Part shown: positions 1-64,000 of the stretch, one piece after another | How the letters are laid out: each line of letters begins with the position of its first letter | How positions within the stretch are numbered: position 1 is the first letter of the stretch | Assembly: GCA_030141605.1 (NCBI GenBank) | Contig: JAQGDQ010000348.1 | Span: forward strand, 1 to 64,000 | Direction of reading: 5' to 3' | From: Tubiluchus corallicola | Taxonomy: Eukaryota; Animalia; Priapulida | Length of the DNA stretch: 64,000 nt | Notes under the pieces: generated by a model | The model's input: the letters and a program-made list of their open reading frames with translations, nothing else | Databases searched by the model: none | What the model was told of the DNA's origin: nothing | Position numbers and translations under genes: made by a program

Positions 1-245
1 ACACCAATCAGCAATATCACACCACCCACAACACAACACAACACACACCCACCACACTACATCAACACCGCCAACACCCTACCACTTTATCCGCACCATA
101 TCACCCATACCACACCATCAAGACCTCACCACACCACCCAGACTACACCACTCCACCAACACCACACACATCCTACCACCCCACCACATTATCCACTACA
201 CAACGACCACAGCACGCTCACCACACCAACCACATCAAATCCACA
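1..245. repeat. Degenerate (CACCA/CACAA)n low-complexity tract
   Basis: C/A-rich pentameric pattern with almost no G. Confidence 0.75.
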
Positions 246-699
246 ACATCACATGGTGATCTTATTGTTGAAGACGATGATGATCTGACGCCAACGATGA
301 CGATACCTACAGCACCAACACCAACAGTACAGCATCACAGAGAAGCCATTCAAAACATTTTGCACAAAGTAGAATACAACGAATGCTCTTAAACCTATCT
401 ATCAATGATCAATAATGCGTGGACATTCAACATAGTTTTGTTTGCTGCTTCTCAGTTGGTAATAGACTAACACAACTCATTTATATGTACAATCTATAAC
501 ACTGTAGAACGACGGGTGGAGACAATGCCTGGAACAGCCCCATAATTTCTCAAGCTCAAAGACAATTGATGTTCGAAATAGCATGCAGCTGAGGGAGGTA
601 GAAAAAGATCTTCGAAATACACCCCTCCCGTTTCGTCCAGTATACATCTCTCCTAGGGAAACCAGAAGCAGTTTGTAGGCCGTTTCGTCCTCTTTCTGC

Positions 700-1048
700 G
701 AGTGTGTCTATTTTTTCTTAACTAGCCCAAACAGTTGCACAAATTGAGTTTTTCTAGAGGGCGGTTCTGCAAAATTTCGTGGTTAGAACGCCGTGATATC
801 TAAATATGACTATTACGCCCACTGTTGAATGGGCTACGCAACCATTACTGGCACCGCCCTCGGCACGTTCCGGTTCCCTAGAATTAAGAGGTATAAATTT
901 TGCAAAAAATGGTCAAAAAAGGGCGTTTTTTGGAGGTTTTTTGCCCCGTACTATAACCAGTACAAATACTATATTTCAAGGTCTCCTCAGTTTAATTTGT
1001 TACTAATAATTAGTTACTTAGTTATATATATATATATATATATATATG
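700..1048 (+). mobile_element. Dispersed repeat copy ending in (TA)n, related to 22900-23380
   Basis: Shares gccctcggc..ttcc.gttc..ta.a...ag..gtataa.ttttgcaaaaaa.gg.c.aaaa..g.c.tttttggaggttttt with 23127-23215. Both copies are followed by TA runs. Confidence 0.6.
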
Positions 1049-3412
1049 TCTATTTTTTCGCACAGTTTTTTCTCACTGTGTCGATAGCTTTTGCGATAAC
1101 TCACTTTTACAATAACGGCTATGCAATATGCATGGCACATTACGCTTACAAGATAAAAAGACCAAACAAATGTGAAAAGCCAGCAAAGCTTTCATATCGG
1201 ATAACAACAACCAATTGTTTAATGGGTGGTAAACATTAAAGCATAACACATGTCTAAACATTACCCGGCATGTCACGTATATGGTGCGTAATTGAAACCA
1301 TAAACAATAGGTTGGCCATTAATAAATCTATCAATATAATGCGGTTGAATGAAATAGCTTACATTAGTCATTAAACGTTTAGGCGCCTCAGAGACTATGT
1401 ATAAACTTTATTTATTTTGAGTGTATTTACAACAAAGTAACTATTAACTGATCACAGTATTTCCACTATGTGCAGTGAAGAAATATACAATTAGTTAGTT
1501 CAAGTATGTAATAACTCAAAATAGTTAATTAAAAATACGACTAGTTCATTAGTTGATACTTAATTGAAATTTACAAAAGCCAATCAACAGATACGGTATT
1601 AAAAACGATTCTCGATGTACATAAGCGTGTAATGTGTAATGTACAATGTTGCTACTACAATTACTGTAGCACTACAGTTATTACAGCAGTACATATAGTT
1701 GATTCTTGCATAAGTTGTTTATTAATGAGTACTTGAAAAGACAGTCCACATAATAACTTATACGTACAATCGTTAACAAAACGTTTAGTGGAGAGTCTAT
1801 CACCCGAGTACGCTATTTTGCTGTGTTCCTACCACAAAATGAACGTTAACGTCTACTACGCACTAACTTATGGCAGGGTATACTTGAGCTTCAGACGTTT
1901 GGTCCCCAGACAATTGGGCCATGGATACTTGGGCACCAGTATTTGGGCCCAGATAATTTAGGTCAACATCATCCGGGCCCCGGATATTTGGGCCGAAATT
2001 ACATATATATATATATATATATATATAAGGAAATGCAATGATATTCAAAATGGTACGTTGTTTAGCATCTACTGAAAAGCTGATGCAGACGACGTTGATA
2101 TCACGTTGAATACAATCTACTTAAAAAAAACAAGTTATCATGAAATTGTGTGTAATCGCTTGATTTGTGATTCTCAAAATTTTCATCTTTTCCGACACGC
2201 CAGTGAGTGTCTTTTTGCGTGTACATAAACACTGTATCTAGTTCTGTATTCTTAATCAATTGTTGTCATAAACTGGTTTCGCAATGCTAACACAACTTAT
2301 TTATATGTACAATCTATAGAACGACGGGTGGAGACAATGCCTGGAACAGCCCCATAATTTCTCAAACTCAAAGACAATTGATGTTCCAAATAGCGTGCAA
2401 CACAGGGAGGTAGAAAAAGAACTTCGAAATACACTTAATCAATTGTTGTCATAAACTGATTTCACAAAGCTGTCACTAAGTTATTACATTTATTTAACTA
2501 TTAATAACGTCGTCGTTATATCAACACAATCATTCTCAGGAACAAAAATGTAAATGGGTCGATAAAATTAAACGTACATTACATTGTATTGGTACTTCCA
2601 AAAATATTATTGCCTTAAACATCAAAACCATGCTGTACAGCAAAGATTAATAAACACAAACATCTGAGCAATATATAACTGGCATGTGCCTTAAAGAGCA
2701 CAAAAATTTCAACATGACAACGAAGTCACAACATACATAGATTAGCGTTACATAGACTATATATAGATTTCTAAAGATGTCTGACACATGAGTGTTGAGT
2801 ACAGCCAAATCATGGGCTTAATGAACATAGGTGACGCTGCTACTCGTAGTGTTTCATAGTTCTGCTGTTGACACATTATAGGAATTTGATGAAGCCATCT
2901 CACGCATTTATTCCAATAATGGATCTGTGCTCATTAACATTTAGGCAGATGAACTTTCGTATCACAGTTACAACAGTTATAGTATCAGATGACGCCTCAT
3001 GGGCAAGTGAAGATAGTAAAGGCTAGTTTCAAACTAGCAAAATTTCTACAGTAATAAACTACTAGCAGCTCTAATTGTTTGTTTTTTTTTGTCTATTGAG
3101 AGAATAACGATGCAATCTGCTTACAAACAAACAGCAGAAATTACATAACAAACAAGTGAACGAAAAGGGAGATGAAATTTGTGAGGGAGTGGTGGAAACC
3201 GTCGGGTAGTGGAACAGTCAGCATGAGGGGTGGGGGTGATTAAATTGAGTGAAGAGAGAGCGTAAAGCAGATGAAGACGATTATATTTCTATCGGTTCAA
3301 TCGCAGATATTATTGTATTAACCTAAATGACAATATAATTTGAAATAAACTTATTCTAGTAATCATAAAGTTCGATGGGCAAGGAATTAATGCATTTTAC
3401 TTGATGAAAAAG

Positions 3413-3903
3413 ATACAGTCACTGTGACTGCAAGATGCTGTTAAGATACATTCACTGTGACTGCAAGATGCTGCTAAGGTACATTCACTGTGACTGCAAG
3501 ATGCTGCTAAGGTACATTCACTGTGACTGCAAGATGCTGTTAAGATACATTCACTGTGACTGCAAGGTGCTGCTAAGATACATTCACTGCATTGCAAGGT
3601 GCTGCTGAGGTAAATTCACTGTGACTGCAAGGTGCTGCTAAGATACATTCACTGTGACTGCAAGGTGCTGCTAAGATACATTCACTGCATTGCAAGGTGC
3701 TGCTAAGGTACATTCACTGTGACTGCAAGGTGCTGCTAAGATACATTCACTGTGACTGCAAGGTGCTGCTAAGATACATTCACTGCATTGCAAGGTGCTG
3801 CTAAGGTACATTCACTGTGATTGCAAGATGCTGCTAAGATACATTCACTGTGACTACAAGATGCTGCTAAGGTACATTCACTGTGACTGCAACATGCTGC
3901 TAA
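3413..3903. repeat. 33-bp tandem repeat, about 15 copies (ACATTCACTGTGACTGCAAGATGCTGCTAAGGT)
   Basis: Directly visible; it overlaps the last codons and the stop of the GPCR. Confidence 0.95.
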
Positions 3904-4969
3904 CTCGATTTGTACGAATCCAAATTTTACAGAGAAAGATCTTCAAGAATGCGTTTCTAAATTGTGAATCCTTAAACGAATAAATTATAAAATTAAAGAG
4001 GGAATTCCAGAACAGGATTGCTCCACACTTGGAAAAAATACTACTGTTGTACGCGATACCACAGTGTTCAGGACAAAAGTTATACACCTGGATAACTGTG
4101 AAGATGGGTAAGTACAGGACGAAATACAACCCGATGATTGACCCAAAGGCCTTAGCAAGCTTAAGCTGACGCTTGAATTGACCTTGTCCAAATGGCGCCC
4201 GAGCAAGCTCCACTCTTGCTATAGCTCGGAGATGGCTGCGTGCTATGATGATTATTTTGACGTAACAAAATAACATGCCACATCCGGAAACCATATTCAC
4301 AAGAGAAGTAAGTGAGGATATAATATAGGCCCATGACAGCATAGTTATGGTGCAACGTCCATCAAAATCAATCAGCCCATATGCTAAAGTGATTGCAAGA
4401 TCAATAATGAATGGCATAAACCAAATTAGTCCAAAAACAATAACTGTTTGCAAACGTGTAAGATTAGGAGGAGTGAGGGGACGCAAGAGATGAATCAGTC
4501 GATCAATACTGATTGCTAGGAGAGTCAATACATTAACTTTACCAGCAAAGGACAAACAAAAGACAATGGCATTGCACATGAAATTACTAAATCTTGAGAA
4601 TCTTTGAATGAATAAGAATATAGAACAGATAGCCATCAACCCGTCAGCAACAGCCAAATTACAAAAGAGAAAATAGGAGAGTTCATGGAGTATTGGAGAC
4701 GAAACAACTGTGACAATAGTTACAATACTCTCTATTAAAATGAACAATGTAATAATAAACTGAAATGCTGTAGCAACTAACAGTCCACTTGAGTTTACCC
4801 CAGTTTCTACACGTGCTGTAGAATTTTCAATTGTAGAGAAGTTATCAGTAGAATCCAGGCTATCCAACAGTCCACTTGAGTTTTCCCCAGTTTTCAAACG
4901 TGCTGTAGAATTTTCAATTGTGGAGAAGTTATCAGTAGAAGCGAGGCTATCAAAAGCATCAGATATCAT
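3878..4969 (-). CDS. Intronless class A (rhodopsin-like) GPCR, about 363 aa, orphan
   Basis: Seven hydrophobic segments with class A motifs: TM2 NLAVAD, TM3 Cys and ISIDRL (DRY-like), TM5 CYVKIIIIARSH, TM6 FVLYLP, TM7 NSLFNFIIY, helix 8 FRNAF. ATG at 4969. A pyrimidine tract plus AG acceptor at 5127-5128 suggests an upstream 5' UTR intron. Confidence 0.92.
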   Translation of the reverse strand: MISDAFDSLASTDNFSTIENSTARLKTGENSSGLLDSLDSTDNFSTIENSTARVETGVNSSGLLVATAFQFIITLFILIESIVTIVTVVSSPILHELSYFLFCNLAVADGLMAICSIFLFIQRFSRFSNFMCNAIVFCLSFAGKVNVLTLLAISIDRLIHLLRPLTPPNLTRLQTVIVFGLIWFMPFIIDLAITLAYGLIDFDGRCTITMLSWAYIISSLTSLVNMVSGCGMLFCYVKIIIIARSHLRAIARVELARAPFGQGQFKRQLKLAKAFGSIIGLYFVLYLPIFTVIQVYNFCPEHCGIAYNSSIFSKCGAILFWNSLFNFIIYSFKDSQFRNAFLKIFLCKIWIRTNRVSSMLQSQ

Positions 4970-5668
4970 TCTGGTTGGAATGAAAGTGTGCAGCACATCT
5001 CAAAAATCTTACTCGTATTTCTACAAGCACGCACTGGTCACGATTTAGTTCTACCTTTTTTCGTACGTTGATAGAAGCAAACTCTCGTTCCTGTGCAAGT
5101 TGTCTGCGTCTTCTTTAGCAAAATACCTAAAACAGAGGAAAACGTCATTTTAATAACAGAATTAACGTCAGTGCTACAAATGAGAAAAGTATTCACTCAT
5201 AATAGCAACATGTTCTATACAAAGGTAGTCATAATGTCTGTGTATTTTTAAAGCACCAAATCCCGACTATGGCGATTGTTCAAGCCAGATCAGTCCAATT
5301 TACCAAAAAGAGGAGAAAATGCATTTCTTTAATAATTTTCGTCTGATTTTGATCATTCGTGTCAGCAGCTGATCTTGAGTAATGGTATGAATATCAACAA
5401 AAATCAAAAAATCAAAGAATGTTGTGACGAGCAGTTTTTGAAGCCATACTTTCAATAACTTTAAAAGTTGAAACCATGGATTGATTTATTCATTTATTGA
5501 ACCATTAAGCAAAGCAAAATACAAGAGGCAACGAAAAACTAGACTTAAAAACATTGCACAACTTTCTACATTCGCGCTTTACTTACAAATATATAAGAAC
5601 AAAGACTTTTGCTAAAATTTACGATAAAACCAGGATAAATTTTGCCTGAGTTATACATATATACAGTT

Positions 5669-5714
5669 ACACACACGCACACGCACACGCACACGCACAC
5701 GCACACGCACACGC

Positions 5715-5749
<35 letters not shown>
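5669..5749. repeat. (CACACG)n/(CA)n microsatellite
   Basis: Directly visible. Confidence 0.95.
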
Positions 5750-5750
<1 letters not shown>

Positions 5751-6329
5751 TACACTCAATGTGAGAGTCTACTACTTCATGATGCCCAAAGTCAAAAAAA
5801 TTCATGTTTGAGTAGCTTTATTACGTTTTATCTGTAAGAAAAATCATAAAAAATATAACAAACTAATTTGAGGTATAACTAAAAAAGAAACAAAGAAATT
5901 AATAATAAAGTGAGACTGAATAATCAAAATAAACTTACATCATGGCTCTACTACGCTTGACAAATAAATGGTTTAACTGAGACAAACAACGACAACAACT
6001 CTCTTAGCCAAGAACAGACTGCCAACAGACCAGGTGAACTAGCTCTGTCTGCCAGGGCATGACAGAAAGAAGCCAAGTCAAGACATACATACGAATGCAG
6101 TTAAAGGACAGTGTAGGGGGGGTTTACAGAATGAGACAACACTGAAGTAATAAAATAACCTAAAATCCTTCACACTCAACATTCTGATGAAATGCTTTAA
6201 TGAACTGATGGTTTTGAAGGGGATTTCTATTAAAAGCCTGTACCTCAATATTCAACATGTTAAGCAAACTCAACAGCTCACACCCAACACGTGGACCAGC
6301 CCAACTAACCCGGTGAGGCAGCTGGAGAC

Positions 6330-6620
6330 TTCTGTTTCACAGCTGTAATATGTTGCTTTGCAGTTTTCCTGTACCTCTTGGAAGTAAGCATGGCTGGCTT
6401 CCAAGTCTTCTTCACTCTCCAATATCTGACAAGAATCGTGTGCTTCAGTGACCTCCTTGAAGGTGCGCTTCAGTTTTCTAACTCTTTCATCTAATTTTTC
6501 CATGTCTTCAGCTAGCAACTGCTTAACCCGATTGACATGCTTAGTGACAGCCCTCTTGGCATTTGACCTGGCATTCTTGAACTTAGCTGAAACCTTCTTT
6601 CACTGTAAACCTGGCTGTTT
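6330..6620 (-). mobile_element. Probable BEL/Pao LTR-retrotransposon gag N-terminal remnant
   Basis: Minus frame ARSNAKRAVTKHVNRVKQLL...LKRTFKEVTEAHD...SHAYFQEV resembles the helical N-terminus of BEL/Pao gag. Truncated. Confidence 0.5.
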
Positions 6621-7779
6621 TCTTGAAAGATTTTTATTTTCCACATTTCAGAAAAAATGTGAAACTGCAATACAAAACAAGGAAAAGGAAAATCAAACAA
6701 AAATAAAGTAACAGTAAACGTACAAATAAATCTGTAATAAGCACAATCACATTAATAACAGACGTAAGATGAAAGTGATTTTAAATTAAATCATTACGCC
6801 ACAAGAAGACAAAGACAAAAATTTGCTAATAAACAAACTTTTTAATCCTGACAAAAAGCAAGCAACTGCACACGCATGCACACTTATACACAGCACAAGC
6901 ACGCAATAGCACGCACTTTAAACACATACTAAAAAATCAAATATTCACCACGACTGTGACCATCAGAAACTATGAAACCAACGAATAAAGTATTACAAAG
7001 TTCTACGTGAAAATAAGTAAACAAATGCACTTACAATCCCTTGAGGTTCTGCATCGCAAACTTCAGACCAATTTTTCGAAATCAACAGACACAAATGATT
7101 TACAACTGCAGCATATTGAAGCACAAGCGCGAGACACAACTACGGGCATCTATACAAAACAGAATTTTGCCCTGACCAACGGCTAACAGGCATCTATACA
7201 ACTAAAACAGAATTTTGCACTACCCAACGGCTATCGAACTTCGCATATTAGAGCAGCAAGGTATGTTAAACAAACGAGCCTACAGGTAATGCAATATAAA
7301 CATGCTCCCCAATCTTCACACCTGGCTTCACTAAACAGAAGACCGGGAGATAATACTGAGGATAAGACGTTCCAATATGTAAACTGAGAAATGGACTCAA
7401 TAGAAACCACAACGTCTTTCAAAAATTTTGGAAGTAAGATATGTCCAAGCAGTCCATCGTTAAATATTTGTTGCAAATGTGAACTGATGGATCGAATACA
7501 TTTTTTACATCTAATAGATCGAATTGGATAGATGGATAGATCTATTGATTATTGACCCATAAATTATTGGCATATGGCCAACAGCGTCGACTAAAACAAT
7601 AAAAAACATTTCATGCATAACAATAGATTACATGCATGTTCGGATAGATTTTGCAACTGCACGCTGTATTATAGTATTTTGTGGGTACATCAGACACAAC
7701 AGTTTTTCAATTACAGTTAAAGTATTAAAAGTAATTTCATATTGACAAACTCGGGATGCACACACTGTATCTCGACGCT

Positions 7780-8180
7780 AGGCGGGAGGAGCTGCACAAG
7801 CAGCCAACGGCTAGAGGGCGGAGGAGGTCAAGTGACCCAACGGCCATGTGTAGAGGAGTAAACCTTCCAAATCAGGAGTGCAGCTCCGAAGGCGGACCAG
7901 TGCAGCATGCTCACTGACTCCGGCAGCTCCTGCAGCCAACCTGGTGCCAAACGTATTGCTCTGCTTTCCTTTGGACTACACCAGGGAGGAAGAGAGGGGG
8001 TTCCTGCGGTGTGGGCAACTCAGGATCTCCATTCACCTTGCCCAGGCGTACGCCCTGGAGACGTTCAAGGATCGGATTGCTCAGCCACAGTCGATGCTGC
8101 AGCTCCATCAATGTGATCAATAACTGACTCTCTTGGCGCACACCCAACTGTCTTCCGAGACAGAAGGATGCCAGCAATAA
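7780..8180 (+). mobile_element. Decayed 3' end of an L2/CR1-like LINE
   Basis: GC-rich island. LAQAYALETFKDRI resembles the terminal ..LE.FK.. motif of L2/CR1-type ORF2, followed by a short 3' UTR. Frameshifted. Confidence 0.4.
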
Positions 8181-8616
8181 CGTGCAATTTGTAGTCGTAC
8201 ATATCTACCACTTTCAATAGCCAACATGAGCATTAGTAGTAGTATAGCTTATTGACTATAAATACAATGATGAATACAAAAACTGGGGTAGCAGAAAACA
8301 ATAAAATTTACAGTCCAAAATTATTCTTTTCAAGATCTAAATTTTGTCAAGGCCTTTCTATCTTTAATATTCCTAACATGTTCTAAATCAGTTTCCAGTT
8401 CAAAATTCGGTTTAAATGATCTATAAACAGATAATTTGCTCACAGAGTCTCTCCATGATATAACATACATGTAATTCACGCGCAGTTCATTCCTGGAATA
8501 TATACAGTATGCGGTGCTACGTTGTGTTATAACCTCATGTTAATTTGGTGTTAAATACTTCACAGTGTAACATACCACGCAATTTTTTTTGCACATCGAA
8601 TGCCTCTTTTACGAGA

Positions 8617-8848
8617 GCGTATTAGGGTCATGATATCGGATTAATTATAAAAAATCTGGTTATAAGCAATTTGATGCTATCCGATTGTTAAAAAATCTAG
8701 TTATAACCACATTTTTATGTTTTCCGTCCGATTATAAAAAATGTGGTTATAACAAATTTTTTGCCATCTGATTGTTCAAAGATCTGGTTAATAACGAAAT
8801 TGTAAAAAAGATTTTTCTTATAATCGGATGTGATGGCCCTAATGCGCT
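8617..8848. mobile_element. MITE with imperfect TIRs, PIF/Harbinger-like
   Basis: Left tta-gggtcatgatatcggatta versus right taatcggatgtgatggccc-taa. Internal ttataaaaaatctggttata subrepeats. Confidence 0.6.
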
Positions 8849-8850
8849 TT

Positions 8851-10508
8851 CGTACTCTTTACACATTCAGTCATTGCAATTAGATAACATCCCTACTTGC
8901 ACCCTCGCTCTCTCTCTCGTACTCTTTACACATTCAGTCATTGCAATTAGATAACATCCCTACTTGCACCCTCGCTCTCTCTCTCGTACCCTTTACACAT
9001 TCAGTCATTACAATTAGATAACATCCCTACATGCACCCTCGCTCTCTCTCGTACTCTTTACACATTCAGTCATTACAATTAGATAACATCCCTACTTGCA
9101 CCCTCGCTCTCTCTCTCGTACCCTTTACACATTCAGTCATTACAATTAGATAACATCCCTACATGCACACTCGCTCTCTCTCTCTCTCGTACTCTTTACA
9201 CATTCAGTCATTACAATTAGATAACATCCCTACTTCCACCCTCGCTCTCTCTCGTACTGTTTACACATTCAGTCATTACAATTAGATAACATCCCTACTT
9301 GCACCCTCGCTCTCTCTCGTACTGTTTACACATTCAGTCATTGCAATTAGATAACATCCCTACTTCCACCCTCGCTCTCTCTCGTACTGTTTACACATTC
9401 AGTCATTACAATTAGATAACATCCCTACTTGCACCCTCGCTCTCTCTCGTACTGTTTACACATTCAGTCATTACAATTAGATAACATCCCTACATGCACA
9501 CTCGCTCTCTCTCGTACTCTTTACACATTCAGTCATTACAATTAGATAACATCCCTACTTCCACCCTCGCTCTCTCTCGTACTCTTTACACATTCAGTCA
9601 TTGCAATTAGATAACATCCCTACTTGCACCCTCGCTCTCTCTCGTACTGTTTACACATTCAGTCATTGCAATTAGATAACATCCCTACATGCACACTCGC
9701 TCTCTCTCGTACTCTTTACACATTCAGTCATTACAATTAGATAACATCCCTACTTCCACCCTCGCTCTCTCTCGTACTCTTTACACATTCAGTCATTGCA
9801 ATTAGATAACATCCCTACTTGCACCCTCGCTCTCTCTCGTACTGTTTACACATTCAGTCATTACAATTAGATAACATCCCTACTTGCACCCTCGCTCTCT
9901 CTCTCGTACTCTTTACACATTCAGTCATTACAATTAGATAACATCCCTACTTGCACCCTCGCTCTCTCTCTCGTACTCTTTACACATTCAGTCATTACAA
10001 TTAGATAACATCCCTACATGCACACTCGCTCTCTCTCTCTCTCGTACTCTTTACACATTCAGTCATTGCAATTAGATAACATCCCTACTTGCACCCTCGC
10101 TCTCTCTCTCGTACTCTTTACACATTCAGTCATTGCAATTAGATAACATCCTACTTCCACCCTCGCTCTCTCTCGTACTCTTTACACATTCAGTCATTAC
10201 AATTAGATAACATCCCTACTTGCACCCTCGCTCTCTCTCTCGTACTCTTTACACATTCAGTCATTACAATTAGATAACATCCCTACATGCACACTCGCTC
10301 TCTCTCTCTCTCGTACTCTTTACACATTCAGTCATTACAATTAGATAACATCCCTACTTCCAGCCTCGCTCTCTCTCTCGTACTCTTTACACATTCAGTC
10401 ATTACAATTAGATAACATCCCTACTTCCACCCTCGCTCTCTCTCGTACTCTTTACACATTCAGTCATTACAATTAGATAACATCCCTACTTCCAGCCTCG
10501 CTCTCTCT
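8851..10508. repeat. 65-71-bp tandem repeat with an internal variable (CT)n, about 25 copies
   Basis: Unit CGTACTCTTTACACATTCAGTCATTACAATTAGATAACATCCCTACTTGCACCCTCG(CT)n. Confidence 0.97.
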
Positions 10509-12365
10509 TGCTGTTACTTATTTAGATTTATTAGCTCTCTAATTCCTGTGATGGACACTCGTTGTTGTGGTGGGTGTCGTGCGTGGTCCAACAATTGAAT
10601 GGAATATCAAGGAGCAACACACAGAATGATTGCAACCAGCTCTTTAAGATCCCAGTGGACGAATAAACATGTAAATATGTACTACCTAAGTGGTTGATCT
10701 CAAGAACTAAATGGACAGAGAAGGTCAATACTATGACGTGGAGTTCCGGGGAAGAGGGGGCTGGTCAGCACCAAGTCAATTGCAATTTCATTCTCCGATT
10801 TTACATGTCTCATTCATGTACAGTTAGTTAGTTTATTGACCATAATAATAGTTACATGTACATTACGTATACAAATGATCTTTACGGTGCATATTAAATA
10901 ACACATTACTATACAGCTATGATTAAGCACACAGAAGATGAAAACATATTAAATAAAAACACTTAAATTTTCCCCCTGCTAAATATCAAACGTATTTCAA
11001 ATTTCAAAACACAGTTTAAAGAATTCGTTCAAAGGAAGACAGGATGATTTTTTACATACTACCCCATTTTCAAGTAAGGTAAAAAGAATACATTTTCACA
11101 CAATTAATATTGCAAAAGCGTTTCTGATAATCAAAATAATAGATTAAACTTTTGTTTAACGGCGGGCGTGCTCAGCTATTGACATCACAAACTAACATAA
11201 TTTTCAGCAGCTAAAATATTCCATTGAACTACACTGCTACTGTAAGAGATTCAGTGTATTGTTACTAGGCAAGTTTTAAGATAAAAATTGAAATTTCAAT
11301 TCGCTGCTGTGCTGATGCAGGAGCTGTCGAAGGTGGCAAAACGCATGTAACAGCGAAGAACTAGTAGCGCAAACGTAAAATTGTATTTGTGTGTATGGCA
11401 GATTTTTTTTTAAATTCTGTCTGCCCACGTCGACCCTATAGGACTATTAGATACCCTTGATCTAGTACTAGTACCAGATGAGTTGTTAATACAAAAGACA
11501 ACAATAACAATAACAATAACTATAATAATAACAACAACAACAGCAGCAGCTGCAACAACAACAACAACAATAATAATAAGGGTACTTGATACTTGTTTCC
11601 AAAGCGACTATAATTACCTGCATATTATCTCATACAACCTGCGTGTCTCTATAATGAACCAGCAGCATCATTTCTTGTCTTTGGTATGACTACACCAGAA
11701 TTGAACCCACAACCAGAAGGAATGCACGCTAACATTGAGCTATACCTCCGGTCTAGAATATTTTTTATTTTATTTTTGTGTAAAAGCATGATGGTTAAGT
11801 GTTTTACTTTACTGATACGGAGAAACAATTATGAGAGCGAAAGAGTTTAAGATAGAATAAATACGAATACTAAAAAGACAAGCGAAGAAAACAATCCTCA
11901 TAAATGAAGCTTGAAAAATTTCGTATCACCTGACATGCTGTCGTGTTGCATGCAAAGTTTGGGTTAGCAAAACACTGTGAAAGAAATGTAAATTTAAACT
12001 CAGTTGATCATTAAGAGCAGCTATTTTGACGGACAGTCGATTTGAAGCAAGTCTAGATAACATTGCATAAAGTTTGAAAAAATAATCAGAGCATTCGTTG
12101 CATTCACTAACCAAGCAAAAATACGAATTACTGTATCTTGTCCATAAGTTTAATAATGTGTTTTGGTGCATGCTGGGATAGTGAAACAGTGACGTTTTCC
12201 AGCATACCTTTGATATATAGGCATTTAAATTATCAAGAATTATCTTTTCTAGTTACATAAGTCGAACATAAGTTTCCAACAGCTAAGCGTAATGCTAATT
12301 AATTTAACTTTTTATGGATATATTTTTAATTTCCATTTTCTTCCCGCTTTAAACAGAATGAAAAT

Positions 12366-12505
12366 TTATATCAGCAGTCCTTGGCACATTTTAAAAAAGA
12401 TCGAAACACATTCTGTTGCTTCAACGCTGCCATTCCAATATTGATTCACTTGAGAATTGTGTAGGTGGCGCTCCTCTTTGAGAAGTGTTTCCAGAACCTT
12501 CCAAC
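12366..12505 (-). CDS. TTLL4-like terminal exon 14 ([15 protein letters not shown]...QGLLI*)
   Basis: Acceptor gattttctag in phase 1. G..LL..L....H pattern as at the end of the TTLL4 conserved region. TAA at 12368-12366. Confidence 0.72.
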
Positions 12506-15500
12506 CTAGAAAATCACAAGAATGCTTTTGTAGTAGATCTCTGTCTCTAAGTAAATTTCAGCGATCATTAAAGTGCAGACTCACTAAGCTGAACTTGACG
12601 ATTGATTGACCGACTTAGACTGAATCTAGTCTTACATTTCACAGAATAAAGATGGTGACGATTGCATTAATCTTGACATTAACGATGACGGCGACAATAA
12701 AAAGTACTATTAAAACATTATATATTACTTTTGAATAGTTCATTGGAATGAAAAAAATATGGCCTATCTTATTAGAAACACAATTTTTTGACATCTCTTA
12801 TGCACTGCCGGCTAAGAATATAACATCCTTATGCAAAATAAGACATGTCCACTGGAATAGGAGGTGCCTGGTCAATACCCAGTAGGTTTACAGATAGCAA
12901 ATCTGCTTTAACTGACTGTTCATAAATTGAGACTTGACTTCAGATCCCCCTGCTAACTTACAGCGACATGTACACTTTCTACACTAAATCAAGATTGGGG
13001 TATTCAATGTATAAACCAGAGCAGAAGAATAACGCCGAAGAAACTTAACTATACTACTCAAGAGTGACACGCAGACAACTTAACAGTACTATTCAAGAGT
13101 GACACACAGACAACTTAACAGTGCTGTTCAAGAGTGATACGGAGACAAGTTAACTATTCTACTCAAGAGTGACACGCAGACAACTTAACAGTACTATTCA
13201 AGAGTGATACGGAGACAAGTTAACTATTCTACTCAAGAGTGACACTGAGACAACTTAACTGTACTATTCAAGAATGATTCGCAGACAAGTTAACTATTCT
13301 ACTCAAGAGTGACATTGAGACAACTTAATTGTACTATTCACGAATGATTCGCAGACAAGTTAACTATTCTACTCAAGAGTGACACTGAGACAACTTAACT
13401 ATACTATTCAAGAATGATTCGCAGACAAGTTAACTATTCTACTCAAGAGTGACATTGAGACAACTTAACTGTACTATTCAAGAGTGATGCGGAGACAAGT
13501 TAACTATTCTACTCAAGAGCGACATTGAGACAACTTAACTATACTATTCAAGAATGATTCGCAGACAAGTTAACTATTCTACTCAAGAGTGACATTGAGA
13601 CAACTTAACTATACTATTCAAGAATGATTCGCAGACAAGTTAGCTATGCTACTCAAGAGTGACATTGAGACAACTTAACTGTACTATTCAAGAGTGATGC
13701 GGAGACAAGTTAGCTATTCTACTCAAGAGCGACATTGAGACAACTTAACTGTACTATTCAAGAATGATTCGCAGACAAGTTAACTATTCTACTCAAGAGC
13801 GACATTGAGACAACTTAACTGTACTATTCAAGAGTGATGCGGAGACAAGTTAGCTGTACTACTCAAGAATGACATTGAGACAACTTAACTGTACTATTCA
13901 AGAGTGATGCGGAGACAAATTAACTATTCTACTCAAGAGTGACACTGAGACAACTTAACTGTACTATTAAAGAATGATTCGCAGACAAGTTAGCTATGCT
14001 ACTCAAGAGTGACATTGAGACAACTTAACTGTACTATTCAAGAGTGATGCGGAGACAAATTAACTATTCTACTCAAGAGCGACATTGAGACAACTTAATT
14101 GTACTATTCAAGAATGATTCGGAGACAAGTTAACTATTCTACTCAAGAGTGACATTGAGACAACTTAACTGTACTATTCAAGAGTGATTCGCAGACAAGT
14201 TAACTATTCTACTCAAGAGTGACATTGAGACAACTTAATTGTACTATTCAAGAATGATTCGCAGACAAGTTAACTATTCTACTCAAGAGTGACATTGAGA
14301 CAACTTAATTGTACTATTCAAGAATGATTCGCAGACAAGTTAACTATTCTACTCAAGAGTGACATTGAGACAACTTAACTGTACTATTCAAGAATGATTC
14401 GCAGACAAGTTAACTATTCTACTCAAGAGTGACATTGAGACAACTTAACTGTACTATTCAAGAATGATTCGCAGACAAGTTAACTATTCTACTCAAGAGT
14501 GACATTGAGACAACTTAATTGTACTATTCAAGAATGATTCGCAGACAAGTTAACTATTCTACTCAAGAGTGACATTGAGACAACTTAACTGTACTATTCA
14601 AGGTGATTCGCAGACAAGTTAACTATTCTACTCAAGAGTGACATTGAGACAACTTAACTGTACTATTCAAGAATGATTCGCAGACAAGTTAACTATTCTA
14701 CTCAAGAATGACATTGAGACAACTTAATTGTACTATTCACGAATGATTCGCAGACAAGTTAACTATTCTACTCAAGAGTGACATTGAGACAACTTAATTG
14801 TACTATTCAAGAATGATTCGCAGACAAGTTAACTATTCTACTCAAGAGTGACATTGAGACAACTTAACTGTACTATTCAAGAATGATTCGCAGACAAGTT
14901 AACTATTCTACTCAAGAGTGACATTGAGACAACTTAACTGTACTATTCAAGAATGATTCGCAGACAAGTTAACTATTCTACTCAAGAGTGACATTGAGAC
15001 AACTTAATTGTACTATTCACGAATGATTCGCAGACAAGTTAACTATTCTACTCAAGAGTGACATTGAGACAACTTAACTGTACTATTCAAGAGTGATGCG
15101 GAGACGAGTTAACTATTCTACTCAAGAATGACATTGAGACAACTTAACTGTACTATTCAAGAATGATTCGCAGACAAGTTAACTATTCTACTCAAGAATG
15201 ACATTGAGACAACTTAATTGTACTATTCACGAATGATTCGCAGACAAGTTAACTATTCTACTCAAGAGTGACATTGAGACAACTTAACTGTACTATTCAA
15301 GAGTGATGCGGAGACAAGTTAGCTATTCTACTCAAGCGTGACACACAGACAACTTAACAGTACTATTCAAGAGTGATGCGGAGACAAGTTAGCTATTCTA
15401 CTCAAGAGTGACATTGAGACAACTTAACTGTACTATTCAAGAATGATTCGCAGACAAGTTAGCTATACTACTTAAGAGCGACATTGAGACAACTTAACTG

Positions 15501-18500
15501 TACTATTAAAGAATGATTCGCAGACAAGTTAACTATTCTACTTAAGAGCGACATTGAGACAACTTAACTGTACTATTAAAGAATGATTCGCAGACAAGTT
15601 AGCTATACTACTTAAGAGCGACATTGAGACAACTTAACTGTACTATTAAAGAATGATTCGCAGACAAGTTAACTATTCTACTCAAGAGCGACATTGAGAC
15701 AACTTAACTGTACTATTCAAGAGTGATGCGGAGACAAGTTAGCTATTCTACTCAAGAGTGACACACAGACAACTTAACAGTACTATTCAAGAGTGATGCG
15801 GAGACAAGTTAGCTATTCTACTCAAGAGTGACATTGAGACAACTTAACTGTACTATTCACGAATGATTCGCAGACAAGTTAGCTATTCTACTCAAGAGTG
15901 ACACACAGACAACTTAACTATACTATTCAAGAATGATTCGCAGACAAGTTAGCTATTCTACTCAAGAGCGACATTGAGACAACGTAACTATACTATTCAA
16001 GAATGATTCGCAGACAAGTTAGCTATTCTACTCAAGAGCGACATTGAGACAACTTAACTGTACTATTCAAGAGTGATGCGGAGACGAGTTAGCTATTCTA
16101 CTCAAGAGTGATACACAGACAACTTAATTGTACTATTCAAGAGTGATGCGGAGACGAGTTAACTATTCTACTCAAGAGAGACATTGAGACAACTTAACTA
16201 TACTATTCAAGAATGATTCGCAGACAAGTTAGCTATTCTACTCAAGAGTGACATTGAGACAACTTAACTATACTATTCAAGAGTGATTCGCAGACAAGTT
16301 AACTATTCTACTCAAGAGCGACATTGAGACAACTTAATTGTACTATTCAAGAGTGATTCGCAGACAAGTTAACTATTCTACTTAAGAGTGACATTGAGAC
16401 AACATAACTGTACTACTGAAGAGTGACATGGAGACAACTTAACAATGCTACTCATGAATGATACGGAGACAAGTTAATTGTACTATTCAAGAGTGATACC
16501 GTGACAGGTTAAGTATACTCTTCCTAGGTAGCTGCCAATCAAGGCTGGTAAACATAAAATTAATGGGTAATATATAATATATACACAGTGAGCGGTAATT
16601 ACATTGTGCTTGATGACCAAAGTTAAGAATGCTACTGAGATGGACAGTGAATGGATGGGTGAACTGCACATTGCAGTGTTTCGGGATTTCAGTAAAAGCA
16701 GCTTGATACACGCTTTTGGTTGTCTCACACATTATGCTAAATGTTGTTTGCCTTGCTGTAGCTAACCAGGTGCATTTACATCTGAATGTGGCAAGGACAC
16801 CTCCGATGGTTCAGTGGTTCATCTTAGAGGATAAGTCTAGGTTCCGGTCTTCTCTGTACATTAAGCAAGCACTGCCGCTAACAAATGAATTCTAGTTTTA
16901 AGCATGCCGAATTGCATTAAGTAAAATAAAGGTAAACAGAATAATTACAAAAATTCCGATCATCGTCATCATCATCATCATCATCATCATCATTATTAAT
17001 CTTACCTTCCTCGGGATTATTGTGATATTTTCTGGTCCAGGCATCAAGGAGTAAATTACTGTAACGTTTATTCTCAAAATATTTCAAATATTTGTGAGAA
17101 GTTGGACTGGGAAAGATTCGCTGGAAGCTTCCACGTCTCTGATGCTCATCTTCTACTTCTACCAGCTCACGTACATCAGCTGGTGTGAGCACTTCTAGAA
17201 TACGCTCTGTTATTTCCTAGACAGAAACAAATAATTCTAATACACGAAGGAACATTATCATCCTGTTCCACACTGGGTTAAAAATGGTCACGTTGTGAAT
17301 GGTCAAATGATCGTATTTAGAAAGCGCCTGCCCCCAGAGCTAGGTTTACTCCCAAAAGTTACCTCTTCTGACGTTCTGGTGGTGAAATAGATGCGCTTTG
17401 CCTTTTCATCCTCAGTAAGACGAGAATCTCGTAGAGAAGTTGAACTGATTTTTACTTCCACGTTTTCCTGCGGGAAGAATTCCCTGAAAAACGCACTGAA
17501 TATGAACAGTAAGGTACAAGCGAGAAAACTGTGGTGAGTGAAGATGTCGTCACACTTCAATCTCTGCTTAAAGTTTGTTTTTATAACGTTACAAATATCA
17601 CCTATAACTATGGACTATTATTAATTTAGTCTACATAGTCCGTTTTGGTTATTACACCAAGCCCAGAGCTGACATGACTCTACGTCCTCGTGGCTTATGC
17701 TTACGTAAATTTGTTAATTTTTACTCAACAGTATAGATTATCATCATATATCACTAACATAGGTTCCTAACCTTTTACTAACAAAGTGGCCTTTCAGCGA
17801 TCTGTCACCTACCCCTTAACATTTTTTAACAATAAAAGTTTCAAGAAAACATTTTCTACTATTATTATGAAATTCTGTTAGATTATAATTTAATTTTGAA
17901 AACAAACAAAATAATAAAAAAGTCATTATTTTCAATTTACACGTTTATTTACGTGTAGTACTCTCTCTGCTGATACTTCTTCTTAAAAGCAGTTATTTTT
18001 AATTTACACATTTCCAAATTCAAGAACAAAATACAAGAAAAAGACATTCGGATGTCAAATCAGAAGTCGAACTAGCAGTTGAACTATGAAGTAACCTCAA
18101 TGGCCGCCTTTGTGAAGCGGATTTTTCCGGAAGCCGCCAACCTTACCTTCCGCTTACACATATGTTGTGCCAAACACACAACCTTTCCTTCCGCTTACAC
18201 ATATGTCATGCCAAACACACAACCTTTCCTTCCGCTTACACATATGTTGTGCCAAACACACAACCTTTCCTTCCGCTTACACATATGTTGTGCCAAACAC
18301 ACAACCTTACCTTCCGCTTACACATATGTTGTGCCAAACACACAACCTTACCTTCCGCTTACACATATGTCGTACCAAACACACAACCTTTCCTTCTGCT
18401 TACACATATGTTGTGCCAAACACACAACCTTTCCTTCCGCTTACACATATGTCGTGCCAAACACACAACCTTTGATTCCGCATTCACATATGTCGTGCCA

Positions 18501-21500
18501 AACACACAACCTTTCCTTCCGCTTACACATATGTCGTGCCAAACGCACAACCTTTCCTTCTGCTTACACATATGTCGTGCCAAACGCACAACCTTTCCTT
18601 CCGCTTACACATATGTCGTGCCAAACACACAACCTTTCCTTCCGCTTACACATATGTTGTGCCAAATGTCTATTTTACATAATAAATTAACCTCGTTATA
18701 ATGCCAGGCAGTGCGCAGTGAATTACCCAAAAAAACGCTACAGTGTCGCAAAAACAATGACGTTTCAAAATACAAACAATCATGATGTCTAAAGATTTAA
18801 TCTTGTAACTCTTTCCTCATACCACGAGGCCGTTACTCCCGTAAAATTCGTACTCCATACGTGTACGCTGTGCGGCAAAAAAGAACATTCTGATGTGTTA
18901 CACGACACAACCTTCGTGTACCCCTAGCTTAGCTGTTTCGTACCTCCAAGAGGTACTCGTGCCCTAGGTTAGGAACCACTAGAATAAAGCATCCACAGAC
19001 AATCCTAAGATTTCAAGTTCAAATCCCTTGCAACTGTTAAATCTGCTTTCAACAAGCCTATATTGAAATAAGATGTCATCTTCAAGTTCATGTCAAAGCA
19101 ATGAGAAATAAAAAAATCTGGTGCCAAGAATCCCCCTTGCTTTGCACCTGAATTACAAATGGCTCGAGCTGACACAAGGTTTATAGCATTGAAACTTTCG
19201 CCTAATTACAACAGAGCTGTAGTAGTGATTTTGCAGTTTAGTGCATATTCGTAATACAAAATGTCATGTCAGTAACGTTATGTTTTTTACAAAAACTGCG
19301 CTTGGATTTTTGCAAGTACGATTTTAGAAGGCGAGGAAGTGAAGGGTGATCCAAAAAGTGCAATGCAAATGTGAAAAATGTTATAGAACAAACTTGCTGC
19401 ATTTCATATACTCTGCTAATGCTATTACGTGCTATTACAGTGCTATTACGTGCTATTACAGTGCTATTACAGTGCTATCTCACTGCTATTACAGTGCTAT
19501 TACAGTGCTATTACAGTGCTGTTACGTGCTATTACAGTGCTATTACAGTGCTATTACAGTGCTATCTCACTGCTATTACAGTGCTATTACACTTATTCAA
19601 CTTTCTGTGGTGTAACACTTGTTATTACGCTGTTTCTTTTGAAACACCCTATAGAACACAGGTGAAAATTGCAGGTATTTGCTACAGCAAGTAATGAGCA
19701 CTACTGTATTCAATTTGATGAAAAATAATTTGCATGCTTTCATGTTTGGAGTAATATATCACCAGGTAGAGAGGCTAAGCAGAAACAGAAACCTTTCATA
19801 TCACACCTGTTAGTACTTACCTCAGCCCTGTTGAGGGTTTAGGCAAACGTGTTGGTACCTTATAACCCGCAAGGTTAAAAACATCTCGGCGCACAAGATA
19901 ATTTATACTATATCGATTGAAAGTCAACCTAAAGTAAAAAGACAATGATAATGAATATATTCTCACACTAAGAACAGTTCTAAATAATTAATTTATTGTT
20001 TCGTATATAAAACATTTCTTAAATATTTTCATTTTTTACATTTGGACAAACTGCAAGTTCTCATCTAGTATTCACTAGCAGGGCCTTTTCAATGTGGATG
20101 CTGAGACCATAACCTGATTCATTATCAAGTATGACTATCTAAGATGAACCACAGGGCCTTTCCAATGTGGATGCTGAGACCAGAATCTGATTTATTATCA
20201 AGTATAATCACCTAAGATGAACCACAGGGCCTTTTCAATGTGGATGCTGAGACCATAACCTGATTCATTATCAAGTATGACTATCTAAGATGAACCACAT
20301 GGCCTTTTCAATGTGGATGCTGAGACCATAACCTAATTCATTATCAAGTATGACTATCTAAGATGAACCACAGGGCCTTTTCAATGTGGATGCTGAGACC
20401 ATAATCTGATTCATTATCAAGTATAACCATCAAAGATGAACCACAGGGCTTTTCAATGTGGATGCTGAGACCATAATCTGTTCTTTATCAAGTATGACTA
20501 TCTAAGATGAACCACAGGGCCTTTTCAATGTGGATGCTGAGACCATAATCTGATTCATTATCAAGTATAACCATCTAAGATGAACCACAGGGCCTTTTCA
20601 ATGTGGATGCTGAGACCATAATCTGATTCATTATCAAGTATAACCATCTAAGATGAACCACAGGGCCTTTTCAATGTGGATGCTGAGACCATAATCTGAT
20701 TCATTATCAAGTATAACCATCAAAGATGAACCACAGGGCCTTTTCAATGTGGATACTGAGACCAGAATCTGATTCATTATCAAGTATAACCATCTAAGAT
20801 GAACCACAGGACCTTTTCAATGTGGATGCTGAGACCATAACCTGATTCATTATCAAGTATAACCATCTAAGATGAACCACAGGGCCTTTTCAATGTGGAT
20901 GCTGAGACCATAATCTGATTCATTATCAAGTATAACCACCTAAGATGAACCACATGGCCTTTTCAATGTGGATGCTGAGACCATAACCTGATTCATGATC
21001 AAGTATAACCATCTAAGATGAACCACAGGGCCTTTTCAATGTGGATGCTGAGACCATAATCTGATTTATTATCAAGTATAACCATCTAAGATGAACCACA
21101 GGGCCTTTTCAATGTGGATGCTGAGACCATAATCTGATTCATTATCAAGTATAACCATCAAAGATGAACCACAGGGCCTTTTCAATGTGGATGCTGAGAC
21201 CATAATCTGATTCATTATCAAGTATAACCATCTAAGATGAACCACTGAATAAGTGAGTGTTTGTTAGTTACGCAGGGACTATATACGTCCTCCATCTGTA
21301 AGGTTTAAATAGCCAGATTCGGTATGACAAATGAAACTTCTCAGAGCGGGAATTGAACCCATTTTGACCCTCGCTAACCACTTTAACTCAGCCATAAATT
21401 ATTTTGTTCTCTAAGATAAGAATTAGTTATTTTTTTTAATAATAAATTGTTTATTGTTTATTTATAATATTGTATCTAAATTGTAAAATTAGAATTGTAT

Positions 21501-22434
21501 ACTGAAGTAAATATAAATTAATACCCAGGTTTTGGATTAACCTCCAGTAGCCATGGTTTCAGTTTGTGGTCGAACATGACGTCATATCCGTACAGTGCAT
21601 AACAGGAAGTGTTTCTTGCGTAAGTGTTGGTCAAGTGATATATTTCAGATTCTGCACTGTAAGACAAATGGTGCTGAGGTAAAAACACTTGCATGAGATA
21701 CCCCAATCTTTACTAGCAAAACAAGCACTAATTGTTAAAAATTGTTAATTGTCATTAAGCCTTTTCACAGCTCCAGCGATTAATGATGATCTAAAAGGTC
21801 AAAGGTTAAGTGCACCAGACAACGCATTTGTGTACATTTGACAACGCCTCGTAGCCCAAGCTGCTGTAATAGTAACAGATTTAACAGCTAGCTAGAACCC
21901 TACCTAGTTCAATTTTTCCTGTTCTCAAGCAAGATCCTGCTAGTAAATCACTCTACTCACAGACTAATGGATAATTAAGTAAAGTCCACGTAAAAAAGCT
22001 GAAGTTACTGAACTGTAGCAACAGACGGCAATTGCTTTACCCACATGTCACGTGATGGTTGTAGTTAAGACGCGTTGCTGTGACGGCACTTAACCTTTGA
22101 CCTACTGCAACTGTGCTCCTCTTTGTATGTGCAGCAACAACACATTGAGGTCTTCAGAATGTTACTTGCAAAGTCTGCAGTCACACAAAGGTCTCTTGCC
22201 AGTTTCCTACTGCACACGTGCATTAGTACGACCTAATCGACTCAACAGTTGCAGAAAGTTTAATAGTTTCAATCTGTCCTGGTTACCCAGTTGCATAATA
22301 ATTACCTTAAAAACTGTTTTATAATGAGGTCCTTAATTTCTTCCACAACAACGCCCGCACGAATGCCTCGAGATTCAAGGTAGCGCCATAAAGTTTTCAA
22401 ACTCCTAAAAATACAATTAAAATTCTAGACCTCA

Positions 22435-22481
<47 letters not shown>

Positions 22482-22489
22482 CAATGATG

Positions 22490-22564
<75 letters not shown>

Positions 22565-25500
22565 GATAATAATAATAATAATAATAGATAACTAGCAAAG
22601 GCCCCGCAAAAGATTTTGTGTAAAAAACCACGTATAATCAATAATACGCGAACATCCTACCTAGTCCTCATTTATAACACAAAGCCCTTAACATCATGCC
22701 TACTGTTTGTTTAACTAACGCAAAGCCTGTAGCTTTTTGCTGAATTAAAGTTATAAGCAGAGTAGAGTACAATGGATGACGTCACAACAATGCCTTTGCG
22801 TCAACAGTTTTCTAAGCGAAAATTGCCGAAAATAGAACTGGTAATTAACTTGCCAGTACTCCTCTCGGTGGACGTGTCCTAAAATGTAGCCTACATCATC
22901 GTGTGTCCCCATTCTTCCTCTTTCTAAAGAGCCGTATATCTCCTTCTGAGAGTACCACCAGGCGCCGCTAGAACATTTTTTCTGCAGGCTGTTTGCCCAA
23001 AATTTCGAAAAAATCGAGAGTTGGGTCCGGGAAAACGCCCGTTGCGGAACCACGTGGCCCTCTCGCGAATTCTAGATAGGCCTATGACACCCATCGCTGA
23101 ACGGGCAATCTATCCATATCCAGCATCGCCCTCGGCCCATTCCCGTTCTCTACATCTCAGGCGTATAACTTTTGCAAAAAACGGCCGAAAATGGCCATTT
23201 TTGGAGGTTTTTCGCCTCCCCCTCCTTCCGGTGGGCCCCATTCGAAAAATAAACCATCAATGGCACGACACTAGATCGAGACCTTTCGTTTGATGTATAG
23301 ATCGCCGCAAATGGTGCCATCGTCCGGGCTGTAGCCTCGAATCTTATATATATATATATAAATAAATAAATATATATATACCAAGTATATTAATATAAGA
23401 GTATAGATAATACTCTTTGTTTAAATCAAATTTGGATCGACAATTAACATATGCTCCAAAGAGCTTTTGAGCCGACTATAAACAACAACATACAACTACA
23501 TAACAGAGACTATTATTACCCCACTTTTACCCTAAATACCACACCCCTGGCAGGGGCAACAGCAGGTACCATTTTTTGGTATGACCCGTCCGCTGTATCG
23601 AACTCACGATCTCCCAGACGGAAAGCGAACGCGTTACGACTAGACCAAACCATCTGGTCGAAAACATTTTACAAGGATAAAAGAATGGAAAACTCTGTAA
23701 TTTCGACTTCACTTAACTTCAACTAAAATGAAGTTTAAAGTGAGTTAAGTGCACTTCATATTTCAAAAAAAGTTTTATTTTTCACGGGAGCTTTCGTCCT
23801 TCGTCAGCTGTAAGGTAAAGGTACAATAATAAGAATCATAAAAACTACTGATAAAACTACATGTAAATTATAAGTATACAATGACATTAAAATAGGCAAC
23901 ACGAAATTCATTAAGAATCTCTTAACTCATTTATTTTAAGAAGCTGAAAATTCATTAAGAAGTATTACAATTTTGTATCCCTTATTTTAATGTCATTATA
24001 TACTTATACTTTACATGTAGTTTTATCTGTAATTTTTAAGTTTTTTTTATATCTCTATCTTGGAGCTGATGAAGTCAGTGAATGACGAAAGCTTCTGGAA
24101 AAATAAAAGTTTTTTTTGAGATTTAACCATGGCAGGTTTATGAAAAGCATTATCATATTTTTGATTTAAATGCATTTAAAGAAGGAAGACCTACCATTTG
24201 TGCGCAGATTCTCCGATTTTTGTAAACCTTTCATAATATGTTGGACTGTACTGGTTAATGGCAACATTGGTCAAATGGATGAAAGCGTCATGTAAATCGT
24301 TAATTCTTCTGTTATACCTGAAAAATGCAAACAATAACAACAAGAATAACAACAATAAAAGACTAAAATCAAGAGAAACTTCTGGTGACAGGTAGCGCAC
24401 AAAACCGACACATGAATATTCTTCCTCTGTCTAATCCTTTGAATCAAACAAGGAATGGTCTTTGTCTGAGCAATCCCAAAAACCTAATAATTAGATTATT
24501 CTTACTCTGTCCAATTCCAGAAGGCAGACAAAGGGATTTCCTTTCTTTATTAAATCCCATAAAATAAACAATATGATTGTTCTTGCTCTGTTCAATCTCA
24601 AAAACCAAACAGCACTAGGATCGTTCTTGGTCTGTTCAATCCCCAAAACCAAAATAGTACAATTGTTCTTCCTCTGTTCAATCCCAAAAACCAAAGTAGT
24701 AGGATTATTCTTGCCCTCTTCAATCCCAAAAACCAAAATAGTACAATTGTTCTTGCTCTGTTCAATCCCAAAAACCAAAGTAGTAGGATTGTTCTTGCCC
24801 TGTTCAATCCCAAAAACCAAAATAGCAGGATTGTTCTTGTTTTGTTCATTCCCAAAAAACAAAATAGTATGTTTATTCTTGCTCGGTTCAATCCCAAAAA
24901 CCAAAATAGTAGGATTGTTCATGGTCTGTTCAATCCCAAAAACCAAAATAGTAGGATTGTTCTTGCTCTGTTCAATCCCAAAAACCAAAATAGTAATTGT
25001 TCTTGGTCTGTTCAATCCCAAAAACCAAATTGTAGTAGGATTATTTTTCTTTGTCCAAAACTAGAAACCAAACAATGATTGTTATGTTTCTGTTTCATTT
25101 CAGAAACCACACAATGAATATCTGATGCAAAAGCACCTGCATAAACTATCATGTTATCGTTTTTGTACCGTGCCATAGCTCGTGTACACCGCACCTCACC
25201 ACAACATGCAACTGTCAACAGTTTTTGTAGCCAAAGAACCCAAAAACTGAGAAAGAAAACAGATATCACTAAGACTGAATAGACTTACATAGCTTGGAAT
25301 ATTGTTATTGCTCGTGTCCAATTTGATGTAGGGTCAAGATTTGCCAAGGAAGAAAGAGTTGTTGAAGACGAGAAAGAGAAAAGAGATAGATGTTAGTATG
25401 TCAATTATGTCGAACGTGCATCACAGTAGAACATGTGAACGTACCTTTTTGTTGCAAATCTCGCGACTCCGCCGTCATGTAAGTAGATTCTCAAAGGTTC

Positions 25501-28500
25501 TATTGATGACACGTACACGTGCATTCGCAAATCAAACTTAAGCCCTTTGATAAGATATGGCCTCGATACGTACCTATTAATAAAAATATTTACATAATTA
25601 GTGTCGGAAAACACAATCTTTAAACTGTCAAATTTAACCTAAACCAATATACCAGAAGTATTGGTATATTACAACTGTAAAACAATATATTACAGTTTTT
25701 ATTGTAAAAGAAAGGCCAAGTCTTCTGGGAAGTTAAGGTTATATGAATGTTTGCGAAATATTTTAGAATGATTTAGTAATAAAACTGCAATAAATGAATC
25801 GTGTAATTAATAAAATCACTTTAAAGTCGCGATCACTTCATGCTTAGGCGCTACCATTTTGAACGCTCATTTTTCCACCAATGATGTCATTCACCCGAAA
25901 AAAGTAGCACACTGTCAAACTGCGTCAAAATAGTATACGTTTTTACAAAAAAATAGATTCCTAATTTTGGCGTGAACCTTAGGTACCTTAGGATCTCTAG
26001 GTAAGCTGCAGAAGTTTGAATTAGTTTAAGTAGCGCCCTTACAGAAAGCCACGACACGCTTACAAAAAGTCACGAAGTCTCCCAGTTACGTCATGATTTT
26101 CAAGTGAATGGCGGCAACCACCGCACCTGAAAATTTCTATTCAGATTTAGCATGTTTTAAATTTATGTTTTATATACAGTTTTCTTTGCAAATTTTTTGT
26201 TATATTTTTTATATAAATATGTCATATAAACATTATATATCTATATATGTTTAAATGACAACAGTCAAATAAACCCAACATACTAAGTGACTTGTTTTTT
26301 CTCTATGATAGATGCTCACCTTTGAACAACTTGTCTTCCGCACGGCACTTCTGTCAAACTTTTGATTACCTTAATACCTTGGCCTGATGATTTGTCTGGC
26401 TATAAAACATTGAGATATTAAAAGTCAGAAAATATAACAATTTATCTCAAATAAATTTACTTCTCTTTTACATGATTTCTAAAGGCCTTCACTCTAGTGG
26501 GTTCATTTACTCTGATTAGTTGGGCTGTGAAACATTTAGCTGCAAAAAAGGCGTCAAAAAATCTAGCAATTTAACAAAGATAAATGTATTTCTTTTTGAT
26601 GAATTTTAAGAAAGTGGAGTCCAAACTGAGTGCTTGTTCTGATGGGCTGAAAGACGCCTAGATATAAGAACAGCAGAGAATGTAACAAAACAATTAAAAT
26701 CTATTAGTTCTCGTTTTCTGGAATACAGAGAAGTACTCTTAGTCTAGATCTTTGTTCTGGTGAGAGTGGTGTCAAAAAGTATCAGATAAATTAGCAAAAA
26801 CAACTAAAACATGCGGGAAGAAAAACAGTTTAAATAATCTTCATACAGTCGCAATATTATATACGCGAGCTGTTGAAACAGTTTGTTTCTAATTTATCAA
26901 GGCTACTGAAGTAGTGTTTGTACCGTATCAAAGCTACTGAAGCAGTGTTTGTACCGTATCAAAGCTATTGAAGCAGTTTTGTACCGTATCAAGGCTACTG
27001 GAGCAGTTTTTGTACCGTATCAAAGATACTGAAGCAGTTTTTGTACCGTATCAAAGCTACTGAAGCAGTTCTTGTACCGTATCAAGGCTACTGGAGCAGT
27101 TTTTGTACCGTATCAAGGCTACTGGAGCAGTTTTTGTACCGTATCAAAGCTACTGAAGCAGTTCTTGTACCGCATCAAGGCTACTGAAGCAGCTTTTGTA
27201 CCGTATCAAAGCTATTGAAGCAGCTTTTGTACCATATCAACGCTATTGAAGCAGTTTTGTACCGCATCAAGGCTACTGAAGCAGTTTTTGTACCGCATCA
27301 AGGCTACTGAAGCAGTTTTTGTACCATATCAACGCTATTGAAGCAGTTTTGTACCGCATGAAGGCTACTGAAGCAGCTTTTGTACCGTATCAAAGCTATT
27401 GAAGCAGCTTTTGTACCATATCAACGCTATTGAAGCAGTTTTGTACCGTATCAAGGCTACTGAAGCAGTTCTTGTACCGTATCAAGGCTATTGAAGCAGT
27501 TCTTGTACCATATCAACGCTATTGAAGCAGTTTTGTACCGTATCAAAGCTATTGAAGCAGTTTTTGTACCGTATCAAGGCTACTGAAGCAGTTTTTGTAC
27601 CGCATCAAGGCTACTGAAGCAGCTTTTGTACCGTATCAAAGCTATTGAAGCAGCTTTTGTACCATATCAACGCTATTGAAGCAGTTTTGTACCGTATCAA
27701 GGCTACTGAAGCAGTTCTTGTACCGTATCAAGGCTATTGAAGCAGTTCTTGTACCATATCAACGCTATTGAAGCAGTTTTGTACCGTATCAAAGCTACTG
27801 AAGCAGTTTTTGTACCGTATCAAGGCTACTGAAGCAGTTTTTGTACCGCATCAAGGCAATTGCTGCTGTTTTTGCGCCCTATCAAGGCTATTGGGGCAGT
27901 TTTGTACCGTATCAAGGCTACTGAAGCAGTTTTGTACCGCATCAAGGCTACTGAAGCTGTTTGCTGTTTGTGAAATTCGCTGTGACCTGGCTGCGGAACC
28001 TAAGGACAAACCTGCCGATCTTTTATATTTCAGAGAAGTTAATGTTTAAACTCAGTGAGTTTGTTTATTCTGATTGGCTGTAAATAATTTAAATTAAAAA
28101 CAACATCAGTAAACATAACACAAGTTACAGAATTGGAAACTATTTTTCTTTCTTCTGTATGAAAAAGTATGTCTTACATTGAAAATGGTAATAACTAGGG
28201 AAAAACATGACGAAATATCTGTGTTCTTCTAACTTTATCTAACTAAAATTAAAGACCCCAAGGCATGAATCTATTCAATTTATTTCTTAAATTGTTATTG
28301 AATTCTCTCCTAATTTCAGCGTGCATAGCCGAATGCGGAAATATCTGTATTTTTTAACTTTATTTTAATAGACACATTGAAGTACGTGTTCTAGTTGTGT
28401 TGTTTATTCTGGAGCTTCTGAAGGCGTTTGAGCAGGAAGGCCAAAAATTCTAGTTATGCAGCTACGTGCTGCTAGTTATACAAACCGGTTTCAGAATCCA

Positions 28501-31500
28501 CAGTTTGTCTGGATGATTTGCCACAAACTTCTGATATTTGAACAGATCTTCTGGTAAAATGAAGGTGTAGGGCATGAAGTTAAACTCTTCTGATCCAAAC
28601 TTGGAACGCATCGCTTTGTAGTTCCACCACAGGTTATCCTTGCGCATGCTTTCTCCAGGAAAATGATCGTACTGTAAATATTAGCCATGTATTATGTATG
28701 CAGTAGATCAGAAAACTGCTACTGGATAGTTGCTAAAAGTAAAAATGTAAAGAAATGATGGACTGGCGTGAAGAAACGACAACTTAAAAAGCACAAGAAA
28801 ACCCTCCACTTACATAAAGCTTGTCTTGAAATTTTATACCACTCACATACTGCCTTTTTGCATGCAGGGTTTGCATCGGCAGTAACGCTGTATAAAACTT
28901 GTAAATTTAGACTCCCGCGATGACTGTTAGGCTCAGCCGTTTTGATCATAGGTCATTTGAAATAAGTTTAGATAACATTGCGTAAAGTTTGGAAAAATAA
29001 TCAGAGCATTCGTAGCTTACCTGTTACTAACTAAATGAACTTTTAAATACTGTATCTTGTCAATAAGATTAAAAATGCATTTTTGGTTAGTGAGTGGCGC
29101 ACCCTGGAGGGTGAGGCAGCGACATTTTAGCAATTGGCACGAACGTTTTAAATGATTAGTCTAGTTACATAAGTCTTTGCAGCAGGTAAGTGAAATGCTA
29201 AGTAATATAGATTTGCATAGAAAGTTTTTTGAGTCAGAATTTAACGTTTCCATTTTTCCCCGATTTACGTTTGTGTAGGTGACGTCATGTAACGGCGACT
29301 TTGGAACAGTATTGCGGAAAATTTAAAATGAAAACAAACAAAAATTCCTTTTACGTTGAGTACGATATAAGAAAAAAATGCTATAAAGTATCATTATATT
29401 TCAAGGCGCTTTTTTTCTGAAACCTGCTTTAGGTACTCCTTTTCTTCTTCTCTAAATATCCAAAGGAGAACAAACGTCAACGTAAAATACATTTGTGTAG
29501 ACATTGTTAACATTTTACGTTTGGGCCCTTATTCTTAAGACCATTGTCAGCAAACAATATATATATAAACCATAAAGTTAAAAATAGTCAGAACATTTGT
29601 TGTATGGGGCTCGGAAGGGATAAGTAGTTTGGGAAAGTTTTGGGGTCAGAATCATAACGACGGGGTCATAATCCACCAGTATTAATTACTTTATGTAGCG
29701 AGTCAGATTAATAATACGTCAATCAGGCAAGCCAAATGCTAAGTAATATAACTAAGGTTTTTTGGAACATACTTTAAAGTTTCCTTTTCCTCCACTTTAA
29801 CTTACTTATTGCAACATAGGAATTGGTTTGTTATCAAGGACAACTTTAAATCTAAGATAAGCCACTGAACTGTCAGACGTACCGTATTTTCCCGTGTATA
29901 AGAGACCCTTGTGTATAAGAGACCCCTTCAATTTTTAGGCAAAAATTCTGGAAAAAAGTTTTTTTCAGACGGACATTTTTAGAGGGTAAAGTACAACTTT
30001 TTTCAACTCAGTGCGGTACTGAAAACAAAATAAAACCAGTTAATGTGTTGTAGAAAAAGAGTACTGGTATATATTAAAGTGCGTACCTGCAAACCTGTAA
30101 CAGGAAAAGAGAAAACGAGGAGATAATGCCTGTGTCACGATGCTTGTATTGCTTACAACCGCTTCATAGTCGAACGCGACACGCAAAACAGTTGTAGAGC
30201 ACTTATTTCTTTAAAATCATTAGTGTCACAATTTATGCATCTTATTGAAAAGACTTACTCCCATGTATAAGAGACCCCCTATTTTTAAAGTGAAAATTCT
30301 GAGCAAAAAAGGGTCTCTTATACACGGGAAAATACGGTATTTTAAATTTCAGTGGTTTATATATGAGTAAATTTCCTATTAGCAGTACAATGAGCAATCC
30401 TATGTTTTGCACTAGTTCTAATATCAACTGGCGAAAAATTAGACTGGCGACTGGCAAAATGATGCACTGGCGAAAAGATAGATTGGAAAAATTATGCACT
30501 GGCAAAATGTACTACTATTTAAATACTTATTGCACTATTTTTATTATCAACTGGCGAAACGACGTACAGTCCAATACATCTTCCCACAACAAGTTAAATA
30601 GCTAGAGAAGCATGGCGAATAAAACCGCCCAAAGAATTTTCTAAGATTTATCCATCCATTTGCTGACTATACTCAGCTTTGCTTAACTTTGGTCGATACG
30701 CACACTCTGCTATTATTTTTGCACCAGCAGTTACTTAATGATTGTTTGTCTCCTCGCCAAGATCATATTCACTGATGCAAATGAAAACATTATGACTTTC
30801 ATAATGGCTGTGCAGTAGATTCCTTACCTTTTGGAAGTGCTTTAAGTTTGCATAGTTTTCGTTGCTTATTTGAAAACACGAGCATCCTAACCAGGTATCG
30901 TCAAGTTTATTTGCTAAAAAAATACAAAACAAAACAAAAACAAACAATACATGCAACATAAAAATCTGCCATATTATTTAAGCGAGTCCATGGAGATTGC
31001 TTAAGAATAGGCAGTTCTACTACACAAACTCAAAAAATTAAAACTGAACAGCAAAAAATCAGAAGTGCTCAGCAAAAATCCAAAACTCTCAACAAAAAAT
31101 CAAAAGTACACAACAAAAATTCAAAAGTTGCCAGCATTAAATCAAAATTGCACAACAACAAATCAGAAATGCACAAAAAGAAATCAAAATTGCACAATAA
31201 GATATAAGAATTGCGCAACAAGAAATGAAAAATGCATAACAAGAAATCAGAAATGCACAACAAGAAGTCAAAATTGCACAACAAGAAATGAAAAATGCAT
31301 AACAAGAAGTCAAAATTGCACACCAAGAAATGAAAAATGCATAACAAGAAATTAGAAATGCACATCCAGAAACCAGAAATACACAACAAGAAATCAGATA
31401 TGCACAACAAGAAATCGAAAATGCACCACAAGAAAAATCATATTTACAACAGCAAATCAAGTCAATACCGGACAAGAACAACCAGAAACAACAAACCGAT

Positions 31501-34500
31501 CCATAAAAAGATGCCAGAGGTTGACATTAATTAAAAATCGTCAAATAAAAGTTGATTTTTTTCAAATCGATTTTCAGATCGTCCTATTTTTTAATGTTTT
31601 TCAAACAATACAGCTTTGACAAATGCAACCTAGCCACGGGGGGGGGGGGGGCAAGCCAGCCCAACTCAGTGCCGGTCCCAAGCCCGGCTAAATAGGGAGG
31701 GTTAGGGTCAGGAAGGGCATCCGCCTATAAAAACTGCGCCAAAACCTTCTGTGAATGAGTCGGTGAGACTTAAAGGTAAGGCGATGGTATGGACACCTGA
31801 AAAGAAGAGTCAGTGAAGATCATGTGGGAAGGGAAGACATAAACGAAGGGATGGTCAACAACAGGAATGCGTGGAGAAGACTCATTCACAACGGCGACCC
31901 GCATAGTGAAAAGCTGGGAAGAAGAAGAAGACAGCTTTGACAAATGCAGATAACAGACACATGGTGGAAAAATCTACACTATTTCAAGGGTATCGAGTTA
32001 CATATTTACCAAAACTGTGTTTGCATCTGTGTTTAATTAAAGGGCAAGAAAGCACTCCTCATAAATTCGAAATTGAAACCTTGCATCACTGTTTTTATTG
32101 CGTACAGAGCTTATATTAACATTAACGCTGCATAAAACTTGTAAATTTAAACGTCCTCGATGACCGTTAGGTGCAGCCATTTTAACAGTAAGTTGCTCGA
32201 AATAAGTTTAGGTAACATTGTGACAAGTTTGAAAAAATAATCAGAGTATTCATAGCACACTTTGCGCTAAATAATTTAAAATATTACTTTAGAATGTCAG
32301 TAAGGTTAATACCGTTAATTATTTGTTTTTAATTGTGAGCCAGTTATTTGTGAGCCATTGATGCACACTGGGTTGGCGATGCTGTGCTATTTTACCTGGT
32401 GGCGCCAATATTTTAAATTATGAAGAATTTTCTTTCCCAATTACGTCATTAGAACAGGTAAGCGTAATGCTAACTGATATATTTTCCTAGGCGTATTTTG
32501 GATTTAATTTAAAATTACCATTTTTCATTAAAACTTCATTTAAAATTCCTTTAAACTTAACGCGAAGCCTTTTAGGAGGTATGTAGGAAAATACTTAGCA
32601 ACAATATGATATTCTGTAAGAGCACACTTACTTGTGAGATGAAAGTTGGAATGCCAGAGGATAGCAACTGCATGAGAATCTTTTCTACTAATCTTAAATT
32701 TCAGGAGTTTCTTCATGTGCACAGGAAGTTCGTCAACTGTAGAAATGCAAAAAAACTCAGTAAGAACGTTATAAAACATGGCACACAGTCAAAAGTTCAA
32801 AGGTCAATGTCAAGTTTGGACGTGGTATATTTCGAAATGAGAGGTCAAATATCATTATCGCTGATAGACATGATACATTGTGAGCTCACAAGTCGAAATT
32901 CAAAGTTAGGAATAAATATGGTACATTACATAGTCAAAAGGTCAAAGGTTAATGCCAACAATATATTATATATTATGAGGTCGAAGGGTCCAAGGTCAAA
33001 TGCTAACATGGTGTGGTATAAGATTGTTTGTCTGCCAATATGAAAATTTTCTCAAAGTAAATAATAGAAATTTACTAAAATTTTGCAGTAGATTTGTCTT
33101 TAAAATGCAGAAGGACTAAATTTAAGTTGTCAGAGTTTTAATAGCAGCTGGATAATGAAACTTGTATCAACGTGTTTGGTAAAATTGAGCCCATTTATAT
33201 TTACGCACGCGTCAGTGTGTAAGCACTTTCCTGCGTTGACAGATTACTGTTGTTGACAGCAGGCATCCACCGTTAACCCCAAATATTACCAAATTTTGAT
33301 CATTTGAGAATTCAACTAATCACAATTAGTTTTGCACAACATTTTGGGACTAGCAAAACGTGAAAACTTGAAACGTGAATGCACGCCAAGCATTGTCTTG
33401 CACTCTTTAAAGGAGAAGAAAAGGGATACCTGAAGTAGGTATCAGAAAAATCGCCTTGAAAATTATATTACTTTACAGCAGATTTATGGATACAACGTAC
33501 TCGCGTTGAAGGAATTTTAGTTTGTTTTCATTTTAAATCTCCCGCAGAACTGTTCCGAAGTCGCCATTACATGACGTCACCTACACAAACTTAAATCAGG
33601 GGAAGAAAAGACAATGTTAAATTATGTCCCAAAAATCTTTCCATGCAAGTATATATTACTTAGCATTTCGCTTACCTTCTGCAAGGACTTATGTAACTAG
33701 AAATAATAATTTAAAATGTTCGTGCCCATTGGTAAAATTTCGCTGGTTCGCCCTCCAGGGTGCACCACTCACTAACCAAAAAACTTATTTTTAATCTTAT
33801 TGACAAGATACAGTAATTTAAAATTTTACTTAGTAATATGTGTGCTACGAATGTTCTGATTATTTTTCAAACTTTACTCAATGTTATCAAAACTTGTTTC
33901 AAACGACTTACCATTAAAATGGCTGCGTCTAACAGCCATTGCGGAAATCTAAATTTATCAATTTTATACAGCGCAAGTGGTATAAAATTTCAAGACAAAT
34001 TTGTCAAGCCTTATGTAACTGGAGGGTTCTCTTGTGCTTTTGACCCTTTCAGTAAAAACTATAGATGTATGCAACTATAGCTAGTACTACAATAAGAACC
34101 TCCTAAATAACTTTACCTATTTGACCAGGTAAAGCGAAGTTGATTACAGGTGTAACATTGGAGAAAATACTGGTGATAAGTGCCGGAATTCTTCTCGGAC
34201 ACACGTCTTCTAATGAAGAATTGTCTGACTGATGAGAAGAAAGATCTTTCCATATTCTGTCATGGATTTCTGAAACGAAATTTATTCTGTGAATTAATTT
34301 AAATTTACAAAAAGTAGGAACCCTTAAACGCATCTCAGAAATAACACTAATTTGCCTCAGATAGGTTTAATTACGTGATGGTCATTACTGACATTACAAG
34401 TGGCTGAATATCACTCATTCCATAATAATTGTACGATATAGAACTTGTTCTGCTAATTAACACAGATTATTTCCCAGAATATTTCCCAGATTATTTCCCA

Positions 34501-36121
34501 GAATAGTGAAAACGAAAAACAAACAAGGAATAAGAAAGAAAGGTGACAACGTTTCAAATTACCAATGTAGTTCTTCCTCTGGTGAAAAAAAACAGCAAAA
34601 AAGACTAAAGAAAAATCATAAATATTGTAGTTGTAGTAACCCTAACAATCTAAATCTGTGTAGAGAATAACATCAATCATTTTAAAATTATTATGTCTTA
34701 AAAGTGTCGATGATCTTAGATGTCAAATTTTTTAAGACACACTTAAAGCAAAAAACCGGACCCAATCTTAAACTGAAGGTCAAAACAATCTAATATTTTA
34801 AATATCGAAAGGAAACATACTATTTTTTCAAAAATAAAAGAATTGTTACCTCACAAACACAATTTCACGTTCGTGCCACTAGTTCTTCACTGTTACGCGC
34901 ATTTCACCGGCATCTACAAGTTAGACGGGCACTAGCGCCTGCATTTCGGAAACGCGTTGCACAAAAAACAAGTGCTGTACCTCTCAGCTCAGATGTGTTA
35001 CTTTGTTACGTACTGCACACGTTTGACAGCTCATGCATAAATTTGAAATTTGAATTTTTATCTTAAAACTTGTCTAGTTTTAGTACGACACACTGAATAT
35101 CTTGCAGTAGCACTGTACCTCAATTTTCGCTTTGACAAACACGTGCAACACGCTCGTGGAATATTTTTGATGTTGAAAATTAAGTTAGTTTGTGAAGTCA
35201 TCAATAGTTGGGCCCGCCCGACGTTAATTAAGATTTTAATCTATTATTCAATTATCAGAAACGCTTTTGCAGTATTAATAATGATAAAATGTAGACTTTT
35301 TATCGGACTTGAAAATATGGTACTATATGAAAAATCATCCTTTAATAACATTTTATCCTATGTTGTTCTCAACTCTGGTATTTCTATATGTTCACTGGGA
35401 TGAAATTTTAATATACTTTTAATGTATGTATCATTCATGTAGAGAATTTTCTTTTTAATGAACCTTCTCTTTAGTCTTTCTTAATCTTTGTAAATGATTT
35501 TTACGTATGTAGCTAATTTTATTTTATCTTTTTCAATCCGTATAAGACTACGTCTATGTCTACTTGTTGAAATGAAAGAATAAATTTAAAATGAAAAATT
35601 ACCATGCCACTGTCTAAATTGTAGTCATGCAAGGACTTAACTCTACAGTCAGAAACGTAGCAAAAGAAAACAGAGCAAACTTGAAACTTGGACTGAAAAA
35701 AAGAGTTTACTACACGATGAACATCGCTGGTCGATAAAGGACTTATGTATAATTAGGTTTTTTTTAATATTAGTAGGGCCTACTTGAAACATTAACATTA
35801 CATCTGTACTACGGGAGTTAAAAATGATCGATAAGAGATCGTTGGATCGTGTATGAATTTATACACATGCACATGAACACTCACACACACATGCACACGC
35901 ACACGCACGCATATGACTTATACAGTTAACAAGCTCATAATTTCCCCCCGAAATCATCGCCTCAGTCGGTTCGACTCAGGACACAGCTGAATATTTAAAA
36001 TGCTCAATGAATTTCAAAATACTTCTATATAAGGTAAAACTGTAACTTATTACATACCTGTACTTCCGGTTAGATGAAAAACTAGAGTTAGAACAAGAAA
36101 CAAACACAACCGGGGTTTCAT
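12366..36121 (-). CDS. TTLL4: TTLL4-like tubulin-tyrosine-ligase-family (ATP-grasp) ligase, 14 coding exons, 578 aa, with predicted N-terminal signal peptide
   Basis: Manual join(36121-36058, 34269-34117, 32736-32632, 30913-30828, 28671-28486, 26399-26320, 25573-25445, 24317-24195, 22404-22306, 21656-21525, 19928-19821, 17483-17363, 17216-17006, 12505-12366) = 1737 nt, open throughout, GT-AG introns. Motifs HFPG..RKD, WILKP, VQRY, KFDLR, RFAT, HLTN, HKW, YGYDVM, WLLEVN, plus the TTLL4-type C-terminal block [25 protein letters not shown]. It is a divergent TTLL4-like paralogue; orthology is not established. Confidence 0.9.
13040..16510. repeat. 35-bp satellite organised as a 70-bp A/B dimer, about 99 monomers (TTLL intron 13)
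   Basis: A=AGACAACTTAACTGTACTATTCAAGAATGATTCGC and B=AGACAAGTTAACTATTCTACTCAAGAGTGACATTG alternate. Confidence 0.97.
17006..17216 (-). CDS. TTLL4-like exon 13 ([24 protein letters not shown]...KYHNNPEE)
   Basis: Strong resemblance to the TTLL4/TTLL5 C-terminal helical block. Donor G|GTAAGA. Confidence 0.93.
17363..17483 (-). CDS. TTLL4-like exon 12 (EFFPQENV...[13 protein letters not shown]...)
   Basis: L..DE..K motif. Acceptor ttttcag, donor GAG|GTAACT; phases match both neighbours. Confidence 0.85.
18139..18666. repeat. 41-bp tandem repeat, about 13 copies (intron 11)
   Basis: Unit AACCTTTCCTTCCGCTTACACATATGTTGTGCCAAACACAC. Confidence 0.95.
19420..19591. repeat. 11-bp tandem repeat (GTGCTATTACA)n
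   Basis: Directly visible. Confidence 0.9.
19821..19928 (-). CDS. TTLL4-like exon 11 ([25 protein letters not shown]...)
   Basis: RD..NLAG motif as in TTLL4. Acceptor tactttag, donor AG|GTAAGT. Confidence 0.88.
20079..21248. repeat. 73-bp tandem repeat, about 16 copies (intron 10)
   Basis: Unit CAGGGCCTTTTCAATGTGGATGCTGAGACCATAATCTGATTCATTATCAAGTATAACCATCTAAGATGAACCA. Confidence 0.97.
21525..21656 (-). CDS. TTLL4-like exon 10 (AESEIYHL...[22 protein letters not shown])
   Basis: Metal-binding Asp and EVN motifs. Acceptor tcttacag, donor GG|GTATTA. Confidence 0.93.
22306..22404 (-). CDS. TTLL4-like exon 9 ([32 protein letters not shown])
   Basis: Resembles TTLL4 ALKALWNYL..IKDVVVKT. Acceptor tttttag, donor AG|GTAATT. 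Confidence 0.9.
22435..22590. repeat. Compound (ATG)n(AAT)n microsatellite next to the exon 9 acceptor
   Basis: Directly visible. Confidence 0.95.
22900..23380 (+). mobile_element. Dispersed repeat copy ending in (TA)n, related to 700-1048
   Basis: Sequence similarity to 800-950; GC-richer than its flanks. Confidence 0.6.
23450..23659 (-). mobile_element. tRNA-derived SINE
   Basis: Minus-strand head with A-box-like TGGTCTAGTCGT and B-box-like GAGTTCGATAC. A more decayed relative lies at about 11640-11752. Confidence 0.65.
23760..24120. mobile_element. Inverted pair of Penelope-like termini with hammerhead-core remnants
   Basis: 23760-23897 is an imperfect reverse complement of 23980-24120. 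CTGATGA..GAAA core at 24066-24090. Confidence 0.5.
24195..24317 (-). CDS. TTLL4-like exon 8 ([21 protein letters not shown]...AHKW)
   Basis: HLTN motif. Acceptor tttttcag, donor TG|GTAGGT. Confidence 0.93.
24577..25045. repeat. 42-bp tandem repeat, about 11 copies (intron 7)
   Basis: Unit TTGTTCTTGCTCTGTTCAATCCCAAAAACCAAAATAGTAGGA. Confidence 0.93.
25445..25573 (-). CDS. TTLL4-like exon 7 ([23 protein letters not shown]...RFATK)
   Basis: KFDLR and RFA signature motifs. Donor AG|GTACGT. Confidence 0.95.
26320..26399 (-). CDS. TTLL4-like exon 6 ([27 protein letters not shown])
   Basis: GxGI loop and VVQR. Acceptor ttttatag, donor AG|GTGAGC. Not in the ORF track because it is short. Confidence 0.9.
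26895..27962. repeat. 30-31-bp tandem repeat, about 34 copies (intron 5)
   Basis: Unit TGTACCGTATCAAGGCTACTGAAGCAGTTTT. Confidence 0.96.
28486..28671 (-). CDS. TTLL4-like exon 5 ([18 protein letters not shown]...WILKP)
   Basis: TTL-domain start motifs and the ATP-binding Lys of WILKP. Acceptor tttacag, donor CCG|GTTTGT. Confidence 0.93.
28783..29455 (+). mobile_element. Non-autonomous DNA transposon, Kolobok-like family copy 1
   Basis: Colinear with 48184-48843 and inverted relative to 33411-34045. Confidence 0.75.
29882..30337. mobile_element. Tc1/mariner-type MITE
   Basis: Perfect TIR CCGTATTTTCCCGTGTATAAGAGACCC at both ends, flanked by TA target-site duplication. Confidence 0.9.
30828..30913 (-). 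CDS. TTLL4-like exon 4 ([14 protein letters not shown]...KHFQK)
   Basis: Acceptor ttttttag, donor AAG|GTAAGG. Contains the WLGC motif. Confidence 0.88.
31040..31440. repeat. Degenerate 21-bp tandem repeat (AAATCAGAAATGCACAACAAG) (intron 3)
   Basis: Directly visible; it gives rise to the 7-aa periodic ORFs in the track. Confidence 0.85.
31628..31930 (+). mobile_element. Short non-autonomous RTE-related retroposon with an 18-bp TSD
   Basis: ACAGCTTTGACAAATGCA is duplicated at 31610-31627 and 31931-31948. RTE-like 5' motif CCCAAGCCCGG..GGAAGGGCATCC; (GAA)n tail. Confidence 0.8.
32632..32736 (-). CDS. TTLL4-like exon 3 ([17 protein letters not shown]...HSNFHLT)
   Basis: Acceptor tttctacag, donor A|GTAAGT. 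Resembles TTLL4 VEKLP..RKLLRWKMS. Confidence 0.88.
33411..34045 (-). mobile_element. Non-autonomous DNA transposon, Kolobok-like family copy 2 (inverted)
   Basis: Begins ttaa-AGGAGAAGAAAAGGGATACC; reverse complement of the 28783-29455 and 48184-48843 copies. Confidence 0.75.
34117..34269 (-). CDS. TTLL4-like exon 2 (IHDRIWKD...[23 protein letters not shown])
   Basis: Acceptor tttcgtttcag, donor G|GTAAAG. Resembles the TTLL4 PAL..SLF.NV.P.I.F block. Confidence 0.82.
34745..35400 (+). mobile_element. Dispersed repeat also present at about 42995-43700
   Basis: Shared blocks cccaatctta.actg.aggtcaaaacaat, cacaaacacaatttc..gttcg.gccacta and ttgcacaaaaaaca.gtgc.gtacctc. Confidence 0.7.
36058..36121 (-). 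CDS. TTLL4-like exon 1: signal-peptide exon [21 protein letters not shown]
   Basis: ATG at 36121 directly preceded by an in-frame TAA. Donor CAG|GTATGT is phase 1, matching the exon 2 acceptor phase. Confidence 0.7.
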
Positions 36122-38436
36122 TTACGCTAATCCACAATATAGTGTAGAAAGACCTGTGTAGAAAGTTCAACTTACTCAAAGGGGAACGAAAGGTTGATGA
36201 CACAAAAACGCCGGGGGCCTGGTATATACTGGTCCTGTTCACCGTGTCAACATCTATTGTCGTCATTGATCACTGGTATGCGACTTTCTGTCAATGTACA
36301 GTGTAGTTATAAAACACGGATAAAATAACCTGTGATTTTGAACTTTTTGTAGCCAATAGGACGTAATAAAGGAAAATATAAAACACGTAATATTCAAACA
36401 TGAAAATTACTATAAGTTACTAATTACTATAATTATTAATTTTTTGCCCCTGTTCTGACTGTGTGAAGCGGGGCGATATATTAGGCGATATATATCGCCT
36501 AATAAATCAATTACATCATGCACACAATGAAACAATGATGCAACAATGCAAAATTTTGCGACAATGATGAGTGGATAACGGACCACCGCAGCGTGGTTTA
36601 TCAAGTCTTGTGACAGTTCTCCTAATAGGTTAGTGGTGTTCAGAACTAAATGTACATCATTAAAATGATACAGCAGTAGCCTGTTGATACATTAGACATG
36701 ATTTTAATTACGTAAAGTAAAAGTTTTAATAAAGTTGTGTTGTTAATTAACTATAAATGTTTTACGTGCCTGTAAAGGAACTTTAACTTTTGTAATTTTA
36801 CTTAACACTATTAGCCTCTGGTTATTATTATCATATGCTGCTTTGTTTTTATTTATGATTATGTGTAATTGCATTAGAATTGATAATTATGTTTATTATT
36901 CTCGTTGTTTTTCATTGTGTATAATACGTTTTGATTTTGCTGTTGGACGGTGCTGCCATCTATTAACGAATCGGCAGGCATTGTTGTGTTGTCGGGTTTT
37001 TGCGTGTAGTGAACAATGGAATGCGTGCTGGTAAGTGCTAGAACACGCTCTTATGAGATTGTCGTGAGGTTTATGATGTTATTGTATGAGGTTGTCAAGT
37101 TAATTTACGTGTTTCATTAGCATCGTAAACTTAACCTAGAATGTTGCCTAAATTCATCTCTTGCCTTACATAGTCTCCGTTAAACGTTTCAACGCACTAT
37201 CAGCCAGCACATTACGAGAGGCAAACCTCTACACGTACCGTTAATAATTGAGTAAGAAAACCATCTAGCTTGCACTCTAGCGCCATACTGCGGCGGATTT
37301 TGATAACGCAGTTCAAATATTATTGTCAACACTTAGAAGTCTGATTAACTGTTTTGTTAATATCTAATCGTATTATCCACAGTAGTTAGTTCATGCAAGA
37401 GTTACAAATTATGATAATATATTAAGCCTTATTTTTATCAAAACTTGATGTGTTCATGTGGGCGGAGGAATTATGTAGCCGAGCACTTTTCATACAAAAA
37501 ATGTTGTAAAATGGAAATTATGAATTGAACACATGGAAGTTCATTGCTTGCATATGTTGATGGTGCACCCCTCGTAACTGAACAAAATGTTAAGTTACTT
37601 GAAAGCTGCTTATATGAAGTTAACTTGCATAAATTCTTTGTACACAGTAGACACATGTAATCAGTTAATCTCTTTGAGTTTTTACAACACTCTTGTAAGT
37701 ATTATATTTGTATGTTTTTGCCAACGTATTTTATATATATTGTTTTTACTATAGACTTTATTTTACTATTGTGTGTGAATAAAATAAAAAAATAAACAGA
37801 GAGCACTTTCTGCGCTGCCTCCACCTTCCTGGAAGACCACCCAACATGCTATAAGTAATTTAGCAATGTACTCAAAATATGTAACCTCATATATTGTTAC
37901 ATATATAATAAATGAGTTATTTTATCTATAAAAAGCGTTGGTACCCATTTCGCTACAATGAATATAAATTCGTTGTTCTCGCACAGTCTACAAACACCAG
38001 TTTCTTTGATAAAGACGGTTTTACTATGGGCGAAAAACTCTTGTAATTTTGTTACGTTAATATTCTAAATACTTTCTAGTGAATTTTCGTTTTAACTTTG
38101 TACAGAAATTTCCTGGTTTTTAGTATGACTGCCAATAATGTTCTTTGTCCTAAATTTAAAATGTTCTATTTAGCACATTTCTCTTCAAAAAGAGATATCT
38201 GTAAGAGAGGAAGGGAGGACGCATCAGATGCAGTGGTGGTCGTGTGGTAGTTCGTCACCACAGGAATCCGTGAAGAAAGCCTGTATAGCCCCATTTTGAT
38301 CATCTCTTCTTACTGTTTTACTGTTGAAATTTCTATATGTTATCTAATACAATATTAGACGTTGACTTGATAGGCTATCAAACTCTGTGATATAAAAAAA
38401 TAAATATTTTTCGTTTTATACACAAAAAATTTATTT

Positions 38437-38480
38437 ATAATAATAATAATAGTAATAATAATAATAATAATAACAACAAC

Positions 38481-38579
<99 letters not shown>

Positions 38580-38623
38580 AACAACACAACAACAACAACA
38601 ACAACAACAATAATAATAATAAT
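38437..38623. repeat. (AAT)n/(AAC)n microsatellite
   Basis: Directly visible. Confidence 0.95.
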
Positions 38624-39073
38624 AGCAAGTTTATTTATCATCATTACAACCAAAAGAAAAATTACAAAATATAAAAAAATTTAAAAGAATAAGCAAGGTA
38701 GAACATATAGCAATAAGCATTATTACACTGTTACAAGATACATGAACGAAATAAATTAAAATAAGCTTAAATATAAGTTTGGAAGTTAAATAAACCATAC
38801 AAGATTAAACTGTTCTTGAATCTCTTTGTTCTACATATAAAATAAGGGGTATTTGATGGTGGTGAACGCTGTGTCTATGAATATGGGCACCTGGCAATAA
38901 AGTGTAGATTTTATTATTAAGATTTTGAATTGATCAGAATAACTTTTTGCAAGAATTTTGGCGGTTAGCCAATATTGAAGAATAAATTTGAATATTAGCA
39001 AATATTAGAACATTTGCATAGTTTTCATTTGAAAAAATTATTTTCAATGAACGTTTTTGAACAGTTTCTGACA

Positions 39074-41454
39074 AATCAGAGATGAGTGTCATTCCTGATA
39101 AGCGTATATTTATATTTTATAGTGTAATTTGGGTAAGTTACTGTTATTAGCGTGAAACAAAGGCTCCACTCAATTAGGTCACTCTAAATAATATAACAGC
39201 TGCATCTGCTTTGCTCAGGTAAAACTAACTACGTAATGTATTACCTGGTGTACAATCCAATTTTAATGAACTAATGTGCCCGCAAAATTTTGCTTAATTA
39301 CGATAATAGTGGCATTGATCAACTCGAACAAAAGAAAAATCCGTGAATTACTTAATTAATCATGAGCGCGGCGAAGTTGAAAGACGTACAACAAGTTTCC
39401 TAGTAAATCAAGTATGCAGCAGGTATGGCGACATTAACGTCTACGCAAGGCCATTTTAACTCATTTAACTCATTTTTAGGTCCTCCAAAATTAACGAATT
39501 CCTAAAAACATTTGTTTTTTGATTAAATATGTCTTTGTAGTCATCGCAGACATTTTAGCATTGTACAATGAAGTGAATTCTAAGCAGGCTTCAAAGAGAA
39601 ATTTAATTTTAAACTGGTATCTTTTCTATGGAAACATCAGGAGTTTTTTATTGGAAGTTCTAGTAAAAAGACAATTTAAAAAACGCTGCAAAATACGACA
39701 AGTTGTCAGTGCATTTCATTGTGAAAAATTTATTAAAGTGTCACAATAAAAACCATTCATTTAACTAATTATTTCGTTTTAATAAAACTAAAAAAGCGGT
39801 GCTAATATAATCCTGTCAAAATGACCGTTTGTTGGTGAATGACTCAATAAACGTTGTTTTCTATTCGCTGTGCATATTTTTTTAAAGTTGATAGCTTAAC
39901 TAGTTTATACGGAGATATGGCAGTTTCTAGTTTTACCGTATGGCTTCTTGGTAAATACAATAACTGCGTTATTTATTCTTCTGGCATTAAATTATTTAAG
40001 AGCCGGCTTCTGTGTTGATAAGTCGGAAGCCAGTGGAATTATTGGAATTACTAGAAGGTAACTAGTGAAATTGAGCATATGGCAATTTCTACTTTAAGCT
40101 GATGCAATAATGATTGACTTTGTTAATGAGTCTTCTGGCACTAAATTATTCAGAAAAACGCTTCTGGTTTAATTAGTGATATTAGGAGAAGCTAGTTAGT
40201 CAAAATAAGCAATGAGTAGATGGTAATTTGGACTTTGTTCTTATGGTAGCCAAGCTATAATTAATTAATGCGTTAATTAATCTTCTGACACTAGATTATT
40301 CAGGAAAAGGCTTCTGGTTTGATTAGTGGAATTAGAGTGGAATTAGTGGAGTTAGGAGAAGCTAATTAGTGATTCTGAGCATATGATAACTTCTACTTTG
40401 GTCTTATGGCGGTAATGTAATAATGACTTACTACATTAAGTATTCTTCCGTCTCTAAATTATTTAAGATTTAATCTTTTCCAAAAGATTTGTATATTATG
40501 TTTGTTGGCTTACACATATGTCAGAAATTTTGTTCATTTGTAATTTTTTTATCTTTCTATAAAAGAAGAAAAAGTGGACACTTGTAGGCTGAATTCGTAA
40601 TCGAAAAAACCTCCTCATCTTTGTTTGTGATTCAAATAAATATAATTATGTGAAATTAAAGCTGCTTTCCACAATCGTGTTTTATACGTGAGAAAGAAAT
40701 CAAGAACATCGATTAAAACAAGCGCAAATTCATATCCTTATGTCAGCAAGACTTAGCAATTTGTATACGTTTCCCTGGGCCTCAAATTTCATCTCTGTTA
40801 CTGAAAACAGCTAAGATACGGACCGCAAATGTTTTTAATATCAGCTCAAAGTCTTACTGCAGTTTTGAACTTTCATTTATATTATTAAATCAGACATAAT
40901 CAATCGATTGAATCACTGGTGTGTGTATTGTAACACTTTACTCTTCTAACAGATGTTCAAATCTTTAGGCACATTTAATTAAACATTATAAATCAGATGA
41001 ATCATTTAACACCTTCGCTCTTTGTCTTACACCAGATGCTCAATTTATCAGGTGAATCACCTGTATCTGTCTAATCCATTAACTCTTTGTCTTACATCAG
41101 ATGTTCAATTTATCAGGTGAATCACTTGTACCTGATTAAATAAATTAACTCTTTGTCTTACATAAGATGCTCAGATGCCAAACTTCCCTATTTGAATGGG
41201 GCGTTTTCAATCAATACAAGTGCATTATAATTCACATCTTTGCGCCATTCTATCATTCCAGTAACATCAAACTGAAAAAATTTGGAAATCAAATTTAGTC
41301 GCATATTAGCACAGATGAATTATAGTTACACTTATATTAATAATGAAATGACATTGACACCTTTCAGTATACCTGACCCAAACCTATAGACCTTGAAGCA
41401 AAATCTCAATTTTTATAATTAATTTAAAAAATAATTTAATTTAATTTAATTTAA

Positions 41455-41487
<33 letters not shown>

Positions 41488-41509
41488 CCACTCTCTCTAT
41501 ATCTCTATG

Positions 41510-41603
<94 letters not shown>

Positions 41604-44531
41604 TCCTCTTAATTTCTCTCTAGCCAATCAAAAGAAAAAGATCATTAAATATGCACAGCATGTTAAATTAGGTTGGTGTTTGAGTAAACAGGGAACAGAA
41701 AGTATGAGTCATTCATCTTATTTGATTCTATCTGACAATCTAACTGAACTAATTATGGAAACAAAATGAAATGGAAAGACGCGGTGTTGGTCACGTGTTA
41801 ATTATTAATCAGTTTGGAGTGAAGTAACCTGTAGCCTAGGATTCAACTAATATATCAGCTTTTCCATGACACTTTTATGTCAGAAAAACTAAAGCTTCCT
41901 GAAATGTTTTAATAGGCTATCAACTAATTATTTGTTACTAATTAATCCTTTAATGTCCAAAACCTTTAGTAGAGGTTTTCTTGTTAGCTAATCAGTAGGC
42001 CTACTAAAATGAGGGTCATTGTAGGTTTTACTGTTTAATATTATTGCCACACTCTGTAACGATATATTTATGTTTTTCGTAATTTTGTATAAACAGTTTT
42101 GAACCTAAAAAGTTTGATTTAATGTAATAAAAGTTAAAGAAAATCTCAACTAGAGAAACTGTCGAAAATTTTCCCGATTTAGTAAATTACCGCATTGAGA
42201 ACTTGCAAATTTAAATAGCATATTATGGTTTTCAAAGCGAACATAATGAATAGGTTTTTATGTATTTATTTTACACTTAATGTGTCTACTATATAAACCA
42301 GTAATTTTACATGACTTTAAATTACTCTAGTATAGCTCTAGCTTTGCTTTGTAATCAGAAAAGGTTGAATAATTAATTACATTCGGATTTCCATTTGCGG
42401 AAGAAATGTTTTTCAGCGCAACACAGATCAATACATAATTTTATAACAGAAGCTTAAAGGAAAGAACAAGTCACTCAGCATGTTGGATTGTTTTACTGTT
42501 GTCACTTAAACTTAGAAAAATATAACAAAGAAATTTGCAAAAAAACTGTCAATAAAGCATAATTTTTAAAATATACTGCCCTGTGAATAGAAATTTTCAG
42601 GTGTAATGGTTGCCGCCATTCAATTGAAAATCATGACATAACTGGGACACTTCGTGATTTTTCGTAAGCGTGCGTGGCTTTCCATACGCACGCGCTGCTT
42701 AAACTAATTCAAACTCCAGCAGCTTACCTAATGTTGACGCAAAAATGCTACAAAGTCAGCTATCTAAATTTTCATTACAACATATTGTACTTTTGATGAA
42801 TATTGACAGTGCGCTGCTTTTCCTCAAGACAGATGACGTCATTGGAAAAGGAATTGGCATTGAAAATGGGAGTGGCCGAGCATGAAATGCTCGCGACTTT
42901 AAAGTGATTTTACCAATTACACGAAGCGCTTGTTGCAGTTCTATTACAAGATTTTTCGCGAACATTAAAATAAGCCTCCTAGAAACTTTCCTTTAATGCA
43001 AACACTGGTCCCAATCTTAGACTGCAGGTCAAAACAATTTACTCTTCAAAATATTGAAAGGAAACGCTATTTTTTCTAAAATGACATACATAAAAGAATT
43101 ATTATCACACAAACACAATTTCGAGTTCGCGCCACTAATTCTTTGCTGTTACATGCATTTTGCCATTCGCTAGTTACACAATCACTAGCCCTGCATTCCG
43201 GAAAATCATTGCACAAAAAACAGGTGCAGTACCTCCCAGTTCAGATGTCTAAGTTTGTGACGAACTACACACGTTCGATAGTTCATGCGAGAGCACAGCG
43301 GTAAATTTGAATTTTTATGTTAAAGCTTGCCAAGTTTTAGTACAACACACTCAACATCTTACAGTAGCCCTGAACAGTCAACCTCGGGTATAAGGTTCAC
43401 TTATAAGGGTCCACCAACACTGGTCCCGATTTTTCGTAACGTTTTTCCTTATAAAAATCTTCGTATATAAGATACTCGGATATAAAGGATTTTCCGTTAT
43501 AAGGGACGACATCTTCAGGTCCCGCGTAATAGAAACCCGGGTAAATTTGAATTTTTGTTTTAAAACATTGGCCTGGCTCGCCACTAATTAAGTTTTTAAT
43601 CTATTATTTAATTATCAAACACCTTTGCAGAATTAATTGTGCAGTATTTTTGGTTCTTGAAAATGGGGTAGTATATGAAAATTCATCCTGTCTTCCTTTA
43701 AAGGGCGTATTTTTTATAGCCTTACTGGTGTTTATTCTGCATAGCGCCTGCGGTTGATTTATTTAGTTTTATTATCCAGACGCCGTTTGCTACACGCTTG
43801 ATCACTTCTTTCAGAGAGAATGCATTCGCATCTGATGACATTTCTCCTGATCCAATAATATACCATGTGGCACAAAGAAAAATGTCCCGGACCTTGGACT
43901 ATAATAATATTAGAATAATCAATCGATTGAATCACTGGTGTGTGTATTGTAACACTTTACTCTTCTAACAGATGTTCAAATCTTTAGGCACATTTAATTA
44001 AACATTATAAATCAGATGAGTCATTGCAGCGTTATTTAATGCCTTCGCTCTTTGTCTTACATCAGATGTTCAATTTAACAGGTGAATTACCTGTACCTGC
44101 TTAAATAAATTAACTCTTTGTCATACACCATATGCTCAATTTATCTGGTGAATCACTGTACCTGTTTAATCAATTAACTCTTTGTCTTACATCAGATGCT
44201 CAGATGCCAAACTTCCCTATTTGAATGGGGCGTTATCAATTAATATGGGGGGGGCGCATTATAATTCACACCTTTGCGCCATTGTATCATTCCAGAGCCA
44301 TCAAACTGCCAAACTTGGAAATCTTAATGCAAATTTAGTCGCATATTAGCATCAGATAAATTATAGTTACACTTATATTAATAATGAAATGACATTGACA
44401 CCTTTCAGTATACTTGATCCACACCTATAGACCTTGAAGCAAAATCTAAGTTTTTATAATTATTTCAAAAAAAATAATTTAATTTAATTTAATTCAATTT
44501 TTATGTTAATTTAGTTTAATTTAATTTTGAT

Positions 44532-44564
<33 letters not shown>

Positions 44565-44576
44565 TCCTATCTCTCT

Positions 44577-44619
<43 letters not shown>

Positions 44620-46935
44620 TCTCTCTCTCCCTCTCTCTCTCTTTCTCTCTGTCTCTTCCTCTCTCTCTCCCCTCTCTCTCTTTCTCTCTCTCTCCTCCTC
44701 TCAATTTCTCTCTATCCGATCAAAAGAAAAAGATCATTAAATATGCACAGAATACTAAACTAGGTTGGTGTCTGAGTAAACAGGTAACAGAAGGTATGAG
44801 TCATTCATCTTATTTGATTCTATCTGACAATCTAACTGAACTAATTATAGAAAACAAAATGAAATAGAAAGACGCGGTGTTGGTCACGTGTTAATTATTA
44901 ATCAGTTTGGAGTGAAGAAACTTGTAGCCTAGGATTCAACTACTGGATCAGCTTTTCCATGAAACTTTTATGTCAGAAAAACTAAAGCTTCCTGAAATGT
45001 TTTAACAGGATATCAATTAATTATTAATTATTAATTAATCCTTTAATTTCCAAAACCTTTAGTAGAGTTTTTCTTGTTAGCTAGTCAGTATGCCTACTAA
45101 AATGAGGGTCATTGTAGGTTTTACTGTGTAAAATTATTGCCACACTCTGTAACGACAGATTTGAACTCAAATAGTTTGATTTAATGTAATAAAAGTTAAA
45201 GAAAATCTCAATTAAAGAAACTGTCCAGAACTTTCCTGATTTACTAAATTACCCTATTGAGAACTTGCTAATTTAAATAGCATATTATGGTTTTCAAAGC
45301 GAACATAATGAATAGGTTATTGTTTATTTAATCAGAGATGAGTGTCATTCCTTACAAGCGCAGACCCCTTTATATTGTATAATGTAATTAGGGTAAGTTT
45401 CTGTTATTAGCGTGAAACAAAAGCTCCACTCATTTAGGTCACTTTAAATAATATAACAGCTGCATCTGCTTTGCTCAGGTAAAATTAATTAGGACTGATC
45501 TATTACCTGGTGTACAATCCAATTTTAATGAACTAACATGGATGTGCCCGCAAAACATGCTTAATTACGATAATGGTAATTAATCAACTCGCACAAAAGA
45601 AAAATCTGTGAATTATTTAATTAATCATGAGCGTTGCGAGGTTGAAAGACGTACAACAAGTTTCTTAGTAAATCATGTATGCAGCAGGTATGGCAATATC
45701 AAAGTCTACGCAAGACCAATTTAATTCATTTAACGCAATTTTAGGTCCTCCAAAATTAACGACTTCTTAAAAACGTTTGTTTTTTGATTGAATATGTCTT
45801 CGTAGTCATCGCAGACATTTTAGCATTGTACAGTGAAGTGAATTCTAAGCAGGCTTCAAAGAAAAATTTTAAACTGGTATCCTTTCTATGGAAACGACTG
45901 GAGTTTTTTATTGGAAGTTCTAGTAAAAAGACAACTTAAAAGACGCTGCAAAATATGATAGGTGGTCAGTGTATTTCATTGTGAAAATTTATTAAAGTGT
46001 CAATAAAATTTATTCATCATTTCATTTCATTAAAACTAAAAAAAGCCGTGCTAATATAATCCTGTCAAAATGACCGTTTGTCGGTGAATGACTCAATAAA
46101 CGTTGTTTTCTATTCGCTGTGCATATTTTTTTTAAAGTTGATAGCTTAACTAGTTTATACGAAGATGTGACAGTTTCTACTTTTACCGTATGGCGGTAAT
46201 GCAATAATGAATTACTGCGTTATTTCTTCATCTGGCAATAAATTATTTAAAAACTGGCTTCTGGGTTAATAAGTCGGAAGCCAGTGGAATTACTGGAAGT
46301 TACCTAGTGAACTTGAACATGTGGCAATTGCTACTTTGAGCTGACGCAATAATGATTTACTGTGTTAATTACTCTTCTGGCGCAAAATTATTTAGGAAGC
46401 GGCTTCTGGTTCACTTAGTGAAACCAGTGGAATTAGGAGAAGTTAATTAATGAAATTGAGCAAGGAGCATATGGCAATTTGTACTTTGTTGCTATGGCAG
46501 CAATGCAGTAATAAATTAATGTGTTAATTAGTCTTCTGGCACTAAATTATTTAGGAAACGGCTACTGGTTTAATTAGTGGAATTAGGAGCATATGGCATC
46601 CTCTACTTTAACCTTGTTGTAGTATTGCAATAATGGACTAATGTCTTAATTATTCTTCTGGCCGCAAACAGGCTTCTGGTTTTTCACAAAGGCATGTTTG
46701 AACCATTCGCCAGTTGGCGCCACTTTTACAGTTACACGTAGATGTGTGAGAAAATTTGTTCATTTGTAATTTTTGCCCGGCGAAATGAAAAATTCCCAAG
46801 TTTTAACTTAATTAGAAAAAACGCCCAAACTTTGTTTCTGATTGAAATGAGTATAATTTATGTGAAATTAAAGCTACTATCTACCTGTTCGTGTTTTATA
46901 TCTGAGAAGGAAATCAAGAACATCCCATTAAGACA
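39074..46935 (+). repeat. Local duplication with permuted order: A(39074-40720) B(40896-42270) ... B'(43915-45329) A'(45330-46935)
   Basis: Long colinear matches, e.g. aatcagagatgagtgtcattcct at 39074 and 45330, and ataatcaatcgattgaatcactgg at 40896 and 43915. Each B copy carries a (CT)n tract. Confidence 0.9.
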
Positions 46936-48183
46936 TTTCTATAATTATCGCATAATTATTACGATTCACATTAAAAATAAAGATGCTTATTTATTACATG
47001 CATTAGTAAATTGAGAAACATGAGGCCTGCTGCATTATATCATTATAATACGGATAATATACATTTAATAGCAACAAGAAATGATCTATGAAACTAAACG
47101 ATTGCAGATCATATAATAATGAACAAAAATTATTCTACTGATGATAAATAAACAATAAGTATATTGTAAGATATATAAAAGGTAACAACTACCCTGGATA
47201 AGGAACTTCAGAGTAAACACATTATAGTGTCGAGCTAATCACACTATGGTAATTCAATTGTACAAATAGAAAGGACGTCGCCTTTCAGATTATAACTAAA
47301 AAACAGCAAATTTTTTGTCTTGCAATTCTTTGGGAGCTTCGCAGATAAATCTGCATATTTCCAGAAGAAGACATAAATTATCTGGAGGTAACGAAACATT
47401 TTATTTAAGATCTCGTTTAAATAAAACGGGATGGTTTGTTTAAGTTTGGTGATTTCCTATGACGTCATAAAATAATAAACCTAATTAAGACGTCCTTGCT
47501 GCGATCAAAAATTACAGAAAAAGCTTACAGTTTTCGCGCTCTAACACTAGAAGGTAAAATGGCAAAAAGTTGAAATTTCTGACAAACGTTGCGAGCAAGA
47601 AAACTAGAATCGTAACCCTTCTGAAAAACAGGCGTGTAATCTAGTAAGCCTACACAATAGTAGTAGGCTAATCAATGAACAAAGACCAGCAATAATAATT
47701 GTCATCTAATCCGTTCACTATGCAAAATCATCAGTGTGATCAGACATATTCAAGTTTTGGGCATTTTCTAAAATTACCTATAAGCTAGTATAAAAGAATC
47801 AGTTAAGATACAAAGTTAAACATTTCTAGTACTTCATTTACTCCATAACTGAGAATGTTACACACATTTGAATGTGGCTGTGATACTCCTGGTACTTCAG
47901 TATAATATCCTTGATAATAAACTAGACTCAGGTTTCGTCGCAAACAACAACATTAACTAGACAATGCCATTGAATGCTAGGTGTGAACAATACTTATCTA
48001 TATAATTGCCTAATATTAACAATAGTTTATTTTGACTAAGTCAGTAAACGGAACGTGATCACCGTAGCCTTTGTTCACATAATTTTTTGCAGTCGAAAGT
48101 TTGCACTCGATTATGTACTGTAACTAAAATGTAAAATAACCAGGTTTATTATAGACGCAAAAGGAGAAAAAAGTGTAACTTAA

Positions 48184-48843
48184 GGCACAAGAAAACCCTC
48201 CAATTACATAAAGCTTAAAAAATTCGTTTTGAAATTTTATACCACTTACATACTCCCTTTTCGCACAAGCTGTATAAAGCATGTAAATTTAAGCTCCCGC
48301 GATGACCGTTAAACGCAGCAATTTTGACGATAAGTCGTTCATAACAAGTTTAGAAAACATTGTGTAAAGTTTGAAAAAATAATCAAAGCATTCGTAGCGC
48401 ACACGTCACTAACTAAGCAAAAGTTTAAACTACTGTATCTTGTCAATAAGATTAAAAATACGTTTTTTGGTTAGCGAGTGGCGCACCCTGGCGGGTGAGT
48501 CAGCGACATTTTAGCAATTGGTGAAAGCATTTTAAAGAACCAATAATTTTCTTTCCTATTTACATAAGTCTAGCAGGTAAACGAAATGCTAAGTAATATA
48601 ACTTTGCATGGAAAGTCTTTTGGACATAGTTTAACATTTCCTTTTCTTCCCCTGATTTAAGTTGTGCGTATATGACGTCATGTAATGGCGCAGTCGGAAC
48701 AGTGTCGCGGGAAATTTGACATGAAAACAAGCAAAAAAATCGTTTCAACGCGAGTATGATATAGACATAAAATTGCTATAAAGTAATATAACTTTTTAAG
48801 GCGATTTTTTGAAACCTACTTCAGGTACCCCTTTTCTTGTCCT
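48184..48843 (+). mobile_element. Non-autonomous DNA transposon, Kolobok-like family copy 3 (best preserved)
   Basis: TTAA on both flanks. Short TIR GGCACAAGAAAA versus TTTTCTTGTCCT. Further partial copies at about 11950-12350 and 32125-32530. Confidence 0.78.
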
Positions 48844-50658
48844 TTAAACCTGCGCAATAGTACATAAATCTGAGCATTTGCACATGTAGTGATTAGGCAG
48901 ATTCAGTGCGCAAACTCAAACTCATGCAATCAAAGTCAAACCGATCATGCGCAATAAAATTGCAGCTCAGGTGATAGTTTCCGCACGCTACTTCATTAAA
49001 ATTAAAAAGTTTCGTCTATATAGACAGATTACCCGCGTAAAAAAGGTTTACCGCAAAGCACTTGAAATGTGTGAAGTGTTTTACCAAACTGTCCACAAAA
49101 TATGCACGCAAAATGTGAAATATTTCTAAAGTGAAAAGCAGCTTTTTGCGCAAAACATGTGAAGTGTTTTAAAAGAAAAGTGCAAAAAACGTTTTAGTGC
49201 GTAAGCTTGAATTATAAGTTACGTTTTTTCTCAGATTTTTGCGCGTTTTCGAATTTTCTTGATGCGTTGCGTGCGTATACTACGCTCCAGCGTTACGAAG
49301 ATGTTCCGCAAAAAATGTTCGACTGTCCAGGAGATGTTCGTGATATAAAAAATATATCTGTAAAGCATCTAAAACCTTCGCATTTTGTTTAGTGTTTTCA
49401 ACAATTTTTTGTTATAGTCATTTGTTTACGAGCTCTCTGTTGCTCTGTTGGGGTGAAAGTTTTAACTTTTGTTGAAAATCTTCCAGAAAATACTTGTAAT
49501 CATCTTAAACTTAACTCTACAGATTCTAAACAGTTTTTCTAATTGTAAATTATAGTGACACTTGTTTCTGCTACCTGTACAGTGACAAGCAGCTATTTGT
49601 CAGATTCTTCGTTATATTGCGTTGTTTTTCTGCAACTATTTCATAGCGGTTTTTTATATGCAGTTGGAAAACGCAAAATAACGCATTACGCTTTCCGGAT
49701 GTCTGACAAAACGCCGCTTTACATAGTAATTCACAATGTAAATATAAATTCACGTAGCGCAAATGATAATATCGCAAAATGTCATAATTAAAGCGTGTCA
49801 CGTTTTGCGCAAAGAACAGATTCGCATAGCGCAAAATAATGGGCGTGGCTTCATTTGAAGAACAAAATATAAAAGAAGCCCAACAGACTAGGTAAATCAT
49901 CTGACGTGCAAGTTTACAGGCGCAGTTGCCCTTTTAGGACTAATGTATGATTTAGTTGCAAATGACTTAGTGAGTGTGTACAATATGAAGTGTTCATAAT
50001 TTGAAACACAAGTGAGTATTTCATTTTGGTGAAGTGTTTTAATTTTGAATCATCCGTTTATTCATTAGATGTTTATTTTTGCATCCAGTAGCGCAACGCG
50101 TTTGGCATTATGACGTAGCTGAGAAAAACAACAAGATGCCAAAATGTTATTTTTTAAAACTTCTTTTGTTCAGGAACGGCGTCCTATATTGAAAAATAAA
50201 GTTTCCTCAGTAGTATGTTAATTTGAATTCTGAGGTGATTTGTTCACCTACATGATTACAAGGTTACCTACATTTTGGCAATCTATTTGAGTTTTTGCGT
50301 GCATCTGAAATTGGTGTGTCGTGTGTCCATAGACACCAGTCTTGGGATGGTGAACTTATTAAGCAGCACAGCAGACAGAAAGCAATGAGCAACTTTACTG
50401 TTTTTGTTAGTCCCTAAATTAGCTCAGTAAACATGGCTGACTAATTATTCAGATGTTCTTGGCTGCCTGCCATGTGGGCAAGTTTTACTGTTTACTCGTC
50501 AGCAGCAGCAGCAGCATCAGTCAACCATGGTGGCATAGATTTTAGCTAGTGATACATGTAAAATTAGAAAATATTACCTAAACTAAAAAAAGTGTTAGCT
50601 AGGTAATTATACTCGTCAGCCTCATATATGTATACATACAGATATATGTGTGGGTATA

Positions 50659-50681
50659 CCATACATACATACATACATACA

Positions 50682-50733
<52 letters not shown>

Positions 50734-50736
50734 CAT
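50659..50736. repeat. (ACAT)n(AT)n microsatellite
   Basis: Directly visible. Confidence 0.95.
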
Positions 50737-51502
50737 AAGCATGAAAAAGTGAATTTTTATGATGTTTATAATAGTCAGTTTATTCATTGTGACAGTTCAA
50801 TGGTTTATATAAAGATTCTCCCTAAGACAAACTTTGTTAATAATAATAGGTGATAATAATGTAAAATTGAGCTTGCCACAATGAACACAGACAGAGATAT
50901 TTAAAAGTGCAACCTTTGTTAGATATAAAAGCCAGAGCTGTGGAAGAATTGGTTCGCGTTTTGTCAAATGCTTGCTTTGTGCATGCATGTGTGTTGGTGT
51001 CTGCATTAGTACATAAGAATTTGTGCTGTTTAAAAAGGTTAGTATATTTTTACATAATTTCAAGAAGTATGATTTGCAAATATAAAACAAATTTCATTTC
51101 CTGTAATGCAAAGAATTTGCTTTTAATTTATTAATAATATTGTTTTAAATTTGCAGAGAAGCAAAATGAAAATAAAAGTGACTGAGCACTTACTTGACGG
51201 TAGAAAATTAAGCAGCTGAACCTCATGACTTTTGAGAATGTTTCTGATAACAAAATAAGTGATTTACTGCTCTCAAAACATGGTGCATTTTAAGATCTTT
51301 GAAAAGACGAACAGCATGTAGAACTAATGGCTCACCAGGAAAAGATTGTCAGATTATGTTCATCAAATAGATACAAGTTACAAGTGAATGACTGTGTCAC
51401 ACGATTTTTTATTTCGCGTTTGAAAGGTGAATTTGTTTTAACTCTTTTATTACAGCGCCATTTGTTTAGTCACTTAAATTTATTAGAAAAGCTTGTCATA
51501 AT

Positions 51503-52306
51503 ATGTGAGGTGGCGCGAAAAAAAGTGCCCAAGTTTTGGATACGATATTTTGATTAAGAAAAAAATAGCGAAATCGCTTGAGAAATACCACACTGATGTT
51601 GCATACGATTATGTGTAAACATCAGAAACCTTAGGTCATCCTCCAATATTTTCCAAAGACACAAACGTTTTAAATTAGCAAATCAAAACAATAAATACCA
51701 GAAAATATTTTGTACGTCACTATTACTAAAATTTAAAGTGCAACTATAGCAAGTTCTCAATGTGTCCATCATTTTCAATGCAAGCTAGACGCTGCCATTT
51801 CTTCTAAAAGCTTATACTGTTTCTTAATTCTTTAGAAGGGATATTTGGCATCAGCACCCAATAATTTTTGTTTTCAGTTCCTCTGGATCAAACAGATCTC
51901 TGCAGCCATTACACGCTCTCTGTTTAAGGAATCCTAGATATCGTAATCCAGAGGATTAATCCCATTTTTTCCTGACCACAAATCTTTACCAGTGCCTTAT
52001 CTTTTGTGGTGAGGACCATGCAGTACGCTGATATTGTTTCACTGCCATGTATTGAGTGCTTTGTACTTTAACGTGGCTGTTTTTTTTCAGCTAGTGATTA
52101 GCTGACATTATTACGACATTCAATTTTCTACAAGCAAAAGTTTTTTTGTCATAACTTTAAAGCTGCTAAAGCCACAAGCTTGTAACTTTCTCAACCAAAA
52201 GCTCGTGTACTGCGACATCGACGTGTAAAATTGCAGCTTTGTTGATCACTTGCTTGTAATAATAATGTGGTCTAAACTTCGGCACATTTTTGCACCACCC
52301 GGTATA
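51503..52306 (-). mobile_element. Decayed Tc1/mariner transposon
   Basis: Minus strand at 51905-51960 reads INPLDYDI*DSLNRERV (DLNPLD..W motif). Imperfect TIRs ggtggcgcgaaaaaaagtgcccaagttt and aaacttcggcacatttttgcaccacc. Confidence 0.6.
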
Positions 52307-52879
52307 TAACAATGTTTGTATTGTAAGCAACATCATTCGATTGAGCTTTGCGAGTCGCCAAAATAGAACCAGTTGCAATTGTTCCAAGCATCCCATTATG
52401 ACCATCATTATCAACAACGACGATGACGATAGTCGACTCGTCTCGCAGAAATCCTGACCTACATCACAGCTATGGACTAAACAGGTTCAGCACTAGAGGC
52501 TCACAGCTGAAGAACTTAGCAAGCATCATGATGTTTTCGATCTACCTTTGGCGAAGATGGTAGCGTCCATTGCCAGGGAAGGATGAGTAATTTTGATACG
52601 TATTCAAGAAAAGAGCCGATGATCATCAGTTTAATAACTGTTGATTAAAGATGTGCATATTAAAGGTTTTCATTTCTAAGTAACACAAACTCAAACTGTT
52701 TCACAAAAACTTGATGAGTTCCTGTGTTCGTTAACTCAGTCACTGAGGGATGCAATGAGGCAAACATACCAAGAGACACAGATGCAAAGTACCTCAGCTG
52801 GAAAGTTTCCCATCTGTTATTTTGCAAAGTACAAAACCTTTCATAAAGAAAAATTACTGTAACTTTAGTACTAAACCTC

Positions 52880-55560
52880 TACTTTAGTTAAACATTGGGT
52901 AGCATTGGAGGCTGCAAGCAGTGACTAGCAGCATCCAAGAAGAACTCGTTTCAAGCAAGCTCCTCCTCCGTGCGATCCAGTCTTGGTCCCAAAGAAGCAG
53001 ACAGAGCTTTGGCAGGGAGCACCTCATCCCTCCAGAACAGGAAAGGGCAGAACAGGTTAAATCAACAAGCTGTTCAATGCCTCCACCCTTTCCCTGAAAT
53101 GAAAAGGGAGAAGGTTGGGTTTGAGCTAACAACCCATTCCCATAAAAAATAAGGTCCTACAGAAACCAATGATACTCAAATATCAATCCAATCTGGGGCG
53201 GTTACTGCTCGCAGCCGTCAAAAGAAGAAGTGGTGTGGACGGCAGGATGACGGTGTTCAGTCAAAGCCTGCAGGAAACGCAGGTCCCGACTAGGTCTATA
53301 GTAACCCCCAAGACATGTATGTAATGTAACGAAAATGTGTGCTACAGGAGTGACAGCTCAGGTGGCACGCGAGACGGAGAGGTATGGAGTAGCAAATGCA
53401 GATGGATTGGATTGGCAAAGATGAAACTGAACACGGGATAGATGGTTATACATGTTAGTGAGAAAGACAAACACAGAAGTGGAGTGGCAACAATGATGTC
53501 ACAAAGTACATAGAAGAGTTCCATGAAGTCGAGACCAGTGTCGAGCCGAACAATATGCTCAAGGTTTTATTCAGCATACAGGAAGGTTACATTCATACAT
53601 TGGTATATGCACCAAAAAATGTTGCCAATGAAGAAGACAAAGATGTTTTTATGGCAAATTACAGGAAATAATAGATGAATGTAACAGGAATGACACAATA
53701 GTGTTGACGTAGGATTTCAATGAAAAGGTTGGTACCGATAGCAATAATGGAAAACCTATTACGAGAAAACATGAAATGAGTGAAATATCAGACACTGGTG
53801 AATGATAGTGCGAGTTAGCAGTTATGAATGGACTAGTAATAACAGGAACATTATTTTCACACATATAGGTGCATAAAACCACGTGGACATCACCAGATGG
53901 GCAAACTGAAAACCAGATTGACCATGTGCTAGCTCCAGGACAAATGCAATCATCGGTACTGGACACAAGAGCAATGATGGGAGCTGATGCTGGTATTGAT
54001 CACAGTCTAGTGAGGTCAAAAATGAGGTTGAAGTAAATGAGGGCTACACACAGTGATAAGATCAGATAAAAGTTGCATTTGATGATGGTGATCCAAGTCA
54101 GAGGATGGTGCAATAAAGGGGAAGTATATTTTGGAGATGAGGAACAATTTCCTGATTCTGGAGAGCCTAGTCGAATTAGAGGAGCTGAGCTACAAGACTG
54201 AACATGTGTACATGAACATGGCAGAGCCAATTCTTGGAAGGGCAAGGAGAATAAGCCATGGTTTGGAAGAGAAACATGGAGGCAAGTACAAGAAAAGAGA
54301 GGGATCAAGGAGAAAATCCTGAGAACAAGACTGGAGAGGACAAGACAGAGGTTGGCAGAAGAATACGTTGAAAAGGAAGAGATAGAGCATGTGTAGGTCA
54401 GAGAAGAAATTGATTGTGGAAGTAAAGAAAGAACTAGGTCAAGGTGACGCTATGCAAGACGAATTGTGGCAAGGCACCTGGTGCAGATAATGTGAGCATG
54501 GACTTGCTGAAGGTAGATGTAGAAGAGACAAGCAGGTGGTTAACACATACGTTCAATTTAATATAGAGGGAAGAGAAGGTTCCAGAGAACTGAAAGAAGG
54601 GACCGAAAGAAGGGGATATGAGGGATTGCAACAACTGGCAAGGAGTAACATTGTTGAGCAAGACAAGCAAGATCTTCAGAAAAATACTCATTCATAGGAT
54701 GAAGAAAGGAGTAGAAAAGGCAATGAGGATGGAAAAAACAGGATTCAGAATGGACGGCATGCGACCAGATCATAATTTTAAGGAACGTAATAGAACAGGC
54801 AAATGAACGGAATGCTTCTGTAAACATACATTTTATTGATTTTGAGAAGGCATTTTATTCGGTACATAAAGAGAGCTTGTAGAATATCCTTGAACGATCT
54901 GGCGTGCCAGTGAAGATGAGAAGGCTGATCAGGCAGGTGTATGATGGCTTTAAGTGTGTGAAGGTAGTAGAAGAGTTCGTGTATTTAAAAGCAACGATGT
55001 CAATACTTGGTGGAGGAACACAAGATATAATAAGCAAGCTAAGCAAAGGAAGGGAAGCAACTGGAAGCTTGGCAAGATTTGGAGAGCAGGAAGCATTGAA
55101 GCAGAAACTAAAATAGAATTATTCAAAGAGCTGGTGAAGTCAGTGTTAACGTATGGAAACGAGACATGGAAGACAACAAAGGCAGAGAAAAAGTAACTCG
55201 ATGCATTCCAGTTTAAGTGCCTGAGAAAGATACTAAGGATTAGATAGCAGGATCCAATGGCTGATGACAAATTAGGAGGTGGCAAAGAGGGGACAAATGA
55301 ATGCAGTGGGTGATGTGAGTGAGTGAATGCAGCTACTTAAAAGGAGGTGGAATTGGATCAAATATATCTTACGGAGAGAAAATGAAAATGATTGGGAGGT
55401 AGTGATAGAATGGACAACAGAAGGAAGAAGGGCAATGGGTAGACCAAGAACAACATGGAGAAGGACAGTAGGGCTTAAGAGGAGTTACACACAATGGAGG
55501 AGTGTCAAGACCTTTTGCCTTGTGGAGACTACTTTACTAAGTGCTAAGTAAGTAAGTAAG
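52880..55560 (+). mobile_element. Decayed RTE-clade LINE (APE endonuclease + RT remnants)
   Basis: HKTTWTSPDGQTENQIDHVL (endonuclease), DCNNWQGVTLLS and FIDFEKAF (RT), WTTEGRRAMGRPRTTWRRTV (C-terminus), (TAAG)n tail. Many stops, frameshifts and internal deletions. Confidence 0.88.
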
Positions 55561-55569
55561 TCATTGTTT

Positions 55570-56240
55570 ACTTGTCTGGTGAATTGTGCAGTTCACGTGT
55601 ACAATAAGTCAAGATGCTGAAAACGTTCAATTTTTTGTCAGAAGGGATTTCTACAGGCAATAACCCCTGATTTGCTTTGATAGAAAATAGATAGCATTTC
55701 TGATAAGCTTGTGCAAAAATGTCTACGTTATTAGAGTTTGTTCGCAATCGCACTAGCAAAGTTGAATGGCAAGTTATCACAGATCTGTGACCATGATCAG
55801 GAGGATTTATAAACGGCTGAACTCCATATTGAAGTGGCCACTTCGAAAATTTATCACCTCCCATCCACTTTTACCTATGCAATTGTATCCGTTAACTGAA
55901 GCTGAGGAAATTATGAACAATCGCCCTACTACGTACATTTCTTTACATGTTGACTACATTGTAGATGTGGATTTAGATGTCGATTTCGTCACAATTTATA
56001 CATCACCAGGTACTGCCACTTATGCTAGAGCTTTATTTCATCATGAACGAATTCATTACTGGCACGAATGTCACTTTGTCACAGCAGCTAGAGTTTTGGA
56101 AGAAAGGTCGGCACATCTTACAACGTTTTGGACCAATGGTCAAAGAATACTTGCAGTTTCTATGTGAACATCATATGACTGATTTTAAAACAATACAAGA
56201 TGACGTCAACAGTTTTTGCTGGGAGCAACGATATTGGTTT
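55570..56240 (+). mobile_element. BEL/Pao integrase remnant
   Basis: LTEAEEIMNNRP and FW....EYL-like motifs; frameshifted. Confidence 0.6.
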
Positions 56241-56719
56241 TAGGTTACCATTTTCACTGTGGTGTTTAGCTGCTTATGTTTAGGTAAGATCATGATGTCT
56301 CTACTCATGGTGGTCCTTGACTTCTCTATTCATGGTGGACCTCTCCAGATGGTCTCCAACATGCATAATGCACTTTTCACCCATGAATGGGTTAATTTGG
56401 TATCAGTTACTTGACTTTCCAACATGGTGATCCATCGTCTTTAAAGCTCTAGCGCTAGAACATTCTCTTGTTGTGCATGCCTTGTAATTTCGTGTGACTA
56501 ACTTCATCCAGTTATGAATTTGTCAGTTGAGCCGATTCAGTTAGATCGTCTCCTTTGACTTTAGCTAGAAGTGTTCTCGGTGTCCATGCTGAGAAGGGTA
56601 CATGAACTGAACCACAATCATTCGTTAAGTGGACATAGCTGACAGCTCCATGTGCATATTGTGATGCATCGTAAAGTCGCATGCATCACTAACGGATGCA
56701 CACTTTTTCATGAAGTTTC

Positions 56720-57408
56720 AAGAGACAGCTATAACAAACTAAATAGTCTTCAAAATTATGCATTAAGATTAGTTGCTGGCTATCCAAATAAAACGTCCCT
56801 CGTAACAAATCAAACCTCTGCAGCAGAATTAAGAACAATGTTTAAAATCCCAATTTTACAAGCAAATAAAGACTTCTACACAATCCTGTTTTTATATAAA
56901 TACATCAACAATACTAATAAGCCCTTCATCAAAAATAAGCTTCGACTCCTCTTGGGGCCAACACTAAATCCAAGAACACACAATATTAAACAAATATGCA
57001 CTAATAACAAATACGGCAACAATTCTATCACTAAACAAGGAGTCCAACTCTGGAATACCCTGCCATCAAATTTAAAACAAATGAAGTCTTTTGACGAATT
57101 CAAATCAAAATTAAAAATACATACATTAAATCGTTTTGAAAACCCAACATACGTAAACGATAATATATATTCATCCACAAATTTTATTTACCCACGTCCA
57201 TTTTAAATTATATGTATATATTGTATATAGTGTAATATTATAATGTATATTTTGTTTTAAATTTTTGGCACAGTAGTTTTTAGTTTGCACTGGCCGCATT
57301 TGCCTTTATAACAGTTGCGTGATCTCATGCTGCGATGTTCTTTTACGCTTTTATAGTTGTGAATATCGATTTTTTATGGCAAATAAAGATTGTTATATAT
57401 ATATATAT
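56720..57408 (+). mobile_element. 5'-truncated L2/CR1-group LINE 3' end
   Basis: LNSLQNYALRLV...GVQLWNTLPSNLK...FKSKLK ORF2 C-terminus, AT-rich UTR, AATAAA at 57381 and (TA)n tail. Confidence 0.8.
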
Positions 57409-57428
57409 AATCAGAACTGTACCATCAT

Positions 57429-57713
57429 TGTTACGGTTAACATGCCATTGGCTTGCGTATTACATGATAATTTCAGTGACTCGTACATCTCCCTGCTTGT
57501 TGGCTCGTAATGCTAAAATGATTTCCTGACTTTGTGTATTGAAATTAAGTTTAATCAGAAATTCCCGTTTTTGTGAAGTTAGTAAGTTAGACGTTATATG
57601 ACGTTGATCATCATGATTTACCTAAAGCATCAGCGCTGTCGTCAATGTTCGGTGTTAACATTCAATAAAACGTATTAAATTAGGAATTGTATTTTGTTAT
57701 ATCGATTATAACA
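57429..57713 (+). mobile_element. Possible solo LTR
   Basis: TGTTA...TAACA termini with AATAAA at 57664. No perfect TSD. Confidence 0.4.
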
Positions 57714-57719
57714 ACTACA

Positions 57720-58440
57720 ATAATCACTAGGCTTCACACAACGGCTCATTTTGAAACTCTCTAGAAGTTGGCGTTTGTTTAATTCATTTCTTCTCAGTTG
57801 CATCCTGCAAATTCCAAGAGAAGATGTCGTTTAATGTGACATTCATCTGGAAAAACAATTTTGCTTGCAATACAAATGAACTTACCATTCCCAGGGGATC
57901 GTACAAAGAAGCCAGTGAGCTTAGGACTCCTCGACTGGTGTGAGGATCTACCCATTGTTTTGACTTGGCTTCCAAAAGTGTCGTCTTCACCTTATGGGTT
58001 TTGTCATGACTTGACGTTCATAAGGAGTAGATCATGTGTCAAGTTTGCATTTTGAGCCAGTTTGCCTCTGTGCTCCTCTCGAACTTCTGCCACAATCTCT
58101 CTCTGGTATTGCTGGTCCACTTGGTTAGACAAATACCTCGCTTGTCTTGTAATGCCGTCAAGTAGAAAATCAGGCTTACAGTTTGCTTAACTATATCCAC
58201 GCATTTCAAGCAGTCATAAACATAGAAATTGTGTAATACAGTACTAACTGCCTCGTAGTCGAAGTTGTCTACACAATCTGTTGCTGTGTACCTGGTAGCA
58301 AAGGACGCTACACTCAAGGATCAAAGCCGTCCAAATAAATGGACTGCCATCCTATTAGCTTCTGGTGGTCTATAAAAGTGTCTGTTTGGCCACAAAAGGC
58401 AGCAAAGTCTGTTCTAGGACGGAAGAAGACTTGATGAACC
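57720..58440 (-). mobile_element. BEL/Pao reverse transcriptase remnant
   Basis: HLFG..S, NFYVYDCL (YVDD degenerate), LTKWTSN and RGVLSSLASLYDPLG motifs; broken frame. Confidence 0.85.
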
Positions 58441-58859
58441 AATTTGAAATGCAAAACGTTATGATAACTTGCACTTTTAAAGCTTGCAGGATAAAACTAG
58501 GATCTTTTTAAACGACATCGCAAAACCGCGATATTAGCCTATTAAAAAATCTACGTGCAAAGCATTTTATTAGACGCAGCTCGCACTGCAGGAATATATT
58601 AATTGCTGTTTTGCTATTATACAGGGTGTCTCATAAGTCGCTACACACTTACATTTTCTGTATTTTAACAAAGAAAGTGAAATGTTTGAAAAGTAATACA
58701 AATGAACTAAAACTTTGGACAATTATTTAAGTATTTAAGTCTAATTAGTCAGAAATCTGAAAGGACCTACCGCACTAATAGGTTTAGCTATTTTGCTACC
58801 TTCTACTGGAACCTAAACAGCTTCAACGACCTATCCAAATGGAAAGTAAGTATGTTGAA

Positions 58860-59555
58860 CTGAGAAAGTCCCTCACAGCTCGTGGACAGTGAGGAAGGGC
58901 AGCACCTTGTTCAAAAACGACATTGTTAATAGACAGATAATATTGTGGAACACGGGACAGATGATTATACATGTCAGTGAGGAAGACAAACACAGAGGTG
59001 GAGTGGCGACATTGATGTCACAAAGTGCAAGAAGAGTTGCTTGGAGTCGAGACCAGAGTCAAGCCAAATAATATGCTCAAGGTTTTATTCAGCATAGAAG
59101 AAGGTTACATTGATACAAGTATTTGCACCGACCGTTGAATGTTGCCGATGAAGAAAACAAAGATGCTTTTATGGCAAATTACAGGAAACAATAGATGAAT
59201 GAACAGGAATGACTAAGGTTTAGATAGCAGGAGCTTGTGGCAGATTTGGAGGTGGCAAACAGGGCACAAATGAATTCAGTGAGTGATGAACTCAGAAGGA
59301 GGAGATGCAATTTTATTTGACATGTCCTAAGGCTAGAATGACTGTGAGATATAGCAGTGAAATGGACATCAGAAGGAAGAAAGATGAGAGGTAGACCGAG
59401 AACAACATGGAGAAAGACAGCAGAGGCAAAGAGGAGTTACACAGGATGTTGGAGTGAGGTTAAAGTAACAGCAATGGACAGAAGTTTTTGAACTGGTGTC
59501 GCAGTCTAATGCACCCTCTGGCGTCAAGAGAACTAAATGCCAAGTGCTAAGTACC
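58860..59555 (+). mobile_element. Internally deleted copy of the RTE LINE at 52880-55560
   Basis: 58950-59210 matches 53430-53692 and 59215-59550 matches 55235-55550. Confidence 0.8.
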
Positions 59556-59944
59556 AACAGAAACAGTCAATAGTGGTCTGATGAAGACAGCAATGAACTC
59601 AGTCAGATCATTTAAATGTGTTAGATGACGGGCTCATATGAATGAGACCCAAGTTTCTCGGAAAATACAGGTATTAAAAGCTTGAGTAATGCGGTGAAAT
59701 TAAATTACACAAACGGCATAACAACAGAAATATGTTGAGCTTCAGGAATATACCGATGCCAATTACCGCAGTATTTCTAAATAGGAATAAAGCAACTGTT
59801 TCGCCCAGTGTGAACATCAGCCAGAAACCTGCTGTCTGCAAGCAACACCATTATGCTGTCTGATCCATAAGATGCACTTAATCGCTGGAAAGAACATTCA
59901 TCTATGATTTTGAGATTCAGCAGTAGCCGAGTCTTCCTGAAAAA

Positions 59945-61488
59945 TGTTCCTCGCTTTCGCTACAACTTCGAATGAACGTTTCTTGCTTTCCTCTACAACT
60001 TTGGATGAATGTTCCTTACTTTCCTGTACAACTTTGGATGAATATTCTTCGCTTTCCCGTACAACTTTGGATGAATGTTCTTCGCTTTCCTTTACAACTT
60101 TGGATGAATGTTCTTCGCTTTCCTCTTCACCTTTGGATGAATGTTCCTCGCTTTCCTCTACACCTTTGGATGAATGTTCCTCGCTTTCCTCTACACCTTT
60201 GGATGAATGTTCCTCGCTTTCCTCTTCACCTTTGGATGAATGTTCCTCGCTTTCCTCTACACCTTTGGATGAATGTTCCTCGCTTTCCTCTACACCTTTG
60301 GATGAATGTTCCTCGCTTTCCTCTACACCTTTGGATGAATGTTCCTCGCTTTCCTCTACACCTTTTGATGAATGTTCCTCGCTTTCCTCTTCACCTTTGG
60401 ATGAATGTTCCTCGCTTTCCTCTACACCTTTGGATGAATGTTCCTCGCTTTCCTCTACACCTTTGGATGAATGTTCCTCGCTTTCCTCTACACCTTTGGA
60501 TGAATGTTCCTCGCTTTCCTCTACACCTTTGGATGAATGTTCCTCGCTTTCCTCTACACCTTTGGATGAATGTTCCTCGCTTTCCTCTACACCTTTTGAT
60601 GAATGTTCCTCGCTTTCCTCTACACCTTTGGATGAATGTTCCTCGCTTTCCTCTACACCTTTTGATGACTGTTCCTCGCTTTCCTCTTCACCTTTGGATG
60701 AATGTTCTTCGCTTTCCTCTTCAGCTTTGGATGAATTTTCCTCGCTTTCCTCTACACCTTTGGATGAATGTTCTTCGCTTTCCTCTTCACCTTTGGATGA
60801 ATGTTCCTCGCTTTCTTCTTCACCTTTGGATGAATGTTCCTCGCTTTCCTCTACACCTTTGGATGAATGTTCCTCGCTTTCCTCTTCACCTTTGGATGAA
60901 TGTTCCTCGCTTTCCTCTACACCTTTGGATGAATGTTCCTCGCTTTCCTCTACACCTTTGGATGAATGTTCCTCGCTTTCCTCTACACCTTTGGATGAAT
61001 GTTCCTCGCTTTCCTCTACACCTTTTGATGAATGTTCCTCGCTTTCCTCTACACCTTTGGATGAATGTTCCTCGCTTTCCTCTACACCTTTTGATGAATG
61101 TTCCTCGCTTTCCTCTACACCTTTGGATGAATGTTCCTCGCTTTCCTGTACAACTTTGAATGACTGTTCCTCGCTTTCCTGTACACCTTTTGATGAATGT
61201 TCCTCGCTTTCCTCTACACCTTTGGATGAATGTTCCTCGCTTTCCTCTACACCTTTTGATGAATGTTCCTCGCTTTCCTCTACACCTTTGGATGAATGTT
61301 CCTCGCTTTCCTGTACAACTTTGAATGACTGTTCCTCGCTTTCCTGTACACCGTTTGATGAATGTTCCTCGCTTTCCTGTACAACTTTGAATGATTGTTA
61401 TTCCTTTCCTCTACAACTTGAATGTTTATTTCTTGCTTTCCTCTACAATTTTGATGAATGTTCTTCGCTTTCCTCTAGAACTTTGAAT
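59945..61488. repeat. 33-bp tandem repeat, about 46 copies (TTGGATGAATGTTCCTCGCTTTCCTCTACACCT)
   Basis: Directly visible; homogeneous core with degenerate edges. Confidence 0.97.
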
Positions 61489-61619
61489 AAAATTAATAAT
61501 GTTTAACGATGATGTTCACATGTGCAAATACAGTCTCTGTACAAAGTTCCCACGAGCTGAGAACAGCAGAATGTTCCTTGTTAGTTTACAACCTGAAGCT
61601 CGTGTTTTATGTTTGTTTG

Positions 61620-61994
61620 CTTGCTGTTTACAGAAAATTAAATTCCTTGTTTTTGATTAGGTCGTCGTGAGAAGAAAATCAGAATACTGGTTTAAAGTTG
61701 TATGCGGACCACAGCTGTTGAAGATTTTATTGGTCTTTAATTTACACTGCACAATTGCGTTTAGTACAAGCTCTGTGTGTATTATTATTATTATTATTAT
61801 TATTTATTTTTTATTATAATAATAATAATATACACAGAGCTTGTACTAAATGCAATTGTGCAGTGTAAATTAAAGACCAACAAAGACCAATAATGAGTGG
61901 AACAGCTATGCTCCTCTTACAACCAGTATGCTGATTTTCTCCTCACGACGACCTAAACAAAAACAATGCAATTTAATTTTCTGTAAACAACAAA
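61620..61994. repeat. Long imperfect palindrome centred on (ATT)n/(AAT)n
   Basis: Arms of about 185 bp, e.g. ttggtctttaatttacactgcacaattgc versus gcaattgtgcagtgtaaattaaagaccaa. Confidence 0.9.
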
Positions 61995-61996
61995 AT

Positions 61997-62635
61997 ATGG
62001 GCTTCATGTTCTAACAAATTCCGTGGTCTACTATTAGAGAAACAATGGGCTTCATGTTCTAACAAATTGTATGATTTGTTGTTAGGGAAACAATGGGTAT
62101 CATGTTCTAACAATTCTGTGGTCTGCTGTTAGGGAAACAATGGGTACCATGTTCTAACAACTTCCGTGGTCTACTTTTAGAGAAACTATGGGCTCCATGT
62201 TCTAACAAATTCCGTGGTCTACTGTTAGGGAAACAATGGGGTTCATGTTCTAACAAATTCCGTGGTCTGCTGTTAGGGAAACAATGGGTACCATGTTCTA
62301 ACAAATTCCGTGGTCTACAGTTAGGGGAACAATGGGCTTCATGTTCTAACAAATTGTATGATTTGCTGTTAGGGAAACAATGGGTATCATGTTCTAACAA
62401 TTCTGTGGTCTGCTGTTAGGGAAACAATGGGTACCATGTTCTAACAAATTCCGTGGTCTACTGTTAGGGAAACAATGGGGTTCATGTTCTAACAAATTCC
62501 GTGGTCTGCTGTTAGGGAAACAATGGGTACCATGTTCTAACAAATTCCGTGGTCTACAGTTAGGGAAACAATGGGCTTCATGTTCTAACAAATTGTATGA
62601 TTTGCTGTTAGGGAAACAATGGGCGACATGTTGTA
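61997..62635. repeat. 47-48-bp tandem repeat, about 13 copies
   Basis: Unit TGGGCTTCATGTTCTAACAAATTCCGTGGTCTACTGTTAGGGAAACAA. Confidence 0.95.
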
Positions 62636-64000
62636 CAAAAACTGTATTCCATTGTTAGGTACAAACAGCTCTTGAGAGACACGCACTTTGAAGTCTAGAT
62701 CAGCTAGCAGGCTAGTAAACTCTGGCTAGCTGTGATCACATAATTATGCAAAAATGTATGATTTTAAAGGCATACAGGATAATGTTAATTAGTAATTACT
62801 TAAAACTCAAACAATATGGAATAATGTATATTGAAGATTGAATAATTTACTGGTGTTGAGTCTGCTTTGCAGGCATGACGTGCAACTGACGGAACGCTTT
62901 CCTTTTTATAATCATTAAAAGTAAATGCAGAAAAGAGGAGAGCAAACTTAACCAAGCACACAGAGCTTCTGGAAATGGAACATATGATTTCCAATATACA
63001 AAGACATGACAGTTGCTGCACTAGTCATACTATTGAAGTCGTACTGTTGAATTAATTGACTGGAAAATTATTATGACATAATAAATATGCTAGAAGAATT
63101 CATAAAACAAGAGTACAGACACTATAAATTTAATGAGAAATGTTGTAAATTGACAGTTTGTGGCGATAAATCAAGTGCTGCCATCTGTCACATAAATAAG
63201 AACTGTTAAGAAACAGAAGAAAAATTAGTTTGCCTATCAAAGTAACACTATCTGAAGCATGAAAAAATGGGCAGAGCAATGAAGAACTGTGTCAGGTATG
63301 TGGGGCTTGTTGACGACTTTGGGCTGTTTTAATTTTGGGAGTGGTCAGATCACAATAAACTCGAGTAAAATTGTACTTTTGTGTTAAACTGGTTTAAAAT
63401 TTATTTCGTAGTACATAACACCTATTTTGACGACAAGGATGGAATACATACATACTACAGCATATCAATTGTTTATTTAGACAAATTAATAATCTAGTGT
63501 ATTACAATTCAATTCTAACACAATTGTTAGATACACTAAATAATGAATTTCTCTTGGATATAAAAGCGTTTAATATTGATTATGATATATAATTTATATT
63601 AGCGATTCTTCTGTGCCTATGCAACCTCAGACTGCCAAGATCAAACCACAAATCAGTATATAGTGATTATTTTATTTATTGAACACTTTATAATCATGAT
63701 CACAGTTTTTCTTAGTTCTTGCTCCATTTCATCTTTCATTCACTGCTCCCCCCCACTTTTATGTATATATTATTATTATTTCAATTATTCATCACTTCTT
63801 TAAGATTTCCACGTACAGTTTGGCCTGTCAAGCTATGCTTTTAGGCTCAAACTGTATGCATCAAAATTACACTGTAATGTAATTTGCAGATGTATATGCT
63901 GCATAAGAATCTCTTTCTGGATACTATTGCATTTATATTTATATTTACTTCAGTGAAATTGTCTGTATTTTTATTATAACTGTTAGATGCAGAGTGGAAA

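Follow-up and report, generated by a model that had tools for sequence, protein, structure and literature searches.

TTLL enzymes are known for writing the tubulin code in the cytosol and in cilia. The locus described here, on the reverse strand of a 64,000-nucleotide stretch of Tubiluchus corallicola DNA (the window), raises the question of whether one of them, a TTLL4-derived ATP-grasp ligase, has been retargeted to the secretory pathway by a signal-peptide exon, as a preliminary description proposed.

Gene structure and TTLL4 ancestry

The TTLL4-derived gene is an intact reading frame of 14 exons encoding 578 amino acids, and all 13 introns are of the GT-AG type with matching phases (Table 1). 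The stop codon of the model lies in exon 14, and the alignment to TTLL4 extends over approximately residues 45-560. The Pfam TTL domain (PF03133) was detected above the cut-off of 20.1 bits in three of the 12 exon translations, and a fourth matches below it. The length of the product, its sequons (at residues 38, 59, 357 and 557) and the absence of KDEL were as previously described.

Table 1. Coordinates of the exons and of the competing first-exon features in the window.
Feature	Position	Strand	Content
Exon 1 (coding part)	36058..36121	-	Predicted signal peptide (21 aa, plus 1 nt); donor in phase 1
Exon 2	34117..34269	-	Linker and first TTLL4-conserved motif
Exon 3	32632..32736	-	
Exon 4	30828..30913	-	
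Exon 5	28486..28671	-	K147, K197 (TTLL6 K125, K174); Pfam TTL E 1.6e-7
Exon 6	26320..26399	-	Phosphate loop; S203 at initiase-Arg / TTLL6 Q180 position
Exon 7	25445..25573	-	R241, R263 (TTLL6 R219, R241); Pfam TTL E 9.9e-16
Exon 8	24195..24317	-	N285, K308 (TTLL6 N264, K283)
Exon 9	22306..22404	-	
Exon 10	21525..21656	-	D367, E380, N382 (TTLL6 D346, E359, N361); Pfam TTL E 1e-10
Exon 11	19821..19928	-	Shortened loop; N395 at TTLL6 K377 position
Exon 12	17363..17483	-	
Exon 13	17006..17216	-	C-terminal helical region; weak alignment to TTLL6 microtubule-binding domain
Exon 14 with stop codon	12366..12505	-	ATTAAA at 12330
Exon-2 acceptor region	34270..34310	-	Acceptors before 34269 (phase 1) and before 34286 (phase 2)
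Competing reading, 69-codon non-hydrophobic frame	36058..36266	-	ATG 36266, phase 2 at exon 1 donor

Two phylogenetic trees, constructed by FastTree (177 rows) and as an IQ-TREE quick tree (56 rows), place the gene inside the TTLL4 clade; the named TTLL5 comparators in them are protist proteins, and no named glycylase was included. The IQ-TREE analysis gave an SH-aLRT value of 99 to a clade of 37 rows that contains the named TTLL4s, with the placement of the gene within this clade unsettled. The TTLL4 derivation suggested earlier is supported by these trees. Moreover, the predicted protein shares 38-40% identity over about 500 aa with named TTLL4 monoglutamylases (initiases, PF03133) and agrees with them in the order of its domains, the C-terminal helical region included, and its exon 4/5 boundary coincides with the start of vertebrate-like exon fragments.

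The only close relative found is P0001, a singleton that is 45% identical, lacks its N-terminus, scores 241.9 bits against Pfam TTL and is named TTLL4-like by Atlas. Exon 13 is the part best conserved between the two proteins (75%), and they alone share a long branch. The gene keeps 44 of 52 highly conserved columns, the second lowest number among the 177 rows. Metagenome scans with exons 2 and 13 gave 590 and 598 pattern matches, respectively, none of them a relative; an exon-5 search of 1.84 billion representatives returned only general TTLL4/5 matches, and an exon-5 word search gave no match. Eight matches with hydrophobic starts were discarded: they are short pieces of exons, and their leaders are read-through sequence rather than signal peptides.

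The candidate signal-peptide exon and its competitor

The first exon is present in the sequence as the preliminary description gave it, 1.8 kb upstream of exon 2 and on the same strand: ATG 36121 directly follows an in-frame TAA, and the 64-nt exon ends in CAG followed by the donor GTATGT, in phase 1. Right after the ATG it encodes K/R, an 11-residue hydrophobic core and a small-residue c-region. Screening both strands in all phases (128 kb) yielded one such element with strict and two with lenient cut-offs, and 2 Mb of an order-4 Markov null yielded 4 and 29, so that the probability of at least one within 5 kb is 0.01 and 0.07, respectively, under cut-offs that were picked with the exon 1 candidate in view. 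With a score of 10.0, the donor exceeds every other ATG-open donor in 34330-46000, the 11.7 kb upstream. In a small coding model, the signal-peptide frame comes out, weakly, ahead of the other two frames of the 64 bases. Exon 1 is thus likely a signal-peptide exon, with a putative junction 36058/34269. Translation would start from ATG 36121, and the predicted signal peptide would presumably be cleaved near G19/S20, taking the -3/-1 rule to apply.

Two further observations concern this region. The pieces listed from run X2, which is RNA by guess, fall only on repeats, and no exon-exon joint is found among the 15 of 221 joints listed; we regard this as neutral. Motifs resembling a TATA box (about 36228) and an initiator (about 36200), spotted by eye, match their consensus poorly and were not counted.

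The earlier statement that exon 2 needs a phase-1 donor proved not to be forced, since the AG acceptors 34286 (phase 2) and 34228 (phase 0) also lie in its open frame. Of the candidates, only acceptor 34269 is preceded by a branch motif at a suitable distance: the adenines of YTNAY lie at -25 and -21, and the motif occurs at -19 to -27 in 7 of the 12 downstream acceptors of the gene. Acceptor 34286 has YTNAY at -8 and -4 only, and 34228 likewise lacks the motif beyond -8. In six of the 12 downstream introns, splicing skips AGs that lie upstream at -12 to -20. Scored by the gene's own matrix, 34228 reaches 6.8, 34269 reaches 0.9, below the leave-one-out range of 2.7-10.8, and 34286 reaches -0.2.

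Acceptor 34286, 17 nt from 34269, gains weight from a second frame. The 69 codons open from ATG 36266 close at the same strong donor in phase 2, which fits this acceptor. Open frames of at least 97 codons cover 1.1% of positions per frame, and chance explains the rival frame roughly as poorly as it explains the signal peptide. The product may then be a cytosolic divergent TTLL4 paralogue whose translation begins at ATG 36266, or in an exon beyond the window, with splicing to 34286; the signal-like peptide would be incidental, coming from a T-rich stretch read out of frame. We consider this unlikely: the acceptor is weak, the 69-codon frame scores -0.067 in the small coding model (a weak measure), below all 12 true exons, no Pfam match was found in it, tblastn with 265 homologues gave no match outside exons 2-14, and the peptide after ATG 36121 is rare by chance. 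The interpretation in the preliminary description is partly supported: use of the signal peptide is likely, and a phase-2 reading of the exon competes with it.

Both frames may also be used, through alternative starts and tandem acceptors: ATG 36121 with acceptor 34269 for a secreted form, and ATG 36266 with acceptor 34286 for a cytosolic one. Such dual targeting would account for both coincidences, as each frame is started by an ATG, is open to the one donor and has an in-phase acceptor. It is nevertheless very improbable in our judgment, given the weak 34286 and a second frame whose openness over the last 21 codons may partly come from T-rich hydrophobic codons.

Properties of the protein beyond exon 1 did not serve as signs of secretion. 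The sequons, formerly counted as support, occur at background density (3.5 per 500 aa, where 127 homologue cores have a median of 4.5); cysteines show no enrichment (0.8%, compared with 1.7%), and the core is still basic (net charge +14, median +16.5). Absence of the long N-terminal extension fails likewise as support: the anchor motif lies at residue 55 here, and of the 54 animal TTLL4 rows that begin with Met and extend to this motif, 27 place it in the first 100 residues. Such frequent short N-termini favor the cytosolic paralogue, as do the lack of a signal-like N-terminus in all 193 near-full-length Met-started homologues and the good conservation of exon 13, with its weak resemblance to a microtubule-binding domain.

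DNA run X1 hints at several copies of the gene. One extra copy carries a net 12-nt deletion at 34254-34266, where two shared differences are synonymous; this fits coding sequence upstream of 34228. Over 36095-36680, the X1 contigs show 2 differences in 588 bases, compared with 40 in 2578 for seven further single-copy pieces, among those listed (p 0.016; a weak contrast, as the pieces were selected). The extra copies show no exon 1 at an identity of at least 80%, a result given no weight since a fast-evolving 64-nt exon would escape such a search.

Active site and donor pocket

Residue equivalences to TTLL6 were taken from alignments made in this analysis. All seven residues for ATP, Mg and acyl-phosphate (TTLL6 K125, K174, R219, R241, N264, D346 and E359) are kept, in P0001 as well. 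The retention of core motifs previously reported therefore holds for ATP and Mg binding, but two losses had been missed. The equivalent of K377, which contacts the donor glutamate and is a lysine in 64 of 66 animal TTLL4 rows (the other two are gaps), is N395, and the lysine is also absent from P0001; K283, the other lysine for the donor's gamma-carboxylate, is kept as K308. The initiase Arg, present in 52 of the 66 rows and in P0001, is replaced by S203. This retention of the ATP, Mg and phosphate residues alongside both losses is new here. Other animal TTLL4 rows show pocket drift as well: the initiase Arg is missing in 14 of the 66, and K283 is Met in 13.

Judged from these residues, the protein is probably not a standard glutamylase, and the anti-polyE/GT335 detection suggested before is weakened accordingly. 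It may even be inactive, as K377A abolishes TTLL6 activity in the available text of bioRxiv 10.1101/2020.06.07.139295; R391, near N395, might take over for the lysine. A copy that has lost activity or is decaying within an expanded family, binding ATP and acidic peptides or simply drifting, wherever located, would agree with the low count of conserved columns, the hint of several copies and the finding that, of 9 exonic differences from X1, 6 change the residue, in lists that are partial and mix copies. We hold this to be improbable in view of 578 open codons over 13 canonical introns and the retention of the seven residues in two proteins of only 45% identity.

Proposed function and relation to known enzymes

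The best explanation, to which we give about an even chance, is a fast-evolving intact TTLL4 offshoot with a likely cleavable signal peptide. The exon 1 peptide would direct the ATP-grasp enzyme into the ER/Golgi lumen or out of the cell, where it would draw on lumenal ATP and follow the standard two steps, phosphorylating an acceptor carboxylate and letting a free amine attack, so that secreted proteins receive an amino acid, probably other than glutamate, on their acidic side chains. The donor may be small or polar, for instance glycine, a guess based on how glycylases are described in the available part of the TTLL6 paper (bioRxiv 10.1101/2020.06.07.139295). More tentatively, and doubtful at present, there may be a multi-copy family of TTLL4-derived secretory ligases with rebuilt donor pockets, whose non-glutamate ligation would be a new extracellular modification, and this copy may switch between secreted and cytosolic forms by its two-frame first exon.

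TTLL4 differs in lacking the signal peptide predicted here, in having Arg for Ser at the initiase position and Lys for Asn, in a loop shortened here, at the K377 position, and in having Ile/Ser, here Pro/Lys, after EVN. The residues whose mutation abolishes ATP, phosphate or Mg handling in TTLL6 (6vzq/6vzt/8t42) are all kept, and glycylases and TTL likewise have no lysine at the K377 position, as far as the available text of the same preprint covers them; as differences, the Q180 position is occupied by neither Gln nor Arg, K283 is retained, and the protein stays with TTLL4.

The preliminary description knew of no such system in the TTLL4 clade, and searches of an open-licence library revealed no secreted TTLL4, but a secreted TTL-like enzyme outside that clade is already in print. 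In the available text of PMC2824669, C7orf58/CPED1 combines cadherin-like and PC-esterase domains with an ATP-grasp domain that is TTL-like, and this TTL-family domain is predicted to act in the secretory pathway, as proposed here, ligating amino acids to surface proteins. CPED1 is multidomain and distant from TTL in that account, whereas our model has no esterase or cadherin-like part and is a stand-alone enzyme nested in TTLL4; it would thus represent an independent move into the secretory pathway. If true, this stand-alone TTLL4 derivative would be a second, independent route to extracellular amino-acid ligation beside the one predicted for CPED1, and the idea becomes directly testable in a compact single-domain enzyme near solved structures. 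Even if the protein proves cytosolic, its changed donor pocket points to new chemistry.

The TTLL4-like gene and its relatives

The joined exons of the window encode a TTLL4-like product of 578 aa, and the gene proposed in the preliminary description is confirmed as real, with 14 exons. It belongs to the TTL family and the TTLL4 lineage and is not CPED1; three of 12 exon translations passed the Pfam TTL cut-off, and the protein failed two glutamylase signature tests. The closest protein, P0001, is a 465-aa assembly product with a missing N-terminus and 45% identity over residues 102-547, followed by named TTLL4s with 38-40% identity. Phylogenetic trees were constructed by FastTree from 177 rows and by IQ-TREE (quick tree) from 56 rows hand-picked from the 177. 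The two proteins are paired on a long branch in both trees (support 1.0 and 99), and this branch sits inside the TTLL4 clade (support 99), with no fixed place within it.

Features of the window
Feature	Position	Strand	Remarks
TTLL4-like gene	36121 to 12366	minus	14 exons; all 13 introns GT-AG, phases matching
Exon 2	34117-34269	minus	X1 contigs stacked
Exon 5	28486-28671	minus	X1 contigs stacked
Exon 7	25445-25573	minus	X1 contigs stacked
GTAAGT and pyrimidine-rich CAG	36153-36177	minus	separated by 22 nt, close upstream of ATG 36121
Rhodopsin-family GPCR	3881-4999	minus	one long ORF with 373 codons between stops
Long tandem arrays	13000-16480, 18100-18690, 20060-21260, 24490-25060, 26900-27900, 31000-31500, 59900-61500		units roughly 70, 41, 73, 36, 31 and 21-33 nt, read from repeated translations
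Retroelement-like fragments	53400-55600, 56640-58500		broken; assigned by eye

Contigs of the DNA run X1 stack on exons 2, 5 and 7, whereas exon 1 and intron 1 are covered by single contigs at depth 7-17. In exon 2, six contigs with a summed depth of 167 were found at 34168 and three over the 5' half; nine with a depth of 225 lie at 28626 in exon 5, and one with a depth of 68 in exon 7, although summed contig depth is not copy number. These exon-centred peaks hint at an expanded, multi-copy TTLL4-like family in the genome; such a probable family is an addition to the preliminary description. Six of the nine listed exonic differences to X1 alter the residue, in lists that are partial and mix copies. 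At 28626 and 25524, all X1 contigs shown encode Arg152 and Leu242, which also occur in canonical TTLL4s. Trp and Met stand there in the window, and may be private changes of this copy or assembly errors.

The GPCR ORF (Pfam 7tm_1, E 2.9e-25) carries a duplicated N-terminal stretch rich in Ser, Thr and Asn. Most tandem arrays lie within introns of the TTLL4-like gene, and several yield spurious long ORFs. The two groups of broken fragments resemble LINE-type and LTR-type (Pao/BEL-like) retroelements; a Pfam test of 56643-57203 gave no match.

The predicted signal-peptide exon and its proposed splicing

The first segment is as previously described: it starts at an ATG preceded by an in-frame TAA, encodes two basic residues, a hydrophobic core and small residues, and ends in a phase-1 donor. 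Its 11-residue core has a mean Kyte-Doolittle value of 3.16, the top window of the whole protein, and its donor scores 10.0, highest among ATG-open donors across 11.7 kb upstream. Both strands were scanned for ATG-started, stop-free segments of 14-40 codons that combine a basic n-region and an uncharged hydrophobic core with a donor scoring well on a matrix built from the gene's 12 internal donors, using cut-offs chosen with the candidate already known. Over all phases, strict cut-offs gave one match in 128 kb, the candidate itself, and lenient ones gave two. An order-4 Markov null of 2 Mb gave 4 and 29 matches, respectively, which puts the probability of finding one in the 5 kb upstream at about 0.01 to 0.07. 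Over 36095-36680, X1 contigs and the window disagree at 2 of 588 bases, compared with 40 of 2578 over seven other listed pieces (two including exon sequence), which in this selected list hints weakly at constraint. With the CAG upstream of ATG 36121, exon 1 could be a 96-nt internal exon preceded by an untranslated one; this CAG and the GTAAGT both score low on the gene's own matrices.

A rival, non-hydrophobic frame of 69 codons from ATG 36266 reaches the same donor in phase 2, for which the AG before 34286 offers a matching acceptor. Open frames of at least 97 codons span 1.1% of positions per frame in the Markov null, and thus the rival frame is a coincidence of similar size to the signal-peptide exon. 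A small 3-periodic coding model was correct on the frame of 11 of 12 held-out exons. For the 64 bases shared by both readings it gives the signal-peptide frame the best score (-0.084 vs -0.125 and -0.265), and it ranks the rival under all 12 true exons.

Among the candidate exon-2 acceptors, 34269 (phase 1) has adenines of YTNAY, the branch motif consensus, at -25 and -21, and seven of the 12 downstream acceptors have one at -19 to -27, while for 34286 and 34228 (phase 0) none lies beyond -8. In six of the 12 downstream introns, an AG 12-20 nt upstream of the acceptor is skipped. An 11+1 nt deletion at 34254-34266 in one X1 contig preserves the reading frame, and two differences common to all three contigs in this region are synonymous; this speaks for coding sequence upstream of 34228. 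Two further differences in that stretch alter residues. Against 34269 is its poor score on the gene's own matrix, 0.9 vs a leave-one-out range of 2.7-10.8, where 34228 reaches 6.8. On balance the sequence evidence leans to 34269. We consider it fairly probable that the signal-peptide form is used, either by itself or together with a second isoform, and a secretory reading of the predicted product is likely.

Signs of secretion among homologues

A signal-like start is absent from all 193 near-full, Met-started homologues (out of 296, counting isoforms), and no secreted TTLL4 was found in an open-licence literature library. A secreted TTL-like enzyme outside the TTLL4 clade has been described in C7orf58/CPED1 (PMC2824669), whose ATP-grasp domain is fused to cadherin-like and PC-esterase domains and is predicted to ligate amino acids to surface proteins. 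Absence of a long N-terminal extension, previously remarked on, is ordinary: 54 of the 66 animal TTLL4 rows begin with Met and extend to the anchor motif, which in 27 of the 54 lies within 100 residues of the start, though some rows may be truncated predictions. Nor do N-glycosylation sequons, also put forward earlier, mark the protein out (3.5 per 500 aa vs a median of 4.5 in 127 rows), and there is no cysteine enrichment relative to homologues. Exon 13 is the part most similar to P0001 (75%) and shows a weak alignment to TTLL6 434-462, within the microtubule-binding domain (392-459) given in bioRxiv 10.1101/2020.06.07.139295. Its conservation counts against secretion; the region may instead be kept for folding.

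The predicted donor pocket

TTLL6 residues tested in the same source were mapped through PDB alignments and our own alignment. There, K125, K174, R219, R241, N264, D346 and E359 are each required for TTLL6 activity, and K377, which holds the donor glutamate, is described as invariant among glutamylases, a rule that does not extend to glycylases or TTL. The core motifs were described as kept, and this holds for the seven activity residues, all present by alignment in the window protein and P0001, and for the K283 equivalent in the window protein. It does not hold for K377, which aligns to Asn395 in a loop three residues shorter (64 of 66 animal TTLL4 rows have Lys, and in P0001 the deletion at this place is longer), or for the initiase Arg, at the TTLL6 Q180 position, which is Ser203 (Arg in 52 of the 66 rows and in P0001). 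With this pattern of retention and loss, the protein would probably still make the acyl-phosphate, but is unlikely to act as a glutamate initiase of the standard kind. A changed donor amino acid or an impaired enzyme would be the two alternatives.

The altered pocket is not unique to this gene, as drift of the pocket is also seen in 13-14 other animal rows. In 13-14 of the 66 rows the initiase Arg is absent and Met occupies the K283 position; these likely come from a long-branched hymenopteran group (P0164-P0189, bee and sawfly TTLL4), and insect TTLL4 specificity may also have changed.

The predicted alteration of the donor pocket is a finding beyond the preliminary description. In the secretory reading, the enzyme would use ATP supplied by the ER/Golgi lumen.
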